This document shows, piece by piece, positions 1 to 64,000 of a DNA stretch of 64,000 nt (positions within the stretch are counted from its first letter, which is position 1; every line of letters starts with the position of its first letter). The translations under genes were made by a program, and so were the position numbers. Below the pieces are notes generated by a model. That model was not told the DNA's origin. It saw only the letters and a list, made by a program, of their open reading frames with translations, and did not search any database. The stretch is from an uncultured Actinomycetes bacterium (GTDB taxonomy: Bacteria > Actinomycetota > Actinomycetes > Nanopelagicales > Nanopelagicaceae): assembly GCA_903838295.1 (NCBI GenBank), contig CAILXX010000007.1:489-64488 (forward strand), written 5' to 3'.

Positions 1-1
1 C

Positions 2-1561
2 TACTACGGCACTGGCCACTACAGCCAGGACAATTACACCGCCCTCGTTTCAGGTCAAGCACCACTTTACGATCATCAGATCGACAGCCCAACATACAAG
101 GATGCGGCTGGTTCGGTGATTACTGATAAGACTGATCCAAACTACGGTCAGTTCAAGGCAGCTGGCGATCCATATACACTTCAGGGTTCTGTCTACCCAT
201 CATCAGTTCAAACAATCTTTAATCAGCTCTCTGCAGCTGGTGTCAGCTGGAAGGGATATGCCCAGGATCTTGGAAATTCAGATTCTTCAGGTGCCGCTCA
301 CTCAGTAACAACATGCGGAGCACCCGGTACTGATCCAACCAACAGCCCTGTTGCAAATCCAGGTGGAGCGAATGCTACAGATCAGTATGTTGCAAAGCAC
401 TTCCCACTACCTTGGTTCCACTCCATCATTGATAACGCAAACACAATGTGCGATTCAAAGCACTCAGCGAATATCTTTGACAAGACAAATGGTCTCTACT
501 CAGATCTCCAGAGCGAGTCAACAACGCCAGCGTTCTCTTGGATCTCACCAAATAACTGTTCAGATGCACACGATGCAGTTTGCTACGGAAATAATTTGTC
601 AGGTGGCTGGATTGATCCAAATACACCAGGATCGCCAATCAATTACACAGGCGGTCTTTACGCGGGTGACTTGTTCCTCAAGCACATCATCCCTGAAATC
701 CAAGCATCGCCGGCCTATAAGGATAATGGTCTGATCATTGTCTCATTCGATGAAGGATTCCCTGCGTACTCTTTCACTGGCAATAGCTTCCAGGATTCAG
801 CTACGCCTGCGACTGTCGCGGCTTCACTTGCTGCCGACTCTGCGGGTGAAAATCTCAACGGTAAAAATGTGAACTTCGAGCCAACCGGTCCTAATGCAAT
901 CGTCAAGACCGATGCATCGGGCAATCAGCTCTACCCTGGCCCAGGCTTTAACGCCTTCGTGAATCGTGATCCATCAGTTCCAGGGATCATTATGGGTGGC
1001 GCAGGCCCAATCGCGGCAGCTCGCAACGATAAGGCCGCTACAGCAGATGGAAGCTCTTCATACATTACTGACAACTCGATCTCTTCTGCAGATCTCGGTC
1101 GCACTGTGACTGGAACAAATATTCCAGATGGTGCAACTGTCGGAGCTGTATACAACCTTCCTTCGTGGGCATCCCTTCCAAAGAGTTCAACATCAACATG
1201 CCCAACAGCATGTGCTGTCTCTGGATCATTCCAGCTCTTCGTTAACGGAGTTCCAATGGCACCAACTGGTCCAGTAACTGGAATTACGCTAGGAGCCCGC
1301 ACGGCAGCAACCGATCCGATGTTCGATGCAACCCATGCAACGTTGGGTGGCGGAGATGTTGGAATGGTATTGATCTCAAATTTCAATACTCCGGGAACCA
1401 CAGATTCAACCTTCTATAACCATTACAGCTTTCTGCGTACTCTCGAAGATCTCTTTGGAGTTGCAAAGGCTTCACCTGGTCTCGATGGCAAGGGACACCT
1501 TGGTTTTGCGGCACAAGCTGGTTTGAAGCCATTTGGAAGCGATGTTTTCAACAAGAAGTAA
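2..1561 (+). CDS. Phosphoesterase-family protein (acid phosphatase / phospholipase C type), 5' end outside window
   Basis: Frame 2 is open from nt 2 (YYGTGHYSQDNYTALVSGQAP...) and runs into listed ORF 116..1561, so the start lies upstream of the window. Motifs HYSQDNY, KHFPLPWFHS, SWISPNNCSDAHD and IVSFDEG resemble PF04185 phosphoesterases. Confidence 0.75.
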   Translation, partial: YYGTGHYSQDNYTALVSGQAPLYDHQIDSPTYKDAAGSVITDKTDPNYGQFKAAGDPYTLQGSVYPSSVQTIFNQLSAAGVSWKGYAQDLGNSDSSGAAHSVTTCGAPGTDPTNSPVANPGGANATDQYVAKHFPLPWFHSIIDNANTMCDSKHSANIFDKTNGLYSDLQSESTTPAFSWISPNNCSDAHDAVCYGNNLSGGWIDPNTPGSPINYTGGLYAGDLFLKHIIPEIQASPAYKDNGLIIVSFDEGFPAYSFTGNSFQDSATPATVAASLAADSAGENLNGKNVNFEPTGPNAIVKTDASGNQLYPGPGFNAFVNRDPSVPGIIMGGAGPIAAARNDKAATADGSSSYITDNSISSADLGRTVTGTNIPDGATVGAVYNLPSWASLPKSSTSTCPTACAVSGSFQLFVNGVPMAPTGPVTGITLGARTAATDPMFDATHATLGGGDVGMVLISNFNTPGTTDSTFYNHYSFLRTLEDLFGVAKASPGLDGKGHLGFAAQAGLKPFGSDVFNKK

Positions 1562-2045
1562 GTTCGCAACCGCTGCGATCGTCACAATTGCGCTTGCTGG
1601 GATTATTTTCCCGGCGGGCGCAATTGCCACGCCTACGCCAGCCGTGCCAACAGTCATTAGCGCTAGCCAAGGTCATCCTGTTATGGCGATTCCAGGAGAC
1701 TTTGTTAACGTCACACTGAAAACTGGTGTTACACAAGTACAGATTCTCGGCCCAAAGGTTCCCCAGATCAGTGCAGAAGCTCTACCTGGAGTATTTGTCT
1801 TTACCTTCAGCCAGAAGAGAGGTTCAACTGTGATCGATGTTCGAGATTTTGGAATTCTCGATGGAAATGCGGCGCTTATTCGCCCGGTGAAGTTCGATGA
1901 TGGAAGTAAGAAGTTCACCCTCAAGGTGGGTCAAAGGCGGACCGTGAAGTTAACCGAAGTCATGGCTGTAGGCACCGGGACTCTCAGATGGGCTCCACTC
2001 AATCATTATGTAGCTGACTGGCAATTCGTAGAAGAGACTGCTTAA
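1533..2045 (+). CDS. Hypothetical secreted protein
   Basis: 170-codon ORF with a signal-like N-terminus (KFATAAIVTIALAGIIFPAGAIATP). No family recognised. The start (1533 or 1542) overlaps the upstream gene end. Confidence 0.5.
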   Translation: MEAMFSTRSKFATAAIVTIALAGIIFPAGAIATPTPAVPTVISASQGHPVMAIPGDFVNVTLKTGVTQVQILGPKVPQISAEALPGVFVFTFSQKRGSTVIDVRDFGILDGNAALIRPVKFDDGSKKFTLKVGQRRTVKLTEVMAVGTGTLRWAPLNHYVADWQFVEETA

Positions 2046-2141
2046 CGACTTCGAAGAATCGCGGCGCTGAGATTTGGTACAAGTGGCTCCCTGCTAACAA
2101 TTTGCTAACACGCCACTCTTCTGCATGACAAATGAAGCCAA

Positions 2142-2603
2142 TTAACCAGTGGGCTTCGCATCCCAGATTGTTTTTTTAACGACGGCAAATGAAGCCCAGG
2201 TTAAATTTGGCCAAGGAGCAACCATTCCTTTTTTAATGTGATTCTTGCCGAGCCCCAGCAATTCAGTATGGACCTCAAATATTGCCCGCATATCTTCAAA
2301 ATCGTAATCAATCGCAATCTTCGCCATTGATAATGCATAATTTTTGATAATTTCTTCAGCTGATTCATTTTCATCAGAGAAATCTTTTGGAAAATCAATT
2401 GGCAAATTAACCAAGAGAGTTAGGTTGGCCATGTGTGCAAATTGCCAAGGTTCACAAACTGATAAGTCAGCCTTCCAACCACTCTCAATTACATCATTTG
2501 CTGACTCACGAAAATTAGAGTTCCATGTATCTACAATATAAAAAGTGATGTCTTCCCAAGTATCACTCTTAGATACTGCGGCCATAAATAGATTTCCGTT
2601 CAT
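2142..2603 (-). CDS. Hypothetical acidic cytoplasmic protein
   Basis: 153-codon ORF in a visibly AT-rich stretch with no TM or signal segment. No family recognised. Confidence 0.5.
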   Translation of the reverse strand: MNGNLFMAAVSKSDTWEDITFYIVDTWNSNFRESANDVIESGWKADLSVCEPWQFAHMANLTLLVNLPIDFPKDFSDENESAEEIIKNYALSMAKIAIDYDFEDMRAIFEVHTELLGLGKNHIKKGMVAPWPNLTWASFAVVKKTIWDAKPTG

Positions 2604-2717
2604 ACAATTTAGCGTACCTTATGTTTCTGAGGAAAAAATGAGTAAGACGGGTGTAGAAACTTAGGGAGTGATAGAACTCACTTTTCTCAATTCTTGTACA
2701 GGGTGAACCCTTAGTTT

Positions 2718-3950
2718 TTATGGTTGGACTGTGAGATTTGTCGCTACATATTTGGTGATTGATTTGGAGCTGAGCCGCTTGTACCCAGTTGGGCAAGTAT
2801 TTGTAGTAACAGATTTTTTTACTTTTCCTTTTTGACAGACTAATTGAGTCACCTTCACCGCTTTATATAGCGTTGTAAAAGTAGGTGTAGGGGTCGCAGT
2901 CGGTGCAGCACTTATGGTCGGTGCAACTACTACTGGTTGTGCTTGTGGTTGTTGCGGAGTTTGTGACGGTCCACCCATTCCAGGCATTGGTGCCATGCCA
3001 CCTTGTTGTTGTGGGCCACCCATGCCAGGCATTGGTGCCATGCCACCTTGTTGTTGTGGGCCACCCATGCCAGGCATTGGTGCCATGCCACCTTGTTGTT
3101 GGCTACCTGACTTAGAAATTGTTGAAGTTCCGGTGAAGCAATTGATAGTGGATCTATTACTTTTCTCTTCGGTTAAGACATAGTGGTAGACACCTGCCGG
3201 AAATTCTGGGGTGGGACTGGTAATACCGTTACATGAATCTAATTGTGTGGATGAGATAATTTTTCCGCTGATGTCTCTATCGCCATATATAAGGAATCCA
3301 TCAAATGCGATACCTAATATGTGTGAAGGTCCACCAACTTTATCAATAACCGAAGTTACACATGGTGGCATACCGTGATAGTGATACATCCCCCCCATTC
3401 CCGGGTGGCCATTACATGTATCAAGAAAGCCCCACTTCACACCGTTGGTATCGGTTAAGTAAACATTGTTACCTACGGCGACCGTTTTGCCATCGCCTTC
3501 AAAGGGATTATAGAGAACTGCGCCGTTCACCAATATTCCAATTGGTCCCAATGTAGTTGTTGTTGGAGCCGAAGCCTTTGTCGGGCTTAGAGTGATCGAA
3601 TAATTTAAATTTTGTTTTGAGACTAAATGAGTTGCAAAATCTAATGTTACGTCAGAGGCACTTGTCGGAACTACGATTCCTGCATTCGGCTTGGCATATT
3701 TTTCTGCCATCCAGTTAGGAATGCCATCAGAGGCAATGCTGACGTTATCTCCGGAGAAATTAACCGTTACACTGCTAAACCATGATGCTTGGCTGATGGC
3801 AGTTTGTTGTAAAGAGGCAGCATTACTTTCCGGTGCGGATGAAATCGACATTGTCAATAGCAGCACGAGCGATAGGAAAAGTGAGGGTAATTTAGCATTT
3901 CTGAAATCGGTGCGAACTTGCAAACGTAGATTTCTCATATTTCTCCCCAA
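2718..3950 (-). CDS. Secreted YHYH-domain protein with (QQQGGMAPMPGMGGP)x3 repeat and Pro/Thr-rich tail
   Basis: Signal peptide LPSLFLSLVLLLTMSISSAPESNA. Motif GHPGMGGMYHYHGMPPC is typical of the YHYH domain. An internal triple 15-aa repeat is encoded by a 45-bp tandem repeat. Confidence 0.8.
   Translation of the reverse strand: MGRNMRNLRLQVRTDFRNAKLPSLFLSLVLLLTMSISSAPESNAASLQQTAISQASWFSSVTVNFSGDNVSIASDGIPNWMAEKYAKPNAGIVVPTSASDVTLDFATHLVSKQNLNYSITLSPTKASAPTTTTLGPIGILVNGAVLYNPFEGDGKTVAVGNNVYLTDTNGVKWGFLDTCNGHPGMGGMYHYHGMPPCVTSVIDKVGGPSHILGIAFDGFLIYGDRDISGKIISSTQLDSCNGITSPTPEFPAGVYHYVLTEEKSNRSTINCFTGTSTISKSGSQQQGGMAPMPGMGGPQQQGGMAPMPGMGGPQQQGGMAPMPGMGGPSQTPQQPQAQPVVVAPTISAAPTATPTPTFTTLYKAVKVTQLVCQKGKVKKSVTTNTCPTGYKRLSSKSITKYVATNLTVQP
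2971..3102. repeat. 45-bp tandem repeat, 2.9 copies, in-frame inside the YHYH gene
   Basis: Units at 2971-3015, 3016-3060 and 3061-3102. Units 1 and 2 differ at one base (t/g at position 9) and unit 3 is identical to unit 2 until it truncates. Confidence 0.95.
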
Positions 3951-3965
3951 CGGTCTATCCGGACT

Positions 3966-3995
3966 TTGACAAGTTTAGGGTCAAATAGGTAAAGT
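3966..3995 (+). promoter_or_regulatory. Candidate sigma-70-type promoter for the 4025 gene
   Basis: TTGACA (3966-3971), an 18-nt spacer, then TAAAGT (3990-3995), about 30 nt upstream of the ATG. Confidence 0.4.
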
Positions 3996-4024
3996 TTTCA
4001 TGTCGAGGGTCGACAACGGAAAGG

Positions 4025-4363
4025 ATGGTTTTGCAAATGGCCAAATTAATTGAAGTATGGAAATGGCAAGCAGCACCTACGGTTAACCCCAATGACATTA
4101 AGACGGATGTACGAGCACTTCGCGACATATTGCTCAGCCATGGTGCGACATGGGTTTCACTATATAGTGGTTCCTATGGGGATGACGATAGAAGTTGGAT
4201 TGTCACAATCGAGCATGCAAGCAGCGAAGCATGGGGTAAATATCATGACAAGCAACGCGAATGGCAAGCAACTCCTGAAGCTCAAAAAATGTTCTCTTCA
4301 CTGAAAGTTAACCCACCTATTTCTTGGGTTGGCACAGGATTGTTGGTCGAAGAGACTATTTAA
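4025..4363 (+). CDS. Hypothetical small protein
   Basis: 112-codon ORF with an alternative ATG at 4037 (MAKLIE...). No family recognised. It is followed by a strong hairpin. Confidence 0.55.
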   Translation: MVLQMAKLIEVWKWQAAPTVNPNDIKTDVRALRDILLSHGATWVSLYSGSYGDDDRSWIVTIEHASSEAWGKYHDKQREWQATPEAQKMFSSLKVNPPISWVGTGLLVEETI

Positions 4364-4371
4364 AAATTACT

Positions 4372-4410
4372 TAATAATCCCGCTACTCAGAAATAGTAGC
4401 GGGATTATTA
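4372..4410. terminator. Perfect 16-bp stem hairpin (terminator-like, no U-tract on the + strand)
   Basis: taataatcccgctact / cagaaat / agtagcgggattatta, beginning 9 nt after the stop of the 4025..4363 gene. A T-run is present only on the minus-strand side. Confidence 0.55.
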
Positions 4411-4577
4411 GTCAGACCAAATACCGTTTTGTACGGCCCTTGTAGTTGCCACGCGTACCAGCTGTGGCGAAGCAATGCGCTGCACGCCAGCAAATAGTTC
4501 ATTTCAGGTAAAAATAAAGGTGATTCGCTAGAAACTACGCTCATTGAGTGTCGGGGGCTCACCGATAGACTCATCCC

Positions 4578-6611
4578 ATGTCTCAGGCACTGCCGTACCC
4601 ATCGGCACCGGCGCACTCGGAATCCCGAAGTGTTCTGGCGATCCCTGCCTTTCGTAAGTTATGGAAGAGCATGGCATTCTCCTCGTTTGGAGATTGGCTT
4701 GGCCTTCTAGCGACCACTGCACTTGCACAAGAACTCGCTGGTGGCAATTACAAGAAAGCCAACTTTGCAATCGCCGGTGTTTTCATCGTCCGATTACTGC
4801 CCGCAGTTTTACTGGGTCCAATTGCTGGGGTGATCGCGGATCGATTCGACCGTCGGCGCTTAATGATTTTCTGTGACATATTCCGATTTGGTTTTTATGC
4901 ATCAATCCCAATTATTCATAATTATCTCTGGCTGTATACGGCCACTGTGATCGTTGAAGCGATCACACTTTTCTGGTCGCCCGCAAAAGAAGCATCGGTT
5001 CCCAATCTTGTTCCTAAAGATAAATTAGAATCTGCTAATCAGATGACCCTGCTTGCAAGTTATGGCAGCGCACCTGTCGCGGCTTTGATGTTCTCACTTT
5101 TAGCTGGTGTAGCGGCCACTATCTCTTCATTTACCAGCAAGAGATATGCATCTACCGCTGATCTAGCCCTTTATATTGATGCAATTTCATTCTTATATAC
5201 GGCTTGGGTTGTCTACCAATTGCAGAGTATTCCAAAAGGTGCGGCTTCAAAGTCGGCCGTCAATGACAATATTGGAAAGTCATTATTCGAAGGTTTCAAA
5301 TTTGCTACTCAATCAAAAATTATCAGTGGTTTGATCTTTGGAATGCTTGGTGCCTTCTTTGCCGCCGGCGCTGTCATCGGTCTTGCCCGTACCTTTGTTG
5401 GTGACCTAAACGCCGGTGATGCTGCTTACGGAATTCTCTTTGCCGCGGTCTTCACAGGTCTAGCTTTGGGTATCTGGCTTGGTCCAAAAATTTTTAGTCA
5501 ATTCTCCCGCCGGCGTATCTTTGGTGCATCCCTTACGGTCTCTTCATTTTTCTTAATTATTCTTGCCACGGTTTCTAATATCGTTCTAGCAATCTTGCTA
5601 ACAATCATTCTTGGCGCATTTGCTGGACTCTCTTGGGTTACAGGCTTCACAATGCTTGGAATGGAAGTTGAGGACGAAGTACGTGGTCGGATCTTTGCCT
5701 TTGTACAGTCACTGATTCGAATCTCATTAGTCTTGGTACTCGCAATTTCGCCGGTGCTTGCAGCTGCAATTGGCCGTCACAGTTTTGTTATTAACCACAT
5801 ACATCTACATTACAGCGGCGCTGCCTTCACGATGTTTGGTGCCGGAATTATCGGTTTGATCGTTGGAATTGTCTCCTACAAGCGCATGAAGGATCGCCCC
5901 AAGGTCTCGTTCTTTTCAGATGTACGTGCGGCATTTAGAGGCGAACTAGGTGGGACCACGGAGACAAGTCGAAAAGGCGTCTTCATCGCCTTTGAGGGTG
6001 GTGAGGGATCTGGGAAATCAACTCAAGCCGAATTATTGAAAACATATTTGGAATCAATTGGTGAAATTGTTGTTGTCAGTCGTGAACCTGGCGGAACTCC
6101 ATTGGGCAAACAACTACGGAAGATATTGTTGGATCCTGCGACTGGTGCAATCTCGCCAAGGTCAGAGGCTTTGCTATATGCAGCGGATCGCGCCAACCAT
6201 GTTTTCTCGTTAGTTCACCCCGCTTTAGAACGTGGTGATGTTGTAATTACTGATCGCTACATTGATTCTTCTATTGCGTATCAAGGTGCAGGTCGCGTTC
6301 TGCAACCCGCAGAAGTTGCACGGATATCGCGATGGGCCACAGAATCACTGACACCCACCCTGACTATTATCATGGATGTGCCAGCAGAAATTGGATTGAG
6401 CCGTCTCAACGGTGCTGACCGACTGGAACAAGAACCATTAATTTTTCATGAGCGTGTACGTCGAGAATTTTTAAATTTGGCCAACGTTGATCCCGAACGT
6501 TATTTTGTTGTTGATGCTACGCAATCAAAAGAAAATATTGCAGAACAAGTAGCAGAACGTGTTTCTTTGATACCTTCTCTGCGCATCAATCGTGATAAGA
6601 ACAAGAAGTAA
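4578..6611 (+). CDS. tmk: Fusion protein: N-terminal MFS transporter domain and C-terminal thymidylate (dTMP) kinase
   Basis: Single uninterrupted 677-codon ORF. Residues 1-450 are polytopic and hydrophobic (MFS-like). The C-terminal ~210 aa carry the Tmk P-loop FIAFEGGEGSGKSTQ, plus REPGGTPLG and DRYIDSSIAYQG. holB follows 3 nt later. Confidence 0.9.
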   Translation: MSQALPYPSAPAHSESRSVLAIPAFRKLWKSMAFSSFGDWLGLLATTALAQELAGGNYKKANFAIAGVFIVRLLPAVLLGPIAGVIADRFDRRRLMIFCDIFRFGFYASIPIIHNYLWLYTATVIVEAITLFWSPAKEASVPNLVPKDKLESANQMTLLASYGSAPVAALMFSLLAGVAATISSFTSKRYASTADLALYIDAISFLYTAWVVYQLQSIPKGAASKSAVNDNIGKSLFEGFKFATQSKIISGLIFGMLGAFFAAGAVIGLARTFVGDLNAGDAAYGILFAAVFTGLALGIWLGPKIFSQFSRRRIFGASLTVSSFFLIILATVSNIVLAILLTIILGAFAGLSWVTGFTMLGMEVEDEVRGRIFAFVQSLIRISLVLVLAISPVLAAAIGRHSFVINHIHLHYSGAAFTMFGAGIIGLIVGIVSYKRMKDRPKVSFFSDVRAAFRGELGGTTETSRKGVFIAFEGGEGSGKSTQAELLKTYLESIGEIVVVSREPGGTPLGKQLRKILLDPATGAISPRSEALLYAADRANHVFSLVHPALERGDVVITDRYIDSSIAYQGAGRVLQPAEVARISRWATESLTPTLTIIMDVPAEIGLSRLNGADRLEQEPLIFHERVRREFLNLANVDPERYFVVDATQSKENIAEQVAERVSLIPSLRINRDKNKK

Positions 6612-6614
6612 TAG

Positions 6615-7763
6615 ATGTCAGTTTTTGAAAGTTTGGTAGATCAGGAAGAGACTATTGCTATTTTAAAAAGTGCTGTAGTCGCGGCAAAGCAGAACGAAGA
6701 CGAATCGCAGGATATGACCCACGCGTGGTTGTTTACTGGGCCACCAGGATCGGGACGTAGCAACGCAGCACTTGCCTTTGCTGCCTCTTTGGTCTGCAAG
6801 GATTCTGGTTGTAATAATTGTGTCGATTGCACCACGGCGCTCAAAGGTGCTCACGCAGATGTAGAACTCATTAAGACCGAGGGATTGTCGATCAAGATTG
6901 ACGAGATCCGCGAATTAATCACTAGGGCCTCATGGACGCCAGCTGTGGCGGAGTATCGAGTTGTGGTCATAGAGGATGCAGATCGATTGACCGAATCTGC
7001 GGCTAATGCGCTGCTCAAAGCCATCGAAGAGCCCGGATTGCGCACTGTTTGGTTGCTTTGTGCTCCTACATTGAGCGATGTCTTGCCCACGATTCGATCA
7101 CGTACGCGTAATCTGATTTTGCGGACTCCTTCTATTAAGGCTGTCGTTCAATTGTTACAAAACGAACAAATCCAGCCTGCAACCGCCGAATTAGCGGCCC
7201 GAGCTTCACAGGGGCATATTGGCCGGGCACGTTTTTTAGCGAACAATCCAGAAGCTAGGACACGTCGGACAGATATCTTGAAATTGCCACTAACAATCAC
7301 TGATATTGCCTCTGCATTTAAGTGCGCCCAGTTGTTGGTAGATGCCGCCAAACGCGAAGCAGAAGCAGAAGCAGAGAAACGAAATGATGTCGAGACCAGC
7401 GCTCTTAAAGAAGCTTGGGGTCAGCAAGGTAGTCGTGTTGTTCAGGGCGGTGCTAAAGCTGTTAAAGAATTAGAGAAAGAGCAAAAGTCACGTCAGACGA
7501 GAATGGTCAGGGATTATTTAGATCGCGCACTACTCGATATCGCAACTTTTTATAGGGATACCCTTTTATTACAGAGCGGCACTCATGGTCAGGATTCGCT
7601 CATAAATTCGGATATGTTTAGAGAATTGCAGATTATTGCGGGCAATACCAAGGCAGAAGATACTTTAAGAAAGTTAGAGGCGATCATGAAAACCCGCACT
7701 AATCTTTCTCATAATGCTGCGCCACTTTTAACCATCGAGGCCATGATGGTGCAATTGCGTTGA
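6615..7763 (+). CDS. holB: DNA polymerase III subunit delta'
   Basis: AAA+ clamp-loader motifs HAWLFTGPPGSGRS, a Cys cluster CKDSGCNNCVDC and SRTR (TIRSRTR). Conserved tmk-holB order. Confidence 0.9.
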   Translation: MSVFESLVDQEETIAILKSAVVAAKQNEDESQDMTHAWLFTGPPGSGRSNAALAFAASLVCKDSGCNNCVDCTTALKGAHADVELIKTEGLSIKIDEIRELITRASWTPAVAEYRVVVIEDADRLTESAANALLKAIEEPGLRTVWLLCAPTLSDVLPTIRSRTRNLILRTPSIKAVVQLLQNEQIQPATAELAARASQGHIGRARFLANNPEARTRRTDILKLPLTITDIASAFKCAQLLVDAAKREAEAEAEKRNDVETSALKEAWGQQGSRVVQGGAKAVKELEKEQKSRQTRMVRDYLDRALLDIATFYRDTLLLQSGTHGQDSLINSDMFRELQIIAGNTKAEDTLRKLEAIMKTRTNLSHNAAPLLTIEAMMVQLR

Positions 7764-9241
7764 AAAAACTTTTTGCAGTATTTGCTTCAATTACAGCGCT
7801 CCTGTTGGCATCTCTACTCCCGGCACAAGCGTCACAGATATGGACCCTTCAGAAATTCCAACAGCAATCCCTGAACTGGAAAGCTTGCGATCAAGGTTTT
7901 TATTGTGCAAGTTACCAAGTACCGGTTGATTACAACCATATTGATTCCAATACTTTTACGCTCCAGGTCTTAAAGCACCCAGCAAATACTCCAACGAAAA
8001 AAATTGGTACTTTGATCCTCAACCCTGGCGGCCCTGGTGGTTCGGGCGTGGATTACGCCTACAACGCCGATACGGATGTCTCTAAAAGCATTGAAAATGT
8101 CTATGATTTGGTGGGTTTCGATCCCCGCGGCGTAAATTTAAGCCAGCCAATTAGATGCTTGAATGATAAGCAAGAAGATGATTTCTTATCAAATAACGGC
8201 ACCGTACAGAGTCAGGCAGATCTCAGTGGTGCGATAGCAAGCAGCCAAATGATAGCTAAAGCCTGCGCGCAAGCAGCGGGAAATAGATTGGGTCATTACT
8301 CCACGTTAGAAACTGCTAAAGATATGGAAATCCTACGTATCTTGTTGCACGAGCCACTTTTAAATTATTTAGGAAAGTCCTACGGTACATATCTTGGCAC
8401 TTTATATGCGGCGCTGTATCCACTAACCACTGGCAAAATAGTTTTAGATGGCGCTGTTGATCCCAACGTACCTATTCGAGATCAAAACTTGGTGCAAGCG
8501 GTTGGATTTGATTCAGCTCTTAAATCGTTTATTTCAGCAAGCTCAACCATTTCTCTTAAAAATATTCAAGATTTCTTACGGAAGAGCCGAACTAAACCAT
8601 TGCAGAATATGCATGGCCGCTCTTTGACAGAGTCACTGGTAATCACGTCGATTGCTGCAAGTCTTTATGATCCTGAGCAAGGTTGGCCAGAATTAACTAA
8701 GTCACTCACTGAAGCATTCAATGGGAATAATCCCACAGGTCTATTTGCGCTCGCAGATTCTTACAACGAACGAGATGATGCGGGCCACTATGTTTCTAAT
8801 CAGACCGATATCGCCGAGGTCATTTCCTGCCTTGATTTTTCTGATACAAGGTCTATCGCAGCTTTGCAAAAGGATGCACCTAATTTCACGAAAGCTGCAC
8901 CAATCTTTGGTCCTTATCTTGCTTACTCTGGCTTGCCATGTCATTTCTGGAAAGCCTCCGCTGTCACACCACCCCTCATGAGAAATTTGAAAACTAACCC
9001 GTTACTGATTATCGGTACAACTCGCGATCCGGCTACGCCGTATCAATGGGCACAGGGGTTACGGAAAGACTTTTTGAACAGCACCTTGATCACCCTCAAC
9101 GGTGACGGCCATACCGGCGCCAACCGGGGAAGTAGCTGCGTGGACAATGCCATGAATACCTATTTATTAACGGGGAAAGTGCCCTTCAAGGATCTGATAT
9201 GCGAACTAGACCCCAAGAAAGTCGCCGTAACCAACGCATAA
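7760..9241 (+). CDS. Secreted alpha/beta hydrolase, tripeptidyl-aminopeptidase (TAP/S33)-like
   Basis: TTG start overlapping the holB stop (TTGA). Signal peptide MKKLFAVFASITALLLASLLPAQA. Motifs LNPGGPGGSG and the nucleophile elbow GKSYGT. Confidence 0.8.
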   Translation: MKKLFAVFASITALLLASLLPAQASQIWTLQKFQQQSLNWKACDQGFYCASYQVPVDYNHIDSNTFTLQVLKHPANTPTKKIGTLILNPGGPGGSGVDYAYNADTDVSKSIENVYDLVGFDPRGVNLSQPIRCLNDKQEDDFLSNNGTVQSQADLSGAIASSQMIAKACAQAAGNRLGHYSTLETAKDMEILRILLHEPLLNYLGKSYGTYLGTLYAALYPLTTGKIVLDGAVDPNVPIRDQNLVQAVGFDSALKSFISASSTISLKNIQDFLRKSRTKPLQNMHGRSLTESLVITSIAASLYDPEQGWPELTKSLTEAFNGNNPTGLFALADSYNERDDAGHYVSNQTDIAEVISCLDFSDTRSIAALQKDAPNFTKAAPIFGPYLAYSGLPCHFWKASAVTPPLMRNLKTNPLLIIGTTRDPATPYQWAQGLRKDFLNSTLITLNGDGHTGANRGSSCVDNAMNTYLLTGKVPFKDLICELDPKKVAVTNA

Positions 9242-9294
9242 GCCGTGCTTGGCCGTGGTAATTAGCACCCCTTTGGATAAGGCATTATTTCCCT

Positions 9295-9939
9295 ATGCGC
9301 CTAGACCATGTCTCCTACGTAACCAGTCACGATCAGCTTTCTGACACTGTTCAACGCTTGGGAGCCAAGCTTGGGACATCCTTTGTTGATGGTGGAATTC
9401 ACCCACGCTTTGGGACTCGTAACTTTACGGCGCCTCTAAAAAATAATCGTTACATCGAAATTGTTTGCCCACTTGACCACCCTGCAACCGAAGGTACTCC
9501 TTGGGGTAAAGCAGTTTCTAAAAAAGCGAATGAAGGTGGCGGTTGGCTCACTTGGGTTTTCTCAACAGAGGATCTTGCGCCAATTGAATCAAAATTTGGT
9601 CGCAGCGCTTTAGAGGGGCACCGTACTCGCCCAGATGGAACCGATCTTAAGTGGAAGCAAATTGGCGTTATTGAGATTGCAGAGCAACCAGAACTTCCTT
9701 TCTTCATCCAATGGCTAACCAAGGATCATCCTTCGCAAGAAGGTAAGGCAGTTGCAGCGATCAGCAAGATCGAATTGTCATCAGTTGGTAATTTAGATAA
9801 TTCTTATTTCAAGAGCGAAATAATTGATGGGCTTCAAGACGTGATCATCGAATGGGTCGAACCCTCAGCAAATGATGGCGAAACTGGAATTGTTGCAATT
9901 TATATCAAGACCGATAAAGGTGAAATACGAGTCGACTAG
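9295..9939 (+). CDS. Glyoxalase-like (VOC superfamily) domain protein
   Basis: N-terminus MRLDHVSYVT... and length fit the Glyoxalase_3-type VOC fold. Assigned by weak family resemblance only. Confidence 0.65.
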   Translation: MRLDHVSYVTSHDQLSDTVQRLGAKLGTSFVDGGIHPRFGTRNFTAPLKNNRYIEIVCPLDHPATEGTPWGKAVSKKANEGGGWLTWVFSTEDLAPIESKFGRSALEGHRTRPDGTDLKWKQIGVIEIAEQPELPFFIQWLTKDHPSQEGKAVAAISKIELSSVGNLDNSYFKSEIIDGLQDVIIEWVEPSANDGETGIVAIYIKTDKGEIRVD

Positions 9940-9963
9940 GTTTGACTCAAACTTTAGATCAAC

Positions 9964-10038
9964 GCCTCGGTGGCTCAGTGGTAGAGCAGCCCACTCGTAA
10001 TGGGCAGGTCGCCGGTTCAATCCCGGCCCGAGGCTCCA
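9964..10038 (+). tRNA. tRNA-Thr (anticodon CGU), CCA encoded
   Basis: Hand-folded cloverleaf. Acceptor GCCTCGG/CCGAGGC, D arm GCTC-AGTGGTA-GAGC, anticodon arm GCCCA-CTCGTAA-TGGGC, variable loop AGGTC, T arm GCCGG-TTCAATC-CCGGC, discriminator T, then CCA. Confidence 0.95.
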
Positions 10039-10045
10039 TTTTTAT

Positions 10046-12850
10046 TTAACGAGCAAGTGCATCTAATCGCGTAAGAATATGCTCGTAGTCATGACCGGTA
10101 GCCCGTGACATCCCAATTTCACAGGTGCGATTACAGGAAACGTAGGCGTCAAATACTTCCGAATTAACCGCATCTGATTCTCGAGCTGTTGCACTCTTGG
10201 TGAGTTCGGGATGCAACATTCCGCGATCACCGGCAAAGCCACAGCACCCCCAGTCATCAGGAATAGTGACTTTATGGGAGATGGCATTAGCCAGGGTGTT
10301 TAAGTGGATGTTGGTATTGAGCGCGGTGCTAGAACATGTTGGGTGCAGAACAATCGAATCTAGACGATGGTGCAGGTTCAACTTAGGCAGGACATTCATC
10401 GCGGTGTATTCGACAGCATCGATCACTTTAACTCCGTTGTCACCAAGTAACTGGATCAATCCTTCTGTGCAGGAGGAATGGTCAGAGATGATTGGCAATG
10501 CCCCATTATTGGATGCCTTGAGAAGCGCGTTGACTGTCTGTTGCTGCATATGTTTGTAGCCCAATGCCATTCCTTTTGATTTAAACGGGGTACCACAACA
10601 CAAATTATTAATAGATTCTGGAATTACGCAATTAATTCCAGCTTTCTTTATAAGTGACAAAAAGCTCTGTGATTCACTTGCAAACATAGAGGTGGTACAT
10701 GATTGAAAATATACAAAATTTACTAAATTTCCATTGTCAGGAACAGTAGTTGTGATTGATTTCTTGAACCTGGGCTGACCACCACGTGGTAAATCAGGAC
10801 TCCACAATGGAACCAGATCTTCTCCAAGAGTTCTGCGAGCATATTTATTGAGAGGCGAGATCATTCCTACAGGTGGAAGGCTCGCTAAAGTTAAAAGTTT
10901 AGAGATACCTCTCGTCGCCAAACCCCAATTACGGGCAAGCATAAACCACAATAATTGTTGGAATTTCGTCGCAGTATTTTGACGCAACCCTTTGACCAGA
11001 TCACCAGTATTAATAGCGAGCGGACAAGTAGTCGCGCACATACCGTCGGCCGCACAGGTATCAATAGATTGATATTGCTGCGCCACATTCAATTCGCGAA
11101 TCAAAGTTTTGTTATTGTTGTGTGTGGCGGTTGCAATAGCTCTGCGGATGACGATTCGCTGACGAGGAGTAGTGGTCAAATCTTTGCTCGGACAGACAGG
11201 TTCGCAGTAACCGCATTCGACGCAAGTATCGATCGAATCTTCGATTTGAGGATTGGCCTTGATATTCTTCATGTGGGCCAAAGGATCTTCTGAGACCAAG
11301 ACGCCAGGGCTAAGTATTCCGGCAGGATCAAAGATCCGTTTGATATCTTGCATCATCGTGTAAAGCGCTTCGCCGTATTGGCGGCGTACAAATGGTGCCA
11401 TCATGCGGCCTGTCCCGTGTTCGGCCTTAAGAGAACCACCTGCTTGTAGTACAAGGTCGACCATCTCTTCTGTAAATGCCTTGTAGCGAGTAGCAGATAC
11501 TGCATCAGTAAAATCTTCTGTCAGCATGAAATGGATATTTCCATCTTTGGCATGACCAAAAATGACGGCATCGTCGTAGCGGTGCTTTAGAAATAATTTT
11601 TGAAGCGCAGTGCAAGTATCAGAAAGCTGTGGAACCGGTACTGAAACATCTTCTAGCAGGGCTGTTGTGCCAGATCTCCTGGCACCTGCCACAGTGGCAT
11701 ACAAGCCTTTGCGAAGGTGCCACAGTGATTCACGTGTGGCTACATCTTGTGTCAGAGTTGGCTCATTTATAACCGCAAGAGCGCCAAATACCTTGGTGGC
11801 TTGGATATTTAAATCCTGCAATTGCATTTCTGTACCCGCCTGGTATTCAACAATTAGCGCAGCGTGATCTTTTATGAGCAAAGGCAATTTATCGTTATCA
11901 ACCAAGAAGCGCGCGCCATCGGGAACTTTTTGTATGACTTTAAGTGAAAGCGCATCCATAAGTTCGATCGTGGCTGGACCAGTTTCCACTAGCTGAGGCA
12001 GCGTATCTGTAGCGGACTTTAGATCTTTGAAAATCAAAAGTGCTGTGGTTGCATGCTTATATAAAGGGACAGTTTCAAAAGTTGCTTCTGCAATAAATCC
12101 CAAAGTGCCTTCGCTGCCAACCATCAGGTGCAAGAAAGCAGGAAGTGCTGTGTGAAAATCAGTTAATGAATTGAGACCGTATCCCATGGTGTTTTTAATT
12201 TTGTATTGAGCAGCTATCTGATCACGCAGCTCTGGGTGCTCAGAAATTTGTTGGATAAGACTGGTTATTAAATTCCAAATTTCTGGTGCTTGCGAATGTA
12301 AAATATGAGCAGCATCATCATGATTGGTATCAACGATCACTCCGTTAGGCAGAACAATAATTGCGGAATGAAGCGTCTGATATGCATTTTGTGTAATGCC
12401 GCAAGCCATACCGCTGGAATTATTAGCAATCACTCCACCAATGGTGCACGCGACTTCGCTGGCAGGATCTGGTCCTAATTTGCGCCCGAATCGCGCAAGC
12501 CTGGCGTTAACTTGCCTAACAGTTGCCCCGGGTTGAACGCGGACTTGTGCGCCATTGTTAAGAACGGTGATTTCGCGAAAATTACGGCGGGTATCGACTA
12601 GCAATCCATCACTGACTGATTGCCCGGAAAGACTCGTTCCACCAGAACGAAAAGTGAGGTGTTCGTGATGTTTTGTTGCATACCTAAATATTGCTGCCAT
12701 TTCGTGCGCATCGTTGGGGTACAGGACGGCGTTGGGAAGCAACGCATAATGAGAAGCGTCAACCGATGTTGCGATACGAGTGAAAGTATCAATAGCCACG
12801 GCGCCAGCCCTGGGAAGAACCTGTAGCAGCTCTTCGGAATCTAATGGCAT
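10046..12850 (-). CDS. Fused FAD-binding oxidase / 4Fe-4S / CCG-domain dehydrogenase (GlcD-GlcF-type, D-lactate/glycolate-oxidase-like)
   Basis: An N-terminal FAD_binding_4-like region, then two ferredoxin Cys clusters (CVECGYCEPVCP, CAADGMCATTCP), then C-terminal CCG-type Cys-rich repeats. I prefer the ATG at 12850 (MPLDSEELLQVLP...) to the listed 12916 start. Confidence 0.85.
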   Translation of the reverse strand: MPLDSEELLQVLPRAGAVAIDTFTRIATSVDASHYALLPNAVLYPNDAHEMAAIFRYATKHHEHLTFRSGGTSLSGQSVSDGLLVDTRRNFREITVLNNGAQVRVQPGATVRQVNARLARFGRKLGPDPASEVACTIGGVIANNSSGMACGITQNAYQTLHSAIIVLPNGVIVDTNHDDAAHILHSQAPEIWNLITSLIQQISEHPELRDQIAAQYKIKNTMGYGLNSLTDFHTALPAFLHLMVGSEGTLGFIAEATFETVPLYKHATTALLIFKDLKSATDTLPQLVETGPATIELMDALSLKVIQKVPDGARFLVDNDKLPLLIKDHAALIVEYQAGTEMQLQDLNIQATKVFGALAVINEPTLTQDVATRESLWHLRKGLYATVAGARRSGTTALLEDVSVPVPQLSDTCTALQKLFLKHRYDDAVIFGHAKDGNIHFMLTEDFTDAVSATRYKAFTEEMVDLVLQAGGSLKAEHGTGRMMAPFVRRQYGEALYTMMQDIKRIFDPAGILSPGVLVSEDPLAHMKNIKANPQIEDSIDTCVECGYCEPVCPSKDLTTTPRQRIVIRRAIATATHNNNKTLIRELNVAQQYQSIDTCAADGMCATTCPLAINTGDLVKGLRQNTATKFQQLLWFMLARNWGLATRGISKLLTLASLPPVGMISPLNKYARRTLGEDLVPLWSPDLPRGGQPRFKKSITTTVPDNGNLVNFVYFQSCTTSMFASESQSFLSLIKKAGINCVIPESINNLCCGTPFKSKGMALGYKHMQQQTVNALLKASNNGALPIISDHSSCTEGLIQLLGDNGVKVIDAVEYTAMNVLPKLNLHHRLDSIVLHPTCSSTALNTNIHLNTLANAISHKVTIPDDWGCCGFAGDRGMLHPELTKSATARESDAVNSEVFDAYVSCNRTCEIGMSRATGHDYEHILTRLDALAR

Positions 12851-12934
12851 CTGCAAATAGTGGCATAAATTGAGCTTTATGTACCTGCATTCGCAGGGGG
12901 TACTCTTACAGCACACAGTAAATAGGAGCCCCGC

Positions 12935-14671
12935 TTGCTAACTCAGATTTTGAAGACCTATCTTCGCCCATATAAGAAGCAGGTATATCTGATCATCCTG
13001 ATGCTGCTTATTCAGGCGATCGCTAGCTTGTACTTGCCCAATTTAAACGCAGATTTGATCAACAACGGCGTCGCCAAGGGAAATATTAGTTATATCTGGC
13101 ATATCGGCGAGATTATGTTGGGCTCCAGCGCGCTGGTCATGGGCGCATCTGTCCTATTAGCTTTCTTAGCAGCGCGAGTTGCAATGGCTTTTGGCCGCGA
13201 TTTACGCGGCGCGGTTTTTACTGCAGTAGAAGGTTTTTCTGCGCGCGAGCTAAATAAATTTGGCGCACCATCTCTGATTACTCGTAATACCAACGATGTG
13301 CAGCAAGTACAGCTGGTTTTGTTCATGGGATTTACGATGATGATCGGCGCACCTATTACCGGATTCGGCGCGATTATTATGGCGCTCCGTTCGAACCTTC
13401 GACTTTCAAGTCTTTTGCTAGTTGCAATTCCCGTGATGGCAGTGCTGATTATCTTCTTGCTTCGCAGAATAGTTCCGGCCTTTAGAGATATGCAGATTAA
13501 GATTGATCGAATCAATTTGGTTTTACGCGAGCAGATTGCCGGAGTCAGAGTTATCCGTGCCTTTGTTAAGACGCGGCAAGAAGAAGAACGATTTGCTCAA
13601 GCTTCTGGCGACTTGATGCAGACTCAATTATTAGTCACGCGCACTTTTGCAATTATGTTCCCAGCTCTATCGATGATTTTAAACTTATCGTCGGTTGCGG
13701 TCATTTGGTTTGGAGCAAAACTTATTAATTCAGGTAATCTGCAGATTGGCAATATGACGGCATTTCTTTCGTACATAATGCTGATATTGAGCAGCGTAAT
13801 GATGGCAGTTTTTATGTCATTGCAGATTCCCCGTGCTGCTGCTTGTGCCGAACGAATTCAAGAGGTGTTGAATACAAAGTCTTCAGTTGTGGATACTTTG
13901 ACACCGATTACTCCTGATGCACATACGGGTTTGGTGGAATTTAAAGATGCAGAATTCCGCTATCCAGGTGCCGAACATCCGATTCTTTCAGGTATATCTT
14001 TCACGGCTCGGCCAGGACAATTTACGGCGATCATCGGTTCGACAGGTTCGGGAAAGACGACCCTACTTAATTTGATTCCACGATTTATTGATGTGACCAA
14101 AGGAGCCGTCTTGATTGACGGCGTTGATGTTAGGGAGCAATCCCTTGAAGGCATCTGGTCAGATATTGGATTGGTGCCGCAGCGCTCATTTCTCTTCGGC
14201 GGGAGCGTTGCGCAGAATCTTAGGTTTGCTAAAGCAGATGCCACAGAAGCAGAGATGTGGGCGGCGCTAGAGATTGCACAGGCTCGCAATTTTGTCGAAG
14301 AGTTGCCAGATAAATTGGAGTCACGTGTAGCTCAGGGTGGAACCAACTTCTCTGGTGGTCAACGTCAACGCCTGTCTATTGCGCGTGCATTGGTGAAGAA
14401 GCCACAAATCCTGATCTTTGATGATTCTTTTAGTGCACTTGATTACACAACAGACTCCAAATTGAGGACCGCTTTGCATTCCGAAGTTGCCCACACAACC
14501 ATGATTGTGGTGGCCCAACGTGTATCAACTATTTTGAGTGCAGATCAGATCATTGTCTTGGACGAAGGTAAGATTGTTGGAATCGGTAATCATGCGGATT
14601 TAATGAAGCAGAGCAGTACCTATCAAGAAATTGTGTTGTCGCAATTAAGTCCAGAAGAGGCGGCATCATGA
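12935..14671 (+). CDS. ABC exporter, fused permease/ATPase (heterodimer partner 1)
   Basis: Six-TM region, then Walker A GSTGSGKTT, signature FSGGQRQR and Walker B ILIFDDSFS. AGGAG lies 7 nt before the TTG start. Confidence 0.9.
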   Translation: MLTQILKTYLRPYKKQVYLIILMLLIQAIASLYLPNLNADLINNGVAKGNISYIWHIGEIMLGSSALVMGASVLLAFLAARVAMAFGRDLRGAVFTAVEGFSARELNKFGAPSLITRNTNDVQQVQLVLFMGFTMMIGAPITGFGAIIMALRSNLRLSSLLLVAIPVMAVLIIFLLRRIVPAFRDMQIKIDRINLVLREQIAGVRVIRAFVKTRQEEERFAQASGDLMQTQLLVTRTFAIMFPALSMILNLSSVAVIWFGAKLINSGNLQIGNMTAFLSYIMLILSSVMMAVFMSLQIPRAAACAERIQEVLNTKSSVVDTLTPITPDAHTGLVEFKDAEFRYPGAEHPILSGISFTARPGQFTAIIGSTGSGKTTLLNLIPRFIDVTKGAVLIDGVDVREQSLEGIWSDIGLVPQRSFLFGGSVAQNLRFAKADATEAEMWAALEIAQARNFVEELPDKLESRVAQGGTNFSGGQRQRLSIARALVKKPQILIFDDSFSALDYTTDSKLRTALHSEVAHTTMIVVAQRVSTILSADQIIVLDEGKIVGIGNHADLMKQSSTYQEIVLSQLSPEEAAS

Positions 14672-16629
14672 GCATGCAGCGTCCGGCGCAAGCGCCTACG
14701 ACCGCGGCGCGTCCAGGTGGTGGACCAATGGCGGGCATGATGGGTGCTCCACCTCAGAAATCTAAAGATTTTAAGGGTTCGCTAAAAAGACTTCTTCGTG
14801 AAGTCGGGGCCGAACGTAAGAGTTTGTATGCCGTGTTTATCCTTATTACATCTGCCGTAACAATTGGTTCATTTGGTCCAAAAATCCTAGGTCATGCAAC
14901 CAATGATATTTTTACGGGGTTCTTAGGGCACAAGATGCCAGCGGGGCTTACCAAAGATCAAGTAGTGGCCGGATTGCGTGCTAAAGGTGAAAATACTTTG
15001 GCGGACGTTGTTAATAAGAGTGGTGTCATACCTGGTAAGGGAATGGACTTTACCGCTATCGCACATTGGATCTCTTTGGCTATCGGCTTGTACATAATCT
15101 CTTCGTTCTTCTTATGGCTTCAGCAATACTTAATGGCTGGCGTGACCCAGAAGACCGTCTTCCGGTTGCGTCGATTAGCCGAAGAGAAGATTGGGCGCCT
15201 GCCACTTAGCTATTTTGATGGGACTTCTCGTGGAGACCTTCTGTCGCGTGTAACCAATGACGTTGACAACATTTCTACATCGATGCAGCAAGGTCTGTCT
15301 CAGATTCTGAACTCTGTGCTGACAGTTGTTTCTGTGCTGATCATGATGGTCTGGATTAGTCCATTATTGGCGGTTGTCTCTTTGATCGCGATTCCCTTGT
15401 CTATGTTCGCGTCGATCAGAATCGCCAAGGCATCCCAAAAACAATTTATTGCGCAATGGGACTGGACCGGCAAATTAAATGGCCATGTCGAAGAAATGCA
15501 CACCGGTGCGGCTTTGGTCAAGGTATTTGGCCGTCGCAGGCAAGCGATTACTGACTTTGGGGATTTAAATGAAAATCTCAATAAGTCATCCTTTAATGCT
15601 CAATTTATGTCGGGCATCATCATGCCGACAACAACTTTTATTTCTAATCTGATATACGTTGGAATTTCGGTACTTGGTGGATACCGGGTCGCAACAGGTT
15701 CGATGTCGCTGGGGGATGTGCAGGCTTTCATTCAGTATTCACGACAATTTGGAATGCCACTGGCGCAGATTGCTGGTTTAATGAACGTTGTTCAGTCTGG
15801 GGTCGCATCTGCTGAACGTCTCTTTGAATTATTGGATGCTTCAGAAGAATCACAAGATAAAACAGATGCGATCGTCATGGAGCGTGCCAGTGGTGCAATC
15901 GCATTCAAGGATGTTTCATTCAGGTATAAAGAAGATCAACCTCTGATTGAACACTTTAATCTCGATGTAAAACCTGGACAGACGATTGCCATTGTCGGAC
16001 CAACTGGCGCGGGCAAGACAACATTGGTTAATTTGATCATGCGCTTTTACGAAATCCAAGGTGGCAGCATTACGTTGGACGGAGTCGATACTCGAAATCT
16101 GACAAGAGATGATTTACGCAAACAATTTGGTATGGTCCTGCAAGAGACCTGGTTGTTCAGCGGAAGCATGCGAGAAAATATTGCATTTGGTACTTCGGAT
16201 CCAACTCACGACAAGGTTGTAGCCGCTGCAAAGGCGGCAAATATCGATCACTTCCTGCGCGGTTTGCCAGATGGTTATGACTCTCTGTTGACCGATGACA
16301 ATGCCACGGTCTCTAACGGAGAACGGCAGCTGCTCACCATCGCGCGGGCCTTTATGGCCGACCCAGCGATCCTTATCCTTGACGAAGCGACCTCTTCGGT
16401 GGACACCAGAACTGAAGTCTTGGTTCAGCAGGCGATGGCAAAGCTGCGAAGCGGCCGTACTTCATTTGTTATTGCTCATCGGCTATCGACGATTCGAGAT
16501 GCCGACGTGATCCTGGTTATGGACAAGGGTTCGCTGGTAGAACAAGGCGGGCACGAAGAATTGATGGCAAATAAAGGGTTTTATTTTGACTTGTATGCCA
16601 GCCAATTTGCTTCTGCTTTGGAAGGCTAA
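14668..16629 (+). CDS. ABC exporter, fused permease/ATPase (heterodimer partner 2)
   Basis: 4-nt overlap with the upstream gene. TM region, then GPTGAGKTT, SNGERQLL and ILILDEATS. Confidence 0.9.
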   Translation: MSMQRPAQAPTTAARPGGGPMAGMMGAPPQKSKDFKGSLKRLLREVGAERKSLYAVFILITSAVTIGSFGPKILGHATNDIFTGFLGHKMPAGLTKDQVVAGLRAKGENTLADVVNKSGVIPGKGMDFTAIAHWISLAIGLYIISSFFLWLQQYLMAGVTQKTVFRLRRLAEEKIGRLPLSYFDGTSRGDLLSRVTNDVDNISTSMQQGLSQILNSVLTVVSVLIMMVWISPLLAVVSLIAIPLSMFASIRIAKASQKQFIAQWDWTGKLNGHVEEMHTGAALVKVFGRRRQAITDFGDLNENLNKSSFNAQFMSGIIMPTTTFISNLIYVGISVLGGYRVATGSMSLGDVQAFIQYSRQFGMPLAQIAGLMNVVQSGVASAERLFELLDASEESQDKTDAIVMERASGAIAFKDVSFRYKEDQPLIEHFNLDVKPGQTIAIVGPTGAGKTTLVNLIMRFYEIQGGSITLDGVDTRNLTRDDLRKQFGMVLQETWLFSGSMRENIAFGTSDPTHDKVVAAAKAANIDHFLRGLPDGYDSLLTDDNATVSNGERQLLTIARAFMADPAILILDEATSSVDTRTEVLVQQAMAKLRSGRTSFVIAHRLSTIRDADVILVMDKGSLVEQGGHEELMANKGFYFDLYASQFASALEG

Positions 16630-16695
16630 GGGGTACGATTTCGTCGTCTCTGTTCGCCGCATCAATGGATGCCCTCTCAATCCGGAGGTCCTTGT

Positions 16696-18129
16696 ATGGC
16701 TAAATCCTCTTCGCATGAACACAAACTTGCCCCAAATGTTTTGGGATTATTCGAGTCTGCTGTCATGGGTGTTGCTGGATCAGCTCCCGCTTACTCAATC
16801 GCCGCAACAACGGCCGGCTTAGTTGCCGCTGTTGGTCTAGCCGGACCAGCCTCGTTGCTGTATTGCGGAATCGCAATGTTTGGAATTGTCTTTGCATTTA
16901 ATTATTTAGGTCGTACCGAATCAAATGCTGGCGCAACATATGCATGGGTCCGTCGTGGGCTCCATCCAGCACTTGGTTATATTGCCGGCTGGTCATTAAT
17001 TATGTGTTCTTCGATCTTCATGGTCGCTGCCACACTTCCAGCGGGCTCCTCATTCCTAGGACTCTTTTCGGACAAGCTGTCCAATAGCAAGGGTTGGGTA
17101 ACCCTTTTTGGAACAGTCTTCTTCTTGCTCATGGTCGCCGCTGTTGCTTTCGGTGTAACCATCACTGCTCGAGTACAGGTAATCATGTCTGGTATCGAAG
17201 TCGGCCTCTTACTTCTCTTTGGATTGCTCGCAATTTTCCATGGACATCCTGTGCACCCATTTAGTTGGCATTGGTTTGCTTGGACCAATCCATTTGGATC
17301 ACATTCCGCATTTTTCGCCGGCGCGCTCTTAGCAGCTTTCTATTATTGGGGCTGGGATGTAACCGCTAACTTAAACGAAGAGACCAAGGGATCTCGTAAG
17401 ACTCCTGGACGCGGCGCAATCATCGGTATGTTGATTACCTTTGCGCTATTCGAAGTCTTCACTGTGGGTTCGAATATGGTCTTGACTTCTAAGCAAGTCA
17501 GTGACAATTCCGCAAACGTACTTGGCGTACTCGGCCAAGAAGTGTGGAAGGGTAATGGTGGAAAGCTGTTGGTTGTCGCTGTACTGCTCTCTACTGTTGC
17601 GACCCTAGAAACTCAACTGATTCAGGTGACTCGCACAATGTTCTCGATGGGACGCGACGGTACATTATTCAAGAAGTTTGGAACCGTCCATCCAACGTTT
17701 AAGACCCCTATCGTCGCCACAACGACTATCACGATAGTTGGAATTGGACTCTTCGTAGGATCACAATTCATTGGCTCTATCGGGACCATCATGGGCGATG
17801 CGATTGCGGCAATTGCACTTCAGATTTCGATTTACTATGCCTTTGCTGGCTACGCGGTGGTTGTCCTTTTCCGCAAAGAGATGACGAAGAGCATTAAGAA
17901 CTTTATCCTCATGGGAGTCTGGCCATTAATTGGCGCTGTATTTATGACCATCATGTTCTTTAAGGTGATTCCTACTCTGAATAGCACCACGAAGTGGATC
18001 GGCCTAGGGACCATTGCTTTGGGCTTAATTCCAATGGCTTGGTATTGGTCTCAAGGACATGTGTACTTCAAGATGCCTACAAAGGCAGAGCGGATCGCAG
18101 TACTAGAAGAGATCGAACATAACCTCTGA
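16696..18129 (+). CDS. APC-family amino acid/polyamine permease
   Basis: Polytopic protein of ~477 aa. I prefer the ATG at 16696 (GGAGG 7 nt upstream) to the listed 16669. Confidence 0.8.
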   Translation: MAKSSSHEHKLAPNVLGLFESAVMGVAGSAPAYSIAATTAGLVAAVGLAGPASLLYCGIAMFGIVFAFNYLGRTESNAGATYAWVRRGLHPALGYIAGWSLIMCSSIFMVAATLPAGSSFLGLFSDKLSNSKGWVTLFGTVFFLLMVAAVAFGVTITARVQVIMSGIEVGLLLLFGLLAIFHGHPVHPFSWHWFAWTNPFGSHSAFFAGALLAAFYYWGWDVTANLNEETKGSRKTPGRGAIIGMLITFALFEVFTVGSNMVLTSKQVSDNSANVLGVLGQEVWKGNGGKLLVVAVLLSTVATLETQLIQVTRTMFSMGRDGTLFKKFGTVHPTFKTPIVATTTITIVGIGLFVGSQFIGSIGTIMGDAIAAIALQISIYYAFAGYAVVVLFRKEMTKSIKNFILMGVWPLIGAVFMTIMFFKVIPTLNSTTKWIGLGTIALGLIPMAWYWSQGHVYFKMPTKAERIAVLEEIEHNL

Positions 18130-18159
18130 GGAACTGTTAAGCAGCGGATAGCTCTAAAT

Positions 18160-18179
18160 CCCACACTTTGCCGTGTGGG
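18160..18179 (+). terminator. Short GC-rich hairpin after the permease gene
   Basis: cccacac-tttgcc-gtgtggg, a 7-bp stem with no U-tract. It overlaps the listed 18173 start of the next ORF, which argues for the 18197 start instead. Confidence 0.35.
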
Positions 18180-18196
18180 AGCAAGATAATGGTGGC

Positions 18197-20113
18197 GTGA
18201 GAAAATTAATTTTTAGCGCTGCCATTGTCATTTCTTCATTCGCCTTGGTGGCCACAGGGGTTCAGACAAGTTTTGCTGATGTCCCATCTGCGGCGGCGCC
18301 ATTAACGGTCTCTCTCGATTCAAAGACTGCAACCGTGACAGTTCCTGCTACAAGCCAGGCAACAACGTGGACCATCACATTAGCGGATCCGACTTTAGCG
18401 ACAGTTTCTGGAACGACACTGACTTTACTTAAGGCCGGTTCAACTGAGATGACATTTACTCCAGCAGCGACTGGTCCATACTATGGGCACCCACGCCAAT
18501 CCTTGTTACGAATTACGCCTGGGACCCCGATTGTCTCGCCTTGGGCGCCATTGATCACAAATATTACTGCCGGGAAATTTATTATTCCTCAGCCTGTATC
18601 TACATCGAATGGAACATGGGCTTATTCATTATCTGGAACTTCTGGAATTGCCACGCTAAGCGGAGCAACGGTGACTCTGTTGGATGGTGGAGTCGTGACA
18701 ATTAATGCCACCCAGTTTGCAACCAATAACTGGCTCGCCACGAGTACAACTACGACGCTGACGATTAACGCCATTACTCCAACAATTGGAAGTTTCACAA
18801 ATACAACTGTCGCGAAAGATGCAATATCTTCATTCTCGCTCGTCCCGCCTATATCTAACTCGCCAGGTATATGGACCTTTTCGATTGCGGACCAATCAGT
18901 CGCTTCAATATCTGGACGTACAGTAACCCCGGTCAATGTTGGGAGCACAACGATCACGGCAAAACAGGCGCCGGCAAGTGGGTTTAGCTCAGCAAAGGCC
19001 ACAATGACTTTGACTGTTACTGGCGCAACTGCGTCGGTCGGAAGCTTCGGCCCAATAACTTATGCGTATGGTTCGATCCCAAATAACATTATTCCGCTAA
19101 CAAATCCGACTTCGAATTCTCCTGGTTTGTGGTCTTATTCCATCGCAGATCCAACTGTTGCCACAGTTTCGGGTAGCACTTTGCGAGTCCTAAAACCTGG
19201 CATTACTACCATTACTGCCACCCAACTCGCTGTAAACAATTACAATGCTTCAACTCCGCAAACAGTTGCTTTAACTGTGACGACAGTACCCACATACACA
19301 GCCTTACCGAATAAAACTCAAGTATTTGGTGATCCCAACATTACGATTACACCACCGACGTCATTATCAACCGGTGCCTGGACTTTGACCTCCAGTAATC
19401 CTGCGGTTGTCGCTATAACCGGAACAACCCTTTCTATTGTTGGTGCAGGTACCGCAACCATTACCCTCAATCAAGCAGCTAATAGCTATTGGCTAGCAGG
19501 ATCGACATCATTCACTGTTAGCGTTGCTGGTTTGGTTCCAACAATCGGAACGTTGACGCCGGTCTCCATCGCTGCGGGTGAGACGATTGCTACGATTATT
19601 AGCCCAACATCGAATTCAACGGGTACTTGGCTTTATACATCGAGTGATCCGACGATCGTTAAAGTTGTTAATAATTCTTTGGTAGGGGTAAAAGTAGGTT
19701 CGACCACTCTATCGGCGGTTCAACAGCCTGCTGGTAAATATGGACAATCAAATACAGTTCAAGCAACTGTTATCGTTACTCCTGCTTTAATCCCAACTCC
19801 AACTCCAGTAGCGACGCCAAAGGTCACACCAACTCCAACCCCAGTAGTGACACCAGTAAAGACACCAGTAGTGAAACCAAAGGTCACTCCTAAGGCGAAA
19901 CCTAAAGCCAAAAAAACTGCCGTGGTTCCGGTGGTTAAAGCATCATTGGCTGGGCGTACTCTGACGGTGACCGCCAAGGGTGGCAAAGTAACTGTGATGA
20001 TCAATGGTGCTGCTGCAAAAGTGGGCAAGAACAAAATGCCAGTTGGAAATGATCTGGTTATTATCGAATTCGGCTCCAAAGTTATTTATTCCAAAGTATT
20101 TTCGGTCAAATAA
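18197..20113 (+). CDS. Secreted surface protein with six Ig-like (BIG2-like) repeats, a Pro/Thr/Lys-rich linker and a small C-terminal domain
   Basis: Signal peptide MRKLIFSAAIVISSFALVATGVQTSFA. Six repeats of ~83 aa share PxSNSxGxWxYSxxDPxVAxVSGxTLxxxxxGxTTITAxQ. The linker is PTPTPVATPKVTPTPTPVVTPVKTPVVKPKVTPKAKPKAKK. GATAAT-N6-GTG lies at 18185-18199. Confidence 0.75.
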   Translation: MRKLIFSAAIVISSFALVATGVQTSFADVPSAAAPLTVSLDSKTATVTVPATSQATTWTITLADPTLATVSGTTLTLLKAGSTEMTFTPAATGPYYGHPRQSLLRITPGTPIVSPWAPLITNITAGKFIIPQPVSTSNGTWAYSLSGTSGIATLSGATVTLLDGGVVTINATQFATNNWLATSTTTTLTINAITPTIGSFTNTTVAKDAISSFSLVPPISNSPGIWTFSIADQSVASISGRTVTPVNVGSTTITAKQAPASGFSSAKATMTLTVTGATASVGSFGPITYAYGSIPNNIIPLTNPTSNSPGLWSYSIADPTVATVSGSTLRVLKPGITTITATQLAVNNYNASTPQTVALTVTTVPTYTALPNKTQVFGDPNITITPPTSLSTGAWTLTSSNPAVVAITGTTLSIVGAGTATITLNQAANSYWLAGSTSFTVSVAGLVPTIGTLTPVSIAAGETIATIISPTSNSTGTWLYTSSDPTIVKVVNNSLVGVKVGSTTLSAVQQPAGKYGQSNTVQATVIVTPALIPTPTPVATPKVTPTPTPVVTPVKTPVVKPKVTPKAKPKAKKTAVVPVVKASLAGRTLTVTAKGGKVTVMINGAAAKVGKNKMPVGNDLVIIEFGSKVIYSKVFSVK

Positions 20114-20122
20114 CCGAAGCCA

Positions 20123-20998
20123 ATGAAGGCTGTGAAGGTAGGGACCTTTACGCCTTCGACCGTTCTCCAAATTGCTCACACCCAGGGGTACTTCGGTAGC
20201 GCTGGAATCGAAGTCGAAGAGATCTCCGTACATTCTTCCCCCGGGCAATTTGAAAGCCTAGAAGCTGGCTTGATCGATATTGCGCTCACCAATCCCGATA
20301 ACGTAATTGCCTATGCATACCTGAGCGAAAATCCGCTTCAACGAAATTTGGATCTTCGAATTTTGGCTGCGATTGATCGAGGCCTTGGTGTCTCGCTTTC
20401 ATTAGCACCAGGAGTAAATCAATTAGATGCCAATCTAACTTTAGGTGTGGATGTCTCCAAATCTGGTTTTGCTATCTGCGCCTACGCTCTTCTAGAGAAG
20501 TTAGGTTTTGAATTTGGCAGATACAAAATTGTGGACCTTGGTTCGACTCCCAAACGTGCAGAGGCGCTGATCAAAGGAGAGATCTCAACTACGATACTAA
20601 ATGCTGGGAATGAGATTCGTGCAGCTGGCCATGGTTGTCATATCATCGCGGAAGTAACCGATCTAGGTCCTTATATTGGGACAGTAGCTGCCGTGATTGG
20701 TAATCCAGATCCATCGTTGATTCAGGTTTCGAAGATCTTGACCAGTGTTTGTGACGAAATTTTGGCGGGTGAACATCAAGAGCTAGTGTGTGAATTAGCA
20801 AAAGATCGCCTGAAGCTAGATGATGCTCAAGCCCTCGAACATTATGAAAAGATGCTCAATCCTAAGATTGGTCTAATAAGCGGCGGAATATGCGACATGG
20901 AGTCACTCGAAACAATCATACGAATCCGCAGTCAGTATTTTCCCACCACAGAACTAGCGAACGCTGTAAGAAAGTTGCCCGAACTTCTAGCCAACTAA
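20123..20998 (+). CDS. NMT1/SsuA-like periplasmic-binding-fold protein without a signal peptide
   Basis: N-terminus VKVGTFTPSTVLQIAHTQGYFGSAGIEVEEISVHSSPGQFESLEAGLIDIALT resembles the NMT1/THI5 / SsuA-type type-2 binding fold. No hydrophobic leader. Confidence 0.55.
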   Translation: MKAVKVGTFTPSTVLQIAHTQGYFGSAGIEVEEISVHSSPGQFESLEAGLIDIALTNPDNVIAYAYLSENPLQRNLDLRILAAIDRGLGVSLSLAPGVNQLDANLTLGVDVSKSGFAICAYALLEKLGFEFGRYKIVDLGSTPKRAEALIKGEISTTILNAGNEIRAAGHGCHIIAEVTDLGPYIGTVAAVIGNPDPSLIQVSKILTSVCDEILAGEHQELVCELAKDRLKLDDAQALEHYEKMLNPKIGLISGGICDMESLETIIRIRSQYFPTTELANAVRKLPELLAN

Positions 20999-21022
20999 GG
21001 GTTCGCAGGGTAACCTGCAGGC

Positions 21023-21940
21023 ATGTCACAATCCTTTGATACAAAAATTCCAGTGAAGGTAATCCCGGTCCCGGGATCTGATATCGCTGCCGAATATTTC
21101 TTGGCTCAAACAATTGACGGACTTTATGTTCCATATGTCATGCGCGTACCAAAAGGAGATGGACCGTTCCCATTTATTTTCTTGGCATACGGAAATGGCG
21201 GAGTAGGATTTGAATGGTTAGAGGACCGAGTCCATCGGTTTAGTTACATTATGGATAAATTATTGGCGGAGGGATATGCATGCGCGTGGGGCAGGTATCG
21301 CTCTGAAGTCGAATTAGGGTTTCATACTGGGGGTAAGTTGCAGGTTGATGTCCGTCAAGGAATGCAGCTGATGAATCGCTCCCCATTGGAATTTGAAGAC
21401 GAGATCGCGATTTTAGAGAACGTAAAGAAGGATCTTCGGATCGATGCGGATCGCTTAGGTCATATTGGCGTCAGCCATGCTGGCGAGATGCTCTTCAAGA
21501 TAGCTTCGCAGTATGAAGGAATTGTTAAAGCGGGCGTGGCCTGCGAACCAGCAAATCACGAATTTTTGGCGCTTACTCCGGATCACACCACGCATATCAA
21601 TCCAGCAACAGGTCTACGGGATATTGAAGATATGGTGATGAGTAACCCCATCTATGTCCGCACCCGGATTGATGAAGTAATTGCAAAGAAGCGTATCGCC
21701 GCAATTAACACTCCAATGTTGGTGATGGGACGCGATGAAGATCACCTGCAGGGAATTTTCCGCACCAGCTATGACCTGCTAGAAGAAGCTAAGAAGGAAG
21801 CCGAATGGGTGTCGTGGGATCACGAATTGCATGGATATATCTTCCCGGTTCGAAATGAAACTGGCACTATAGAAGTAGATGAAGTACAAGAAGCCGCGAT
21901 CGATGGTTTAATCGATTACCTAGATAGATACCTAAAATAG
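21023..21940 (+). CDS. Alpha/beta hydrolase (dienelactone-hydrolase / S9-like)
   Basis: Nucleophile elbow GVSHAG, plus a C-terminal Asp/His region (GRDEDH, DHELHGY). TAACCT-N6-ATG lies directly upstream. Confidence 0.7.
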   Translation: MSQSFDTKIPVKVIPVPGSDIAAEYFLAQTIDGLYVPYVMRVPKGDGPFPFIFLAYGNGGVGFEWLEDRVHRFSYIMDKLLAEGYACAWGRYRSEVELGFHTGGKLQVDVRQGMQLMNRSPLEFEDEIAILENVKKDLRIDADRLGHIGVSHAGEMLFKIASQYEGIVKAGVACEPANHEFLALTPDHTTHINPATGLRDIEDMVMSNPIYVRTRIDEVIAKKRIAAINTPMLVMGRDEDHLQGIFRTSYDLLEEAKKEAEWVSWDHELHGYIFPVRNETGTIEVDEVQEAAIDGLIDYLDRYLK

Positions 21941-21948
21941 GAGTACAG

Positions 21949-22521
21949 ATGAGCACACCAACACAGCGGATTTCCTTTGTTCCATATGAAGAAATGGACG
22001 AGGCCATGCAGGGAGAGATGCAACGCTGCGCTCGCGAAGGAACTCCGCGTCCAGAAAGTAGTGCGATTCGTGCTCATGCGCCGAATGCTTTTTGGGCGTT
22101 TGCGAATAGCTGGCAAGATATTTTCTACAATGGAGTTTGTGACCATTCCATTAAAGAGTTGTGCCGTGTATATATTTCGCGAACCGTGAAGTGTGAATTT
22201 TGTGGTAACCAACGCAGTGAAAAAGCAACCACTCAAGGTTTACTAGAGATGAAATATGACGACTTGCTCAACTTTGAAACATCGGATAAATATGATGATC
22301 GACAGAAAGCGGCGCTTGCTTATGCAGAAGCAATTGCTTGGCGATTAGATTTGGATGAAGCTTTCTGGGTTCGCTTGCGTTCTCACTTTACAGAAACAGA
22401 GATGGTCGAACTCGGTTGTTTTATAGGCCTTACCTTTGGCCAACAGAGTTGGATTCGAATCCTTAATATCGAACACCAGACCTATATGGCCGAAACCACC
22501 GCAGGTCTAGTTAAGAAGTAA
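21949..22521 (+). CDS. Carboxymuconolactone decarboxylase (AhpD-like) family protein
   Basis: CxxC context VKCEFCGNQRS in a helical ~190-aa protein, typical of CMD/AhpD-like proteins. Confidence 0.7.
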   Translation: MSTPTQRISFVPYEEMDEAMQGEMQRCAREGTPRPESSAIRAHAPNAFWAFANSWQDIFYNGVCDHSIKELCRVYISRTVKCEFCGNQRSEKATTQGLLEMKYDDLLNFETSDKYDDRQKAALAYAEAIAWRLDLDEAFWVRLRSHFTETEMVELGCFIGLTFGQQSWIRILNIEHQTYMAETTAGLVKK

Positions 22522-22525
22522 AACC

Positions 22526-23596
22526 CTATAAATTCGAGCTTAAACCAAGCTTTTCTGCCATCCAATCTGCAGTAAAATAACGATGTTCGTTGGGAACATT
22601 GGCACATCCGTGATTGCCACGTTCTAGCATTAGCAATTCGCTATTACCCTTCATGATCTCGTGCATTTTGACCGCTTCTTGCCACGGAATCAATCGATCC
22701 ATCTTGCCGCCGACGATCAAAGTAGGACACTTAATCATTTCGAGGCGACCTTCGTTGGACAAAGTGAGAGCATGTTGTTCTGCATCCGCATCGTCTTTTG
22801 AAAATGATCGAACCGTAAACGTTTCTCTACTTAATGCAGGTAGGTCTTTCCACAATTTTCCAAAGTTGTAAGGTCCGCAGAGCGAGACGCAGGCCTTGAT
22901 ACGTGGATCTCCTGATGCAAAACGAGGTGCATAGTAACCACCAAGACTTACGCCCCAGACTGCAATTTTCTCGTTATTGATATCTGCGCGACTGATTAAG
23001 TAATCGACGATCGCGCGACCCGGGATTTCCCAATCAGCACGAATTGGTAGGTCGTATTCGGCTTCGCCTTGACCTGGGCCATCGACGCTAAAAGTCGCCA
23101 TACCCCGTTCTAAAAATAAGTTTTCGGTCGGATTAAATTCTTCTTTTGTCGAGTCTAAACCGGGAACCAGAATCACAACGGGGTACGGACCTTCTCCGTG
23201 CGGCTTGCGTAAGATGCCAACCATTTTTGCGCCTTCAAATGGGATCTCTATGCGTTCGCCAGGAAACTCGATGTACTTGATTGCAATTTCACGACAGCGG
23301 ACGGCATTGAAATGCGCGACCTTCATCTCTTCGTAATGACGAACGAAGACAAATTTGGCGAAATGATAAAAGGCAGATGCCGTGCTGTAATGCGCACCGG
23401 CTGATTTGTAGTGCTTTTTGGCTAGGGCTTCCTCGCCCATTTGCTCGTATTGTGCCCCGCCCTTAGAAAAGGCTGCACACCAGTCATCCCACGATTCCAA
23501 CCCCTGGGTCGTACGTTCGAAGTCCACAACCGAGACGCCATTTGATGTAAAACGAGGCGCCCAATGGGCCTTGGCTGAAGCTACATATTCGTCCAT
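22526..23596 (-). CDS. Alpha/beta hydrolase, 2,6-dihydroxypseudooxynicotine (DHPON)-hydrolase-like, paralog 1
   Basis: N-terminal helical cap HWAPRFTSNGVSVVDFERTT...YHFAKFVFV, then PGLDSTKEEF and the nucleophile elbow GVSLGGYYA. I prefer the ATG at 23596 (GAAAGG 6 nt upstream) to the listed TTG at 23614. Confidence 0.8.
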   Translation of the reverse strand: MDEYVASAKAHWAPRFTSNGVSVVDFERTTQGLESWDDWCAAFSKGGAQYEQMGEEALAKKHYKSAGAHYSTASAFYHFAKFVFVRHYEEMKVAHFNAVRCREIAIKYIEFPGERIEIPFEGAKMVGILRKPHGEGPYPVVILVPGLDSTKEEFNPTENLFLERGMATFSVDGPGQGEAEYDLPIRADWEIPGRAIVDYLISRADINNEKIAVWGVSLGGYYAPRFASGDPRIKACVSLCGPYNFGKLWKDLPALSRETFTVRSFSKDDADAEQHALTLSNEGRLEMIKCPTLIVGGKMDRLIPWQEAVKMHEIMKGNSELLMLERGNHGCANVPNEHRYFTADWMAEKLGLSSNL

Positions 23597-23609
23597 ATGG
23601 GGCCTTTCT

Positions 23610-23623
23610 TGCAATCGATTGCG
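23610..23623. promoter_or_regulatory. LacI-type operator candidate, site 1 (TGCAATCGATTGCG)
   Basis: 14-bp near-palindrome with a central CG, directly abutting the RBS of the minus-strand hydrolase gene. One of five related sites. Confidence 0.6.
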
Positions 23624-23700
23624 GATAGAGGGAATTTAACGGACGGCAAGCCAAAGGGGAAGACCTATCCAGCAGGCAAATACCCTGTTACGTTCCCGCA

Positions 23701-24588
23701 ATGGCTCGAATTGGCTTTTTAGGACTCGGTGATATGGGTCAAGTGATCATTCCGCGCTTGATGGCAGCCGGCCACGAAGTAACCGGATGGAATCGCACTC
23801 CTGGCAAAGATGCAGACCTGAAGAAATTGGGAATGCTGATCGGTGGATCCCCGGCAGATATTGCACACACAAGTGATTTCATATTTTCGATCGTTACAAA
23901 TGGTGAAGCGGTTCGAGAAATTTCGCTTGGCAAAGATGGAGTGATTCACGGAATATCCGACCAAGCTGTTTATTTAGACATGAGCACCATAGAGCCAGAA
24001 GTTAGTAGAGAAGTACATCATGCATTTAAAGCGGTAGGAAAGATCATGGTGGATGCACCAATATCTGGAAGCCCGGTGACTATTGCACAAGGCAAAGCAT
24101 CGCTGATGATCGGTGGTGATCCAGAAGTTTTCCCAAAGGTGGAGAAGGTCTTACTTGATATTGGAGCCAAGGCAACGTACATCGGTACTAGCGGACTAGC
24201 CACACAAGCAAAACTTTCCATTAACTCGCTATTGATGATCGAAGTAATTGCGTTTGGCGAAGCCGTTGCGCTTGCAGAAAAAGGTGGTGTAGATAGAGCA
24301 ATAATGGTCAATGCAATTCTCAATAGTGTTGCGGCTTCACCCGTACTTGGCTACCGTGGACCATTTATTCTTAAAGGCAATATGCCTGATAAACCCTTAG
24401 CGGATGTTCGAGTACAGCAAAAGGATATGTCACTTGTTTTAGAACAGGGACGTAGATTAGCTATGGCTTTGCCAATCGCTGCATCGGCTAATGACATGAT
24501 GAATGTCTGCCGCGGAATGGGAATCGGTCACAAAGATTTTGTCGTCGCACACGAAGCGTATTTGCGCATGGGAGGAATCACCGAATGA
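23701..24588 (+). CDS. NAD(P)-dependent oxidoreductase, 3-hydroxyisobutyrate / tartronate-semialdehyde reductase family
   Basis: Rossmann motif IGFLGLGDMG, MVDAPISGSP and a helical C-terminal domain. TACGTT-N6-ATG lies upstream (leaderless type). Confidence 0.85.
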   Translation: MARIGFLGLGDMGQVIIPRLMAAGHEVTGWNRTPGKDADLKKLGMLIGGSPADIAHTSDFIFSIVTNGEAVREISLGKDGVIHGISDQAVYLDMSTIEPEVSREVHHAFKAVGKIMVDAPISGSPVTIAQGKASLMIGGDPEVFPKVEKVLLDIGAKATYIGTSGLATQAKLSINSLLMIEVIAFGEAVALAEKGGVDRAIMVNAILNSVAASPVLGYRGPFILKGNMPDKPLADVRVQQKDMSLVLEQGRRLAMALPIAASANDMMNVCRGMGIGHKDFVVAHEAYLRMGGITE

Positions 24589-24998
24589 AGCCAGATCTAT
24601 ATGTAACTAATTTAAAAGATGTCCCGGTAGTCGAAGGCCTGCGCCGAGATGAAGGGTGGGTCAATATGCAGGTCCAGTTTGCGATAGATAAAGCAAAGGC
24701 GGGATCTGACAATTTGTTGGTGGGTTGGACGGTAATGCCACCTGGAGCCATGCACGATCGCCATCGTCACTCTAATTGCGAAGAGTTTTGGATAGTGGTT
24801 GAAGGCGACGGCATTATGTACACGAATGACGGCGAACGACCAGCGCACAAGGGGGATTTTGTATTGATCCCACGTGGCCACTGGCATGGGTTCAAGAACA
24901 CATCTAATCACGATGCGGTTTTGGCTTGGGGTTGGAGCGGTGCCGGATCACTCGAAGATTCTGGATACGAAGCGGACCAAGACAATCACCACCGATAA
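24585..24998 (+). CDS. Cupin-domain protein
   Basis: Metal motif context HDRHRHSNCEEFWIVVEG ... HWHGF. 4-nt overlap with the upstream gene. Confidence 0.75.
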   Translation: MKPDLYVTNLKDVPVVEGLRRDEGWVNMQVQFAIDKAKAGSDNLLVGWTVMPPGAMHDRHRHSNCEEFWIVVEGDGIMYTNDGERPAHKGDFVLIPRGHWHGFKNTSNHDAVLAWGWSGAGSLEDSGYEADQDNHHR

Positions 24999-25689
24999 TT
25001 GGCGTAAGGATCCTCGACTTACAGCAGGGTATGCAGCGTTAAAGACAAAATTAATTTTTGATCAAGCTGCTCGCAATAAGCAGGTTGGATGGAAATTAGG
25101 ATTTGGATCCCCGACAGGATTGGCCAACCTAAAACTCGGAGCACCTTTGGCTGGGTACCTTTTAGCTGAACGTGCGTTAACCAATAACGCCCATGTGGAC
25201 ATTAAGGATTGGGTAAAGCCAGTCGGTGAAGCAGAGATCGTGGTTTATTTTGATCGCGATGTCAGACCAGGATCATCGCAGGATCTTGTTCTGCAAGCCA
25301 TTTGTGCCATAGGACCCGCAATCGAGTTGGCAGATTTAGAATTTATTCCCGACGATCCGACAAAAATATTGGGTACGGATATATTTCAGAAACATTACAT
25401 ATTAGGTGATCGCGATGATTCACGTCGGGGTGGAGTAATCGATGGATTAATCGCGCGGATCACCATGCCCGATGGTTCTGAGAAGGTCGTCACAGAACTT
25501 GAAGAGTTGATCGGCAAACTTCCAGAGATAGTCACGCATTGTGCAGACGTTGTCGGTGATTTTTCTGGTGGTATCAAGAAAGGCGAATTTATTTTGATTG
25601 GTTCGATTGTGCCGCCAATTGCTTTAACCGCTGGTGGGCTTTTTAGATATTCGTTGGGTGATTATTTGGCCTTGGAAGTGAATTTTTAA
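24913..25689 (+). CDS. 2-oxopent-4-enoate hydratase / 4-oxalocrotonate decarboxylase-like (MhpD family, FAH fold)
   Basis: GWKLGFGSPTG...GAPLAGYL matches the G-x-K-x-G-x-T/S hydratase N-terminal signature. The start is ambiguous (GTG 24874, ATG 24886, ATG 24913 or GTG 24940) and every option overlaps the cupin gene. Confidence 0.6.
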   Translation: MRFWLGVGAVPDHSKILDTKRTKTITTDNWRKDPRLTAGYAALKTKLIFDQAARNKQVGWKLGFGSPTGLANLKLGAPLAGYLLAERALTNNAHVDIKDWVKPVGEAEIVVYFDRDVRPGSSQDLVLQAICAIGPAIELADLEFIPDDPTKILGTDIFQKHYILGDRDDSRRGGVIDGLIARITMPDGSEKVVTELEELIGKLPEIVTHCADVVGDFSGGIKKGEFILIGSIVPPIALTAGGLFRYSLGDYLALEVNF

Positions 25690-25698
25690 CTAATACTG

Positions 25699-25726
25699 TT
25701 GACTCTTTAAATCTTTGGGCTAGGAT
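25699..25726 (+). promoter_or_regulatory. Candidate promoter of the TPP-enzyme operon
   Basis: TTGACT (25699-25704), a 16-nt spacer, then TAGGAT (25721-25726). The operator begins 4 nt downstream. Confidence 0.5.
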
Positions 25727-25729
25727 TAC

Positions 25730-25743
25730 TGCAAACGATTGCA
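25730..25743. promoter_or_regulatory. LacI-type operator candidate, site 2 (TGCAAACGATTGCA)
   Basis: 14-bp palindrome (one central asymmetry) placed over the predicted +1 of the 25699/25721 promoter. Confidence 0.65.
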
Positions 25744-25762
25744 TAGTCTGGAGCAGATAATC

Positions 25763-27496
25763 TTGGAGATAAACCATGCTCATGGCGGTGCGCTGCTTAC
25801 GTCATTATTGATCGAGCACGATGTCGAATATGTATTTGGTTTACCAGGCGGTCAGACTTATGCCTTGTACGACGGGATCGATCATCGCTCAGAAATTAAG
25901 CATGTATTAGTCCGCGACGAACGCACCGGTGTTTATGCAGCAGACGGTTATGCCCGTGCCACTGGAAAGGTGGGGGTATGTGACGCTACCGTCGGACCAG
26001 GTGCCGCAAATCTTCCCGCAGGTCTAGGCGAAGCGCTAGGTGCATCAATTCCGATTGTTGCTTTGGTCAGCGCATTGCCGGCAAATTTAACTTTGCATCA
26101 ATATCGCTCTGCGGCTTCACAAGCGATGGATCAAGTCAATTTATTAGCACCGGTATCAAAGTGGTACGCCACCGTACCTAGCCTGCAAGCCATGCCAGCT
26201 TTAGTTAGACAGGCTTTTCAGCAAGCCACAACTGGGCGTCCTGGCCCAACCGTATTGTTCTTGCCGCAAGATATTTTAGATTCGAAATTACCAGACGAGA
26301 TGCTCCACCTATTAGAAGCGACTACAGAACGTTCTCGGTTTGGACAATTTCCTGCATTTAGGACGGCGCCAGATGTCGAGGATATTGCTGCAGCTGCAAA
26401 AATATTTGGCACAGCTAAGAAGCCAATTATTGTTGCTGGTGGCGGTGCACTGATATCTGGCGCGATCAAAGAAATTACCGATTTTGCAGATGCGCAGTCG
26501 TGTGCGGTTGCAACAACCTTGTCCGGTAAAGGTGTCATCGCAGAGAACCATTCATTGGCTGTCGGAGTTGTTGGGCAAATGGGAACCCCGGCTGCAGTAG
26601 CGGCGCTTGATGCTGCCGATGTGGTGCTGTTTGTGGGAACAAAGGCAGGTAGTGGTCCAACATTTGGCTGGAGTCGCCCACGTCCTGATCAAAAAATTAT
26701 TCAGATTGATATTGATCCTGCAGAAATTGGTCGTTCATTTGCAAAAGTGACCGGAGTCTTTGCAGATGCTCGCAGTGGAATGCGTTCACTTGCTAGTGCG
26801 GTAGGCACCAATCTACGCCCAGAGTGGAAGTCAGAAGTTGCGAAAATAAAAGAAGATTGGGCTACCGCACGTCACGCCGAACGAACAAGTGAGGCCAAGC
26901 CAATTTTGCCTCAGCGGGTACTTGGCGAATTGCAATCGCTGTTGCGTGAAGATGATCTGATTGTTTGTGACGCAAGTCTGTCTAGTGGCTGGGCTGGTGT
27001 TTATTACGAGCAAAATCTGCCGGGCAAGAAAGTCTTCATGCCTCGTGGTCTTGCCGGTCTTGGATATTCGGTTCCAGCTGCCATTGGAGTTGCGATTGCA
27101 AATCCGGGAAAACGAACCATTGTTCTTACCGGTGATGGCGCTTTGGGCTATTCAATCGGCGAATTCGCAACGATCCTAGAACTTAAATTGCCGATCACGG
27201 TTGTTGTTTTAAATAATGCACAGCTGGGATGGATCCGTTGGTACAGCCACCTCAACTTTGGTACATCCGATCATGGTACTGACTTTGCTGATATTGATTT
27301 TAGTGCGGTAGCAAAGGGCTTTGGCTTCGAAGCAGAACGTGTGGTTGATCCATCACTGTTAGCCATGTCGCTAAAGCGGCTCTTAGAAAGTGAGAAACCA
27401 AGCTTGATCGATATTATTACCGAGACTTGGACGACCCCGGTGTCAGGCCACAAAATTGCACTCGCCAAGAAACAATCAACCGGATACGGAGGGTAA
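25763..27496 (+). CDS. Thiamine-diphosphate-dependent enzyme, acetolactate-synthase-like
   Basis: N-terminal Pyr domain VFGLPGGQTYALYDG and the C-terminal TPP motif GDGALGYSIGEFATI...VLNNAQLGW. TTG at 25763 (GGAG 9 nt upstream) is preferred to the listed TTG at 25739. Confidence 0.85.
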   Translation: MEINHAHGGALLTSLLIEHDVEYVFGLPGGQTYALYDGIDHRSEIKHVLVRDERTGVYAADGYARATGKVGVCDATVGPGAANLPAGLGEALGASIPIVALVSALPANLTLHQYRSAASQAMDQVNLLAPVSKWYATVPSLQAMPALVRQAFQQATTGRPGPTVLFLPQDILDSKLPDEMLHLLEATTERSRFGQFPAFRTAPDVEDIAAAAKIFGTAKKPIIVAGGGALISGAIKEITDFADAQSCAVATTLSGKGVIAENHSLAVGVVGQMGTPAAVAALDAADVVLFVGTKAGSGPTFGWSRPRPDQKIIQIDIDPAEIGRSFAKVTGVFADARSGMRSLASAVGTNLRPEWKSEVAKIKEDWATARHAERTSEAKPILPQRVLGELQSLLREDDLIVCDASLSSGWAGVYYEQNLPGKKVFMPRGLAGLGYSVPAAIGVAIANPGKRTIVLTGDGALGYSIGEFATILELKLPITVVVLNNAQLGWIRWYSHLNFGTSDHGTDFADIDFSAVAKGFGFEAERVVDPSLLAMSLKRLLESEKPSLIDIITETWTTPVSGHKIALAKKQSTGYGG

Positions 27497-27501
27497 CAAC
27501 C

Positions 27502-28272
27502 ATGCCACGCCACCCAGAACGCCAACTAGAAAGAATTTCACAACCTGTTGCAGCAGAGTTGATGAAGAAGAGTGGGGTAGCAGTCGTAGTTGCTGGAAGC
27601 ATCGAGCAACACGGAAGCCACTTGCCCCTAGGAACAGATTTGTTTGCTGCCTTATCAATCGGAGAGCGCGTTGCAGAAAGATTAAACACAATTGTTGTGA
27701 CACTTGGTTCAGTTGGCATCGCGCACTATCACGCTGGCTGGGCCGGCTCTTTAACTCTTAAGCCAGAGACAATGATTAGCGTCTTTGTGGATATCTGCGA
27801 AGGGCTCAAAGAAGCCGGAGCAAACCGAATTTTGGTGGTCAACTGGCATGAAGGAAATTCTGCAACGATGCGGATTGCAGCTGACCGCGCGCAAATGGTT
27901 CATGGAGTACAAGTAGTTGTTGGTGAGTCACATATCATCACAAATTCATTGCATCCAGAGGAGATGGAATTTACACATTCTGGCGCCATGGAGACATCTG
28001 CAGTTCTTGCATATGATGCATCATTAGTGCATTTGGATCGCTTGGCGGCGCCGAGTGATCGCGAAGCGGGGGATGAAGCACACGAGCTTTTCCGCCGCCG
28101 TGATGTGTATCCAATCATGCGCGATTTTCATGATGTCGCCCCCACGGGTTGGTATGGACATCCAGAAACAGCCACGGTTGCAAGATCAGAAGAGATTGCC
28201 GAAGAAGTTGCGGATCACATTGTTCGTAGGGCAAAAGAAGTCTGGGATGCACTAGGAAAGGTTTCTCACTGA
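27502..28272 (+). CDS. Creatininase-family (creatinine amidohydrolase fold) metal hydrolase
   Basis: GSIEQHGSHLPLGTD, NWHEGN and HSGAMETS match PF02633 motifs. ATG at 27502 with GGAGGG upstream. The listed 27427 start would overlap the previous gene by 70 nt. Confidence 0.85.
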   Translation: MPRHPERQLERISQPVAAELMKKSGVAVVVAGSIEQHGSHLPLGTDLFAALSIGERVAERLNTIVVTLGSVGIAHYHAGWAGSLTLKPETMISVFVDICEGLKEAGANRILVVNWHEGNSATMRIAADRAQMVHGVQVVVGESHIITNSLHPEEMEFTHSGAMETSAVLAYDASLVHLDRLAAPSDREAGDEAHELFRRRDVYPIMRDFHDVAPTGWYGHPETATVARSEEIAEEVADHIVRRAKEVWDALGKVSH

Positions 28273-29330
28273 TGACTGAGCAAAAAACAATGCGGGCCGC
28301 TGTTTTAGCGGACTTTGGTTCACTATCGGTTACGGATGTTGCGATTCCAGAACTTGAATACGGCGAAGTCTTGTGTCGAGTCAACGCATGTGGGATGTGC
28401 GGTACCGATCTAAAGATTGTTAACGGTGGATTTAAGGGAACCTGGCCACCAAGCATGCCTTTCATCTTGGGACACGAATGGTCTGGAACCATTGTAAAAA
28501 TGGGTGCTGGTACCGAAAAGAGTGGACTTGCGGTCGGAGATCGAGTCGTCGCAGAGAACCATGCTGGTTGTTCCGCTTGCGTGATGTGCCGACAAGGTCG
28601 TTATAACTTATGCGATCGTGTCAAAGATCCTGGTTTCAAGTTGTACGGTCACACAGCTCCTGGTGCATTGGCAGAATTTGCATCACGTCCAGCAGTAGCG
28701 GTTCATAAAATTCCTGACTCTGTTTCTGATCTTGCGGGTGCCCTTGTTAACCAAGCAGCCCTAACAGTCCATGCCGGGCGCCGTGCTGATATTCGTCCTG
28801 GTTCTACCGTCGCAGTTTATGGCCCAGGTCTCTTGGGACTTTTGATGTTGCAAGTTGCACGCGCTGCTGGCGCAACACAGGTAATTGTTGTGGGACGTGG
28901 CGCTCGGTTGGAGACCGCGCTAGAACTTGGCTGCGATGCTGTCGTAGATTATGAAAAATCTGATCCGGTCGCAGAGATCCGTCGCATGACGGGTGGACGT
29001 GGAGTTGATTACGTTTTTGACTGCTCTGGCAATCCTGCAGTTGTCGAGCAGCTTTTTAGATCCACGCGCCGTGGCGGCAAGATCGCGATGTTGGGTTTGA
29101 CTGGCGGTCAGACCGCAACCCTGCCAATCGATCTATTGGCATTGGACGAGATTGACCTCCTGGGAGTTCGCTCAAGCCCCAATTGTTATCCAGCGACGAT
29201 TGCCCTGATCGCCTCCGGAGCCATCAAGACCGAACCGCTGACGACTTTTACCTACGGTCTAGATCAGATAGACGAGGCCTTTGCGGCTCTGGAATCCCGC
29301 CAGGTCATTCGCCCGATCGTGCTCCTCTAA
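28272..29330 (+). CDS. Zinc-dependent alcohol/polyol dehydrogenase (MDR family)
   Basis: CGMCGTDLK, GHEWSG and the structural-zinc cluster CSACVMCRQGRYNLC, plus the Rossmann motif VYGPGLLG. 1-nt overlap (TGATG) with the upstream gene. Confidence 0.85.
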   Translation: MTEQKTMRAAVLADFGSLSVTDVAIPELEYGEVLCRVNACGMCGTDLKIVNGGFKGTWPPSMPFILGHEWSGTIVKMGAGTEKSGLAVGDRVVAENHAGCSACVMCRQGRYNLCDRVKDPGFKLYGHTAPGALAEFASRPAVAVHKIPDSVSDLAGALVNQAALTVHAGRRADIRPGSTVAVYGPGLLGLLMLQVARAAGATQVIVVGRGARLETALELGCDAVVDYEKSDPVAEIRRMTGGRGVDYVFDCSGNPAVVEQLFRSTRRGGKIAMLGLTGGQTATLPIDLLALDEIDLLGVRSSPNCYPATIALIASGAIKTEPLTTFTYGLDQIDEAFAALESRQVIRPIVLL

Positions 29331-29380
29331 CCAGCCCATAACCAGCCCAAAATCGTTATAACTTAAACGGCAGAAATCCA

Positions 29381-29409
29381 TTGACACGACCAGACCTTGG
29401 GGATACCTT
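29381..29409 (+). promoter_or_regulatory. Candidate promoter of the ABC-importer operon
   Basis: TTGACA (29381-29386), a 17-nt spacer, then TACCTT (29404-29409). The operator begins 3 nt downstream. Confidence 0.45.
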
Positions 29410-29411
29410 TC

Positions 29412-29425
29412 TGCAAACGATTGCG
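29412..29425. promoter_or_regulatory. LacI-type operator candidate, site 3 (TGCAAACGATTGCG)
   Basis: Same 14-mer family, immediately downstream of the -10 element and 44 nt upstream of the binding-protein ATG. Confidence 0.65.
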
Positions 29426-29468
29426 TACTTCACTTGGAAGCACATCGCGACTAACCGGGAGGAAGAAA

Positions 29469-30725
29469 ATGCATAAATTAAGGCTTGGCAGTGTTGCCAA
29501 CCGACGTAAGGTTCAAATCGGCGCTGTACTTGGCGCTGCCGCTCTAGCAGTTACGGGACTTACAGTTCCTAATGCAATTGCAGCTGGTAAGCCGATCACG
29601 ATCGGTATCTCTGTATCACTTTCTGGCGACTTCTCCGGTGACGGTGTCGCTACCCAACAAGGTTACAAAATTTGGGCTGCATGGCAGAACGCGCACGGCG
29701 GAATTCTTGGACGTCCAGTTGTCCTGAAGTTCTTGTCTGATGCCTCAAGCCCTACGCAAGTCGTAACTAACTACCAAAAATTTATGACAGCAGACAAAGT
29801 TGACTTTGTCCTCGGACCTTACTCAACTAAGTTGACCAAGCCAGCATCAAATACTGCAAATCGTTATCACTATGTAATGCTTGAAGGAATTGGCGGCGGA
29901 CCATCCGTCTTCTCACGTGGCTTGAAGAACGTCTTCGATGTATCTGCATCGGCTACGTATCAGTTAGTTACTTATGCAAAGTGGTTGGCCGCAACACAGA
30001 AGCCACAGCCAATTGCATACGCAACAATGGATGATCCATTCATTCAACCAATGGTGGATTATGCTCGTGCTTATCTTGATAAGAAGGGCTTCACTGAAGC
30101 CGTTTACAAGGTATACCCAGCAGAGACAACAGACTTCTCACCTATCGCTTCGGCTGTAGCTGCTACAGGCGCGAAGATTGCAATCTTGGGAACTATGCCA
30201 CCTGATGGTTATGCGATGGTTCAGAATTTCATTCAGGCTAAGTACAACCCAGAGCAATTGATTATGGCTTCAGGACCTGACCAAGGTGCTGACTTCACCA
30301 AGAGCGTGGGAATTACAAACACTGAAGGATTGATGGTTCCAAATACTTGGATTCCAACATCTAACTACCCAGGTAACAAAGATATGGTTGCTGCGTATAT
30401 CAAGGCTTACGGCGGAGATATCAATGCAATCAATGCTGACGTTCCTGAAGCATTCGCAGCAGGTCAAGTTCTAGCCGAAGCTGTTAACAAAATTGGATCT
30501 ACTGACAACAAGAAGTTGCAGGCCTATCTACACTCTGGTGCTTCATTCACCAGTGTTCAGGGTCCGGTTCAATTCGCAGCAGATGGTCAAAACTCTGGTG
30601 CCGCTCCTTATGTCTTCCAATGGCAGAAGGGCGTTTACCTTCCAGTATTGCCACTTGGCGGTCCTGACAAGGTTTCACCAATCGAGACAATGCGTCCCGA
30701 TTGGGGTACCACACCAGGTATGTAA
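29469..30725 (+). CDS. ABC transporter substrate-binding protein, LivJ/type-1 PBP family
   Basis: Signal peptide RRKVQIGAVLGAAALAVTGLTVPNAIAAGKP, then ITIGISVSLSGDFSGDG typical of Leu/Ile/Val-type binding proteins. GGGAGG precedes the ATG at 29469. Confidence 0.85.
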   Translation: MHKLRLGSVANRRKVQIGAVLGAAALAVTGLTVPNAIAAGKPITIGISVSLSGDFSGDGVATQQGYKIWAAWQNAHGGILGRPVVLKFLSDASSPTQVVTNYQKFMTADKVDFVLGPYSTKLTKPASNTANRYHYVMLEGIGGGPSVFSRGLKNVFDVSASATYQLVTYAKWLAATQKPQPIAYATMDDPFIQPMVDYARAYLDKKGFTEAVYKVYPAETTDFSPIASAVAATGAKIAILGTMPPDGYAMVQNFIQAKYNPEQLIMASGPDQGADFTKSVGITNTEGLMVPNTWIPTSNYPGNKDMVAAYIKAYGGDINAINADVPEAFAAGQVLAEAVNKIGSTDNKKLQAYLHSGASFTSVQGPVQFAADGQNSGAAPYVFQWQKGVYLPVLPLGGPDKVSPIETMRPDWGTTPGM

Positions 30726-30737
30726 CAAATAATTGCC

Positions 30738-30781
30738 AGAAGGAAGGCAGCCACTTGGGTGACTGCCTTCCTTCTTTTAAT
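30738..30781 (+). terminator. Intra-operon hairpin with T/A-rich tail (attenuating terminator after the binding-protein gene)
   Basis: agaaggaaggcagccac-ttgg-gtgactgccttccttct, a 17-bp stem with one mismatch, followed by tttaataaaaa. Confidence 0.6.
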
Positions 30782-30813
30782 AAAAACACTTCAACACTTG
30801 GAGGCTTAATAGC

Positions 30814-31686
30814 GTGTTAGTTTTACAGGCAATTATTGAGGGAGTGCTCGTTGGCGGGTTCTATGCGCTAATGGCTGCAGGACTCACACTGGTATTCGGT
30901 GTGATGGATATTGTTAATTTTGCGATCGGTGCGCTGATCGTCCTTGGTGCATATCTTAGTTACAGCGTTTGTAACCATCTGCACATTGATCCATTCCTAT
31001 CCCTTCTCATCACGACACCTTTGATGACAGGTCTGGGCATGTTTATTTATGTCTTCCTGATCAAACCTATTAAGACCAATCGAGTAGTTATGTCATTGTT
31101 GACGATGTTTGCGGTCGCAACTTTGATAGAAGGTATTCTGGATATTTGCTACAACAGTGGCTTTGTTCAAATTCATGCCTCATATATCAACAACTCACTC
31201 AAGATCGGCAAGCTCAATTTCCCTTTGATTTATGTCCTCTCTTTCTTATTGAGCGTTTTCTTGCTCGGCTGTCTCTTCTTGATTACATACAGAACCAAAT
31301 TTGGACGCTCGCTGCGTGCTTCAATGCAAAACCCGGTTGCAGCTAGGCTTGTGGGAATCGACACCGATCGAGTTTCGATGATCACACTTGGTATCGGCAT
31401 CGGACTTGCCGCTATTGGTGGAATGGTCTTTGGAACTACCAACGCATTCAACGCTTCTAGCTCTTATGACATTATTTCTCGCCTCTTGGTCATCGTGATT
31501 CTGGGTGGTTTTGGCAGCGTAGGCGGCGCACTCGTTTCAGCCATTTTTATGCTTGTTATCCAAGATGTAGTTGCGGTTGTCTGGTCGCCAGTATGGGGAT
31601 CAACCACGTTCTACATGATTTTGATTCTGGTTCTATTGGTTAGACCACAAGGTCTATTTGGTAAAAAGGGAGTACGCGCTCAGTGA
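30814..31686 (+). CDS. ABC transporter permease, LivH-like
   Basis: GTG start. Polytopic 290-aa protein with N-terminus QAIIEGVLVGGFYALMAAGLTLVFGVMDIVNFA, typical of the BPD_transp_2 family. Confidence 0.85.
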   Translation: MLVLQAIIEGVLVGGFYALMAAGLTLVFGVMDIVNFAIGALIVLGAYLSYSVCNHLHIDPFLSLLITTPLMTGLGMFIYVFLIKPIKTNRVVMSLLTMFAVATLIEGILDICYNSGFVQIHASYINNSLKIGKLNFPLIYVLSFLLSVFLLGCLFLITYRTKFGRSLRASMQNPVAARLVGIDTDRVSMITLGIGIGLAAIGGMVFGTTNAFNASSSYDIISRLLVIVILGGFGSVGGALVSAIFMLVIQDVVAVVWSPVWGSTTFYMILILVLLVRPQGLFGKKGVRAQ

Positions 31687-32753
31687 GTACCGACATAACT
31701 ACATCCCAGCGCCCAACCCCACCTTCGTACGAGGTTCCAAAGGTTTATCGCTATGGCGCATTGATCGTTGGATTCTTCGCACTCGTCATCTTCCCGTTGG
31801 TATTTAACAATCCAACGATTTCGACCATAGGCGTATTTGCCATGATCTTTTTGATGGCTGTTACTGGATGGAACATTTTCTCTGGTTACACCGGCTATAT
31901 CGCTCTAGGCCATGCGGTCTTCTTTGGAATTGGACAGTATGCGACGGCGATGCTCTCGTCCTATTGGCACATCAACCCCGGAATGTGGACCTTTGTATTA
32001 ATCCCAGTTTCGATGATCTTGGCTGGCATTGCCGCAATTCCTATCGGATTTATGATTCTTCGTGTTCGCAAGCACACGTTTATCGTGCTGACGATTGCGT
32101 TGATGTTTATTTTCCAATTATTTGCTTACAACCTCCGCTCGTGGACTGGTGGATCGCAAGGCTTAGAGGTAGGTCAACCAGGATGGGACGGTAGCGTCTT
32201 TAACCTCCCTTATTACTATGTTGGTCTCTTTGTTGCGATCATTGCAATTATTACCTCATTCATGATCCGACGCTCTAAGTTCGGGCTGAGCCTTCTGGCT
32301 ATTCGCGATGACGAAGACCGCGCTCGCAGCCTTGGTATCAACACCACTCGATCAAAGTTGATCGCGTTTATTATCTCGGCCGTCTTCTTAGGCGCCGCTG
32401 GTTGTATCTATGCGATGTTTGTCGGATCTGTGTATCCACAGTTCTCCTTCGATCCAGCTTTTGACTTAGAACTTTCGATTATGGCCTTTGCTGGTGGCTT
32501 AGGGACAATCCTTGGACCCTCACTCGGTGCTTTGATCATCTCTGCCGCGCAGCAGTACTTCTTGATCAGCTTTGGTGGAGCAAACGTATTCTTGATCGTT
32601 TACGGTGCACTTTTCATCGTGATACTGCGGTTGCTTCCTGGCGGCGTTGTGCCAGCTATCTCTGATAAATGGCGATCACATGTTGTCCGCAAAGAGCAAC
32701 GAAAACTTGATGCCGAAATCCAAGGTCCTGCCGAAGGAGGTGCCAAGAAATGA
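31683..32753 (+). CDS. ABC transporter permease, LivM-like
   Basis: 4-nt overlap with the upstream gene. Polytopic 356-aa protein with GYTGYIALGHAVFFGIGQY, typical of LivM-type permeases. Confidence 0.85.
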   Translation: MSTDITTSQRPTPPSYEVPKVYRYGALIVGFFALVIFPLVFNNPTISTIGVFAMIFLMAVTGWNIFSGYTGYIALGHAVFFGIGQYATAMLSSYWHINPGMWTFVLIPVSMILAGIAAIPIGFMILRVRKHTFIVLTIALMFIFQLFAYNLRSWTGGSQGLEVGQPGWDGSVFNLPYYYVGLFVAIIAIITSFMIRRSKFGLSLLAIRDDEDRARSLGINTTRSKLIAFIISAVFLGAAGCIYAMFVGSVYPQFSFDPAFDLELSIMAFAGGLGTILGPSLGALIISAAQQYFLISFGGANVFLIVYGALFIVILRLLPGGVVPAISDKWRSHVVRKEQRKLDAEIQGPAEGGAKK

Positions 32754-33499
32754 CACTATTAGGCGTAAATAACATCAGCAAGAGCTATGGTGGGATTCAA
32801 GCTCTTCGCGAGTGCACAATGAATTTCCAAGAAGGTGCCATCAATGGTTTGATCGGACCTAACGGTTCCGGTAAGACCACTCTGTTTAACGTGATGACGG
32901 GTTACGAAACTCCAGATTCTGGGACGGTAACATTCCGTGGAAACGACATTACTAATGCGACGCCAGATGAAGTATTTGCATCTGGTATCGGGCGCACTTT
33001 CCAGTTAACAAGAATTTTCCCACGTTTAACTGTGATTGAGAACGTTCATATTGCGGCGCAACGTCAAGGCTTCTTAGCTCAGTTGCGTCAATGGTCACAA
33101 CCGGATGAGCGCGCTCGCGCATTAGAAAGCCTTGATTTCGTGGGTCTCACCAAGTTGTCACGCGAACCCGCAGGCAGTCTCTCTTACGGTCAGCAGAAAC
33201 TACTGGAGTTTGCATTTATTATGGTTGCAGAACCAAAAGTCATGTTGCTCGACGAACCTGCCGGTGGCGTAAACCCAACCTTGCTGAAGCACCTTGGTGG
33301 TCGTATTAAGGAACTTAATAAGTCCGGAGTCACCTTTATTATCGTAGAACACGATATGGAATTCGTTATGGGAATCTGCGATCAGGTATCTGTCATGCAC
33401 CAAGGCCACGCGCTTCTTGAAGGCAAGCCAGATATTGTTCGAAATGATCCTGCGGTTCTTGAGGCGTACCTTGGTACAGATATGTCGGAGGCTGAATAA
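32750..33499 (+). CDS. ABC transporter ATPase, LivG-like
   Basis: Walker A GPNGSGKTT, signature SYGQQK, Walker B MLLDEPAGG and a C-terminal EAYLG tail. Confidence 0.9.
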   Translation: MTLLGVNNISKSYGGIQALRECTMNFQEGAINGLIGPNGSGKTTLFNVMTGYETPDSGTVTFRGNDITNATPDEVFASGIGRTFQLTRIFPRLTVIENVHIAAQRQGFLAQLRQWSQPDERARALESLDFVGLTKLSREPAGSLSYGQQKLLEFAFIMVAEPKVMLLDEPAGGVNPTLLKHLGGRIKELNKSGVTFIIVEHDMEFVMGICDQVSVMHQGHALLEGKPDIVRNDPAVLEAYLGTDMSEAE

Positions 33500-34225
33500 A
33501 TGCTTAACCTTAAAGGCGTATTTGCAGGTTATGGTGGTGGAGATATTCTTCGCGGCGTTGACCTTAATATTGAAAAGGGTTCTATCACCTGCGTTGTAGG
33601 TCCAAACGGCGCTGGTAAATCCACTTTGCTCAAGGTAGTTAGCGGATTGCTTACACCTCGCCTAGGTGAAGTGACATTCTTAGGTGAGTCAATTGCAGGT
33701 AAGTCGCCCCAGTCAATCCTCAAAGGTGGAATAGTCCAAGTAATGCAGGCACGTAGCTTGTTCCCTGATCTGACTGTTCGCGAAAATATCGAGCTAGGCG
33801 CATTCCTGATCAACGATCAAAAGCTTGTGCAGAAGCGCTTTGACGAGATCATGGATCAATTCCCCATGGTTAAAGATCGTCTAAAAGATAAAGCAGGTTC
33901 GCTTTCGGGGGGACAGCAACGCACGGTCGAATTTGCACGCGCTCTGATGTTGGATCCAGCACTCGTCGTTTTGGATGAACCATCCATGGGACTAGAACCA
34001 AAGGCAGCAGCTTCTATGTATAGCTATGTCCGTCAGATGCGCGAACATGGACGCACCGTTTTGCTCGTTGAGCAGAACGTACGCGCTGGTTTGGGTCTTG
34101 CAACCCATGGTGTTGTCTTAGAAGCAGGAAGAGTTCGTCTTACAGGCACTGGCAAAGAGATTCTGGAAAATCCACAGATGAAGGTTCTTTACTTGGGTGG
34201 CAGTACCCAACAGGAAGATGCTTGA
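33500..34225 (+). CDS. ABC transporter ATPase, LivF-like
   Basis: Walker A GPNGAGKST, signature LSGGQQR, Walker B VVLDEPSMG, with a VLYLGG tail. Confidence 0.9.
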   Translation: MLNLKGVFAGYGGGDILRGVDLNIEKGSITCVVGPNGAGKSTLLKVVSGLLTPRLGEVTFLGESIAGKSPQSILKGGIVQVMQARSLFPDLTVRENIELGAFLINDQKLVQKRFDEIMDQFPMVKDRLKDKAGSLSGGQQRTVEFARALMLDPALVVLDEPSMGLEPKAAASMYSYVRQMREHGRTVLLVEQNVRAGLGLATHGVVLEAGRVRLTGTGKEILENPQMKVLYLGGSTQQEDA

Positions 34226-35411
34226 CCTAACCGCGCAACAGAAGGAACTCATCCGTGCGACTAAAGATTACGTGGATCGAGTTATTCGTCCCGCAGTTTC
34301 ACGGTTAGACAGTCTTCAAGAGATTTACGAATTCCCGTATGACCTAATGCGCGAAGGCAGCGCATTAGGACTCAAGTCAATGCCTTTGCCAACAGAACTT
34401 GGCGGCATCGACGCCGACATGGTTACACAAGCATTGGTTGTTGCAGAATTAGCGGCTGGTGATGTTTCGGTCGGTTATTTTTTCCGACATTACTGGCGCT
34501 TTGCCCGATTGATTCCCCGCCTGCCGGATGAGATTCGAGCAATGGTGGTTGATGGAATTTCCCATGATGAAAAATTTGTGCCAGCTAGTGCCAGTACCGA
34601 ATCTGCGGCAGGAAGTGACAATTCTGTTCCATATGATGCCCCAGGTGCTGGCGCAATGCTCTCAGCCGTCAAAGATGGCGATGATTGGATTCTTAACGGC
34701 GAAAAATTCATGATTACAAATGGCGGCATTGCTACTTTGTATTTTGTTTTAGCACGGACGGATCCCAGCAAGGGAGTCGTTGATGGCTGCACCATGTTTG
34801 CGGTCCCAGCAAGCACTCCTGGGCTGACTTGCGGCCCATTGTGGCCAAAGCTGGGTCAACGCGGATCTCCCCAGGCTGATATCACTTTTAAAAATGTACG
34901 AGTGCCAGCCGCCAACGCAATGACAAAAGTTGGTGAAGGATATGCTGCGAGTGAGCGCGGGCTTATTGCAGCAAATATAACAAATGCTGGAATGTGTCTT
35001 GGAATTGCTCGTGAAGCATATGACTTAGCCCTTAAATGGAGCACCGAAAGAGTTCAGGGTGGTCAGGCTATTTATAAGCATCAGTTGGTGGCCCATGATT
35101 TAGGCCGCATGAAGACTCTGGTTGATTCAACTCGTAGTCATTTGATCAACGTGGCATGGCGGTACTCACATGATCGCGAATTTCATGAATCAGAAAGTTG
35201 GCAGATACGAGTCATGGCGGCCGATGCAGCAATCGAGGTAACTCAAAAAGCGCTATTCCTCTTTGGTGGGCGAGGCATTATGAAAAATTATCCAATCGAA
35301 AAATTGGTGCGTGACGCCCTAACGATGACGCATGGAAATGGAACTAGCGAGTTGATGACCATGAAGATTGGTTTGCACGAAGGTGAAAAACTTATAAAAG
35401 GAGATGGCTGA
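34218..35411 (+). CDS. Acyl-CoA dehydrogenase family protein
   Basis: ~397 aa. N-terminal LTAQQKELIRATKDYV, a middle beta domain (WILNGEKFMITNGG) and the C-terminal helix FGGRGIMKNYPIEKLVRDA. The ATG at 34218 overlaps the LivF-like stop by 8 nt. Confidence 0.8.
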   Translation: MLDLTAQQKELIRATKDYVDRVIRPAVSRLDSLQEIYEFPYDLMREGSALGLKSMPLPTELGGIDADMVTQALVVAELAAGDVSVGYFFRHYWRFARLIPRLPDEIRAMVVDGISHDEKFVPASASTESAAGSDNSVPYDAPGAGAMLSAVKDGDDWILNGEKFMITNGGIATLYFVLARTDPSKGVVDGCTMFAVPASTPGLTCGPLWPKLGQRGSPQADITFKNVRVPAANAMTKVGEGYAASERGLIAANITNAGMCLGIAREAYDLALKWSTERVQGGQAIYKHQLVAHDLGRMKTLVDSTRSHLINVAWRYSHDREFHESESWQIRVMAADAAIEVTQKALFLFGGRGIMKNYPIEKLVRDALTMTHGNGTSELMTMKIGLHEGEKLIKGDG

Positions 35412-36475
35412 TGACAACAGGAGATCCAACGATTGATGATGAACGTTTAGAATCGATGTATCGCCGCTTTACTTGGCGCATCATGTCTAATTCGGTATCA
35501 CCATGGGAATTTGAGAAGTTAAAGAAGGATATTACGGATTACGAACAGTGGTGCACAAAGTGGAGCGCTCTAGCAGCCGAACACGTAGCGCGTGGTGATG
35601 CAGCATTGGCAGCAGGTCATTCCATTACAGCCGGTGAGGCGTATATTCGTGCCGGGCTGGTTTATCACTGGGCTACCTTTATGTTTACGCACGATCAACC
35701 ACAATTTAAAGCGGGTCTAAAGGCAATGGGGGAAGCGTGGGCGAAAGCCGCACCGCTCTTGATTCCAAAGATGGAGATTGTGAAAGTGCCGTTTGAGGGC
35801 ATCACCTTAAATGGCTACATTCAAAAGCCAGCAGGCGTGGAAAATCCACCACTTGTCGTCATGGTTCCTGGCGCGGATTCCACAAAAGAAGAGCTGTATG
35901 ACCTAGCCCAACATATTCTTCGTCGCGGAATGGCCATTGCAGCTTTTGACGGTCCTGGTCAAGGCGAGGTCAGCCTTAGTATGAAGATGCGGCCTGATTA
36001 TGAAAAAGCGATTGTTGCGATGATTGACTCTTTGGTAACCCGTAATGACATCAATAAAGATCGCGTTGCTATGTGCGGTATTTCTTATGGCGGGCTTTTC
36101 TCATTTAGAGCAGCATCAATTGATTCACGGATCAAAGCCCTAGTCTCGGTTTCTAGTTGGTATTCCCCGGCCGGAAGATTTGCGGGAATGGAACGTCTGA
36201 CTAGTACCGGACAATATCAATATCTTGGTGCGGACCCAGCAGCTGTAATGGAATCGATAACGCTTGAAGGCATACTCAAAAATGTAACAGTCCCTGTACT
36301 GCAGGTCTTTGGTGGATTGGATCCTTGGTCACCTGCTACCAAGGCAGAATTAATTGCCGAAGAGATTAAAGGACCAAGTACGACATTGCTCTTTGATGAT
36401 GGCGTGCACATTGTGAACAATATTTGGTACAAGTCCAGGCCCGCGATTGCGGACTGGTTAAGTTCGGCCTTTTAA
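35411..36475 (+). CDS. Alpha/beta hydrolase, DHPON-hydrolase-like, paralog 2
   Basis: Same architecture as 22526..23596: a cap with WCTKWSALAAEH...YHWATFMFT, then PGADSTKEEL and the nucleophile elbow GISYGGLFS. 1-nt overlap with the ACAD gene. Confidence 0.8.
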   Translation: MTTGDPTIDDERLESMYRRFTWRIMSNSVSPWEFEKLKKDITDYEQWCTKWSALAAEHVARGDAALAAGHSITAGEAYIRAGLVYHWATFMFTHDQPQFKAGLKAMGEAWAKAAPLLIPKMEIVKVPFEGITLNGYIQKPAGVENPPLVVMVPGADSTKEELYDLAQHILRRGMAIAAFDGPGQGEVSLSMKMRPDYEKAIVAMIDSLVTRNDINKDRVAMCGISYGGLFSFRAASIDSRIKALVSVSSWYSPAGRFAGMERLTSTGQYQYLGADPAAVMESITLEGILKNVTVPVLQVFGGLDPWSPATKAELIAEEIKGPSTTLLFDDGVHIVNNIWYKSRPAIADWLSSAF

Positions 36476-36484
36476 GGAGAAAAG

Positions 36485-37447
36485 ATGAACTACACCAGAG
36501 AAAACTCCAAAGCCGCCGCCCTAGAAACTTTTCATGGGTTGTGGGCAGCTATGACGACTCCCTTCACCATAGACGATCAATTGGATGAGAGCGCGTTAAT
36601 CAAAGATATAGATATCTTGGTTGATGACCTGAAAATTGACGGTGTTTTTTGTACCGGCGTCATGGGCGAATTCTGGGCCTTGACTTTAGAGGAGCGCAAA
36701 CGCGCTGTAGAAGTGATCGTAGAAAATACCCGTGGGCGGATTCCGGTCTTGGCCCATACGGGATCGCATTCGGCACGTGAAACTATTGAGCTGACCAGGC
36801 ACGCACAAGAAACTGGCGCAGATTTTGTTGTCGTCATCAACCCGGTTTACCCGCCAGGCTCTGAAGTGGGCTTAAAACGCTGGTTTTTAGAGATTTTGGA
36901 TGCAGTTGATATTGGAGTCTGGCTCTTTGATACGAATTATTCTGGTGTTTCCCTACCTCTGTCTCTGATTGACGAATTAGCGGATGTAGAAAATGTCTGT
37001 GGCATCAAGATGGCTCATGGCCACGATCGATATCTAGAAGTTTTGAACAAAGTTGGGGATCGTATGATGGTCTGCGAACCTAGCGAAGCTGACTGGCTAG
37101 AAAATATGCGCGACCATAACCAGAAAGTTTATATGTCAGCATCCACTCCCTTTTTGATTCAAACTCCTGCTCGTCAGGCGATGTTGGAATATACGACTGC
37201 TGCTTTAGCAAAAGACTTTGCAACGGCTGAAGCAATATCTCGAGAGATTCAACCCATTAGGGATCTGACCGAAAAATGGTTGCATGGTCGCTGGAAGAGA
37301 GACCGCATTAATCCTGTGCCGGCAATTAAATATTGGTCGGGTTTGTTAGGTATGTCAGGCGGTAGCGTAAGGCCACCACTAATGGACCTCAGCGATGAAC
37401 AGAAGCGCGAACTCCGTGGTGATCTGGAGCGAGTGGGATTGATTTAA
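36485..37447 (+). CDS. Dihydrodipicolinate synthase / N-acetylneuraminate lyase family (class I aldolase/lyase)
   Basis: GVFCTGVMGEFWALTLEER, HTGSHSARETIELTRHAQETGADFVVV and a Schiff-base-lysine context GIKMAHG. Confidence 0.8.
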   Translation: MNYTRENSKAAALETFHGLWAAMTTPFTIDDQLDESALIKDIDILVDDLKIDGVFCTGVMGEFWALTLEERKRAVEVIVENTRGRIPVLAHTGSHSARETIELTRHAQETGADFVVVINPVYPPGSEVGLKRWFLEILDAVDIGVWLFDTNYSGVSLPLSLIDELADVENVCGIKMAHGHDRYLEVLNKVGDRMMVCEPSEADWLENMRDHNQKVYMSASTPFLIQTPARQAMLEYTTAALAKDFATAEAISREIQPIRDLTEKWLHGRWKRDRINPVPAIKYWSGLLGMSGGSVRPPLMDLSDEQKRELRGDLERVGLI

Positions 37448-39012
37448 GAAAGAATCCCTGCTGTATCTACACCCAAATCCTTCAACATAACGATGGCAGC
37501 ATTGCGACCAGGTGCGCCAGTAATTGATCCACCCGGATGTGTTGTTCCACCAGTCTGATACAGACCAGGGATTGGCATACGGTGAGAAGCCCAACCAGGA
37601 ACCGGACGATTAGGTCCACTAAATGTTGGACCGCGATCGCCACCGTGGAAAGCACCGTTGATCATATGGCGATTGGTTGCCCAGATATCTGCTGGAGATT
37701 TTACGTAACGAGAAATGATTACATCATCGGTAAATGAAGGCATAAATCGGCGCATATACGCGAGTTGACGGTTGACGACATCGTGCTTAACAACGTCCCA
37801 ACCAGGAGAACCGGCAGGTAAGCCAAAACTTTGTGCGCTTAAGAATTTAACTGTATGTCCACCATTAGGTGCCCTCCCTGGATCGACCAGGGTTGGGGTC
37901 GCAACAAGAATCCACGGAACGGTATCGATATGGCGCCCCAGCTTTACATCTAGGCTCAACTGCAGCATATCTTCTGGCCAACCAACGGCGCCAGCAGATA
38001 CTGCGCTGCGTGGACCAAGTTCTGTATCGAACACCGGCGGGCTCTTAGTAGTGAAGTAAGCAGCAAATCCAGATATGCCAACGTTGTATGTTTCTACGCC
38101 GAACTTGAAATCTTCTGGCCACAATTCTTTTGGTGCCATATCAATCAAATGCTTGACGTGTATCGTCGATAGCACGGCTTTCTTTGCGCGGTATTCATCG
38201 CCATCCTCGGTTTTGATTCCAACGCAACGACCGTCATCAATGATTAACTCTGAAACAACTTTGTCACAAATAATTTTTCCACCGTGGGCTTCTAAGTAAG
38301 CGACTAGTCCGGCTGTCAATCGTCCCGATCCGCCTTCTGGGATTGACCAGCTTCGCGCTTGGCGTGCAAATATCGAATACGCCATCATTCCGGTTCCAGG
38401 TTGGTCGTACCAAACAAATGTTTGGAATGCCATCCAGAGCATAAAGGCCTGGATATGCCGATCTTCAAATTCGAGTTTGATAATGTCCCACGCACTCATA
38501 GCACGACGACGTGCCCAGATTTTTCCATCAGGATGTTCTGCTAAACGTTGATCCAGTGATGGTCCAAATCCAATCGGAGTAAAATTACCTGCTGTGAAAA
38601 TACTTTTTACAGTGTCGTATTCTTTGGACATTCGGCGGTAAGCAGCAGCGTCCTTTTTGCTGAAGCGAGAGATCTCTTCAATTGTCTTTTCAAAATCTAA
38701 GTACATCGTAAATTGTTTACCGTCGGGAAATGCAACATGTGCGACTGGATCCGGCTCAAAATATTTAAGGCCATATTGTGAGATAAGGCCGAGTTCGTCT
38801 TGTAGTAAGAGTGGGTTGGACCGGATCAGTGTGTGGCCCGTTGAACAGGTATCAATGTGGAAGCCAGGGTCCAACAACTCTTCGGTTGCGGCGCCGCCGC
38901 CCGGTATAGAGCGAGCATCCAAAAGGACCGTGCTAAATCCAGCTTTAGCTAAATAGCAGGCCGTGATTAAACTGTTATGGCCGGCGCCCGCGACGACGAT
39001 ATCTGCTTCCAT
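37444..39012 (-). CDS. FAD-dependent oxidoreductase, phytoene-desaturase (CrtI)-like family
   Basis: Dinucleotide-binding N-terminus DIVVAGAGHNSLITACYLAKAGFSTVLLDARSIPGGG, ~520 aa. AAGGAG RBS. The stop overlaps the convergent DapA-like gene. Confidence 0.8.
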   Translation of the reverse strand: MEADIVVAGAGHNSLITACYLAKAGFSTVLLDARSIPGGGAATEELLDPGFHIDTCSTGHTLIRSNPLLLQDELGLISQYGLKYFEPDPVAHVAFPDGKQFTMYLDFEKTIEEISRFSKKDAAAYRRMSKEYDTVKSIFTAGNFTPIGFGPSLDQRLAEHPDGKIWARRRAMSAWDIIKLEFEDRHIQAFMLWMAFQTFVWYDQPGTGMMAYSIFARQARSWSIPEGGSGRLTAGLVAYLEAHGGKIICDKVVSELIIDDGRCVGIKTEDGDEYRAKKAVLSTIHVKHLIDMAPKELWPEDFKFGVETYNVGISGFAAYFTTKSPPVFDTELGPRSAVSAGAVGWPEDMLQLSLDVKLGRHIDTVPWILVATPTLVDPGRAPNGGHTVKFLSAQSFGLPAGSPGWDVVKHDVVNRQLAYMRRFMPSFTDDVIISRYVKSPADIWATNRHMINGAFHGGDRGPTFSGPNRPVPGWASHRMPIPGLYQTGGTTHPGGSITGAPGRNAAIVMLKDLGVDTAGILS

Positions 39013-39042
39013 TTTTCACACTCCTTACTCAAATCTTTCCAC

Positions 39043-39056
39043 AGCAAACGATTGCA
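39043..39056. promoter_or_regulatory. LacI-type operator candidate, site 4 (AGCAAACGATTGCA)
   Basis: Sits in the 86-bp divergent gap between 39012(-) and 39099(+). One outer-position mismatch to the consensus. Confidence 0.55.
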
Positions 39057-39098
39057 TACAAGGGTTTAGGGTGAAAGAATGCTTGACGGAGGTGGTCC

Positions 39099-40070
39099 AT
39101 GAAGGCGATAGTTATTAACGAGTACGGCGGTCCAGAGTGTCTTGAATATGCCGACGCCCCCACCCCAGAGCCGGGCCCGAACGAAGTCCTTATCAAGTCC
39201 AAGTTCATCGGAGTCAATTTTACCGATATCCGAAATCGCGTTGGCGATGGTGACGGCGTGGTCCCGATGATTATTGGTGTAGAAGCCAGTGGCCAAATAG
39301 TGAAACTTGGACCTGGATGCACAAAATTTAAAGTGGGGGATTTTGTTACCTCTTTTACCCGCGGACATGCATATGCCGAATACGTCACCGGGTTAGAGAA
39401 ATTTACCGAGAAGATCTCGGAAGAATTTGCGCAGAAGCCAGAATCTGCCGGAATCTTGGTGACAGTTCCGTTGGCGCTCAACGTAGTAGAACGCGCGGGA
39501 CGGATTCGTCCGGGAGAGACCGTACTACTTCATGCAGCGTCGGGTGGTGTGGGTTCGATTATTGGGCAGCTAGTAAAGAAGATCGAAGACACCAGACTTT
39601 TTGGAACAATTAGTGATTCTTCAAAATCAGGGTATGCGAAGAAAAATGGATATGACGAATTAATGAGTTATGAAGAATTCGCAGATCGCGCAAAGGAATT
39701 AACTAACGGCAAAGGAGTAGATGCAATCTTGGATCCGGTTGGCGGAGAGGTTCAGAAGCGCTCATTAGAAATCGTTGCACCTTTTGGTCGGTTGGTTTCT
39801 TACAGCAATATTTCGCGCGCGCCTATGGATTTGCCATCAGCTTTGTGGTTTAGGAGTAAGTGCATTGGTTTTGTGGGAATTTCAAATGGTTCACTATCTG
39901 AACACAGCCCAGCAATATTGGCAGAGACCTTAAGACGTTCGGTCCAGCTTGTGGAAGATGGAACTATCCGGATTGATGTGACCGAAGTTCTCCCGCTCGC
40001 CGAAGCCTCCAAAGCACATGCAATATTTGAGAGCCGTGCTGCGACCGGTAAATTCATTTTGGCAGTCTAA
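39099..40070 (+). CDS. NADPH:quinone oxidoreductase-like MDR (zeta-crystallin type)
   Basis: MKAIVINEYGGPECLEYADAPTPEPGPNEVLIKSKFIGVNFTD, the Rossmann motif LHAASGGVGS, and no catalytic-zinc Cys/His pattern. GGAGG RBS. Confidence 0.85.
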   Translation: MKAIVINEYGGPECLEYADAPTPEPGPNEVLIKSKFIGVNFTDIRNRVGDGDGVVPMIIGVEASGQIVKLGPGCTKFKVGDFVTSFTRGHAYAEYVTGLEKFTEKISEEFAQKPESAGILVTVPLALNVVERAGRIRPGETVLLHAASGGVGSIIGQLVKKIEDTRLFGTISDSSKSGYAKKNGYDELMSYEEFADRAKELTNGKGVDAILDPVGGEVQKRSLEIVAPFGRLVSYSNISRAPMDLPSALWFRSKCIGFVGISNGSLSEHSPAILAETLRRSVQLVEDGTIRIDVTEVLPLAEASKAHAIFESRAATGKFILAV

Positions 40071-40460
40071 ATGCGCCGAAAAATATTGGTTTACGGTCTC
40101 TTTAGCCTCATAATTCTTTCGATAGTAGGAACAGCAGTAATGCGATTATCGCTGACTCCTAAAGGAAGATCTACAACAACAGGTGTCCAATTTTTTGTGG
40201 GACCGGTTGTAAAGACGATTTACAGCAGTCTGCAGGTAAAGGTTGCAGTTAAGGACCACAAGATTGTTGATGTCATCCCCATTACATTGCCAAATTCTGA
40301 TACCCGATCAATAACTCTTGCTCATGTTTCAGTGCCGATTATGCGCAACGAAGCAATTACAAAAAATACTGGTGATATACATTCGGTTTCTGGGGCAAGT
40401 GTGACAAGTAGTGCTTACAGACAATCATTGCAAGGCGCGCTAGCCAAGGCAGGTTTATGA
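40071..40460 (+). CDS. Membrane-anchored FMN-binding-domain protein
   Basis: N-terminal TM segment ILVYGLFSLIILSIVGTAV. The C-terminal VSGASVTSSAYRQSLQGAL matches the FMN_bind SGAT/S-x-T/S motif seen in NqrC/RnfG-type domains. Confidence 0.65.
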   Translation: MRRKILVYGLFSLIILSIVGTAVMRLSLTPKGRSTTTGVQFFVGPVVKTIYSSLQVKVAVKDHKIVDVIPITLPNSDTRSITLAHVSVPIMRNEAITKNTGDIHSVSGASVTSSAYRQSLQGALAKAGL

Positions 40461-41863
40461 CAAAAGTTGGCAAGTCTGCAGATCGCTGGGAAGTAGGACC
40501 CGTTGCTTTCTTGATCGCAGGATTGCTCTTCATGGAGAACTTTGACGCTTCAATAATTCCAACTGCTGCACCGACTATTGCCAGACAATTTCATATTCTC
40601 TCTGGTCAAATGGGTATTTGCGTTACGGCTTACCTGATGACGATGGTGGTCCTAATTCCGGTAACCGCGTGGTTTGTAGAAAAATGGGGAGCACGACCAG
40701 TTCTCTTCACAAGTATTGTTTTATTTACCGGCGCATCTTTGCTCTGTGCCATTAGTAGTAATTTGGCCGAACTCACTTGTATGCGGGTATTACAAGGTGC
40801 CGGTGGCGCAATGATGGTGCCGGTAGGGCGACTGGTGGTTTTGCGTGCAACGGATAAAGCTCATGTGATTCGTGCAATTTCCTATCTGACCTGGCCAGCG
40901 CTTACGGCACCAATTATCGCGCCAGCTGTATCTGGATTGATTATTGCGCATTTCTCTTGGCCTTGGATTTTTGCGATCAATTTGCCAATCGGAATCGTAG
41001 AACTGTTGCTGGCGATCAAGATGATTCCCAAAACTGCGCACCTTGGGGCAGGAAAACTTGATTGGCTTGGATTTATCGGTGCTTCCGTGGCCTTGGGATG
41101 TTTGGTTTTTGGTTCTGCAGCGCTAGGAAATCCCCGTGTTAATTCCCTGGAAACCATCGTACTTTTGGGGATCGGTATTGGCGCTGGGGTCCCAACGGTG
41201 CGCCATATGCTGAACTCCCCCATGCCATTAGTCAGTTTTGTGGCGCTACGGGTTCGAACATTCAGAGCCGCAACAACAGGCGGGGCAGCTTTTAGAGTCG
41301 GCATCAACGCGGTTCCATTTTTATTGCCATTGATGTTTCAAGATAAATTTGGCTGGTCGCCGGTACGTGCAGGTAGCGTTGTGCTTTCGTTATTTGTCGG
41401 TAATTTTCTATTCAAACCGTTTACGACACCCTTGTTAAAAAAGCTACCTTTTCGTTCCGTATTGATGCTCTCCACAGGTTTGTCGGCGGTGAGTGTTCTG
41501 CTGATTGCCTTGCTACAAGCTTCTACTCCATTGCTTGTAGTGTGGATCCTCTTATTATTTAGTGGGTCGGTTCGATCATTGGGTTACACCTGCTACAACA
41601 CGATTACATTTGCAGATATTGATCAATCAGGCATGCAGCAAGCGAACAGTCTTGCGACCATGATTCAAGTTACTACTCAGGTATTTTCGGTTGTAGTAGC
41701 GGTGTTGGGAATGAAACTAGGCACCGTCCTATTTGGAGCGGTTAATCAATTTAACTTCGCATTTGTAGTACTTGCCTGCCTAGTATTTTGTGCCTTAATA
41801 GATTCGGTCCGTTTGCCACATAAAGCCGGGGATGCAATTCGAGTAAAAAGGAGTGATGTGTAA
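40457..41863 (+). CDS. MFS transporter (DHA2/14-TM-like)
   Basis: 468-aa polytopic protein with the MFS loop motif MRVLQGAGGAMMVPVGR. 4-nt overlap with the FMN-binding gene. Confidence 0.85.
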   Translation: MTKVGKSADRWEVGPVAFLIAGLLFMENFDASIIPTAAPTIARQFHILSGQMGICVTAYLMTMVVLIPVTAWFVEKWGARPVLFTSIVLFTGASLLCAISSNLAELTCMRVLQGAGGAMMVPVGRLVVLRATDKAHVIRAISYLTWPALTAPIIAPAVSGLIIAHFSWPWIFAINLPIGIVELLLAIKMIPKTAHLGAGKLDWLGFIGASVALGCLVFGSAALGNPRVNSLETIVLLGIGIGAGVPTVRHMLNSPMPLVSFVALRVRTFRAATTGGAAFRVGINAVPFLLPLMFQDKFGWSPVRAGSVVLSLFVGNFLFKPFTTPLLKKLPFRSVLMLSTGLSAVSVLLIALLQASTPLLVVWILLLFSGSVRSLGYTCYNTITFADIDQSGMQQANSLATMIQVTTQVFSVVVAVLGMKLGTVLFGAVNQFNFAFVVLACLVFCALIDSVRLPHKAGDAIRVKRSDV

Positions 41864-43602
41864 TGGAACCTTTAGCTGGCGCCTTGAAATCAGCGCAACG
41901 TGATGGGATGTTTATCGATTGGGATGTCCCCATAACCATGGATGATGGTTTGGTATTGCGTGCAGATGTATACCGTCCACTGAATAGCGATCGTTTGCCT
42001 GTGATAGCGAGTTATGGACCGTATGCAAAGGGTCTGACCTTTGCAGCTGGATATCCCCGTCAATGGGAACGTTTGAATGCGCGATACCCCAAGGATTTAG
42101 AGGGAAGTACTGGCAAATATGCGGCATGGGAATTAGTCGATCCCGAACATTGGACCGCATTTGGTTATGCATGTGTCCGAGTCGATTCACGTGGTGCAGG
42201 ACGTTCACCAGGTCAGGTGGATGTGTGGAGCAAGCGCGAAGCAAAAGATTATTACGATTGTATTGAATGGATCGCGGCGCAAGATTGGTCCAACGGGAAA
42301 GTTGGGTTGGCTGGAATCTCTTACTACGCAAAGAACCAGTGGCAAGTCGCTGAACTAAACCCACCTCACCTGGCTGCAATATGTCCATGGGAAGGTGCTA
42401 ATGATTACTACCGAGATATGTCACATCACGGCGGTATCCATAATGCATTCTTACCCGATTGGTATCAGCGGTTTACAACAATTCAGAATGGTTTGGGATC
42501 TAGAGGTTTTAAGAATCCAGAGAGTGGATTATGGGCCTGCGGTGATACCGATTTAACAGATGATGAGTTATATGCAAATCGCTGTGATTTAGCCAAGCAA
42601 TTAGTAGAACATCCCTTTGATGATGATTGGCATTTTGCACATTCAAGCCAGCCAGAAAAAATTAAAGTACCGACGCTTTCAGCTGCGAACTGGGGTGGTC
42701 TTGGCAATCACCAACGGGGAAACCTTTATGCCTGGGCTTCGACTAGTTCTGATAAGAAATGGTTAGAGATACATAATGGGACCCACTGGTCCGGTTTTTA
42801 TACCGAATATGGTCGCAGCCTGCAGAAGCGCTTCTTTGATTATTTTCTTAAAGGTGAGGGAGATTGGCAAGATCAACCACTAGTCTCACTCAACATACGC
42901 CAAGTCGATGGAACGGTTACATTACGTCGAGAAAACGAGTGGCCATTGGCGCGGACAGAGTGGACACGGAAATATTTGAATCTCGATACTAATTCGATTG
43001 ACGCTAGTGCTTCTATTGATTCAAAATCCATTACCTATAGCGCGATGGGTGAAGGCGTTACCTTCTTCACGACCCCACTTACCGAAGCCACAGAAATTAC
43101 TGGTCCAGTGAGCGCCAAGGTTTGGGTGTCTTCATCTACAACCGACGCAGATTTATTTTTGACCTTGCGAGCATTTGGCGACGATGGTAACGAAATATTA
43201 TTCGAAGGCGCAAACGATCCGAAGACTCCGATGTCTCAAGGCTGGTTGCGTGCATCGCATAGGGCTCTTGATGTTGTTCAATCAAAACCTTGGGCGCCGT
43301 TCCATCCACATAAGGTCGCAGAGCCAATAATACCGGGCCAGATTTATGAATTAGATATAGAGATCTGGGCTACCTGTTTGGTGTTGCCAGCCGGATATCG
43401 ACTGGCCTTAACCGTAAAAGGATGCGATTTTGATCATGGGCTAGAGCCGGTAGAGATGGGCGGTCGAATCATGAAGGGCAGTGGTCCATTTAGACACGAA
43501 CATCCAGAAGACCGACCAGCCGCAATATTTGAAAATCAAGTCACCCTATATACCGGTGATCAATACCCATCGTCCATCTTGTTGCCGATTATTCCTGCAT
43601 AA
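41863..43602 (+). CDS. CocE/NonD-family serine hydrolase (S15 X-Pro dipeptidyl-peptidase fold)
   Basis: VRVDSRGAGRSPG, the nucleophile elbow GISYYAKNQW, ~580 aa with a C-terminal beta-rich domain. 1-nt overlap (TAATG) with the MFS gene. Confidence 0.85.
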   Translation: MEPLAGALKSAQRDGMFIDWDVPITMDDGLVLRADVYRPLNSDRLPVIASYGPYAKGLTFAAGYPRQWERLNARYPKDLEGSTGKYAAWELVDPEHWTAFGYACVRVDSRGAGRSPGQVDVWSKREAKDYYDCIEWIAAQDWSNGKVGLAGISYYAKNQWQVAELNPPHLAAICPWEGANDYYRDMSHHGGIHNAFLPDWYQRFTTIQNGLGSRGFKNPESGLWACGDTDLTDDELYANRCDLAKQLVEHPFDDDWHFAHSSQPEKIKVPTLSAANWGGLGNHQRGNLYAWASTSSDKKWLEIHNGTHWSGFYTEYGRSLQKRFFDYFLKGEGDWQDQPLVSLNIRQVDGTVTLRRENEWPLARTEWTRKYLNLDTNSIDASASIDSKSITYSAMGEGVTFFTTPLTEATEITGPVSAKVWVSSSTTDADLFLTLRAFGDDGNEILFEGANDPKTPMSQGWLRASHRALDVVQSKPWAPFHPHKVAEPIIPGQIYELDIEIWATCLVLPAGYRLALTVKGCDFDHGLEPVEMGGRIMKGSGPFRHEHPEDRPAAIFENQVTLYTGDQYPSSILLPIIPA

Positions 43603-43607
43603 TTAAA

Positions 43608-44660
43608 TTAGAGGTGATCGACCATCCAGTCACCGGCTAGTGGGTGATACAGGTACGGATAGTTATTACAGACGTGATTGCCGTCATCAATCATAACTAG
43701 CTTGGCATTCTTCGCCTCTGCCACGACTCTTTCTGCGTGCTGATACGGAACCAAGCGATCTTTCTTACCAAAGATAACAAGTAATGGCTGCGTAAGATTC
43801 TGCAAGCACCCTTCGAGGGTGATGCTGTCAGCGACTTTTCTTGCCTCATCTTCAGTTGATGCGCCAGAATATTGATAAAAGGCGGCGCGACTAATCGGTG
43901 GGCGTGCGTCGTATCGACTTCCGGTGTCATACGAACCACCAACCGTGACTGCTACCTTAATACGCGAATCATGCGCGGCGCTTCTGGCAGCGTAATAGCC
44001 GCCCATACTGACGCCTACTACTCCAAGTCGTTCTGCATCGATATCTTTACGAGTTAAAAGTTCATCGATAGCTACTTTGATCGCGCTCTCATAATTTGGT
44101 CTCAGTGGAAAGTAAAAACCAGATTCGCCTTGACCGGGTCCATCGAATGAGAATGTTGCAAGACCGCGAGTGATAAATACATTCTCCCAATTAAAGAATT
44201 CTTCTTTGGTCGAATCAAGTCCTGGTAGCAAGATCACCACTGGTGGATGGCTTACACCTGCTGGCTTTCGCAAGTTACCAACTAACTGGTGGCCTTCGAA
44301 TGGAATTTCTACTCTTTCAGCGCTTGAATCCAAATTTTTATGGGCACGCAGTAAAGCATCGATTGACTTCTCTGTTGCCATTTTATGTTTTGCCATATCT
44401 AAAACCCATACAAATTTTGCGAAGTGATAACTCAGGGCAGCGCGATTCCAGGCATTCCCGGCGCTTATTTTGTGTCCTGCCACTTCTGCTTCACTCGCTA
44501 GTCCCGCGTGCATATCACCGTTAGCTACCCATGCATCTAGCCACTGAGACCAAGTTTCAAGGCTATTGGTTACACGCGCAAAATCATTGGCATCGACGCC
44601 TTGAGTTATAAATCTTGGTGCCCAATGATCTATGGCTGATTGAATATCGGAATCTCTCAT
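43608..44660 (-). CDS. Alpha/beta hydrolase, DHPON-hydrolase-like, paralog 3
   Basis: HWAPRFITQGVDANDFARVT...YHFAKFVWV, PGLDSTKEEF and the nucleophile elbow GVSMGGYYA. TAGCAT-N6-ATG on the minus strand in the 34-nt gap after the LacI gene. Confidence 0.8.
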   Translation of the reverse strand: MRDSDIQSAIDHWAPRFITQGVDANDFARVTNSLETWSQWLDAWVANGDMHAGLASEAEVAGHKISAGNAWNRAALSYHFAKFVWVLDMAKHKMATEKSIDALLRAHKNLDSSAERVEIPFEGHQLVGNLRKPAGVSHPPVVILLPGLDSTKEEFFNWENVFITRGLATFSFDGPGQGESGFYFPLRPNYESAIKVAIDELLTRKDIDAERLGVVGVSMGGYYAARSAAHDSRIKVAVTVGGSYDTGSRYDARPPISRAAFYQYSGASTEDEARKVADSITLEGCLQNLTQPLLVIFGKKDRLVPYQHAERVVAEAKNAKLVMIDDGNHVCNNYPYLYHPLAGDWMVDHL

Positions 44661-44694
44661 TCTGCAATGCTAACGCTGGGCCAAATCAAAGTCA

Positions 44695-45714
44695 CTACTT
44701 TTTCAGAACTGGACCCGTTGACTCGCGGACGACAAGGGTCACCGGCAAGGTGATTTTTCTTGGCCCAGGTTCATTTCCTTGGATCTGACTGAGCAATAAT
44801 CGCGCAGCTTCTGCGCCCATTTCAAAATGTGGCGCACTTACTGTTGTCATCGGAGGCTGAAAATCTTCTGAGAATGGCATGTTATTGAATCCTATGACCG
44901 AAATATCTTGTGGTGTGCGAAGACCGTGTTGACGAATTGCGTGGTAGACGCCCAACGCTAACAAATCATTACCTGCAACCACTGCGGTGATCTCTTTCGG
45001 ATGTGCGTCCAAAAATTTATTCATCGCCATTTGGCCGGCCTCTACTGAAAGCGTGGTTGCCTTTACAATTTTTGTAGTCAGTCCTAACCGTTTTGCAGTA
45101 TCTGTGAATGCTGTGCTTCGGACCCGTGATGTAGAAAGCGTGGCTGGTCCAGAAAGATGAAGTATTTTTTTGTGGCCGAGTTTGACTAGATGTTCGAGTG
45201 CTGATGCGATTCCAGACGCATCATCTCCAATAACAGATGGATAGGGAACACCGGAAGCTTCACGGTTAACCATCACAGCTTTAACTCCTTGATTGTGATA
45301 TTTGGCGATCATGCTTCTTTCGGTATGGCCAGTTGCAATTATCAGGCCATCAACTTGGCGTTCCATTAACGAATCAAAGAGTGCATCTTCTACGGCCGCA
45401 TTGTTATCGGTATTGACGACCATCGCTGAATAGCCGCGTGACTGCAAGACGCTGTCGACACCTCGAACTATCGGTGGAAAAATTGGATTTGTGAGATCTG
45501 GCACGATGACGCCGATTGTCATGGATTTACGAGTTCGCAATCCGCGAGCCATTGTGTTGGGGGTATATCCAAGTTCTTGCGCAATTTTGCGGACCCTTTT
45601 CACGGTTTCTGCGCTTACCTGACCTTCGGTCTCGCTGTTGAGCGATCGCGAAACCGTACTGGTGTTAACCCCAGCCGCCTTGGCTACATCGGCCAAAGTC
45701 ACTCGATTACGCAT
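44695..45714 (-). CDS. LacI/GalR-family transcriptional regulator
   Basis: N-terminal HTH VTLADVAKAAGVNTSTVSRSLN, the hinge GYTPNTMARGLRT, then a type-1 periplasmic-binding-fold core. TAGTGT-N6-ATG on the minus strand. Confidence 0.9.
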   Translation of the reverse strand: MRNRVTLADVAKAAGVNTSTVSRSLNSETEGQVSAETVKRVRKIAQELGYTPNTMARGLRTRKSMTIGVIVPDLTNPIFPPIVRGVDSVLQSRGYSAMVVNTDNNAAVEDALFDSLMERQVDGLIIATGHTERSMIAKYHNQGVKAVMVNREASGVPYPSVIGDDASGIASALEHLVKLGHKKILHLSGPATLSTSRVRSTAFTDTAKRLGLTTKIVKATTLSVEAGQMAMNKFLDAHPKEITAVVAGNDLLALGVYHAIRQHGLRTPQDISVIGFNNMPFSEDFQPPMTTVSAPHFEMGAEAARLLLSQIQGNEPGPRKITLPVTLVVRESTGPVLKK

Positions 45715-45743
45715 GGTTTAACACTAGTGGTCGAAGATTAACC

Positions 45744-45772
45744 TTGACGAGGGGGCACAGGTCATCAATAAT
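45744..45772 (+). promoter_or_regulatory. Candidate promoter of the 45820 operon
   Basis: TTGACG (45744-45749), a 17-nt spacer, then AATAAT (45767-45772). The operator begins 8 nt downstream. Confidence 0.4.
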
Positions 45773-45779
45773 GGTTCAG

Positions 45780-45793
45780 TGCAATCGATTGCA
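45780..45793. promoter_or_regulatory. LacI-type operator candidate, site 5 (TGCAATCGATTGCA, perfect palindrome)
   Basis: Perfect 14-bp palindrome in the divergent gap between the LacI gene and the 45820 operon, just downstream of the -10 element of the + strand promoter. Confidence 0.7.
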
Positions 45794-45819
45794 CGCATTC
45801 TGACAATGAGGAGCACTTT

Positions 45820-46761
45820 ATGACCATCAGTCCAAAGCCAACTATCGGTTGGATCGGTGCGGGGCGTATGGGATTCCAGTTGGCCACTCGACTTTTAGAT
45901 GCAGGGCACGATGTCACCGTTTATAACCGGACGCGTGCAAAAGCAGAGCCACTGGTGCAAAAAGGCGCAAAGGTTGTTGATCATCCAAGTGAACTTGCAG
46001 GACTCGACGTTGTTTTTATTATGGTCTCTGCACCAAAAGATTTAGAAGATGTCACTATGGGCGCCAATGGCGTATTGACCGTTGACGGCAAATCTCCCAA
46101 AGTAATTATTGATTCATCAACTGTATCAACCGAAGTATCGGAGAAGGTTCGAGCATTTGCTAAAACTAAGGGCACAGAACTCCTTGCAGCCCCTGTCAGC
46201 GGAAATCCAGCTGTAATTGCAGCTGGGAAACTTACCGTTGCGGTTTCTGGACCTAAAGATGTTTACGAACAAGTTGCAGGATTGATCAATCTCTTTGGCC
46301 GCAAGGTTACGTATGTGGGCGAAGCAGAAGTTGCTCGCCTAGTAAAGATCGCGCATAACATCATGCTTGGTGTCGTCACACAGACACTGGCAGAGATCAT
46401 AACGTTGACCGAAAAAGCCGGCGTAGAACGCGCGGCATTCTTAGAATTCCTCAACGATTCAGTGATGGGATCAACATTTACTAAATACAAGTCCCCATCA
46501 ATTGTTAATTTAGATTTCACACCAACATTTACGATTCCGCTCCTTCTGAAGGATTTTGATCTTGGACTTGACGCGGCTCATGAGCTTAAAGTTCCGATGC
46601 CAATTACATCTGCGGCGCAACAAATCACCGCTTCTGCTTTAGGAGCAGGGTATGTTGATGAAGATTTTATGGTTCTCCTTATAGAACAAGCCCGCCGCTC
46701 TGGAATGACACTAGTTTCTGAAAATAAGAAAGTATTGAGTGGACTGGAAGTGGAAAAATAA
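45820..46761 (+). CDS. NAD(P)-dependent oxidoreductase, 3-hydroxyisobutyrate-dehydrogenase family (second copy)
   Basis: Rossmann motif IGWIGAGRMG, LLAAPVSGNP and a helical C-terminal domain. GAGGAG RBS. Confidence 0.85.
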   Translation: MTISPKPTIGWIGAGRMGFQLATRLLDAGHDVTVYNRTRAKAEPLVQKGAKVVDHPSELAGLDVVFIMVSAPKDLEDVTMGANGVLTVDGKSPKVIIDSSTVSTEVSEKVRAFAKTKGTELLAAPVSGNPAVIAAGKLTVAVSGPKDVYEQVAGLINLFGRKVTYVGEAEVARLVKIAHNIMLGVVTQTLAEIITLTEKAGVERAAFLEFLNDSVMGSTFTKYKSPSIVNLDFTPTFTIPLLLKDFDLGLDAAHELKVPMPITSAAQQITASALGAGYVDEDFMVLLIEQARRSGMTLVSENKKVLSGLEVEK

Positions 46762-48005
46762 TGGCCAACACCCCTCAACTACAAGCGCCAGGCCACATGG
46801 GTGTTGACTATGAGATGCGCGTGGATTTTGATCGGTTGCGTAAATATCGGATTGGTCGTGCGAAGGCCTCGTTAGAGGCAAGTAAGTGCGGAGCTTTTTT
46901 GCTCTTTGATTTTTACAATATTCGTTACACAACTCAGTCGTGGGTTGGTGGAGCTCTTGGTGACAAGATGACTCGTTATTCATTGCTCACTCGCGGGGGC
47001 GAACCCATGCTGTGGGATTTTGGTTCTGCTGTCCGTCACCACAAGTTGTATTCGCCATGGCTGAAAGAAGAGAACAATCGTCCAGGAATGCTTGGTATGC
47101 GCGGTGCAGTTGCACCGTCTGCTGGCTTGATGGAGTCAGCTGTTAAAGAGATCAAAGGTTTATTGATTGACGCTGGCGTCGCTGATCAACCAGTAGGTAT
47201 TGATATCGTCGAACCCGCATTTTTATTTGAAATGCAACGTCAAGGTCTAACCGTGGTTGATTGTCAGCAAGACATGCTTGATGCTCGGGTAATTAAGAAC
47301 CAAGACGAAATTATGTTGCTAAATCAAGCGGCAGCGATGGTTGATGGCGTCTATCAAAATATTGTTGACGTCCTGAAGCCTGGCATCCGCGAAAATGAGA
47401 TCGTTGCTCTAGCAAACAAGCGTTTGTACGAGATGGGTTCAGATCAAGTCGAAGCAATCAATGCGATCTCTGGCGAACGCTGCAATCCTCATCCGCACAA
47501 TTTCACCGACCGGATTATCCGCCCAGGAGATCAAGCTTTCTTTGACATCATCCATTCATTCAATGGATATCGCACTTGTTATTACCGCACATTTGCAGTG
47601 GGCAGTTCTACCCCGTCACAACGTGACGCATATACAAAGGCGCGTGAGTGGATGGACGCCGCAATCAATGCAGTAAAGGTCGGAACAGATACAGCTGCTA
47701 TTGCAAAGGTCTGGCCAAAGGCAGAAGAATTTGGCTTTGCCAGTGAACTTGCCGCCTTTGGGTTGCAGTTTGGACACGGCCTGGGCCTTGGACTTCACGA
47801 GCGTCCAATTATTTCTAGGCTCAATAGTTTAGAAAACCCGGTCGAAATTCGCCCAGGCATGGTCTTTGCACTCGAAACGTATTGCCCAGCTTCCGATGGT
47901 TTCTCTGCAGCGCGTATCGAAGAAGAAGTGGTTGTCACAGATAATGGAATTCATATTTTGACGAAGTTTCCGGCCCAAGAACTCTTTGTGGCTAACCCTT
48001 ACTAA
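46761..48005 (+). CDS. M24-family metalloenzyme (creatinase/Xaa-Pro peptidase fold), DddP-like
   Basis: Pita-bread C-terminal half with DIIHSFNGYRTCYYRTF, QFGHGLGLGLHERP, VFALETYCPASDGFSAARIEEEVVVT and TKFPAQELFVANPY. The N-terminal LLFDFYNIRYTTQSW resembles what I recall of DddP-type members (from memory only). Confidence 0.75.
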   Translation: MANTPQLQAPGHMGVDYEMRVDFDRLRKYRIGRAKASLEASKCGAFLLFDFYNIRYTTQSWVGGALGDKMTRYSLLTRGGEPMLWDFGSAVRHHKLYSPWLKEENNRPGMLGMRGAVAPSAGLMESAVKEIKGLLIDAGVADQPVGIDIVEPAFLFEMQRQGLTVVDCQQDMLDARVIKNQDEIMLLNQAAAMVDGVYQNIVDVLKPGIRENEIVALANKRLYEMGSDQVEAINAISGERCNPHPHNFTDRIIRPGDQAFFDIIHSFNGYRTCYYRTFAVGSSTPSQRDAYTKAREWMDAAINAVKVGTDTAAIAKVWPKAEEFGFASELAAFGLQFGHGLGLGLHERPIISRLNSLENPVEIRPGMVFALETYCPASDGFSAARIEEEVVVTDNGIHILTKFPAQELFVANPY

Positions 48006-48010
48006 TTACG

Positions 48011-48538
48011 ATGACAACCGGCAAAGGAATTCCTGGGTTACAACGTGTAGATCACGTTGGGATTACGGTGCCCAATTTAGAAGAAGCAACTCGATTCTTT
48101 ATTGATGTCTTAGGTTGCGAATATATGTACACGCTAGGGCCCTTTGCTAGCGATGAGAATTGGATGAAAGAACACTTGAATGTTGATCCACGTGCGGTAA
48201 TGAAAGAGCTACATTTCTTCAGGTTAAATGGTGCCGCGATTTTTGAAGTATTTGAATATCAAGCACCCGATCAGCAAACTTTCGTACCAAAGAACAGTGA
48301 CGTTGGTGGCCACCATGTTGCTTTATATGTCGATGATATGGAAGCTGCAATTGCGCACTTAAAGTCTCACGGAATCACAATGCTGGGCGAACCCACTGCA
48401 AGTAAAGGTCCGAGTGAAGGCCAGCATTGGTTATACTTTTTATCGCCTTGGGGAATGCAATTCGAATTAGTTTCGTATCCCAACGGCAAAGCTTTCGATC
48501 ACCACCCCGAGAAGTTCGTCAAGAAGGTAGTAAATTAA
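48011..48538 (+). CDS. VOC-family protein (glyoxalase / extradiol-dioxygenase fold)
   Basis: GLQRVDHVGITVPNLEEATRFFIDVLG and GGHHVALYVDDMEAAIAHLKSHG, typical paired beta-alpha-beta-beta-beta modules. Confidence 0.75.
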   Translation: MTTGKGIPGLQRVDHVGITVPNLEEATRFFIDVLGCEYMYTLGPFASDENWMKEHLNVDPRAVMKELHFFRLNGAAIFEVFEYQAPDQQTFVPKNSDVGGHHVALYVDDMEAAIAHLKSHGITMLGEPTASKGPSEGQHWLYFLSPWGMQFELVSYPNGKAFDHHPEKFVKKVVN

Positions 48539-50737
48539 ATGGCGCTTCATAATAAGCACAAATCCACTGCTCCTTGGCTAGAAGTAGTCGTTATGCCCTC
48601 GGACTGGGATAACGCAGATCCACAGGTACTCAACAATATGTTGGTCGAAATGGTTCTGATCCGTACCTTTGAAGAATATTTATTGGAACTTGCTGCTGCA
48701 ACGTTAATTCATGGGCCGGTTCATTCCAGCATTGGTCAAGAGGGTGGCGCAGTTGGTTCTGCGCTTTTGCTTCGCAGCGCCGATAGCGTAAATGGTTCGC
48801 ACCGTGGCCACCATCAATTCTTAGCGAAAGTTTTTACTCATTTACAGCCACAAGGGTATGACCCACGTGCCGAATTTTCGGCAGATATCCGTGATGCAGT
48901 GCTTCGAACAATGGCAGAAATTGCTGGCCTTGATCGCGGCTTTAGCCATGGTCGTGGTGGATCAATGCATTTACAGATGAAGGAAGCCGGCGCAATGGGT
49001 ACTAATGCCATCGTCGGTGGCGGAGTTCCGCTTGCCGCAGGTTTTGCGTGGTCCCATAAATTTGCAGGAACTGATGCAGTTTCTGTGACATATTTTGGTG
49101 ATGGTGCGATCAACATTGGATCGACGCTAGAAAGTTTCAACTTGGCTGCTGCCTGGAAACTACCGATCTGTTTCTTTATCGAAAATAATATGTACGCGGT
49201 TTCCACGCATGTTTTGGAATCCACCGGCGAACCTCGGTTGTCCGCCCGTGGCCAAGGTTTCAATATCCCAAGCTGGAAGGTTGATGGCATGAACCCACTT
49301 GCGGTTTATATCGCCATGACCGAAGCGGTTGCGCATATGCGCGCTGGTAACGGACCAACGATGATCGAAGCCGATGTCTATAGGTACTACCATCAGAGTG
49401 GCACCTTCCCTGGCAGCGCATTTGGTTATAGAACAAAAGAAGAAGAAGCAAGTTATAAAGCGCGTGATCCGATCTTGCAGGTATCTACACAAATGATTCG
49501 CCGTGGGCTTATAACCCAGCCAGAGATTGACTTGTTGATTGCTCGTGCTAAATCATTGATGTCCGATACTGGCAATATTCTGCTCGAACCTATTCCAGAT
49601 TCGAATCCACCTAAGCGCAAGATCAAAGATAGCGAATGGCCAGATCCAGCATTCGTTAATACTGGTGTCCGTGGCGATCTTTCAGAATTTAATGGGGCCA
49701 GGTATGCCGAACTTGAAAATTATGGGGGAGAAATCACCCAAGCCAAATTCATAGATTCTGTTGCAAATGTTTTGGGTCGTCAGTTAGAGAAAGACTCAAG
49801 TGTTGTGATCATGGGTGAAGATATTCACCGCTTAGCCGGTGGAACCAATGGTGCAACAAAAGGACTCAAGGATCGTTTCCCAGATCGTATTCTTGGTACT
49901 CCCATCAGCGAAAATGGTTTTACGGGCCTTGGCGGCGGTATCGCAATTGATGGCCGGTTCAAACCCATTGTGGAATTCATGTATGCCGACTTTATGTGGG
50001 TAGCAGCGGATCAAATTTTTAATCAGATCGGCAAGATGCGTCACATGTTTGGTGGTACCGGCGCAGTTCCATTTGTACTTCGCAGTAAGGTTGCAATGGG
50101 TACAGGGTATGGGTCACAGCATTCGATGGACCCCGCTGGAATCATGGCAACAAATCCCGGTTGGAGAATTGTTTCTCCGACGACTCCCTTTGATTATGTT
50201 GGACTCATGAACAGCGCAATCTTGTGTAAAGACCCTGTGATTGTCTTGGAGCACGTTGATTTATATAACTCAACCGGGCCGACCCCAACCACTGATCTGG
50301 ACTATTGCATCGAAGTAGGTAAGGCTGCGATTAGACGCCCTGGTAAAGATTTGACTGTACTCACGTATATGGCAATGACGCAGTACACACTTGATGGAGT
50401 TGCAGAATTTGGAGAGATTGATGCCGAAGTCATTGATCTGCGCTGGTTAGACCGCGCAAGCATTGACTGGGAAACAATCGGCAATTCGATTAAAAAGACT
50501 GGCCATGTTTTGATCACTGAACAAGGTGCAATCGGTACTTCCTATGGCGGATGGCTAGCGGATGAAATTCAACGCCGATTCTTCCATGAGCTCAAAGGGC
50601 CAATTGAGCGAGTCACCGGTGGGGAAGCCTCTCCTTCTATTAGCAAGGTATTAGAACGTGCCGCGATTGCAAAGAGTGAAGAAGTTGTCACCAAGCTGCG
50701 CTCGCTTTATGAGTCTGGCCGATTTAGCGGCAAGTGA
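48539..50737 (+). CDS. Fused E1 alpha-beta component of a TPP-dependent 2-oxoacid/acetoin dehydrogenase
   Basis: The N-terminal half is E1-alpha-like (HSSIGQEG, SHRGHH, YFGDGAINIG, ENNMYAVST). The C-terminal half is E1-beta-like (MGEDI, GTPISENGFTG, EFMYADFMW). It is a single 732-codon ORF starting 1 nt after the VOC stop. Confidence 0.85.
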   Translation: MALHNKHKSTAPWLEVVVMPSDWDNADPQVLNNMLVEMVLIRTFEEYLLELAAATLIHGPVHSSIGQEGGAVGSALLLRSADSVNGSHRGHHQFLAKVFTHLQPQGYDPRAEFSADIRDAVLRTMAEIAGLDRGFSHGRGGSMHLQMKEAGAMGTNAIVGGGVPLAAGFAWSHKFAGTDAVSVTYFGDGAINIGSTLESFNLAAAWKLPICFFIENNMYAVSTHVLESTGEPRLSARGQGFNIPSWKVDGMNPLAVYIAMTEAVAHMRAGNGPTMIEADVYRYYHQSGTFPGSAFGYRTKEEEASYKARDPILQVSTQMIRRGLITQPEIDLLIARAKSLMSDTGNILLEPIPDSNPPKRKIKDSEWPDPAFVNTGVRGDLSEFNGARYAELENYGGEITQAKFIDSVANVLGRQLEKDSSVVIMGEDIHRLAGGTNGATKGLKDRFPDRILGTPISENGFTGLGGGIAIDGRFKPIVEFMYADFMWVAADQIFNQIGKMRHMFGGTGAVPFVLRSKVAMGTGYGSQHSMDPAGIMATNPGWRIVSPTTPFDYVGLMNSAILCKDPVIVLEHVDLYNSTGPTPTTDLDYCIEVGKAAIRRPGKDLTVLTYMAMTQYTLDGVAEFGEIDAEVIDLRWLDRASIDWETIGNSIKKTGHVLITEQGAIGTSYGGWLADEIQRRFFHELKGPIERVTGGEASPSISKVLERAAIAKSEEVVTKLRSLYESGRFSGK

Positions 50738-50780
50738 ATCTTTATGCGTGACTCGGCCTAACTCCCCGTAGGCTTACCCC

Positions 50781-51902
50781 ATGGCGAGCCCACGACTGAC
50801 CATTGCGATATTTCTAGCAAAGAGCGCAAGCATGGCTTCTCGAATCATGGGCAATAAGGGTGAGACTATTTCTGGACGAATTCTTCTTGCATTGGAACCA
50901 GAAGCAATTTCGTTATTGGCCCGCAAAAAGCAAGTAATTTTGATCTCTGGAACCAATGGAAAAACTTCTACGACCAGGGCAATTGCCGCAATAGTGCGTC
51001 AATTGGGAGCGGTGACGACAAGTGGTTCTGGATCAAATTTATCATGGGGTGCGGCGCACGCACTGATGTCCAAAGCTGCGTATGCAGTATTAGAAATTGA
51101 TGAACTTCATTTACCCACCGTTATAGCGCAGACCGACCCGGCAGTTGTTTTATTACTTAACTTAACGCGCGATCAATTGCACCGAATGCATGAAGTAAAA
51201 CGCGTGTCGGATCGTTGGCACGTGGAATGCACTGAAGCAAGTAATACCGTATTTGTGGCAGATATTGATGATCCGTTTATTAATTATGCGGTAGCCAATG
51301 CCACTAATGTTGTACGGGTTTCTTTCGGTGGGAGGCCACACCCAGATGGTGCGGTCTGCCCACGCTGTGGATCGTATTTAAAGTGGAAGAGCGGTAATTA
51401 TTCCTGCACATGTGGATTAACCAACAAAATCAGCGACCGCAAGTTTAAAAAAGGTTCAGCTGCAATGCGCAATGCAATCTTGGCCAATGTTGTGGGTGAA
51501 GTACTTGATGCCAAACCTATGAAATTTAAAGAGAGCGAATTAGAGCGGACTATCAGTAAAGCTTTTGGTGATAAAACTGCACATTTTAGATTGACCAAGA
51601 ATCCTGCGTCCTGGACCGAAGCTTTACAAGCCGATATCAAGAAAGATGTCATCTTGGTTTTAAACGCTCGTCAAGTAGATGGGATTGATACTTCTTGGTT
51701 GTGGGATCTTTCTTTTGCGCCACTTAAAGGCAAACGGATAATAGTTTGCGGTGAACGTGGCCTCGATATTGCTTATAGATTGCATGTCGAAGGCATCGAA
51801 TCAACAGTGGTCGATACCTTTGATCAAGCGATTGTTTTGACCAAGAACAAAGAGGTTTCGGTACTGTCTGCATACACCGCATTCTTTGAGCTGGTGATGT
51901 GA
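50781..51902 (+). CDS. murT: Lipid II isoglutaminyl synthase subunit MurT (Mur-ligase family)
   Basis: P-loop GTNGKTSTT, the zinc ribbon CPRCGSYLKWKSGNYSCTCG and a DUF1727-like C-terminus. Followed by gatD with a 4-nt overlap. TAGGCT-N6-ATG lies upstream. Confidence 0.85.
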   Translation: MASPRLTIAIFLAKSASMASRIMGNKGETISGRILLALEPEAISLLARKKQVILISGTNGKTSTTRAIAAIVRQLGAVTTSGSGSNLSWGAAHALMSKAAYAVLEIDELHLPTVIAQTDPAVVLLLNLTRDQLHRMHEVKRVSDRWHVECTEASNTVFVADIDDPFINYAVANATNVVRVSFGGRPHPDGAVCPRCGSYLKWKSGNYSCTCGLTNKISDRKFKKGSAAMRNAILANVVGEVLDAKPMKFKESELERTISKAFGDKTAHFRLTKNPASWTEALQADIKKDVILVLNARQVDGIDTSWLWDLSFAPLKGKRIIVCGERGLDIAYRLHVEGIESTVVDTFDQAIVLTKNKEVSVLSAYTAFFELVM

Positions 51903-52591
51903 TGCTAGAGATCATCAGAATTCATAATGAATTGTTAGGTACATACGGTGACCGAGGAAATGCAGATGTGCTTAAATTTAGGGCAGGGCTACGTGGCATT
52001 AAAGCAAAAGTGACGGATATTTCTTATATAGATGCACTACCCAAAGAGGGTGATATTTATTTATTGGGTGGAGCAGAAGATGCTGCTCAAATGTTGTCTT
52101 TGACTGCCCTTAAAAAAGGTATGACGTTAAATAAAGCTGCAGATAAAGGCGCGGTTCTTCTGGCCATATGTGCTGGATTTCAGATCGTTGGTTCTAGTTA
52201 TGTCACTCGCGACGAACAAGTAGCCGGCTTGGGTTTGCTCGATGTATCTACTAATCCTGGTGACAAGCGTTTGGTAGGTGATATTGCTATTGAATCGGAA
52301 TTCTTTGATGTTCCGTTGACGGGATTTGAAAATCACAGCGGAGTTACTACTTTGGGAACCGATGTCATGCCATTTGGAACAGTGCTATCAGGTAATGGAA
52401 ATGGTATTAACGGTGTTGATGGTGCAATTAGTGGGAATGTATTTGGTACATATTTACATGGACCAATACTGGCGCGTAACCCAGAATTTGCTGATCTATT
52501 ACTTGAAAGAGCGATGGGAATCCAAATTCCACACGTAACTGATGAGATTGCTGATCACTATGCGAAGTGGCGAAGAACAGTAATTAAATAG
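51899..52591 (+). CDS. gatD: Lipid II isoglutaminyl synthase glutaminase subunit GatD (CobB/CobQ-type GATase)
   Basis: Nucleophile context LLAICAGFQIVG and the His region GTYLHGPILARNP. Adjacent and coupled to murT. Confidence 0.85.
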   Translation: MMLEIIRIHNELLGTYGDRGNADVLKFRAGLRGIKAKVTDISYIDALPKEGDIYLLGGAEDAAQMLSLTALKKGMTLNKAADKGAVLLAICAGFQIVGSSYVTRDEQVAGLGLLDVSTNPGDKRLVGDIAIESEFFDVPLTGFENHSGVTTLGTDVMPFGTVLSGNGNGINGVDGAISGNVFGTYLHGPILARNPEFADLLLERAMGIQIPHVTDEIADHYAKWRRTVIK

Positions 52592-52684
52592 GTTACACTT
52601 GGCTAAGCTTTGCGAGTCTTACTTTGATTCCTTTTAATCACTGGGCACCACGAGACACGCATTCATGTCTCGATTGGTATATCT

Positions 52685-54301
52685 ATGTCCACGTTCCGTA
52701 ATTTAGGTGTTACTCCCGCGCTCTGTGAAGCGCTGGAAACCCAAGGTATAAGTTCGCCCTTCCCGATTCAAACAGCAACACTTCCGGATGCAATCAAAGG
52801 TCGCGATGTTTTAGGTCGTGGACAGACTGGTTCGGGAAAAACTTTAGCTTTTGGTTTGGCAATGATGACCCGCTTAAACGGTCGCACTGCAAAGCCTCAC
52901 AAGCCACTGGGTTTAATTTTGTCTCCGACCCGCGAATTAGCGGTACAGATTAATGATGTTGTGTCACCACTTGCTCGTCGTATTGGATTATCTTCACAAG
53001 TTGTTGCTGGCGGGCTTTCATATATCGGCCAAATTCAAGCATTGAAGCGCGGTGTGCCAATCATTGTTGCTACACCTGGTCGCCTCATTGACTTGTTGGA
53101 GAAAAAGCACATTGATCTCTCTGATGTCATGATTACAGTTCTTGACGAAGCAGATCAAATGGCCGATATGGGCTTCTTGCCCGTAGTAAAAGAGATTTTG
53201 TCACTAACCAAAGATGACGGACAGCGTTTGTTATTCTCGGCCACTTTGGATCGTGACGTTGATTCATTAGTAAAGCGTTTCCTCAAGGATCCAATCACGC
53301 ACTCGTTAGAGAACGAGAAGTCACGGGCAGTTGATATGAGCCACCACATCTTGATTGTTGATCAAAATGTCAAGGACGAAGTGACCACGCAGATAGCTGC
53401 TCGTGATGGACGTACAATTTTCTTCGTGCGCACTAAGCATGGTGCCGATAAATTGGCCGAAAAAATGTTGCGTAGCGGTGTCCCGGTTGGCGTATTACAT
53501 GGCGGCAAGTCTCAAGGGCAACGCACACGTGTACTCAAGGCCTTCAAAGATGGTCGAGCAAATGCATTGGTTGCAACAGATGTTGCTGCTCGTGGTATTC
53601 ACGTAGATGATGTCTCACTCGTCGTACACGTTGATGCCCCAGCAGATCATAAGGATTATCTACACCGTGCAGGCCGTACCGCACGTGCTGGTGCGACAGG
53701 AACAGTTGTAACTCTGGCTACTCACAAGCAGAAAAAAGCTGTTTTTGGCATCACAATCCGTGCAGCTGTAAAGCTGATTGAAAATCAGGTTCGCCCAGGC
53801 GATCCAAAGCTTGCAGAGATCACAGGTGCACAAACACCATCGGGGATTCCAATCGCAGTAGAACCAGAGAAGCCGTCTCGTAATGAACGTAAACCTGGTA
53901 GCCGAAGCCGTTCAAATGATCGCGGAAATCGTGATGGCAATTTCAAGCCACGTCGCGAAGGTGGCGGACGTTTTGATCGTAGTGAAGCTCCTACTCCAAA
54001 GAAATGGGAAGATAAGGCGTACGCAGATCGTGCCGAAAAGCCAGCACGTAGCGAACGTAATGATCGCCCGGTTCGATCTGAACGAACAGAACGAACAGAA
54101 CGAACAGAACGTTCAGCAACTGCGGGTAACCGTGGTCGCGTAGAAGAAAAGCCACGCGCAGCCAAGAAGGCTCCTCGGATGCCGTTAGAGAAGCGCATTG
54201 CTCTCGAAAAAGAATCTTCTCGCGCACGTACAGGCAAGCCAGCTTCAGCAGGTGGATTTAAGAAGAAGCCAGCTGGTCCGCGTAAAGCTAAGCGAGCTTA
54301 A
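52685..54301 (+). CDS. DEAD-box RNA helicase with an Arg/Glu/Lys-rich repetitive C-terminal tail
   Basis: Motifs: Q (FPIQ), I GQTGSGKT, Ia SPTRELA, II DEAD, III SAT, VI HRAGRTARAG. The tail contains RSERTERTERTERS. Confidence 0.9.
   Translation: MSTFRNLGVTPALCEALETQGISSPFPIQTATLPDAIKGRDVLGRGQTGSGKTLAFGLAMMTRLNGRTAKPHKPLGLILSPTRELAVQINDVVSPLARRIGLSSQVVAGGLSYIGQIQALKRGVPIIVATPGRLIDLLEKKHIDLSDVMITVLDEADQMADMGFLPVVKEILSLTKDDGQRLLFSATLDRDVDSLVKRFLKDPITHSLENEKSRAVDMSHHILIVDQNVKDEVTTQIAARDGRTIFFVRTKHGADKLAEKMLRSGVPVGVLHGGKSQGQRTRVLKAFKDGRANALVATDVAARGIHVDDVSLVVHVDAPADHKDYLHRAGRTARAGATGTVVTLATHKQKKAVFGITIRAAVKLIENQVRPGDPKLAEITGAQTPSGIPIAVEPEKPSRNERKPGSRSRSNDRGNRDGNFKPRREGGGRFDRSEAPTPKKWEDKAYADRAEKPARSERNDRPVRSERTERTERTERSATAGNRGRVEEKPRAAKKAPRMPLEKRIALEKESSRARTGKPASAGGFKKKPAGPRKAKRA
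54081..54116 (+). repeat. 9-bp tandem repeat (aacgaacag x3 plus one degenerate copy) inside the helicase tail
   Basis: Direct reading: 54081-54089, 54090-54098 and 54099-54107 are identical. 54108-54116 is aacgttcag. Confidence 0.9.
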
Positions 54302-54311
54302 CTTTAGGAAG

Positions 54312-54899
54312 TTAGTTCTGGGCAAGGGCTCGGAGTCCAGCAAGTGCAAAAATGACTGCACTCTGGATTTCGAGCTCTGCGTCATTTCCGGCATCTATCC
54401 GGATTGATGCAGCATCTGTCACGCCTGATAAAAATGCGGCAGCGCTTTGTGAATCATTAATACCAGTCTCTATAAGAGATTGACGCAGTGGCGCTAACAT
54501 TTTTCGGTGACCAAGTGAAATCTCTTCCTTGCGAAAATCTGGGGTATCGATGGTGTTTAAAGATTTGACCAACATATGGCGACCATCCGCGACATAGCGA
54601 AGACTTTCGGCGATCCAGAGCTCTATTTTTTCATATGGATCCGTGGCACTTCCAACAGCATCCGCTAATCGTTTGGTGTAGTAATCAAGCTCTTCAAGGA
54701 CTAAGTCGGCAACGAGATCTGCACTAGAAGCAAAATATTCGTAGATAGAACTTCTGGCTAGCCCGGCTTTAGAAGCCACGGCAGCAACCGTAATTGCTTC
54801 AGCCCCACCCGCAATAGCTAATTCCAACGCAGCGCTTATTAATTGCTGGCGGCGAAATTCGCGATTTTCTAGGAGGCTAGCGGCTTTGATCTTGGGCAT
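54312..54899 (-). CDS. TetR-family transcriptional regulator
   Basis: N-terminal HTH ITVAAVASKAGLARSSIYEYFAS in a ~195-aa helical protein. Confidence 0.85.
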   Translation of the reverse strand: MPKIKAASLLENREFRRQQLISAALELAIAGGAEAITVAAVASKAGLARSSIYEYFASSADLVADLVLEELDYYTKRLADAVGSATDPYEKIELWIAESLRYVADGRHMLVKSLNTIDTPDFRKEEISLGHRKMLAPLRQSLIETGINDSQSAAAFLSGVTDAASIRIDAGNDAELEIQSAVIFALAGLRALAQN

Positions 54900-54914
54900 A
54901 AGAGAAGAAGTATC

Positions 54915-55847
54915 TCACTTAATGGTGGTTTTAGCGTTTCTGAGCTGGAAGTATCTAGAAGAGACGACAGCGCAGAGCGTCATCGCGGTTCCTGTGAGTA
55001 AATAGCCGCTGACCGAAGTGTGTGCAGCGGGGGCTAGCCAGTCAAAGAGGACCGCTCCTATCAATTGTCCACTTACGCTAAAGGCGATGAAATTGAGCAG
55101 GCCAATATGTTTGAGCGTAAAGGCTGATACGGCAATAAATGTGAGACCAAATAAGCCGCCGAGGTATAACCATGGACTTGTTGGCAAATGACCGATTGTG
55201 CCACCACGCGCAATATTTATTGAAAGCGCGATTATCAAGAAGAAGGTACCGATCATGAAATTAAAAAAAGTTGTTGCCAACGGTCTTGTAGTAACAACAT
55301 TTACACGCGCATTGAGTGCCTGCTGAAAAGCAACAACTACACCAGCAATAATCGCAAGGATCACTGGCAGGAATCTAAAGGTTGATTTTATGAGATCTGG
55401 GTAGACGGCAACAGAAACAGCTAGGAGAGTTATTAAAGCGATCAATATCCGAGTCAGCGTGACTGGTTTCTTGCCAGATGGAGTTAAACCAATTTTATCA
55501 ACCATCAACGAAGAGATGGTTTGACCGCCAATCAAGGAAATAGTAAAAATTGCAACTCCCACTTCTGGTACCGCGACACCTTGAGCGATTAAAAATATAG
55601 TCCCACCTATGCCACCCACCATTTCCCACCAGGCTAATCGCCCGGATTTCAATGCAGCAATACCTCTGGCTATTCCCTGTCGTTCGCTCTTAAATAGTAG
55701 AGCGATCAAGATAAGAATGGTTGAACCTACAATGTTGGAGATTAGTCCTGCCCCAACTCCGTTATGAATCTTGTGCGAAAGTTCGCCGTTAAATCGCGAT
55801 TGAGCAGCAGTAAGGCCACCCACGAGGACCGCTAGGAGTATGTACAT
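54915..55847 (-). CDS. DMT-superfamily membrane protein, duplicated DUF606 (YdcZ-like)
   Basis: 10-TM-like 310-aa protein. The N-terminus MYILLAVLVGGLTAAQSRFNGELS and an internal repeat (AGVVVAFQQALNARV) resemble two fused DUF606 halves. Confidence 0.7.
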   Translation of the reverse strand: MYILLAVLVGGLTAAQSRFNGELSHKIHNGVGAGLISNIVGSTILILIALLFKSERQGIARGIAALKSGRLAWWEMVGGIGGTIFLIAQGVAVPEVGVAIFTISLIGGQTISSLMVDKIGLTPSGKKPVTLTRILIALITLLAVSVAVYPDLIKSTFRFLPVILAIIAGVVVAFQQALNARVNVVTTRPLATTFFNFMIGTFFLIIALSINIARGGTIGHLPTSPWLYLGGLFGLTFIAVSAFTLKHIGLLNFIAFSVSGQLIGAVLFDWLAPAAHTSVSGYLLTGTAMTLCAVVSSRYFQLRNAKTTIK

Positions 55848-56998
55848 TAATTAACGCAAGGGATGCCAGAACCCTGTACTGCCGAACCATTTGCTAGGTG
55901 AGCGAAGTTAAAGTGTGTTGGCTTTGGTTTTGGTACCGCTACACCTGATTGTGCTGGCGTAGGTGAAGTCGTAACTTTTGGGGCAGGATAGAACAAGTCA
56001 TGAACAAATTTTTGTACTGTTGGAATATCAATAATATTTACATCTTGGCGATTACGTAGGGCATAACCTTCGATTGGCAGGGTATGAAAAGTAATGTGCC
56101 CACCGGTTAGTGCCTTTGCTTGTGGCAAGAAGCCGAGTACGTCCCACCCAGAATCAATAACTACATCTTTTTGTGCGACCGTGAGGAGGGATTGTAATTT
56201 TCCTAAGTCACCAAATATTCCCTGGGTACGAAATTTGGTGATGACGCCAGTAATAAATGCTTGTTGACGGTGAGTGCGGTCTAGGTCTCCGAAGGGAAGA
56301 CCATGACGTTGACGCACGAATTCCAATGCCTGAACTCCGGTAATTGTCTGAACACCCGCAGGAAAAATTGCTCCCGAATATTGAGAATCATTGACGGCGC
56401 GGTTGAGGCAAACCTGGATTCCACCAAGAGCATTGGCTAAATCATAGAATCCGACAAGATTGACTTCGGCAAAGTGATCGATCGGAACATTGAGCAAGGT
56501 GCTAATAGTAGAAATTGTGAGCGCACGGCCAACATCCCTGCTCTGCTTTTCACGTGCTGGATTTGCCACTTTCTGCTTAAGCAGAGCATTTTCAGCCGAG
56601 TATTTACCAAGGCCATAAGCCTCTTTGATTTTCTGCATTCCCCATCCTGTGACGGCGACATAATCGTCGCGAGGTATTGATATCGCAACGGCACTTTTAC
56701 CATTTGCAGGAATGTGAATCAAAATCATGGTGTTGGTGTTATAGCCACCAATTGCAGAACTAGAACCCACATGCATTAAATCTAAGAGTTTGCGCGGCAG
56801 ATTGTTACCGTTGTTATCGCGCCTGGAGTCCAACCCCAGAAGCAAAATATTGGTATCACCACCCGATGACTGTTTTGCGCCCTTGAGAACATTGGAACGA
56901 GGTATGGCACTTCCCGCGGTCTTACCAAAGAAGTAAAAAGCAAAGGAAAGGAGGGTGATCGCGATCGAGAAGGTCGCTAGGTACTTACGAGATCGCAT
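55847..56998 (-). CDS. LCP-family (LytR-CpsA-Psr) cell-wall glycopolymer ligase
   Basis: N-terminal TM anchor, then NILLLGLDSRRD, NTNTMILIHIP and RQRHGLPFGDLDR. TAAGAT-N7-ATG on the minus strand. Confidence 0.85.
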   Translation of the reverse strand: MRSRKYLATFSIAITLLSFAFYFFGKTAGSAIPRSNVLKGAKQSSGGDTNILLLGLDSRRDNNGNNLPRKLLDLMHVGSSSAIGGYNTNTMILIHIPANGKSAVAISIPRDDYVAVTGWGMQKIKEAYGLGKYSAENALLKQKVANPAREKQSRDVGRALTISTISTLLNVPIDHFAEVNLVGFYDLANALGGIQVCLNRAVNDSQYSGAIFPAGVQTITGVQALEFVRQRHGLPFGDLDRTHRQQAFITGVITKFRTQGIFGDLGKLQSLLTVAQKDVVIDSGWDVLGFLPQAKALTGGHITFHTLPIEGYALRNRQDVNIIDIPTVQKFVHDLFYPAPKVTTSPTPAQSGVAVPKPKPTHFNFAHLANGSAVQGSGIPCVN

Positions 56999-57071
56999 GG
57001 CGGGAATCTTACCTGCCTCGACTCACAACTATGTGCAGGGCCGTGAGGGTATTTTTCATTAAACTTTATGT

Positions 57072-57458
57072 ATGAGCAAGATCAATGATTTCAACACCAA
57101 ACTAGCCGCAAAGATAACTTCTGGTGTTGCAACGATGTGGTGTGCCTATATTTTTGCTGGCATCGCACTTGTTTCATTGCCATCAGCCCTAAAATCTGGT
57201 GACCTAATTGTCATTGTGGCGTGGGTCGCTCAGACTTTTCTACAGTTAGTGCTTTTGTCGATCATAATGGTGGGACAAAATGTTGCATCTGCCAGCGTCG
57301 AGCAGAAAATAACCGAGACGCATACGGCTTCCTTAGGAGAATTCGAGCTCGCGAAAGAGGCAAGAGATCTCAATAATCAAGAGATTGTCGAGCTTCGTAG
57401 GATCGCAACGGATATTCACCGGGTACTCAAGGATATTGAATCAGCTACTAAAAAATGA
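57072..57458 (+). CDS. Small membrane protein (two TM segments plus a coiled C-terminus; DUF1003 / low-affinity-iron-permease-like topology)
   Basis: TM segments MWCAYIFAGIALVSL and IVIVAWVAQTFLQLVLLSIIMVGQN, followed by a charged helix. The family call is tentative. TAAACT-N6-ATG lies upstream. Confidence 0.5.
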   Translation: MSKINDFNTKLAAKITSGVATMWCAYIFAGIALVSLPSALKSGDLIVIVAWVAQTFLQLVLLSIIMVGQNVASASVEQKITETHTASLGEFELAKEARDLNNQEIVELRRIATDIHRVLKDIESATKK

Positions 57459-58684
57459 CTTTACGATCCACGCTTAGTCACCCTTATATAAAGCGGTTCT
57501 ACATAGCTCGATTTATCTCTAACTTCGGAAATGGCATGGGTCCGATCGCTTTAGCATTCGGAATCTTGCATCTAGATAACGGATCTGCCAGCGAATTAGG
57601 ATTAGTCCTTGCGGCGATGACGATATCGATGCTCTGTGTCTTGCCATTTGGTGGAGTAATTGCTGATAAATATGGTCGAATCAGGATGTTTGCGATCGCA
57701 GATATCGTGGGCGGCGCCGTTTTATTGGTTCAGGTGTATTACTTCCATACTGGCCATGTTCCTATTGCCGCACTCCTATTTTCTAATATCGGATTTGGTT
57801 TGATGTGGGGAATTTTCTGGCCAGCTTTTTCTGGCGCTCTGCCTGCATTGCTACCAGAAAATCAGCTGCAACAGGGAAATGCGATCAATCAGTTCATCTC
57901 AAATTTCGCATTAATTTCCGGAACCGCAATCGGCGGATTTCTTGTAGCTCAATATGGCAGCACATTTGCACTAGGGGTTGATGCCTTCACCTTTTTAATT
58001 TCAGGGATCCTTGTTATTCATTTTAGACACCTGACGCCACCACATCCCAATCACGAAAACTCGATGCTAGAAGATCTTCGCGAAGGCTGGAAAGTATTTA
58101 GGTCTTTTCCGTGGATCGTTATAACAGTGGCTGGATTCTCTTTAATTGTGATGGTCTGGTCAGGATCTGAAGGAGTCTTAGGACCTTTGATCGCTCTAAA
58201 ATATTTTCATGGCGCTAAATCATGGGCCTTTGTGCTTTCATGTGAATCTGCCGGCTACATAGTCGGCTCGTTGATTGCTATGCGGATACGAATCCGTCAT
58301 CCCATGCGCTTTCTCACTTGGATTACATTTACGATATCAATTTATATTTTTACATTGGCAAAGCCCCAATCGATAATTGTGATTGCGATTGCTGGTTTCA
58401 TGTGGGGGATAACCCTGGACCTATGGGGTTCTTTGTGGAGCACCGCATTTCAGCGGACCATTCCTCGGGAAGCCCTTTCTAGGGCATCTGCATTTGATGG
58501 CTTTGGCACGATGATGCTGCGCCCAGTTGGGCTTGCAATCGCGGGGCCGCTCGCAACGTGGATCGGCCTTTCGCATACTTTGGAGCTCTTCGCCGGCGTC
58601 ACAGCGGTTGTAATTTTAGCGATGGCGCTCATCCCCGCCGTTCGAAGCATGGAACTTCCCGCACCTCTCACAGGAAACTCTTAG
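57455..58684 (+). CDS. MFS transporter
   Basis: 409-aa 12-TM-like protein with the loop motif GGVIADKYGRIRM. 4-nt overlap with the upstream gene. Confidence 0.85.
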   Translation: MTLRSTLSHPYIKRFYIARFISNFGNGMGPIALAFGILHLDNGSASELGLVLAAMTISMLCVLPFGGVIADKYGRIRMFAIADIVGGAVLLVQVYYFHTGHVPIAALLFSNIGFGLMWGIFWPAFSGALPALLPENQLQQGNAINQFISNFALISGTAIGGFLVAQYGSTFALGVDAFTFLISGILVIHFRHLTPPHPNHENSMLEDLREGWKVFRSFPWIVITVAGFSLIVMVWSGSEGVLGPLIALKYFHGAKSWAFVLSCESAGYIVGSLIAMRIRIRHPMRFLTWITFTISIYIFTLAKPQSIIVIAIAGFMWGITLDLWGSLWSTAFQRTIPREALSRASAFDGFGTMMLRPVGLAIAGPLATWIGLSHTLELFAGVTAVVILAMALIPAVRSMELPAPLTGNS

Positions 58685-58732
58685 CCTGCGTTGCGTATCC
58701 TTTAGGCTCCAACAGTTTTAATATCCACAGCT

Positions 58733-58765
58733 ATCAATTACAGATCAATTAAAGTTCAATTAAAG
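58733..58765 (+). repeat. Three tandem 11-bp direct repeats abutting the RBS of the HtrA-like gene
   Basis: atcaattacag (58733-58743), atcaattaaag (58744-58754) and ttcaattaaag (58755-58765), followed directly by AAGGAG (58766-58771) and the ATG at 58782. Confidence 0.85.
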
Positions 58766-58781
58766 AAGGAGCCTTGTAGGA

Positions 58782-59945
58782 ATGTCAGTATTCACTAAGG
58801 TCAATGGGCTAAGTACCATTTCGAAGATCGCTATTGGTTTTGTAGCAGGGGCTACCGTCATCGGTGGCGTTGCAACCGCAGCCAATAGTTTGGTTGGTTC
58901 AGCGATCGTGAAAGCGTGTGCAGATAAGCGCACCGGAGCACTCTTTGCGCCGACCAATGGAATCTGTCCGAGCAATCGAACCGCCGTAACAATTGGATCA
59001 ACTTCACTGAAAGGTATTGTCGCAAAGGTACAACCATCTGTTGTGACGGTTAATGTGCTGGCAACTGACGGAACTGGCGACACCGGATCTGGTTCGATTA
59101 TCAAATCCGATTCCACAGGTTCTTACATTGTGACAAACAATCACGTGATTGATGCACTTACTGTTGCAGGAAATCAATATTCGCTAACCGTGGATCTTAA
59201 TAACGGCTCAAATGTTCCGGCCACGCTTATTGGACGCGATATTTCTTACGACCTTGCAGTTCTACACATTACAACCCCGAATCAACCAGTTATTCCACTG
59301 GGAGATTCATCCACCATATCTGTTGGAGATTCGGTAATTGCATTTGGTTCACCGCTCGGCCTTACAGGCACGGTGACTGCTGGAATCGTCTCTGCTATTA
59401 ATCGCCCAGTGACTACTCAAAGTGCAAATGCAACTACACAGTCATACGTAGATGCAATCCAGACCGATGCTGCAATTAATCCTGGTAATTCTGGTGGACC
59501 ACTCACAGATTCATCGGGCCGAATTATTGGTATCAATAGCGCCATTGCTTCAAATACAGGAGGTGCTACGGGTCAAGCCGGTTCGATTGGTTTGGGATTC
59601 TCGATTCCTATCAATGAAGCCGAACGTACGATCAACGAAATTATTTCCAGCCCAACTCATACATCCACACGTCCGTTATTAGGTGTCAATTTCGATAACA
59701 CCTACACCGGGAAGGGTGCGTTGGTTCAGAAACTTGTGACTGGTGAAGCGGCCGATAAGGCAGGAATCCCAGTAGGTGGCATCATCACGAATATCGGTGG
59801 TGTCCGGATCCCAGATCAGGAGACCGCCATTGTTCGAATTCGTTCGTACACTCCGGGATCCTCGGTGCAGATCACCGTTACCTTGCCAGCGGGCGGAACT
59901 AAGGTCTTCACAGTCACGTTGGGTTCAGCGCCTTCGAATTCATGA
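58782..59945 (+). CDS. HtrA/DegP-like trypsin-fold serine protease with a PDZ domain, membrane anchored
   Basis: TM anchor ISKIAIGFVAGATVIGGVATAA. Catalytic triad contexts NNHVIDA, YDLAVLHI and GNSGGPL. PDZ region GALVQKLVTGEAADKAGIPVGGIITNIGG. Confidence 0.85.
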   Translation: MSVFTKVNGLSTISKIAIGFVAGATVIGGVATAANSLVGSAIVKACADKRTGALFAPTNGICPSNRTAVTIGSTSLKGIVAKVQPSVVTVNVLATDGTGDTGSGSIIKSDSTGSYIVTNNHVIDALTVAGNQYSLTVDLNNGSNVPATLIGRDISYDLAVLHITTPNQPVIPLGDSSTISVGDSVIAFGSPLGLTGTVTAGIVSAINRPVTTQSANATTQSYVDAIQTDAAINPGNSGGPLTDSSGRIIGINSAIASNTGGATGQAGSIGLGFSIPINEAERTINEIISSPTHTSTRPLLGVNFDNTYTGKGALVQKLVTGEAADKAGIPVGGIITNIGGVRIPDQETAIVRIRSYTPGSSVQITVTLPAGGTKVFTVTLGSAPSNS

Positions 59946-59959
59946 CAGACTTATAGGTA

Positions 59960-61714
59960 GTGAATTTACTTAACCTAGAGTCGGTCTCTAAAGCCTTCGA
60001 TATCCGCCCATTGTTGGATGGCGTCTCACTTGGCGTCCACGACAATGAGCGGATTGGCATTGTCGGACGCAATGGTGACGGAAAGAGCACGCTCTTAAAA
60101 ATCATGGCCGGAACTTTGGAGCCAGATTCTGGGCGCGTTGCAAAAGCTAATTCGGTCAAAGTCGGAATCCTAAGCCAATCTGATAGTGCAGCTGTTGGTG
60201 CCACAGTTCGTGAAGTTGTACTGGGTGATATTCCTATTCATGAATGGGCTAGCAATAGCCGAATCAGAGAGGTGTTGGCGGGTCTTTTTGGTGGCCATAG
60301 CGATGATTTACTAGACCGTGATTTTCATTCACTCTCTGGTGGAGAACGACGCCGGGTAAATTTGGCAAAGTTATTGGTTGATGATCTGGACTTAGTTCTG
60401 CTCGATGAGCCAACAAATCACCTTGATGTAGAAGGTGTTGCATGGCTAGCGAACCATCTTAAATCTCGGAATTCATTATCAGTCGTCGTGATCACACACG
60501 ATAGATGGTTCTTGGATGAAATTTCGGATCAGATCTGGGAAGTTGTGGACGGCAAAGTATTGGAATACGAAGGTGGGTATTCCGCCTTCGTTCTCTCGAA
60601 GGCAGAGCGCTCTCGCCAGTCTTCGGTCGAATCTGGCAAGCGGGATATGTTGATTCGCAAAGAGTTGGCATGGTTACGTCGTGGCGCACCAGCACGAACA
60701 GCAAAACCTAAATTCCGCATAGAAGCCGCTAACCAGTTGATTGAAAACGAACCTCCGATTCGAAACCAAGCAGAACTTCTCAATTTTTCAGCGAACCGCC
60801 TTGGTAATACCGTGTACGAACTTCATCAAGCATCAATAAAAGCTGGCGACTTAGAACTTTTGGATCAGGTGTACTGGAACATCGGTCCTGGTAACAGAAT
60901 TGGAATTGTCGGGGTTAATGGCGCCGGTAAAACAACTTTGATGCGAGTGCTTGCCGGCCTTCATAAGATATCGGCGGGAAAATTAGTAACTGGCGTGACG
61001 GTTAAACCCGCATACCTTTCCCAACATTTAGAGGAGCTGAACCCAATGTGGCGCGTTTTGGAAGCGGTAGAAAAGGTAGCTAACAGAGTTGAGCTAGGTA
61101 ATGGTAGAGAATTGTCCGCAAGCCAATTGTGCGAGCGACTTGGTTTCAATAAAGATCAACAATGGACTCCGGTTGGAGATCTATCGGGGGGAGAACGCCG
61201 TAGGTTGCAGTTGACTCGACTGTTGATGGATAGCCCCAATGTCTTGTTACTCGATGAGCCAACCAATGATTTTGATGTAGAGACTTTAACTGCTCTTGAA
61301 GATCTCTTAGATTCTTTTGCAGGCACACTCTTGGTAATTTCGCATGATAGGTATTTTCTAGAACGTGTGTGTGACACATTTGTTGGTCTGGTTGGAGACA
61401 AATCACTCCGGGATCTGCCCCGTGGAATACAGGAGTATTTGGATTTACGTCGCTCCAATGGTGAATCAAAAGATAAGGTGTCGGCTGCGAAGAAAGAGTC
61501 AACGATTTTGGAGCAGAAAGCCGCGAAGAAGGAGCTCGCTCGCATTGAAAAGCAGATGGAGCGACGTGCCGAGAGAATCGCTGCTATCAACGTGCTTTTG
61601 GAGGCACCTTCTACAGACCATGCAAAATTGGTAGAGCTACATACCGAATTAGAGAATTTGAAGAGTGAACACGAAGCGCTTGAGATGGCTTGGTTAGAGC
61701 TTAACGTCTCGTAA
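59960..61714 (+). CDS. ABC-F family ATPase (two ABC domains, no TM region; translation-factor type)
   Basis: GTG start. Walker A GRNGDGKST and GVNGAGKTT, signatures LSGGERRR twice, and a C-terminal coiled-coil tail. Confidence 0.9.
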   Translation: MNLLNLESVSKAFDIRPLLDGVSLGVHDNERIGIVGRNGDGKSTLLKIMAGTLEPDSGRVAKANSVKVGILSQSDSAAVGATVREVVLGDIPIHEWASNSRIREVLAGLFGGHSDDLLDRDFHSLSGGERRRVNLAKLLVDDLDLVLLDEPTNHLDVEGVAWLANHLKSRNSLSVVVITHDRWFLDEISDQIWEVVDGKVLEYEGGYSAFVLSKAERSRQSSVESGKRDMLIRKELAWLRRGAPARTAKPKFRIEAANQLIENEPPIRNQAELLNFSANRLGNTVYELHQASIKAGDLELLDQVYWNIGPGNRIGIVGVNGAGKTTLMRVLAGLHKISAGKLVTGVTVKPAYLSQHLEELNPMWRVLEAVEKVANRVELGNGRELSASQLCERLGFNKDQQWTPVGDLSGGERRRLQLTRLLMDSPNVLLLDEPTNDFDVETLTALEDLLDSFAGTLLVISHDRYFLERVCDTFVGLVGDKSLRDLPRGIQEYLDLRRSNGESKDKVSAAKKESTILEQKAAKKELARIEKQMERRAERIAAINVLLEAPSTDHAKLVELHTELENLKSEHEALEMAWLELNVS

Positions 61715-62761
61715 CTGTTGGGCTGATTGCTCGGGTTTTAGATCCATAATAAATGCACCCATGGCCGACTCGGACCCCGCTAAATATTTAAGCTTGCCTG
61801 GCGCCCGCCTGATACTTGTGATCTGCCAATGCAGACCAAGAAGATCTCGGCCCTGCCGGACTGGTGCCTGATGCCAAGCAGCGATGTAAGCCATTTCGAT
61901 CCCAAATACACCGTCGAGTCGTTGCAAAACTTCTTTTGCTAGTACCGGGAATGTGTCCGCAACATCTTCTGAAAGTTCGGCAAAGTCTGGAACAAATTTC
62001 TTTGGAGCCACATGAATCTCAAAAGGATAACGAGCCGCAAATGGAACATAGGCAATCCAATGTTCGTTCTGGGCAATGATTCGAACTTCGTCTTTAATTT
62101 CGCGTTCAATGATGCTTGTGATCAGTGGCTTATGCGTTTTCTGGTAATGCTCTTTCGCCACAGCTAACATTTTCTCTGTCCGTGGCGTGACAAAGGGATA
62201 AGAATAAATTTGGCCATGGGGATGGTTAAGCGTCACACCAACTTCTTCACCACGGTTCTCAAAAATAAATACTTGCTCTACATAAGAAAGCTGTGATATC
62301 GCGCGAGTCCGGTCTATCCAGGCAGCAAGTACGGTACGCATCTGGGTAAGTGGCAACGTCCCAAAACTTCCTTCGTGCTTGTCGGAAAAAACGACGACAT
62401 CACAGCGTCCGCTGGACTGGACGACCTCTTTCGGCAGAGCAACAGAAGGCGCAGCAAATGATGGCGAACGATTTTCAAAGACAACAACTTCAAAAGTACT
62501 GTCTGCAATTTCTGTACCAAAATCTGTCAACGTGGGGCAGAGTGGACAGAACTCTTTTGGAGGCAAGAAGGCACGTGTCTGACGGTGGCTAGCCATCGCA
62601 ATCCATTCACCGGTGAGAAGGTCTTGGCGCATTTCTCCCGGTAGTGGCCGCTCTTCAAATGGACGCTTATCAACCGCAATTCGATCTACCGACACGGAGT
62701 CGTAATAAAAAATCTGTCGACCGTCGAACATCGAAAGTTCGGTACGTTTGACGGAGGTCAT
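61694..62761 (-). CDS. galT: Galactose-1-phosphate uridylyltransferase
   Basis: Zinc site FCPLCPT and the HIT-like active site HPHGQIYSYPF, ~355 aa. Its 3' end overlaps the ABC-F gene by 21 nt. Confidence 0.9.
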   Translation of the reverse strand: MTSVKRTELSMFDGRQIFYYDSVSVDRIAVDKRPFEERPLPGEMRQDLLTGEWIAMASHRQTRAFLPPKEFCPLCPTLTDFGTEIADSTFEVVVFENRSPSFAAPSVALPKEVVQSSGRCDVVVFSDKHEGSFGTLPLTQMRTVLAAWIDRTRAISQLSYVEQVFIFENRGEEVGVTLNHPHGQIYSYPFVTPRTEKMLAVAKEHYQKTHKPLITSIIEREIKDEVRIIAQNEHWIAYVPFAARYPFEIHVAPKKFVPDFAELSEDVADTFPVLAKEVLQRLDGVFGIEMAYIAAWHQAPVRQGRDLLGLHWQITSIRRAPGKLKYLAGSESAMGAFIMDLKPEQSAQQLRDVKL

Positions 62762-62767
62762 GCTTGA

Positions 62768-62798
62768 ATCCTAATCTATTCGTGCAGATGGCTAGGAT
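62768..62798. promoter_or_regulatory. Back-to-back -10 hexamers (TAGGAT on each strand) for leaderless galT and the GH13 gene
   Basis: 62768-62773 atccta (TAGGAT on the minus strand) lies 6 nt from the galT ATG. 62793-62798 TAGGAT lies 6 nt from the 62805 ATG. The whole divergent gap is only 43 bp and has no RBS on either side. Confidence 0.5.
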
Positions 62799-62804
62799 TG
62801 CCGC

Positions 62805-64000
62805 ATGAATTCCTCTGCTTGGTGGCGTGATGCCGCAATTTATCAGGTCTATCCCCGTTCCTTCCGGGACAGCAATGGTGATGGTGAAGGTGACCTGCAA
62901 GGTGTAATTGCCGGTCTTCCATATCTTGCAGATCTAGGTATTGATGCAATTTGGTTGAGTCCGTTCTATAAGTCTCCCAATAACGATGGTGGATACGATG
63001 TTGCGGATCCACGCGATGTAGATCCACGCTTTGGAACTCTCGCTGATGCTAAAGAACTCATCGAAGCTGCGCATAGCCACGGCATTAAATTTATTACTGA
63101 TATCGTCCCAAATCATTTCTCATCCGAACATCTTTGGTTTCAAGAAGCCCTGACTTCAGGGAAGGGTTCTGTAGCGCGTTCTCGCTTCCACTTCTATGAT
63201 GGACGTGGCGAGAATGGCGAGATTCCGCCAAATAACTGGATCTCAATCTTTAGAGGTCCTGCTTGGAGTCGCACTCCAGATGGTCAGTGGTACCTCCACC
63301 TCTTTGATTCAAGCCAGCCAGATCTTAATTGGGATAACCCCGATGTTATGGCTGATTTTGAAAAAACTCTACGCTACTGGCTTGATTTAGGCGTCGATGG
63401 ATTCCGTATCGATGTGGCGCATGGTTCGGTTAAAGAGAGCATATTGGTGGATCACCGCGATCCAGAACGCCTTGTCGATGCGTTGCGCTTGGATTTTCTT
63501 GATATCTCAGAAGAAGAGCGATCCGGCTTACTCAGCGATATTCCATTCTTCGATCGCGAAGGCGTTCATGAAGTTTACAAGAAGTGGCGCGCCATTCTCG
63601 ATGAGTACAGCGGTGAGCGCATGAGCGTTGCCGAAGCATTTGTGTATCCATCAAGTCGAGCTGCTCGATATGTTCGTGAGGGCGAACTTCATCAAGTCTT
63701 TAACTTTAATTTCATGATGTTGGGTTGGGACGCAGCTGCGATGCGCGCTAGTATCGAGCGCACCCTCGCGGAGTTAGTAGATGTAAAAGCCCCTGCAACA
63801 TGGGTTCTGAACAATCACGACACTCCACGCGTCCTCACTCGCATTGGCGGAGTCCGCAAGGCTCGTGCTCTGGCGATGTTAATCCACGCTCTACCTGGTG
63901 GTGTTTACATTTTTCAAGGTGAAGAACTCGGGTTACCAAGTGCTGATCTTCCAGATGCTGCCCGACAAGACCCAGCATTTATTCGAAGTGGCGGAACCGA
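62805..64000 (+). CDS. GH13 alpha-glucosidase / oligo-1,6-glucosidase-like, 3' end outside window
   Basis: Translated by hand: MNSSAWWRDAAIYQVYPRSFRDSNGDGEGDLQG, DAIWLSPFYKSPNNDGGYD, DIVPNHFS and GVDGFRIDVAH. The frame stays open to nt 64000, and it is absent from the ORF track because no stop lies in the window. Confidence 0.9.
   Translation, partial: MNSSAWWRDAAIYQVYPRSFRDSNGDGEGDLQGVIAGLPYLADLGIDAIWLSPFYKSPNNDGGYDVADPRDVDPRFGTLADAKELIEAAHSHGIKFITDIVPNHFSSEHLWFQEALTSGKGSVARSRFHFYDGRGENGEIPPNNWISIFRGPAWSRTPDGQWYLHLFDSSQPDLNWDNPDVMADFEKTLRYWLDLGVDGFRIDVAHGSVKESILVDHRDPERLVDALRLDFLDISEEERSGLLSDIPFFDREGVHEVYKKWRAILDEYSGERMSVAEAFVYPSSRAARYVREGELHQVFNFNFMMLGWDAAAMRASIERTLAELVDVKAPATWVLNNHDTPRVLTRIGGVRKARALAMLIHALPGGVYIFQGEELGLPSADLPDAARQDPAFIRSGGT

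Follow-up and report, generated by a model that had tools for sequence, protein, structure and literature searches.

The palindrome TGCAAWCGATTGCA very likely serves as operator for the LacI-family protein of gene 44695-45714, which is predicted to repress the transcription units of a 28-kb gene block. The sites are present in a number that is not due to chance, lie between genes close to promoters, and are conserved together with the regulator and the target gene families across the phylum.

An earlier note had placed five copies of the palindrome, all intergenic, at 23610, 25730, 29412, 39043 and 45780 of the window (the whole 64-kb stretch of DNA analysed here). A pattern search of the window with WGCAAWCGATTGCR returned exactly those five sites, at these coordinates and with matching sequences, and no more. 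The same search of 100 dinucleotide-preserving shuffles of the window gave 0 matches, and no site besides the five was found in the 64 kb when up to two mismatches to TGCAATCGATTGCA were allowed. A weight matrix was then derived from 164 sites of other genomes (see below) and used to score the five window sites. They reached 19.5-25.4 bits, clearly separated from the runner-up window position, which scored 11.3 bits and is located in coding DNA; the maxima in 20 shuffles had a mean of 10.5 and a highest value of 16.6 bits.

O1, 23610..23623: TGCAATCGATTGCG, 22.9 bits; unchanged in 6 congeneric sequences with variable flanks
O2, 25730..25743: TGCAAACGATTGCA, 23.9 bits; conserved in the alignment with relatives
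O3, 29412..29425: TGCAAACGATTGCG, 21.3 bits; conserved in the alignment with relatives
O4, 39043..39056: AGCAAACGATTGCA, 19.5 bits; between the divergent crtI-like and qor genes, retained in L095 and L097
O5, 45780..45793: perfect palindrome TGCAATCGATTGCA, 25.4 bits; conserved across 8 species

A mechanical list of open reading frames covered three of the sites because of over-extended TTG starts. After correction by alignment with relatives (hyd1 ATG at 23596, tpp TTG/GVG-equivalent at 25763, sbp ATG at 29469) all five were indeed intergenic. Between 22.5 and 50.7 kb there are six gaps of more than 60 bp and five of these carry a site, the exception being sbp-livH (30726-30813), in keeping with the earlier statement that the sites occupy five of the few sizeable gaps. 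The other 36 kb of the window contain none. The block and the adjoining genes are as follows.

20123..22521, plus strand: SsuA/THI5-fold cytoplasmic protein, GxSxG protein (no family match) and CMD-family protein, adjoining the block
22526..23596, minus strand: hyd1, homologue of the DHPON-hydrolase/AntI/Ayg1-family C-C (retro-Claisen) hydrolases (PDB 2jbw, E 4e-41)
23701..25689, plus strand: hibadh1 (beta-hydroxyacid dehydrogenase), cupin and MhpD/DmpE-like FAH-fold hydratase/decarboxylase (Pfam, NCBIfam)
25763..29330, plus strand: tpp (acetolactate-synthase-like ThDP enzyme), creatininase-fold hydrolase and Zn alcohol dehydrogenase
29469..34225, plus strand: Liv-type (HAAT) ABC importer with binding protein (sbp), two permeases and two ATPases (Pfam)
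34197..37447, plus strand: acyl-CoA dehydrogenase-family protein (ACAD), hyd2 (second hydrolase paralogue) and DHDPS-family lyase
37444..39012, minus strand: CrtI/amine-oxidase-family (PF01593) flavoprotein
39099..43602, plus strand: quinone-oxidoreductase-like protein (qor), FMN_bind protein, MFS transporter and CocE/NonD-family hydrolase
43608..44660, minus strand: hyd3, third FrsA/DHPON-hydrolase-like alpha/beta hydrolase paralogue (Pfam)
44695..45714, minus strand: lacI, LacI-family regulator of 339 aa (Pfam)
45820..48005, plus strand: hibadh2 and M24 enzyme, with overlapping stop and start codons
48011..50737, plus strand: VOC-family protein and fused 2-oxoacid dehydrogenase E1 alpha-beta

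As had been noted, the perfect palindrome O5 adjoins the only LacI-family gene of the 64-kb window. The protein consists of an HTH_LacI domain, the hinge A56 R57 G58 L59 and an effector domain resembling type-I periplasmic binding proteins; the HTH and hinge residues are invariant in the alignment of its relatives, which are present elsewhere in Actinomycetota.

Next, the sites were related to promoters. Those of tpp and hibadh2 were located by a promoter scan, and the sbp, qor and hyd1 hexamers were read from conserved alignment blocks; in the relatives' alignments only the -35, the -10, the operator and the ribosome-binding site formed such blocks. On the minus strand a conserved -10, TAAATT, precedes O1 by 9 nt, and the hyd1 start codon follows O1 after 13 nt. 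The tpp promoter TTGACT-16-TAGGAT (25699-25726) ends 3 nt before O2, and the hibadh2 promoter TTGACG-17-AATAAT (45744-45772) ends 7 nt before O5. The sbp promoter has a -35 TTGACA (29381-29386) and a putative -10 TACCTT (29404-29409), with O3 beginning 2 nt past the latter. The right half of O4 overlaps the putative qor -35 TTGCAT (39052-39057); O4 is also upstream of the crtI-like start codon, at a distance of 30 nt. Six units with 21 genes have an operator that adjoins or overlaps their core promoter. The earlier proposal of one repressor for at least six units and about 23 genes holds for the units; the count is 21 genes with 5 more uncertain, and its list lacked hyd3 and the hibadh1-cupin-FAH operon. 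Direct control of the latter operon and of lacI-hyd3 (two units, 5 genes) is uncertain because O1 and O5 are near -75, outside their core promoters: the centre of O1 is about 85 bp upstream of the hibadh1 ATG and that of O5 about 72 bp ahead of the lacI start, so that the two are together put at about 75-85 bp. The hibadh1 -10 is TACGTT (23689-23694); the mRNAs of hibadh1 and lacI are both probably leaderless. Operator position does not support lacI autoregulation or repression of the hibadh1 unit.

These distances, together with the paired operators seen in other taxa (28 of 37 close pairs are 63-111 bp apart), leave room for a protein which binds all sites yet is not a simple repressor everywhere; O1 towards hibadh1 and O5 towards lacI might be activating, have no effect, or pair with distant sites. 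We give this an appreciable, though minor, chance. Against it, the six units have the operator over -10/+1 or -35, the classical repressing position, and activators are rare within the LacI family. Furthermore, autoregulation is predicted for 72% of LacI-family regulators (PMC4052901).

The arrangement of the sites fits a classical repressor switch of the ordinary style, and their reading as LacI operators is strongly supported. A regulator dimer would bind each operator via helix-turn-helix and hinge in LacI/GalR fashion, with the hinge leucine placed at the central CG. At hyd1, tpp, sbp and hibadh2 the operator, just downstream of the -10, would span the transcription start, and at qor it would cover the -35 hexamer; bound regulator, its sign of action being judged from operator position, would block RNA polymerase at those promoters. 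The units predicted to be silenced are hyd1; tpp-creatininase-ADH; the Liv-type importer with ACAD, hyd2 and the DHDPS-like lyase; the CrtI-like oxidase; qor-FMN_bind-MFS-CocE; and hibadh2-M24-VOC-E1alpha-beta. A small-molecule effector, either the substrate taken up or one of the first intermediates, would bind the C-terminal domain, release the regulator and turn the units on.

Are motif and regulator linked in other genomes? With the LacI protein as the sole query, 80 loci (1.43 Mb) were retrieved around regulator relatives with 45-71% identity. They contained 164 motif sites with at most two mismatches, compared with 2.1 expected from Markov-1 simulations. The motif was present in 74 of the 80 loci, mostly less than 100 bp from the lacI homologue. 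A total of 142 sites (87%) were positioned within 350 bp upstream of a block-gene homologue, a zone that takes up 5.4% of the sequence (P about 1e-153), and a single one of the 164 was in the coding DNA of block-gene homologues (36% of the DNA). Congeners with 77-82% identical proteins retain all five window sites. The intergenic enrichment and the conservation upstream of orthologous operons anticipated in the earlier note were thus borne out.

These data also bear on the proposal that a different transcription factor, a global catabolite regulator or a GntR/FCD regulator, binds the palindrome and that the LacI neighbour is coincidental. The motif does look like a generic LacI-family box, its half-site GCAAACG being that of the E. 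coli PurR box, and a GntR/FCD gene stands beside VOC/E1 in 13 loci. However, the loci were collected with LacI only and 74 of the 80 had the motif; motif association is lowest for the VOC, E1 and GntR modules (12-25%); a Phaeobacter plasmid cluster, the negative control, with an orthologous M24 gene and without LacI, has no motif; and the window has no second LacI gene, its five sites being confined to the one block. We consider this explanation improbable. That the palindromes are non-regulatory, i.e. chance, remnants of repeat elements or restriction-type palindromes, deserves next to no credence and is already contradicted by comparative sequence data: mobile repeats can spread short palindromes and a centre ATCGAT would be a ClaI-type site, but three of the five sites have AACGAT at the centre, the flanks of the five sites resemble each other in promoter elements only, shuffles gave no match, exclusion from coding DNA is extreme, and motif position is conserved over genomes of 47% to 75% G+C.

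Proteobacterial LacI proteins about 42% identical to the window's regulator (Shinella, Rhizobium, Cupriavidus) show this motif too, again in divergent regions of their own, but have different target genes. Because these relatives serve other targets, the motif defines a regulator subfamily and not by itself one pathway.

In the other genomes, the share of motif-bearing operons was 96% for hyd1, 89% for the SsuA/THI5-like protein, 80% for M24, 80% for MFS, 77% for HIBADH, 76% for the binding protein, 65% for ALDH and 62% for lacI. The conserved core comprises a DHPON-hydrolase-like C-C hydrolase, a beta-hydroxyacid dehydrogenase, M24 with Cys, an SSADH-like aldehyde dehydrogenase, which is absent from the window's strain, the SsuA/THI5-fold protein, and an MFS or Liv-type importer. 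Ancestrally the core formed a compact catabolic unit, ALDH-M24-HIBADH-hyd1 divergent from SsuA/THI5-like-MFS-lacI. Frequent additions are the Liv-type importer, an aminotransferase and the PF01593 oxidase; the window's freshwater lineage enlarged the regulon by paralogues and extra enzymes. hibadh2-M24 is the most conserved pair of the regulon (77-80% motif-associated), and M24 is 76-94% identical across Actinomycetes. Importer homologues stand beside the regulator in 38 loci; here the ACAD, hyd2 and DHDPS-family lyase genes follow the importer in the same orientation. The combination of LacI and Liv-type importer, earlier called atypical, is unusual for the family (PMC4052901) but the rule in this subfamily, including Shinella. 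The crtI-like gene is 50% motif-associated and in several genomes divergent from hyd1 with the motif between them. qor-FMN_bind-MFS-CocE is retained in congeners together with O4, as is the order of lacI and hyd3, which lies 34 bp downstream on the same strand (hyd3 is 42% identical to hyd1). The tpp operon is lineage-specific and operator-bearing only in Nanopelagicaceae relatives (L003, L083-L094). VOC and E1 alpha-beta, previously assigned to the regulon, are joined to the hibadh2-M24 operon in the window's lineage; in other taxa they are accompanied by E2 and their own GntR/FCD regulator and usually lack the motif. Their operator control is a lineage-specific addition. E1 is truncated in L097 and L098. 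No operator precedes the genes at 20123..22521 here, whereas their homologues are motif-associated elsewhere.

How does this system compare with known ones? The regulator shares its domain architecture with RbsR, CytR, UriR, GalR and the RegPrecise LacI regulons (PMC4052901), yet scored below the cut-off of every NCBIfam equivalog model, with RbsR (259 bits, cut-off 382), CytR and UriR as best matches. In this family operators are normally even palindromes centred on CG and placed 30-140 bp ahead of start codons (PMC4052901). The 14-bp motif conforms to this in symmetry, central CG and distance to start codons (30-140 bp), and is excluded from coding DNA; also as in local LacI/GalR repressors, the regulator gene is inside the regulon and operators lie over core promoters. 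In contrast, of the LacI groups to which a pathway has been assigned, 96% control carbohydrate metabolism (PMC4052901), whereas the targets here are not carbohydrate genes and the importer is Liv-type or MFS. With 21-26 genes in 6-8 units the window regulon is near the size at which a LacI regulon is called 'global' (PMC4052901). PurR belongs to the LacI family and responds to an effector that is not a sugar (PMC4052901). The regulator is not a PurR orthologue (173 bits, cut-off 501). Besides the half-site, the central CG is shared with the pur box ACGCAAACGTTTGCGT; outer positions here are T/A, not C/G, and GCAATCG is found in most sites. The targets serve catabolism, those of PurR purine biosynthesis, and an inducer is expected in place of PurR's corepressor. 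Among solved structures those of CcpA are closest to the regulator (E 6e-46); with the CcpA model it reached 193 bits against a cut-off of 442. The Firmicutes cre is also a 14-bp palindrome with central CG, but has A/T at positions 3 and 12 where the motif has C and G, and the sites here are in one catabolic island of the scanned 64-kb window, not genome-wide.

The enzymes recall the lower part of the nicotine pyridine pathway on pAO1 of Paenarthrobacter nicotinovorans, i.e. DHPON hydrolase, gamma-N-methylaminobutyrate oxidase and succinate-semialdehyde dehydrogenase (PMC6122326). hyd1-3 are DHPON hydrolase homologues with a Ser-Asp-His triad (aligned in hyd1), a PF01593 flavin oxidase is present, relatives have the SSADH-like ALDH and some a molybdenum hydroxylase nearby. 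However, identity is low (145 bits), nicotine-specific enzymes are absent, M24, HIBADH and SsuA/THI5-like proteins have no counterpart there, hosts include oligotrophic lake bacteria and the regulator family differs. All block enzymes were far below curated equivalog cut-offs. The M24 enzyme shares the pita-bread fold with DddP (DMSP lyase), DoeA/EutD (ectoine hydrolase) and creatinase; only DddP structures aligned over its full length (residues 22-406), yet it scored 91 bits with the DddP model (cut-off 600), 54 with DoeA (613) and only E 2e-6 with creatinase. The order of M24 and SSADH-like ALDH, with or without aminotransferase, resembles the ectoine route doeA-doeC-doeD. The metal site is D262-C273-H339-E372-E387, the second metal-binding Asp being replaced by an invariant Cys which, to our knowledge, is in none of DddP, DoeA/EutD or creatinase.

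Our literature search found no paper on this pathway, and it is probably undescribed. The cyclic or N-heterocyclic substrate proposed in the earlier note has circumstantial support at most. With low confidence, family-level homology suggests as substrate a small polar, probably N-containing, cyclic or beta-dicarbonyl compound. Tentatively, the DHPON-hydrolase-like enzyme might cut a C-C bond of it and the Cys-containing M24 enzyme a C-N (or C-X) bond; an omega-hydroxy/omega-aldehyde acid could then reach central metabolism by way of the beta-hydroxyacid dehydrogenase and the SSADH-like enzyme. A structure model of the SsuA/THI5-fold protein (pLDDT 95) has the generic SsuA/TauA/ThiY/Thi5 fold.

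The pattern WGCAAWCGATTGCR matched only five sites in the 64-kb window, at 23610 (O1), 25730 (O2), 29412 (O3), 39043 (O4) and 45780 (O5, a perfect palindrome), and had no match in 100 dinucleotide-preserving shuffles. Allowing up to three mismatches to the perfect palindrome gave ten further matches in the window compared with 5.5 expected, which is the chance level. With a weight matrix derived from the sites of other genomes, O1-O5 scored 19.5-25.4 bits. The runner-up position in the window had 11.3 bits and is located within coding DNA; with the same matrix, 20 shuffles had a mean maximum of 10.5 bits. In the mechanical ORF list TTG starts run over three of the five sites. Alignment with relatives corrected the starts of the hydrolase gene hyd1 to 23596, of the ThDP-enzyme gene tpp to 25763 (TTG in the window, GTG in most relatives) and of the Liv binding-protein gene sbp to 29469. 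Because the true starts lie downstream of the sites, all of O1-O5 are intergenic. The block has six gaps longer than 60 bp, and five of these contain one of the sites. The five intergenic palindromes described in an earlier note were all recovered.

The window has a G+C content of 47%. Housekeeping genes flank the block (thymidylate kinase, DNA polymerase III delta', MurT/GatD, DEAD-box helicase, LytR). Genes were assigned with Pfam and NCBIfam:

Genes of the block
22526-23596, minus strand: hyd1, a hydrolase like FrsA and 2,6-dihydroxypseudooxynicotine (DHPON) hydrolase
23701-25689, plus strand: hibadh1 (beta-hydroxyacid dehydrogenase), cupin, MhpD/DmpE-like FAH-fold protein
25763-29330, plus strand: acetolactate-synthase-like ThDP enzyme (tpp), creatininase-fold hydrolase, Zn alcohol dehydrogenase
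29469-34225, plus strand: Liv-type ABC importer
34197-37447, plus strand: acyl-CoA-dehydrogenase-family protein, hyd2, DHDPS-family lyase
37444-39012, minus strand: CrtI/amine-oxidase-family flavoprotein
39099-43602, plus strand: quinone-oxidoreductase-like protein (qor), FMN_bind protein, MFS transporter, CocE/NonD hydrolase
43608-44660, minus strand: hyd3
44695-45714, minus strand: lacI, the sole LacI-family gene
45820-48005, plus strand: hibadh2, M24 enzyme
48011-50737, plus strand: VOC protein, fused E1 alpha-beta

Not one of the block enzymes reached a curated equivalog cut-off in NCBIfam.

The regulator has a typical architecture. An HTH_LacI domain (PF00356, residues 6-53) scored 61.7 bits against a cut-off of 27, and the C-terminal effector domain is of the type-I periplasmic-binding-protein-like kind (PF00532, 135.8 bits; PF13377, 128.7 bits). 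The hinge A56-R57-G58-L59-R60 is invariant in an alignment of 16 relatives. By position we take L59 to be the equivalent of the lever residue, Leu54 in PurR and Leu56 in LacI, which inserts at the central CpG of the operator. The identical protein is encoded on many lake metagenome contigs; relatives share 71% identity in Nanopelagicaceae and about 60% in Microbacteriaceae. NCBIfam cut-offs ruled out an orthologue of PurR, CcpA, RbsR, CytR or UriR; e.g. 172.7 bits were obtained against 501 for PurR (NF007979) and 192.6 against 442 for CcpA (TIGR01481). The half-site of the motif resembles the pur box. The palindromes are of even length, have a central CG and are placed in promoter regions, which is the norm in the LacI/GalR family (PMC4052901). 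By its domain architecture and by the form and placement of its operators, the system is a standard LacI/GalR repressor switch, with operator binding predicted. For this family the regulon is unusual in its non-carbohydrate targets and in its size. With 21-26 genes in 6-8 units it is close to the threshold for 'global' regulons (PMC4052901).

Conservation upstream of orthologous operons had been set beforehand as a check. Via the alignment of the 16 regulator relatives, 80 loci were fetched, one genome per species and with at most 10 kb on each side. They cover Nanopelagicaceae, Microbacteriaceae, Mycobacteriaceae, Nocardioidaceae, Streptomyces, Streptosporangiales and Thermoleophilia at 47-76% G+C. 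In these 1.43 Mb, 164 copies of the motif with up to two mismatches were present, compared with 2.1 expected from first-order Markov simulations. In 74 of the 80 loci there was at least one site; it usually precedes the regulator gene by about 70-80 bp or follows it closely. The zone within 350 bp upstream of block-gene homologues makes up 5.4% of the sequence and contained 142 of the 164 sites. A single site fell inside such homologues, which constitute 36% of the sequence. The motif passed the check. The remaining 21 sites mostly precede genes for aldehyde dehydrogenase, MFS, aminotransferase or TRZ/ATZ-type amidohydrolase. The earlier note had claimed that one LacI repressor coordinates at least six units with about 23 genes. 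From conservation and promoter positions it is very probable that one LacI-family repressor governs the block via the palindrome; binding to the operators is a prediction from sequence. Outside the window's lineage the operators are mostly paired, one per divergent promoter, as in the regions between hyd1 and the SsuA/THI5-like gene (e.g. 7722 and 7826 in the Nocardioides-type locus L036). The spacing was 63-111 bp in 28 of 37 close pairs. The window has single operators only.

O1, O2 and O3 are kept in place on congener metagenome contigs whose ThDP enzymes are 80-82% identical, and O4 and O5 on contigs with regulators 77-80% identical. In alignments of the five operator-bearing intergenic regions (A2-A6) the conserved elements are the -35 (TTGACn), the -10, the operator and the ribosome-binding site, separated by variable DNA. 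The promoters were located either by a promoter scan or by our own reading of these alignments:

Operators and promoters
O1: hyd1 promoter TAAATT, minus strand; operator begins 9 nt past the -10 (read from A2)
O2: tpp promoter TTGACT-16-TAGGAT; operator begins 3 nt past the -10 (promoter scan)
O3: sbp promoter TTGACA-17-TACCTT; operator begins 2 nt past the -10 (read from A4)
O4: qor promoter TTGCAT-17-AAGAAT; right half of the operator on the -35 (read from A6)
O5: hibadh2 promoter TTGACG-17-AATAAT; operator begins 7 nt past the -10 (promoter scan)

O4 is also 30 nt upstream of the start codon of the CrtI-like gene. At the predicted promoters of hyd1, tpp, sbp, qor and hibadh2, and before the CrtI-like gene, the operators are in repressing positions. 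The two remaining promoters differ. A TAnGTT hexamer is conserved six nt before the ATG of hibadh1 (TACGTT in the window, 23689-23701) and a TATCGT/TAGTGT hexamer six nt before that of lacI (TAGTGT in the window, minus strand, 45714-45726). A Shine-Dalgarno sequence is absent at both genes, and the other block genes have clear GGAG-type ribosome-binding sites. This suggests that the mRNAs of hibadh1 and lacI are leaderless. O1 and O5 would then be centred near -75 to -85 of these two promoters. Therefore, operator position supports neither a direct repression of hibadh1-cupin-FAH nor an autoregulation of lacI-hyd3.

To separate core from accessory genes, motif association was expressed as the share of operons of each gene family with the motif at their head. 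It was highest for hyd1 (96%), followed by the SsuA/THI5-like protein (89%), M24 and MFS (80% each), HIBADH (77%), the Liv binding protein (76%), aminotransferase (67%), ALDH (65%), lacI (62%) and the CrtI-like protein (50%). Low values were obtained for E1 alpha-beta and VOC (25%), GntR/FCD (17%) and E2 (12%). The smallest complete version has seven genes and is present in Nocardioides-type genomes (L036). There, ALDH-M24-HIBADH-hyd1 is divergent from SsuA/THI5-like-MFS-lacI with two operators in between. In other taxa VOC and E1 are accompanied by E2 and their own GntR/FCD regulator; the window's VOC and E1 would come under LacI-operator control because they are fused to the hibadh2-M24 operon in this lineage. 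Additions in this lineage are the ThDP/creatininase/ADH operon and the qor-FMN_bind-MFS-CocE operon. Its hydrolase is present as three paralogues with 34-42% identity and its HIBADH as two with 31% identity. In congeners an SSADH-like ALDH directly follows E1 alpha-beta (L095, 3523-4947; L097, 1013-2437). An ALDH is absent throughout the 64-kb window, and the window's E1 runs straight into murT (50737-50781). In two congeners, L097 and L098, E1 alpha-beta is reduced to a 227-aa remnant. Thus, the tail of the operon is variable among close relatives. Next to the block (20123-22521) the window encodes a cytoplasmic protein of SsuA/THI5 fold, a GxSxG protein of 305 aa that matches no family, and a member of the CMD family. 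No operator precedes these genes in the window or in congeners; in other taxa their homologues are motif-associated. They are preceded on the same strand by an amino-acid permease gene (16669-18129) and a 646-aa ORF (18173-20113) situated between permease and SsuA/THI5-like gene. In Pfam and NCBIfam this ORF matched only the hyaluronate-lyase N-terminal beta-sheet domain, over 28 residues.

The M24 enzyme (46761-48005) is 76-94% identical across Actinomycetes and 53-59% in Thermoleophilia. The protein collection contains at least 8000 relatives at E <= 1e-40, and the best 120 of these are 87-98% identical and mostly from metagenome sources. In a sequence search of solved structures only DddP structures aligned over the full length. 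The metal site D262/C273/H339/E372/E387 retains the Asp, His, Glu and Glu ligands; Cys273 replaces the second Asp of the pita-bread site, a position which corresponds to Asp220 of Pyrococcus prolidase. This pattern is invariant in 61 of 61 orthologues recovered, including a Phaeobacter plasmid copy. We know of no characterised M24 enzyme with Cys in place of the second metal-binding Asp. The enzyme differs from the DMSP lyase DddP in score (NF043017, 91.3 bits against 600) and, due to Cys273, in the all-carboxylate/His site, and from the ectoine hydrolase DoeA/EutD in score (TIGR02993, 54.2 bits against 613). Orthologues with 62-64% identity are encoded on Phaeobacter and Tritonibacter plasmids in a cluster SDR-M24-E1alpha-E1beta-lipoyl protein-SSADH-E2-LpdA, which contains neither a LacI gene nor the motif. 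Hence, M24, ALDH and 2-oxoacid dehydrogenase were associated before LacI control arose. On pGal_E78 of Phaeobacter gallaeciensis (L099, 9347-20315) the orthologue is 64% identical, E1alpha and E1beta are split, and the cluster adjoins a sugar-type ABC transporter and a ThuA-domain gene.

hyd1 is homologous to DHPON hydrolase (2jbw; E 4e-41, residues 35-350, cap and alpha/beta core) and also to the polyketide-shortening AntI and Ayg1. Its Ser-Asp-His triad aligns with 2jbw chain residues 231, 314 and 343, the Ser being part of GVSLGG, and hyd2 and hyd3 retain GxSxG. Its sequence places hyd1 in the DHPON hydrolase/AntI/Ayg1 family of C-C hydrolases; a retro-Claisen activity on 1,3-dicarbonyl compounds is putative, and plain esterases such as FrsA also belong to the family. 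The ALDH of relatives best matched the SSADH subfamily model TIGR01780 (523.8 and 572.7 bits, below the cut-off of 646). The nearest solved relatives of hibadh2 are proteins of the glyoxylate/succinate-semialdehyde reductase type. For M24, HIBADH, E1, CrtI-like, binding and regulator proteins the sequence searches of solved structures yielded family-level names only. The Liv binding protein is distantly similar to Leu/Ile/Val-binding proteins and to an Agrobacterium amino-acid-binding protein. The model of the SsuA/THI5-like protein (pLDDT 95) has a generic class-II binding-protein fold, the protein is without signal peptide, and a fold search with this model returned no enzyme-specific neighbour.

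LacI proteins with 41-42% identity are encoded on plasmids of Shinella sp. HZN7, Rhizobium leguminosarum and Cupriavidus necator N-1. The divergent region next to each of these regulators contains the motif (20-23 bits), in Shinella pShin-01 within 9697-9948 of L103, in R. leguminosarum at 9720 and 15274 of L104 and in C. necator at 9844 and 11050 of L105. The cargo differs: Liv-type or TTT importer, intradiol dioxygenase, SDR, beta-keto-acid cleavage enzyme (BKACE), Zn-ADH and cupin. The motif with differing cargo in two phyla thus marks a LacI subfamily whose targets are, repeatedly, importers of the Liv type and catabolic genes for compounds other than sugars. The cyclic substrate suggested in the earlier note gains some indirect support from the dioxygenase of the proteobacterial modules, a ring-cleaving enzyme.

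Which pathway is controlled? Among described pathways, the lower nicotine pathway of plasmid pAO1 comes closest in its logic. There, DHPON hydrolase frees N-methylaminobutyrate, and a flavin amine oxidase forms succinate semialdehyde, from which a dehydrogenase makes succinate (PMC6122326). The likeness is at the family level only. Degradation of C3-sulfonates or sulfoquinovose would fit the families, as HIBADH and the SSADH-like enzyme resemble sulfolactaldehyde reductase and sulfolactaldehyde dehydrogenase, respectively, and an SsuA-fold protein is present. This idea was set aside: no paper found links an M24 enzyme to it, and the lineage is not mentioned in the paper on freshwater degraders. 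The homarine genes homABCDER comprise an FAD enzyme and partner pair without counterpart in the window, and their hosts are mainly Proteobacteria. For homoserine catabolism the reported enzyme is a classical homoserine dehydrogenase and not of the HIBADH type. A valine/3-hydroxyisobutyrate route was rejected because the hibadh proteins had 146 and 139 bits against 292 for the HIBADH equivalog TIGR01692 and E1 was likewise below cut-off, its best models being pyruvate dehydrogenase. A Thermotoga-type inositol route was rejected with 194 bits for the Zn-ADH against IolM (cut-off 450) and 45 bits for the creatininase-fold protein against IolN (cut-off 245). Creatinine/creatine, ectoine, DMSP, glyoxylate carboligase and tartronate semialdehyde routes missed curated cut-offs by wide margins.

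Searches of open-access full texts gave nothing relevant on the motif strings, and no description of motif, regulator or pathway was found there, also with combinations of enzyme names. The switch itself is of the known, textbook LacI kind; the pathway behind it is plausibly new. Its core would consist of a new Cys-site M24 subfamily, a DHPON-hydrolase-like C-C hydrolase, a beta-hydroxyacid dehydrogenase and an SSADH-like dehydrogenase. Its distribution would range from Nanopelagicaceae, which are abundant in fresh water, to mycobacteria of soils, Nocardioides, Streptomyces and Thermoleophilia. Only tentatively do we propose the fuller version, i.e. a new catabolic route governed by a LacI subfamily which senses a non-sugar, probably cyclic compound and shares this or a related effector with Proteobacteria, with different chemistry in the two phyla.

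The value of the regulon is that of a handle on the pathway, as about 20-26 genes are tied into one co-regulated set. The acI/Nanopelagicaceae dominate lake bacterioplankton and are difficult to culture; the core unit is also present in culturable soil actinobacteria and is testable there. Candidate culturable carriers are Mycolicibacterium chlorophenolicum DSM 43826, Microbacterium album CGMCC 1.15794, Nocardioides sp. Soil805 and Streptomyces spongiae NBRC 106415. Identifying what the regulator senses, or what the binding protein binds, would reveal a substrate consumed by many freshwater and soil bacteria and would also give functions to the M24 subfamily with the unusual metal-site Cys. 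Without link to the motif, the minus strand of the window also encodes a 956-aa fusion of FAD-linked oxidase, 4Fe-4S dicluster and CCG domain (10046-12916), which is glycolate/D-lactate-oxidase-like and located upstream of two ABC exporter genes.

Follow-up and report, generated by a model that had tools for sequence, protein, structure and literature searches.

The hydrolases with assigned biochemistry that lie closest to the enzymes described here are DHPON hydrolase, AntI, Ayg1p, and Wdyg1p, all of which cleave a C-C bond adjoining an enolizable ketone (PMC6122326, PMC6601290, PMC11165489). DHPON hydrolase (2jbw) belongs to the nicotine pathway of Paenarthrobacter nicotinovorans pAO1, and AntI of Photorhabdus (6hxa/8qbh) and the fungal Ayg1p and Wdyg1p (8qd1/8qd7) are retro-Claisen hydrolases that trim polyketides. 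In these relatives, the backbone of a G(L/A)DS loop builds the oxyanion hole, while the Asp of the loop drives keto-enol tautomerization. AntI Asp175 and Afyg1p Asp188 are the proposed tautomerization acid/base (PMC6601290, PMC11165489). FrsA (3mve/4i4c), the namesake of Pfam family PF06500, is a further relative.

Three diverged hydrolase genes

Three genes of this kind lie no more than 22 kb apart in the window, by which we mean the whole 64,000-nucleotide stretch of Nanopelagicaceae DNA analyzed here. H1 (22526..23596, minus strand) encodes a 356-aa DHPON-hydrolase-family alpha/beta hydrolase with the nucleophile elbow GVSLGGYYA; H2 (35411..36475, plus strand; 354 aa), the most divergent paralog, has a GADS loop and the elbow GISYGGLFS; and H3 (43608..44660, minus strand; 350 aa) is a paralog with the elbow GVSMGGYYA. 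All three frames are open at these coordinates, and the elbows and the motif PG(L/A)DSTKEE(F/L) (PGLDSTKEEF in H1 and H3, PGADSTKEEL in H2) are as the earlier note had read them. The N-terminal HWAPRF that it attributed to all copies is exact in H1 and H3, but H2 has RFTWRI, and the spacing it gave was off by one residue. Since an alternative, longer TTG start of H1 at 23614 falls within a predicted operator, ATG 23596 is preferred. The H2 start overlaps the stop of an acyl-CoA-dehydrogenase-like gene, and H3 lies 34 nt downstream of a lacI gene on the same strand. A six-frame search of the entire 1.46-Mb genome of this freshwater actinobacterium returned exactly these three family members and no fourth, and their clustering exceeds chance (P of ~7e-4 for three randomly placed genes falling within 22 kb). 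With pairwise identities of 42% (H1-H3; E value of 5e-97), 37% (H2-H3), and 34% (H1-H2), they are diverged copies rather than near-identical recent duplicates.

The likeness that the earlier note saw to DHPON hydrolase and the FrsA/DUF1100 group was borne out by profile and structure searches, which placed the copies there and not in an unrelated esterase family. The top solved-structure match is 2jbw (E values of 3.7e-41, 5.9e-37, and 4e-44 for H1, H2, and H3), with AntI, Ayg1, and FrsA ranking after it, and PF06500 is the top Pfam family (40 to 56 bits against a cut-off of 22). An AlphaFold (AF2) model of H2 (pLDDT of 94.8) has 2jbw as its best structural match (TM score of 0.88, root mean square deviation of 2.3 Å). 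DHPON hydrolase resembles all three copies in length, cap-and-core build, STKEE and DGPGQG motifs, and cap Arg, and its native triad numbering, Ser217/Asp300/His329, equals that of H1. However, it carries Glu in the G-L-x-S loop where H1 to H3 carry Asp, is 29 to 33% identical to them, and falls in a different group of the tree; H1 to H3 are not its orthologs. AntI, Ayg1p, and Wdyg1p share the fold (TM scores of 0.80 to 0.81), the triad, the N-terminal cap, and the GLDS loop with its tautomerizing Asp (GLDG in Wdyg1p) (PMC6601290, PMC11165489), although AntI is 25 to 30% identical to the copies and these enzymes are biosynthetic, acting on ACP-bound or naphthopyrone polyketides, whereas H1 to H3 belong to a catabolic island that also encodes transporters and is under repressor control. 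FrsA has the Pfam family, the cap-and-core fold (TM score of ~0.8), and the GLDS loop in common with the copies but has ~415 aa, its N-terminal part being longer, and, in Vibrio, has Arg at the nucleophile position; its profile NF003460 scores 53 to 63 bits against a cut-off of 477, with about half of the profile matched.

The Ser-Asp-His triad is intact in every copy (Ser217/Asp300/His329 in H1, Ser225/Asp304/His333 in H2, and Ser218/Asp301/His329 in H3), as are the G(L/A)DS loop and the helical N-terminal cap over the alpha/beta core. In H1 numbering, Ser217, Asp300, and His329 are invariant across the 68, 117, and 120 orthologs of the three clades, and so are R15, G146, D148, S149, K151, E152, E153, R164, DGPGQG172-177, and N333. 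D148 aligns with AntI Asp175 and thereby corresponds to Afyg1p Asp188. Each copy sits in its own clade (support of 100 for H1, 100 for H2, and 97 to 100 for H3; H2 stem length of 0.59), in the company of 50 to 80% identical orthologs from other phyla. H1 orthologs were found at 80 loci (50 to 81% identity), H3 orthologs (58 to 73%) occur in Actinomycetota, Chloroflexota, and Deinococcales, and 400 sampled genomes of the class held no H2 ortholog. Residues conserved at ≥90% within a clade but differing between clades lie beside the catalytic residues, for example at positions 328 (N/V/N in H1/H2/H3), 330 (G/I/V), 221 (Y/L/Y), 69 (H/A/A), 180 (E/S/G), and 338 (H/A/Y); the residue following the catalytic Ser is L, Y, or M in the window's H1, H2, and H3. 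Since the catalytic triad is bordered by such clade-specific residues, the copies appear specialized rather than redundant. Judged by sequence, they represent three separate, old subfamilies and are ancient, probably functionally differentiated members of the DHPON-hydrolase/AntI/Ayg1 branch of FrsA-like (PF06500) alpha/beta hydrolases.

An accessory island of conserved modules

The gap between an ABC exporter gene and murT is 34 kb here but ~3 kb in two close same-genus relatives (G001 and G002), where the island block is absent from the same site, and just 2 of 36 same-genus genomes carry copies of the hydrolase family. The ~31- to 34-kb breakdown island is accessory in the genus, and it is acquired.

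The earlier note had tied each copy to a different module, and this holds; moreover, each module is itself conserved in other genomes. Convergent on H1 is a plus-strand unit (20123..22521) of an NMT1-like binding-protein homolog, an S9/DLH-like alpha/beta hydrolase, and a CMD-family protein (weak Pfam matches), all of which recur beside H1 orthologs (28/80, 10/80, and 18/80 loci, respectively). On the other side, a HIBADH-like dehydrogenase, a cupin, and an MhpD/DmpE-like hydratase/decarboxylase-fold protein (23701..25689, plus strand) form a unit kept in L021, L068, and L099. It is followed by genes for a ThDP (acetolactate-synthase-like) enzyme, a creatininase-family hydrolase, and a Zn alcohol dehydrogenase (25763..29330, plus strand), which are contiguous and 54 to 82% identical in L018 and L101 to L103. 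Upstream of H2 lie a Liv-type ABC transporter (binding protein, two permeases, and two ATPases) and an acyl-CoA-dehydrogenase-fold protein (29469..35411, plus strand), in an order identical in L101 to L103; the binding-protein gene likely starts at ATG 29469 after GGAGG. A class I aldolase-like protein of the DHDPS/KdgD/HpaI family (36485..37447, plus strand) directly follows H2, as it always does its orthologs. Next is a CrtI/amine-oxidase-fold FAD oxidoreductase (37444..39012, minus strand), which adjoins H1 orthologs in 31 of 80 loci and lies directly upstream of H3 orthologs in L019, L020, and L106. Convergent on H3 are a quinone-oxidoreductase (QOR)-like MDR protein, a small FMN_bind protein, a DHA2-type MFS transporter, and a CocE/NonD (S15) hydrolase (39099..43602, plus strand), the last of which adjoins H3 orthologs in L004, L018, and L102. 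Finally, a second HIBADH-like dehydrogenase, a DddP/creatinase-like M24 protein, a VOC protein, and a fused E1 alpha-beta ThDP enzyme (45820..50737, plus strand) sit beside H1 orthologs in other genomes, with the dehydrogenase at 56/80 loci and the M24 protein at 45/80 (77 to 82% identity).

Elsewhere, then, H1 keeps company with LacI, HIBADH, and M24 genes. L101 to L103 and L018 show the order ThDP/creatininase/Zn-ADH/Liv/ACAD/H2/DHDPS, FAD oxidoreductase, QOR, and onward to CocE/H3, and other H3 neighborhoods combine Gfo/Idh/MocA and LacI with a creatininase-family protein, a cupin, and a UxaA-like dehydratase. No gene of the island reached an NCBIfam equivalog cut-off.

Predicted operators of a LacI-family repressor

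Directly upstream of H3 is a gene for an RbsR/CytR/UriR-like LacI-family repressor (44695..45714, minus strand; Pfam LacI and Peripla_BP_1/3), whose best NCBIfam matches all fall under their cut-offs; a homolog is present in 53 of 80 H1-type clusters. A 12-bp palindrome, GCAAWCGWTTGC, has exactly five copies in the 1.46-Mb genome, always intergenic and within the island, preceding the units that hold H1 to H3, while a reversed control motif has no site in the same 1.46 Mb. The first predicted operator (GCAATCGATTGC, 23611..23622) precedes the H1 start codon by 14 nt, with the HIBADH-like/cupin/hydratase-like unit diverging on its other side, and the motif recurs 25 to 45 nt upstream of H1 orthologs in L025 to L030, L046, and L078. 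Three others read GCAAACGATTGC: one before the ThDP/creatininase-family/Zn-ADH unit (25731..25742), one before the Liv-type ABC/ACAD-like/H2/DHDPS-like operon (29413..29424, upstream of the start chosen for the binding-protein gene), and one between the FAD oxidoreductase and QOR units (39044..39055). Their counterparts in L102 are at 1337-1348, before the ThDP gene, at 5092-5103, and at 13668-13679. The fifth (GCAATCGATTGC, 45781..45792) separates lacI-H3 from the HIBADH-like/M24/VOC/E1 unit. The motif was present at homologous positions in 66 of 108 fetched loci, and modules with the same operator are conserved in other Actinomycetota, Dormibacterota, and Burkholderiales. These results agree with the single regulon proposed earlier and suggest that the repressor likely regulates the island, including all three hydrolases, through the predicted operators; the operons are predicted from spacing and these sites. 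Both the enzymes and the pathway are found again in numerous bacteria from soil and water.

Candidate reactions of the hydrolases

Our best reading of the whole, which we hold at about even confidence, is that the differentiated H1 to H3 perform parallel bond-cleaving steps, probably retro-Claisen, in one LacI-controlled catabolic supercluster. The nearby dehydrogenases (Zn-ADH, the two HIBADH-like enzymes, QOR, and the FAD oxidoreductase) would set up a bond activated by a carbonyl, which each hydrolase would then cleave through a covalent acyl-Ser intermediate, most likely by retro-Claisen C-C hydrolysis of a beta-dicarbonyl or enolizable acyl-ring intermediate. The ThDP enzymes, the DHDPS-type aldolase, and the semialdehyde-reductase-like dehydrogenases would take over the products, and the three modules would work side by side on substrates or branches that are related but not the same. 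The earlier note had weighed successive cleavages against specialization; since other genomes carry the modules independently of one another, parallel specialization is favored and obligatory successive steps are disfavored.

Signals on the pathway type are mixed, some being sugar-like (LacI, Gfo/Idh/MocA, UxaA-like, and KdgD/GarR-like) and some N-heterocycle-like (Mo hydroxylase, amine-oxidase fold, SSADH, M24, and creatininase family). The context points to a polyoxygenated substrate, possibly nitrogen bearing and sugar or cyclitol derived, or an amino-acid-like carboxylate. The Thermotoga-type oxidative inositol route reportedly employs a Zn-dehydrogenase, IolM, and a diketo-inositol hydrolase, IolN. 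The island's Zn-ADH scores 194 bits against IolM, the same as against TDH and under both cut-offs (450 for IolM), and its creatininase-family protein weakly matches IolN (45 bits; equivalog cut-off of 245). Together with the two ThDP enzymes, these matches weakly suggest that the hydrolases are surrounded by a theme of ketone cleavage. The resemblance extends to related clusters, which add LacI-controlled genes of the Gfo/Idh/MocA and UxaA-like types, and a polyol oxidized to a beta-diketone and then cleaved hydrolytically is the common logic, but the analogy is one of logic only: the island is without IolG, IolO, and the UxaB/KdgK set, and the described route is without DHPON-type hydrolases.

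It is possible, though we favor it less, that H1 to H3 are carboxyl-ester or (enol-)lactone hydrolases that, like PcaD or dienelactone hydrolase, would act on lactone or ester intermediates by opening them or would remove ester groups from conjugated substrates ahead of further catabolism. In fold and triad they match ordinary esterases, and the CMD-family (PcaC-like) protein next to H1 and many of its orthologs, paired with an alpha/beta hydrolase, resembles PcaC/PcaD, which would suggest enol-lactone hydrolysis. Related clusters also contain Amidohydro_2 proteins, whose family includes sugar lactonases. FrsA proteins are not known to be anything other than esterases, and as Vibrio FrsA also carries the loop (AGLDS), a GLDS loop is no proof of C-C chemistry. 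However, the secondary matches to PcaD/PcaDC, BioH, DLH, UilS lactonase, and macrolide esterases, all far under cut-offs, span the generic core at 15 to 45 bits, and the closest characterized relatives by sequence and fold all cleave C-C bonds.

We consider it unlikely that the copies act as DHPON hydrolase itself does, removing acyl side chains from hydroxylated N-heteroaromatic rings (pyridine/pyridone-type alkaloids or vitamins) once an amine oxidase and a hydroxylase have acted. Larger genomes do offer parallels to the 6HLNO-Kdh-DHPONH-SsaDH logic of the nicotine pathway (PMC6122326): the CrtI/amine-oxidase-fold flavoprotein adjoins H1 and H3 orthologs; an IorAB/Kdh-like molybdenum hydroxylase lies near H3 in L019 and near some H1 orthologs, its large subunit appearing in 12 scanned loci; and a BBE/FAD_binding_4 oxidase is found in L019 and a succinate-semialdehyde-type aldehyde dehydrogenase in 14 loci. 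Yet the island holds no molybdenum hydroxylase, no ring-hydroxylating monooxygenase, and none of Ndh, Kdh, 6HLNO, or 2,6-DHP hydroxylase; no copy belongs to the DHPON hydrolase clade; and the regulator is LacI type, with several partner genes sugar-acid-like.

That the three are redundant isozymes, chance leftovers of piecewise island assembly without pathway logic, is highly improbable: they do share a catalytic apparatus and one operator, and modules are shuffled between genomes (HIBADH2-M24 is beside H3 here and H1 elsewhere), but their 34 to 42% identity, the clade-specific active-site residues, and the neighbors that each clade retains across phyla argue against it, and a streamlined 1.46-Mb genome is unlikely to retain three redundant genes.

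Hydrolase subfamilies of a known enzyme kind

The three alpha/beta hydrolase ORFs that an earlier note had picked out, here H1 (22526 to 23596, minus strand), H2 (35411 to 36475, plus strand), and H3 (43608 to 44660, minus strand), are all real and open and encode proteins of 356, 354, and 350 amino acids. Their translations contain the PG(L/A)DSTKEE(F/L) motif and the nucleophile elbows GVSLGGYYA, GISYGGLFS, and GVSMGGYYA that had been described; the N-terminal HWAPRF is exact in H1 and H3, but H2 has RFTWRI. A six-frame search of the 1.46-Mb source assembly (23 contigs, 99% complete, ~47% GC) found exactly these three family copies, and the probability that three randomly placed genes would share 22 kb is ~7e-4. 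With pairwise identities of 42% (H1-H3), 37% (H2-H3), and 34% (H1-H2), they are not near-identical recent duplicates.

PF06500 (FrsA-like) was the top Pfam family of all three proteins (55.7, 40.2, and 50.3 bits for H1, H2, and H3; cutoff, 22), rather than an unrelated esterase family. The best solved-structure match was in each case 2jbw, the 2,6-dihydroxypseudooxynicotine (DHPON) hydrolase of the pAO1 nicotine pathway, over nearly the whole length (E values of 3.7e-41, 5.9e-37, and 4e-44, respectively, with sequence alignments covering residues 35 to 350 of H1 and 9 to 348 of H3), followed by AntI, Ayg1-type enzymes, SMU_737, and FrsA. H2, which has diverged the most, was modeled with AlphaFold2 (mean pLDDT of 94.8); the model has the cap-plus-core architecture, with five N-terminal helices and then a beta/alpha core. 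Foldseek searches with this model returned 2jbw first (TM score of 0.88, RMSD of 2.3 Å, 352 columns), with AntI (0.81), FrsA (~0.81), and Ayg1p (0.80) among the further matches. Since the Pfam, solved-structure, and Foldseek results agree, the likeness to DHPON hydrolase and the FrsA/DUF1100 group that the earlier note had pointed out proved correct. The FrsA equivalog model NF003460 was not reached by H1, H2, or H3 (63.5, 53.4, and 55.6 bits; cutoff, 477), with H1 and H2 matching profile positions ~96 to 299 of 414 and a weak H3 match reaching position 402. Among profiles for the BphD/MhpC/HsaD meta-cleavage-product C-C hydrolases, the sole trace was H3 to HsaD, at 20.7 bits against a cutoff of 400. 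Orthologues have been deposited under conflicting homology labels, including "DHPON hydrolase," "pimeloyl-ACP methyl ester carboxylesterase," "dienelactone hydrolase," and "acylaminoacyl peptidase."

A maximum-likelihood tree was built from 163 sequences, with AntI as the root; in it, H1 and H3 fell into clades with support of 100 and 97 to 100, respectively, within a larger group common to both, and H2 fell into its own clade (support of 100, stem length of 0.59). Orthologues of H1 (50 to 81% identity) were found in Mycolicibacterium, Blastococcus, Planotetraspora, Actinomadura, Nocardioides, Dormibacterota, Burkholderiales, and Myxococcota, and those of H3 (58 to 73% identity) in Actinomycetota, Chloroflexota, and Deinococcales. 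Orthologues of H2 (59 to 79% identity) are rare, with none in 400 sampled genomes of the class. Because the orthologues of each copy are far closer to it than the paralogues are to one another, the triplication is ancient. The three proteins are not orthologues of DHPON hydrolase (EC 3.7.1.19), since 2jbw belongs to a different group of 42 rows; it groups with its nearest representative, P0339 (46% identity), and shares 29 to 33% identity with H1 to H3. We conclude that H1, H2, and H3 are new subfamilies within a known kind of enzyme, located in a conserved, operator-defined catabolic supercluster.

Further paralogues occur in homologous loci of other genomes: at 8864 to 9958 in L018, where a fourth clade of the hydrolase adjoins the H3 orthologue, at 10131 to 11201 and 16474 to 17529 in L107, and in L092, L093, and L098. 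One Acidimicrobiales contig has three family members inside 9 kb, and tandem pairs are found in Burkholderiales. Multiplication of the hydrolase within a cluster is thus a recurring feature.

Active sites and likely chemistry

We aligned 68, 117, and 120 members of the H1, H2, and H3 clades with 2jbw and AntI, using H1 numbering, which equals native DHPON hydrolase numbering. Intact Ser-Asp-His triads are present in all three proteins (S217/D300/H329 in H1, S225/D304/H333 in H2, and S218/D301/H329 in H3), with Ser in the GxSxG elbow; they align with the triads of 2jbw and AntI and are 99 to 100% conserved within each clade. Invariant across the three clades are Arg15 in the cap, Gly146, Asp148, and Ser149 in the GLDS loop (GLDS in H1 and H3 and GADS in H2), Lys151, Glu152, Glu153, Arg164, Asp172-Gly-Pro-Gly-Gln-Gly177, Ser217, Asp300, His329, and Asn333. 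In the alignment, Asp148 falls opposite AntI Asp175, which in turn links it to Asp188 of Afyg1p. These two residues are the proposed acid/base for keto-enol tautomerization, and the backbone NH beside the tautomerizing Asp forms the oxyanion hole (PMC6601290, PMC11165489). In 2jbw, the residue aligned with the tautomerizing Asp of AntI/Ayg1 is a Glu at native position 148. A review names "Glu248" for DHPON hydrolase (PMC6122326); we set this residue aside, since native position 248 in 2jbw is Trp by count, and suspect a slip in numbering. We also dropped the GLDS loop as a marker separating C-C hydrolases from esterases; it is not diagnostic because Vibrio FrsA likewise reads AGLDS.

Positions that are at least 90% conserved within a clade but vary from clade to clade are concentrated in the cap and near the catalytic residues. 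Given in the order H1/H2/H3, they are 12 (W/F/W), 14 (P/W/P), 53 (L/R/L), 69 (H/A/A), 106 (L/A/H), 157 (T/L/W), 180 (E/S/G), 221 (Y/L/Y), 260 (F/Q/F), 328 (N/V/N), 330 (G/I/V), and 338 (H/A/Y). Directly after the nucleophilic Ser, the window proteins H1, H2, and H3 have L, Y, and M, respectively. Position 330, which follows the catalytic His, is the counterpart of pocket-lining residues in AntI (Val356) and Afyg1p (Met381). Given the invariant triad and loop, the clade-specific residues near the active site, and the pocket-lining nature of position 330, H1, H2, and H3 are predicted from sequence to be catalytically competent, with pockets that differ.

Catalysis would be covalent, through Ser, and the reaction is most likely a retro-Claisen hydrolysis of a beta-dicarbonyl or enolizable acyl intermediate. 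We favor this reading because all characterized close relatives perform retro-Claisen-type hydrolysis (PMC6122326, PMC6601290, PMC11165489) and because many neighboring genes encode enzymes of kinds that make ketones (Zn-ADH, two HIBADH-like dehydrogenases, QOR, and an FAD oxidoreductase) or cleave next to them (two ThDP enzymes, a DHDPS-type aldolase, and a member of the creatininase family that weakly matches the diketo-inositol hydrolase IolN). The substrate context is mixed, with sugar- or cyclitol-like signals on one side and nitrogen-compound-like signals on the other. A serious rival is that the three enzymes hydrolyze esters or lactones, rather than the C-C bonds cleaved by their few characterized relatives. 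A nicotine-like action on N-heteroaromatic ketones is a weaker one, for which Mo-hydroxylase and SSADH neighbors in larger genomes can be cited; the nicotine-pathway partners (kdh, ndh, 6-hlno, and dhph) are absent, and the ORFs of the island, the accessory block that holds the three hydrolases, include neither a molybdenum hydroxylase nor a 2,6-DHP hydroxylase.

A shared operator and three gene modules

The predicted LacI operator, the 12-bp palindrome GCAAWCGWTTGC, occurs at 23611, 25731, 29413, 39044, and 45781 (operators 1 to 5), and these are exactly its sites in the whole 1.46-Mb genome, all of them intergenic. The reversed control gave none, and shuffled sequence gave a mean of 1.05 matches with one mismatch allowed. 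The H1 start is preceded by operator 1 at a distance of 14 nt; operator 3 heads an operon of Liv ABC, ACAD-like, H2, and DHDPS-like genes, in which H2 begins within the stop codon of the preceding gene; and operator 5 precedes lacI, with H3 following lacI at a spacing of 34 nt. The same palindrome was found at homologous positions in 66 of 108 homologous loci, often directly upstream of H1 orthologues. These loci (L021 to L102) are clusters from Actinomycetota, Dormibacterota, and Betaproteobacteria, and L102 carries the palindrome at the same four positions as the window. The single regulon that had been supposed for the three copies is thereby supported, the comparative evidence for these sites as a putative LacI regulon being strong, and conservation across phyla makes comparative regulon reconstruction possible. 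A TTG start at 29397 for the Liv binding-protein ORF would put operator 3 inside the coding region; the likelier start is the ATG at 29469, which has GGAGG in front and gives coordinates of 29469 to 30725 for this gene.

Each copy had also been described as attached to a different module, and the modules are indeed conserved around the orthologues of each clade. A tblastn census of 80 loci holding H1 orthologues found a HIBADH-like dehydrogenase in 56, LacI in 53, Liv-type ABC genes in 39 to 46, a DddP/creatinase-like M24 protein (77 to 82% identity) in 45, a CrtI-fold FAD oxidoreductase in 31, an NMT1-like protein in 28, a CMD-family protein in 18, and a DLH-like hydrolase in 10. Around H2 orthologues, three long contigs keep almost the full order of the window: ThDP enzyme, creatininase-family protein, Zn-ADH, Liv ABC, ACAD-like (missing from L102), H2, and DHDPS-like, then FAD oxidoreductase, which is encoded on the other strand, and QOR. 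L102 runs on through FMN_bind, MFS, CocE/NonD, H3, and LacI. Amino acid identity of these contigs to the window is 54 to 87% in most genes and 43 to 63% in FMN_bind. Orthologues of H3 occur in three settings: adjoining CocE/NonD; in Liv ABC/EamA/Amidohydro_2/FAD oxidoreductase/H3/M24 or Mo-hydroxylase units; and in LacI/2-hydroxyacid dehydrogenase/creatininase/Gfo-Idh-MocA/cupin/H3 units beside a UxaA-like dehydratase. Every one of the modules is found by itself in some genomes, complete with a transporter; we therefore consider parallel specialized routes likelier than a series of three obligatory reactions on a single molecule. Between the two options originally offered, substrate specialization is therefore preferred and obligatory successive cleavage is less favored.

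Searches with partner proteins did not point to a substrate. NCBIfam models run on 23 island proteins, including H1 to H3, reached no cutoff save that of a broad CocE/NonD subfamily model (S15 hydrolase). Among solved structures, the M24 protein matched prolidases, with full-length matches only to DddP entries (E value of 1e-14); the FAD enzyme matched phytoene desaturase alone; the Liv binding protein matched only Leu/Ile/Val-type proteins; and the ThDP enzyme was nearest to BbmA and acetolactate synthases. None of these matches indicated a substrate, and literature searches on other catabolic family members, BbmA/CsmA, and IolM/IolN gave nothing usable.

The ACAD-fold protein (34197 to 35411) is translationally coupled to H2. 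No CoA ligase or CoA transferase was noticed in the island, so this protein may use a substrate other than a CoA ester or may need enzymes whose genes lie outside the island. The M24 protein (46761 to 48005) has FFDIIHSFNGYRTCYYRTF, with Cys 11 residues past the first metal-binding Asp, at the second-Asp position of M24 peptidases, and its identity among distant Actinomycetota is unusually high. A 732-amino-acid ThDP dehydrogenase of the 2-oxoacid/acetoin type (48539 to 50737) fuses E1 alpha and E1 beta, with no E2 or E3 partner seen within the window. In related clusters the two E1 subunits are separate proteins, and an E2 accompanies them in some cases (L019, and a family present in 8 of the loci scanned).

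The accessory island

Within the genus, only 2 of 36 genomes carry the hydrolases. The interval from an ABC exporter gene (14668 to 16629) to murT (50781) measures 34 kb in the window and ~3 kb in two related genomes, G001 and G002. G001, the closest relative also having three hydrolases, has them on contigs other than that of the exporter-murT site (C40, C51, and C104 versus C90). With this site empty and the genes elsewhere, either the island is placed differently in G001 or that MAG is misbinned. No integrase, mobility gene, or flanking tRNA was seen at the island borders, and base composition shows no anomaly across the window (GC of 0.46 to 0.48 throughout).

The island occupies ~2% of a streamlined 1.46-Mb freshwater actinobacterial genome, an outlay that hints at some particular dissolved organic compound of ecological relevance. 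A far-reaching and rather improbable proposal is that the island and its relatives represent a widespread new catabolic system for a family of natural products that are polyoxygenated carbocycles or enol-ketones. Candidate substrates would be cyclitol or aminocyclitol derivatives or mycosporine-type amino-acid-conjugated cyclohexenones, taken up by amino-acid-type ABC transporters. A cascade of hydrolytic C-C cleavage would follow, in which the three diverged serine hydrolases (retro-Claisen type), a diketone hydrolase of the creatininase fold, and the two ThDP enzymes would each open a different ketone-activated bond. The entire system would answer to a single LacI repressor, the operator of which is conserved between phyla.

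The few characterized DHPON hydrolase/AntI/Ayg1 members all perform unusual C-C bond hydrolysis, and a substrate is known for almost none of the more than 1,000 clusters in the family (1,039 representatives at 50% identity in a profile search, E ≤ 1e-30). The locus provides handles on this family, with three diverged subfamilies under one repressor and a conserved operator by which the complete regulon is defined across many genomes. Culturable organisms also carry orthologous clusters, including Mycolicibacterium sp. P9-64, M. agri, Blastococcus atacamensis, and Planotetraspora and Actinomadura species. Given the side-by-side subfamilies, the conserved operator, and these carriers, substrate and chemistry are within experimental reach, and the island's conserved supercluster is a good target for substrate discovery. 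Elsewhere in the window, the translation of a single 677-codon ORF (4578 to 6611) contains both an MFS-like membrane domain and a complete thymidylate kinase (FIAFEGGEGSGKST...).

Follow-up and report, generated by a model that had tools for sequence, protein, structure and literature searches.

An E1 without an adjacent E2 in a LacI-controlled operon

The stretch of DNA analysed here (64,000 nucleotides from an uncultured Nanopelagicaceae bacterium, hereafter the window) carries a four-gene operon that ends in a fused E1, and the question it raises is what such an enzyme does with neither an E2 nor an E3 gene at its side. The operon and its surroundings comprise the following features:

43608-44660, minus strand: 350-aa alpha/beta hydrolase, FrsA-like, encoded downstream of lacI (Pfam FrsA-like/Peptidase_S9/Abhydrolase)
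44695-45714, minus strand: LacI-family repressor, divergent from the operon (Pfam LacI HTH and Peripla_BP_1/3)
45744-45772, plus strand: promoter-like TTGACG-17-AATAAT (consensus scan, 10/12 matches; a pattern match only)
45779-45794, no strand: perfect 16-bp CG-centred palindromic operator GTGCAATCGATTGCAC, just past the -10 of the promoter-like site
45820-46761, plus strand: HIBADH-family beta-hydroxyacid dehydrogenase, 313 aa (Pfam NAD_binding_2 and NAD_binding_11)
46761-48005, plus strand: 414-aa enzyme of the M24 pita-bread fold whose N-domain is DddP-type (Pfam Peptidase_M24)
48011-48538, plus strand: small VOC/glyoxalase-fold protein, 175 aa (Pfam Glyoxalase_4)
48539-50737, plus strand: TPP-dependent fused E1 alpha-beta of 732 aa, heterotetrameric PDH/BCKDH type (Pfam E1_dh, Transket_pyr and Transketolase_C)

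An earlier note on this DNA had described four tightly coupled genes behind a perfect operator, with E1 alpha and E1 beta in one chain. All of this is borne out: the ORF calls leave gaps of -1, 5 and 0 nt between the HIBADH, M24, VOC and E1 genes, all on the plus strand, the palindrome stands ahead of them, and the three Pfam domains confirm the single 732-aa chain. HIBADH—M24—VOC—E1 is a real LacI-controlled operon. All four genes are under strong purifying selection, with dN of 0.05-0.12 and saturated dS between the window and the sister genome L011.

The top NCBIfam match of the HIBADH-like protein is 2-hydroxy-3-oxopropionate reductase (172 bits vs a cut-off of 341), and its PDB relatives are succinic-semialdehyde/glyoxylate reductases, tartronate semialdehyde reductase and 2-hydroxymethylglutarate dehydrogenase. 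The VOC protein best matches methylmalonyl-CoA epimerases, weakly, and its gene adjoins the fused E1 in every relative locus. For the repressor, RbsR, CytR and UriR are the top NCBIfam matches, each under its cut-off. Copies of the FrsA-like hydrolase, 41-45% identical, adjoin HIBADH—M24 in Micromonospora, Blastococcus and others.

Loss of the dedicated E2 in the window’s lineage

The genome-wide search that the earlier note had proposed found no E2 or E3 gene in the 64-kb window or on contig C7, in agreement with its claim that the window lacks a lipoyl-domain E2 and a dihydrolipoamide dehydrogenase. The sole E2 catalytic domains, lipoyl domains and Lpd of the genome lie on other contigs (C1 and C4), with an lpd—sucB (E3/E2) pair on C1, and an AceE is found on C17. 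Since the genome carries lpd—sucB and AceE, potential partners for the E1 do exist, and the description of it as an orphan holds for the locus but not for the genome. Its isolation in the window is also a recent, lineage-specific loss, as the E2 gene lies directly 3′ of the fused E1 in about 100 homologous loci.

Compared across these loci, the window operon is a streamlined version, lacking E2, of a module that is conserved across Actinomycetota. The conserved module consists of HIBADH, a Cys-variant DddP-like M24, an aldehyde dehydrogenase (Aldedh) resembling succinate-semialdehyde dehydrogenase (SSADH-like, 594 bits), VOC, fused E1 and a dedicated E2, and a HAAT-type ABC importer often accompanies it. 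The arrangement HIBADH—M24—Aldedh...VOC—E1—E2 is seen in 80 genome loci, and the module of Jatrophihabitans and Frankiales includes the Aldedh gene too; in locus L013, importer, HIBADH, M24, VOC, E1 and E2 form one operon. E2 is missing only in some Nanopelagicaceae (the window and L011, L012, L015-L017, L115-L117 and G165), a distribution that shows the dedicated E2 gene to have been lost in the window’s lineage. The tree favours two E2 losses (support 94/93; single clade AU p = 0.14).

In sister genomes, the former E2 slot is held by an aldehyde dehydrogenase gene: L011, L012 and L117 end in E1—Aldedh, and L013 and L014 end in E1—E2 without Aldedh. The window’s genome keeps the Aldedh orthologue on contig C11, where it has no recognisable operator. 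Most E2-bearing clusters carry Aldedh as well, and the enzyme therefore has a role of its own.

A rewritten E2-docking motif

The remaining evidence lies in the E1 surface onto which E2’s peripheral subunit-binding domain (PSBD) docks:

50585-50596, plus strand: HELK, residues 683-686 of E1, the rewritten PSBD docking motif (alignment of loci)

Across 97 E2-bearing loci this motif reads D-[W/Y]-L-D in 94 (DWLD in 87, DYLD in 7), whereas it is HELK in the window and KDLK, QDLK, SDLK, NDLK or HELR in its closest relatives. The Trp is lost too (DQLD) in L010, the sole covalent E1—E2 fusion. Lys686 aligns with G. stearothermophilus E1-beta E285 and human E1-beta D289 (D319 in the precursor), and a basic residue (K or R) at 686 is conserved within the window’s clade. 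By this alignment, DWLD has given way to HELK at the site of E1 that binds the PSBD, and the residue of the key salt bridge has switched from acidic to basic. In human E1-beta, D319N raises the E1—E2 KD more than 100-fold, and the same substitution characterises goldfish’s E2-free, decarboxylase-like E1 (PMC5554223).

Position 686 is not wholly invariant, since one E2-bearing locus has DWLN. Only in the window’s clade is docking clearly lost: in the second E2-less clade, 686 is still acidic and 684 aromatic or aliphatic (DFLE, EFLE, TFLD). As E2 was lost only once or twice, the correlation between E2 loss and motif rests on few independent events.

The catalytic apparatus is kept. The E1 carries the TPP motif GDG...NN, TPISENG and SQHS, and shares 70-76% identity with E2-linked orthologues from across Actinomycetota. 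Reductive acylation uses the catalytic motifs SQHS and His285 of the alpha-loop; the family has Gln286 at the position of the human E1-alpha catalytic His263, with the His one residue earlier, which makes for a non-canonical active-site loop.

Possible roles of the E1

Because both its usual E2 partner and its E2-docking site have been lost, the E1 probably works alone. The reading that we favour, at about even confidence, is that the E1 may be a stand-alone TPP decarboxylase feeding an aldehyde dehydrogenase, within a LacI-repressed, E2-less catabolic operon. Off any E2 core, it would use TPP to decarboxylate a 2-oxoacid intermediate as a free enzyme, and the aldehyde it releases would be oxidised by the SSADH-like aldehyde dehydrogenase. 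With low confidence, the steps may run as follows: M24 cleaves or opens an imported compound, the HIBADH-like enzyme oxidises a hydroxyl group, VOC moves the carbonyl via an enediolate bound to metal, which yields the 2-oxo form, and E1 decarboxylates that form. E1 components are poor at aldehyde release unless adapted, which counts against a stand-alone enzyme. The earlier suggestion that this E1 acts without a canonical E2 gains support from the HELK motif, but has to contend with the housekeeping lpd—sucB pair.

That pair is the basis of the main rival, which we consider unlikely: the E1 could still belong to a 2-oxoacid dehydrogenase complex, borrowing the housekeeping SucB-like E2 and the Lpd of contig C1. 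E2 sharing among actinobacterial E1s is established, one E2 serving both AceE and OdhA in corynebacteria and mycobacteria, and the retained reductive-acylation motifs (SQHS, His285) are in keeping with it; the conserved basic residue at 686 could even reflect a new docking mode. The SucB-like, lipoylated E2 (540 aa) combines a catalytic domain with a PSBD and two lipoyl domains. However, this PSBD is canonically basic, with the usual Arg/Lys residues, and Lys686 at the equivalent of human D319 should therefore repel canonical docking. Trp684 is lost too, and the aldehyde dehydrogenase gene in place of E2 in sister genomes likewise argues against a borrowed E2.

Less probable again is an E2-free C-C lyase or carboligase acting on an alpha-hydroxyketone or 1,2-diketone, in an acetoin-type cleavage. 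Alpha-hydroxyketones are substrates for cleavage by E1-type enzymes of the acetoin dehydrogenase family, and the neighbouring dehydrogenase and VOC isomerase could make a ketol of this kind; any aldehyde formed would once more require Aldedh, and Gln286 marks the active-site loop as non-canonical. Nevertheless, the best matches of the E1 halves and the E2 of the relatives are PDH-type, not acetoin-type, and the VOC|E1—E2 unit of relatives has a GntR/FCD regulator, a class that would usually sense carboxylates. It is very improbable that the E1 is a decaying, functionless remnant: although E2 is lost and the docking motif degenerate, the 732-aa frame is intact, identity to the L011 E1 is 89% (dN 0.083, dS saturated), all cofactor and catalytic motifs are retained, and the gene is kept in several E2-less species and many metagenome contigs.

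The M24 protein

From N- and C-terminal motifs, the M24 protein had been likened to DddP-type lyases rather than peptidases. The motifs are present in the protein, and the proposed classification among M24 clades places DddP nearest: the DddP structures are its closest solved relatives by family profile (E 4e-59, full length), and a fold comparison of its model with DddP gives a TM of 0.83 and an rmsd of 2.7 Å. In single-sequence searches, creatinase and DoeA score lower (30-36 bits) and prolidases match only over the C-terminal domain.

The likeness does not make it a DddP, a candidate that was rejected: for the DddP equivalog NF043017 the protein reaches 91 bits where the cut-off is 600, and four of eight key residues differ. 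DddP D295, H371, E406 and E421 are matched by D262, H339, E372 and E387, whereas D297, D307, Y366 and D377, described as invariant (PMC4108388), are replaced by I264, C273, G334 and L345. D297 and D307 are ligands in DddP, and Y366 and D377 catalytic residues. The replacement of D307 lies here:

47577-47579, plus strand: codon of Cys273, where M24 enzymes have their second metal-binding Asp (DddP D307; alignments to prolidases and DddP)

Cys is at least 90% conserved at this position among 30 diverse family members. On these alignments, the family of the protein is a large, uncharacterised one that carries the motif GYRTCYYRT and has Cys in place of the metal-binding Asp. Given Cys273, it is not an ordinary prolidase, and to that extent the contrast with peptidases stands. 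That it is a DMSP lyase, in an operon degrading DMSP or a sulfonium/ammonium analogue via acrylate and 3-hydroxypropionate, is the least credible reading, since its kinship to DddP and the ability of the HIBADH-like enzyme and aldehyde dehydrogenase to process 3-hydroxypropionate, if real, are set against the failed cut-off, the replaced invariant residues, an Aldedh that is SSADH-like and not of the CoA-acylating MmsA/DddC type, and hosts that are freshwater and soil actinobacteria.

The operator and a probable wider regulon

Sites with at most two mismatches to the operator number 5 in the window vs 0.58 expected. Besides the one ahead of the operon, they are:

23610-23623, no strand: operator-like site with a second FrsA-like hydrolase gene on one side and a second HIBADH-like gene on the other
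25730-25743, no strand: operator-like site before an ALS-like TPP enzyme / creatininase-fold hydrolase / Zn-ADH operon
29412-29425, no strand: operator-like site at the start of a HAAT-type ABC importer / ACAD / FrsA-like hydrolase / DapA-like operon
39043-39056, no strand: operator-like site with a CrtO-like FAD oxidoreductase gene on one side and a quinone oxidoreductase / MFS transporter / CocE/NonD hydrolase operon on the other

In loci of Streptomyces, Micromonospora and Nanopelagicaceae, the same palindrome stands upstream of either HIBADH or the gene for the HAAT binding protein. Gene order elsewhere joins the same parts: the ALS-like TPP enzyme operon lies directly beside lacI—HIBADH—M24—VOC—E1 in L115, and in L013 a homologous HAAT-type transporter is co-transcribed with HIBADH—M24—VOC—E1—E2. 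The five operators would define a regulon of about 28 kb (22.5-50.7 kb of the window), of which the four-gene operon would be one arm, and which may serve the LacI-repressed catabolism of a small organic compound.

Comparison with known systems

In its layout, the locus resembles local catabolic regulons of the LacI/GalR family, with a repressor gene in divergent orientation, with a palindrome that is perfect and lies just past the -10 element, and with several operator copies before transport and catabolic operons; the operator here is conserved across orders, and the regulated genes, unlike those of such regulons, are not recognisably sugar-catabolic.

The M24 protein shares with DddP (4S00, 4RZY, 4B28) a two-domain architecture including the N-terminal domain, but is only 22% identical to it and differs in genomic context and habitat. 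With Xaa-Pro dipeptidases, creatinase and DoeA it shares the pita-bread catalytic domain common to M24 (PF00557, 133 bits). Prolidases keep the second Asp, whereas creatinase and DoeA depart from the canonical dinuclear site, as does the M24 protein, for which this suggests a non-peptidase reaction; the motif GYRTCYYRT sets its family apart from other M24 enzymes.

The E1 has the domain set of heterotetrameric E1s (G. stearothermophilus PDH E1, 1W85; human PDH E1, 3EXE), together with the TPP motif, the cofactor-activating Glu of TPISENG and the beta-subunit His of SQHS, and its best PDB matches score 140-182 bits. It departs from them in the fusion of alpha and beta, in the missing adjacent E2 gene, in Lys686 in place of the docking acid and, relative to the human enzyme, in the Gln at the alpha-His263 position. 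The closest parallel to the proposed role is the E2-independent, pyruvate-decarboxylase-like E1 of crucian carp and goldfish (PMC5554223), which is changed at the same E1-beta salt-bridge residue to the PSBD and for which aldehyde release followed by a separate dehydrogenase is likewise proposed. The fish substitution is D to N and that of the window D to K (with W to E); the fish E2 is bypassed and that of the window deleted; the fish aldehyde is reduced by ADH, whereas the window’s, in a bacterial catabolic operon, would be oxidised by Aldedh.

The E1 operon and its operator

The operon lies behind a palindromic operator, with a LacI-family gene diverging from it. Genes were assigned with Pfam:

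44695-45714, divergent from the operon: LacI-family gene
45779-45794: perfect 16-bp palindrome GTGCAATCGATTGCAC, after the promoter-like TTGACG-17-AATAAT
45820-46761, + strand: HIBADH-family dehydrogenase
46761-48005, + strand: Peptidase_M24 protein
48011-48538, + strand: small VOC/glyoxalase-fold protein
48539-50737, + strand: fused E1 alpha-beta in a single 732-aa chain (E1_dh, Transket_pyr, Transketolase_C)

The open reading frames, the intergenic gaps of -1, 5 and 0 nt and the palindrome confirm an earlier note's description of four tightly coupled genes behind a perfect operator. Its second claim, a 732-aa fusion of E1 alpha and E1 beta, is borne out by the three E1 domains in one chain: E1_dh is followed by transketolase-like pyrimidine-binding and C-terminal domains, and TPP-binding motifs are present. 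The repressor combines a LacI helix-turn-helix with a sugar-binding fold and, as in LacI/GalR regulons, the palindromic operator sits at promoters and is conserved in relatives. In fact, the same sequence precedes HIBADH or a transporter binding-protein gene in loci of Streptomyces, Micromonospora and Nanopelagicaceae. The gene set and its repressor-operator control are established. In Microtetraspora niveoalba (locus L051, 9975-9988), an extra operator copy lies directly upstream of the fused E1, besides the one upstream of HIBADH.

The HIBADH-like protein belongs to the HIBADH family (NAD_binding_2, 133 bits; NAD_binding_11, 84 bits) and has tartronate-semialdehyde reductase as its top family match, while scoring below every equivalog cut-off tried (HIBADH, tartronate semialdehyde reductase, L-threonate dehydrogenase).

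A conserved module that has lost E2 in some Nanopelagicaceae

Proteins of Streptomyces, Micromonospora, Planotetraspora, Blastococcus, Nocardioidaceae and others share 68-76% identity with the fused E1, which occurs in only 30 of 201 sampled genomes of its own family, the Nanopelagicaceae. We placed the window's proteins and the Micromonospora neighbours on 80 genome loci. In the recurrent cluster, HIBADH and M24 are accompanied by an aldehyde dehydrogenase (Aldedh) that resembles succinate-semialdehyde dehydrogenase (SSADH), optionally by an FrsA-like hydrolase, and by VOC, the fused E1 and E2; this E2 is built of lipoyl, peripheral subunit-binding (PSBD, the docking site of E1) and catalytic domains. 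Frequent extra members are a YciW-like protein, a two-subunit Mo-hydroxylase, a GntR regulator and a HAAT-type ABC importer. In the relative's locus L013 a single operon reads ABC importer-HIBADH-M24-VOC-E1-E2, and in Jatrophihabitans and Frankiales the Aldedh gene lies within the operon. The VOC|E1-E2 unit with GntR is also found by itself, so that the full cluster represents two modules joined. We found no paper on the HIBADH-M24-VOC-E1 module.

The region downstream of E1 could be read at 100 loci, and E2 comes directly 3' of E1 in all but those of some Nanopelagicaceae relatives. These E2-less loci and genomes fall into two groups: L011, L012, G165 and L117 share 89-90% identity with the window, whereas L015-L017, L115 and L116 share 73-76%. 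The window E1 has no cognate E2 alongside either; MurT-like genes come next instead. The loss of E2 is itself firmly established. In the tree, the E2-bearing loci L013 and L014 are sister to the window clade (support 94/93), and two losses of E2 are therefore implied; a single E2-less clade is not rejected (AU p = 0.14), which leaves one origin neither shown nor rejected.

We note that the pair directly 3' of E1 (50781-52591) encodes a short MurT-like protein (373 aa) and a GatD-like protein (230 aa), which at 118 versus 800 bits and 138 versus 400 bits fall far under the lipid II isoglutaminyl synthase cut-offs. In some metagenome relatives (locus L010, 781-3669; also the homologues P0090, P0109 and P0117), the fused E1 continues in frame into the catalytic domain of an E2, giving chains of 962-991 aa.

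Possible partners elsewhere in the genome

The absence of an E2/E3 partner nearby, also claimed in the earlier note, extends to the window's whole contig, which carries no E2, lipoyl or Lpd (E3) gene. A search across the 1.46-Mb genome (23 contigs, 99% complete) recovered an adjacent lpd-sucB pair on contig C1. Its Lpd scores 487 bits, and its E2 of 540 aa is made up of two lipoyl domains, a PSBD and a catalytic domain. This housekeeping SucB is the genome's only lipoylated E2. Elsewhere the genome encodes an OdhA-like E2-E1o fusion of 1247 aa and AceE (1405 bits), the latter ruling out the fused E1 as the housekeeping PDH E1. Given these genes, the role of housekeeping pyruvate dehydrogenase does not fall to the fused E1, and "orphan" applies to its locus only. 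Overall, the earlier note's reading is borne out in part.

The relative's genome G191 has two fused E1 copies, one 74% identical to the window's and lying in an E2-less M24-VOC-E1 locus (L124), the other on its contig C13 (25261-27429) and 64% identical to the window's, the same identity as in relatives whose loci read GntR-VOC|E1-E2. If this second copy adjoins an E2, the E2-less E1 of that genome could borrow that E2.

A charge-reversed docking motif in the window clade

In the HMMER alignments, Lys686 of the window E1 stands opposite Glu285 of G. stearothermophilus E1-beta. In human E1-beta its counterpart is Asp289 by the numbering of the mature chain and Asp319 by that of the precursor. 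In the human protein, D319 makes a crucial salt bridge to Lys residues of the PSBD of E2, and D319N raises the E1-E2 KD more than 100-fold (PMC5554223). The same substitution marks the goldfish/crucian carp E1 paralogue that acts without E2 as a pyruvate decarboxylase (PMC5554223). The window E1 thus lacks the acidic PSBD-docking residue of the E1-beta C-terminal domain, and 96 of the 97 E2-bearing relatives have Asp at that position.

Residues 683-686 of the fused E1 and its relatives
Group: motif
97 E2-bearing loci: DWLD 87, DYLD 7, DWLN 1, DLLD 1, DQLD 1 (the one covalent E1-E2 fusion)
Window E1: HELK
Window's closest relatives: KDLK, QDLK, SDLK, NDLK, HELR
Second E2-less clade: DFLE, EFLE, TFLD, TVLD, NLLE

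The motif change is clear-cut: in the window clade the docking acid has given way to a basic residue, and the neighbouring Trp to an acidic one. Since the PSBD of the genome's SucB keeps the usual basic residues, canonical docking of the window-clade E1 to any PSBD looks unlikely. The argument is weaker for the second E2-less clade, because the motif is merely relaxed there. In the covalent fusion of L010, Gln takes the place of the docking Trp (DQLD), which is what one would expect were docking needless in a covalently linked enzyme.

By reading of the sequence, the E1 keeps its catalytic motifs: GDG(188)...NN, TPISENG, SQHS and the alpha-loop His285. It is also under purifying selection (dN 0.083 against L011, with dS saturated), and is clearly a working enzyme. 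The alpha-loop reads H285-Q286-S287 in the window E1 versus G-H263-S264 in human E1-alpha. We dropped N287S as an E2-less-specific change of this loop, Ser also occurring in several E2-bearing loci of the family survey. Among NCBIfam matches, PDH-type models lead and no acetoin-type (AcoA/AcoB) model appears; the relatives' E2 is likewise PDH-like (397 bits).

An aldehyde dehydrogenase in the place of E2

In the E2-less loci L011, L012 and L117, the Aldedh gene lies directly 3' of E1. This enzyme is SSADH-like (594 bits versus a subfamily cut-off of 646) and not of the CoA-acylating type, which rules out a valine/3-hydroxyisobutyrate pathway with an MmsA-type Aldedh. The E2-bearing sister locus L013 contains no aldehyde dehydrogenase over its 22 kb.

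The window's genome encodes an Aldedh orthologue, 81% identical, on the minus strand of the 9.6-kb contig C11 (L107, 1353-2777). Its neighbours there (malic enzyme, UPRTase, deaminase and permease) are the genes found directly 3' of E1 in L015 and L115, and the ABC exporter genes that lie 3' of Aldedh in L011 and L012 are found at window positions 12921-16616. The separate location on C11 reflects either a genome rearrangement or an assembly break, and no operator was found near the relocated gene.

The swap of E2 for Aldedh between sister lineages is consistent with a switch of route. Ancestrally, the 2-oxoacid would be converted to acyl-CoA through E1, E2 and E3; in the derived route, free E1 would convert it to an aldehyde, which Aldedh would then oxidise to the acid. 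We infer that the fused E1 is a free decarboxylase coupled to Aldedh. Most E2-bearing clusters also carry Aldedh, so it serves a further function too.

The M24 protein as a sister family of DddP

The M24 protein has a pita-bread catalytic domain (PF00557, 132.7 bits), and the earlier note had likened it to the DMSP lyase DddP. HMM classification and modelling uphold this likeness in part. In a single-sequence search, prolidases matched in the C-terminal domain only and DddP structures matched full length. A profile of 30 diverse full-length family members likewise retrieved DddP (4S00, 4RZY, 4B28) over its full length (E 4e-59), ahead of prolidases. The best Foldseek match of the AlphaFold (AF2) model (pLDDT 92.8) is DddP (TM 0.83, 22% identity), with prolidases at about 0.72. 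Family profile and AF2 model both contain a two-domain fold with a DddP-type N-terminal domain.

The likeness does not extend to identity. The NCBIfam DddP model NF043017 matches residues 22-407 at 91.3 bits (E 5.5e-26), short of its equivalog cut-off of 600 bits. DddP has six invariant metal ligands, D295, D297, D307, H371, E406 and E421 (PMC4108388). Four of the six are kept in the M24 protein (D262, H339, E372, E387), and the other two are replaced, D297 by Ile264 and D307 by Cys273. The catalytic Tyr366 and Asp377, likewise given as invariant in DddP (PMC4108388), align with Gly334 and Leu345. A true DddP is ruled out by the score (91 versus 600 bits) and by these residues. An ordinary prolidase is ruled out on residues too: aligned to prolidases 3Q6D, 1PV9 and 5CDL, the D, D, H, E, E dinuclear metal site is incomplete, its second Asp being Cys273. 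Within the family this Cys, part of the motif GYRTCYYRT, reaches at least 90% conservation. Judged by sequence and model, the protein is best described as a member of a sister family of DddP, neither DMSP lyase nor ordinary peptidase.

A library-wide HMMER search returned 533 cluster representatives at E <= 1e-30. At 50% identity this Cys-variant family comprises more than 500 clusters, none of them with a characterised member, and it is routinely mis-annotated as Xaa-Pro peptidase. Orthologues are 75-89% identical between Nanopelagicaceae and most other Actinomycetota. A distant, paralogous subfamily around the homologue P0297 has other neighbours, among them PPDK_N/PEP-utilizer and Amidohydro_2 genes; linkage to E1 is thus not a trait of the entire M24 family. 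This context gave no clue to the substrate. A paralogous Cys-variant M24, 38% identical (Acidimicrobiia, Phytohabitans), adjoins PPDK_N/PEP-utilizer in loci L118 (9001-11473) and L119 (9001-12994), with Amidohydro_2 and HMGL-like genes near; in L119 the PPDK_N/PEP-utilizer protein is fused to a 2-hydroxyacid dehydrogenase (916 aa). These genes make up a further uncharacterised module.

A wider regulon in the window

Five operator-like sites were observed in the window versus 0.58 expected, and four of them precede other catabolic or transport operons, all within 22526-43602:

Second FrsA/HIBADH pair
ALS-like TPP enzyme, creatininase-fold hydrolase and Zn-ADH
HAAT importer, ACAD, FrsA-like hydrolase and DapA-like protein
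Quinone oxidoreductase, MFS transporter and CocE/NonD hydrolase

All four look like members of the LacI regulon that includes the E1 operon. In L115, moreover, the ALS-like operon directly adjoins lacI; from this arrangement and the further marked operons, we therefore take the E1 operon to be one part of a regulon that spans about 28 kb. The same stretch (22526-43602) holds three FrsA-like hydrolases in all, and its second HIBADH-like gene lies with cupin and FAH-type hydratase genes.

Proposed pathway and significance

With low confidence, we propose a pathway in four steps: (I) M24 would cleave or open an imported compound, (II) the HIBADH-like enzyme would oxidise a hydroxyl, (III) VOC would relocate the carbonyl via an enediolate, and (IV) the PDH-like E1 would remove CO2. 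As substrates, pantothenate/pantoate, guanidino acids, N-heterocycles, hydroxyproline peptides, sugar acids and cyclitols found no support. The Nanopelagicaceae (acI lineage) are widely reported to rank with the most abundant freshwater bacteria, and their M24 gene occurs at 87-98% identity on many metagenome contigs; the module therefore probably handles a common but still unnamed compound of the dissolved organic matter.

We put forward a broader reading tentatively, as possible rather than probable. The E1 would have evolved into a stand-alone decarboxylase, its E2 deleted, its docking site charge-reversed and Aldedh in the E2 slot of sister genomes. The Cys-variant M24 would represent a new class of enzyme with a thiolate-metal site, opening an abundant unrecognised compound of fresh water and soil. 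The module as such lies behind one conserved LacI operator in several lineages of Actinomycetota, from Streptomyces to the freshwater Nanopelagicaceae.

The same E1 occurs with E2, without E2 or fused to E2 in close genomes, and its docking motif shifts accordingly. This natural experiment offers a testable handle on how a component of a multienzyme complex becomes a free enzyme. If true, the conversion of E1 would give the goldfish ethanol pathway a counterpart in a free-living bacterium.
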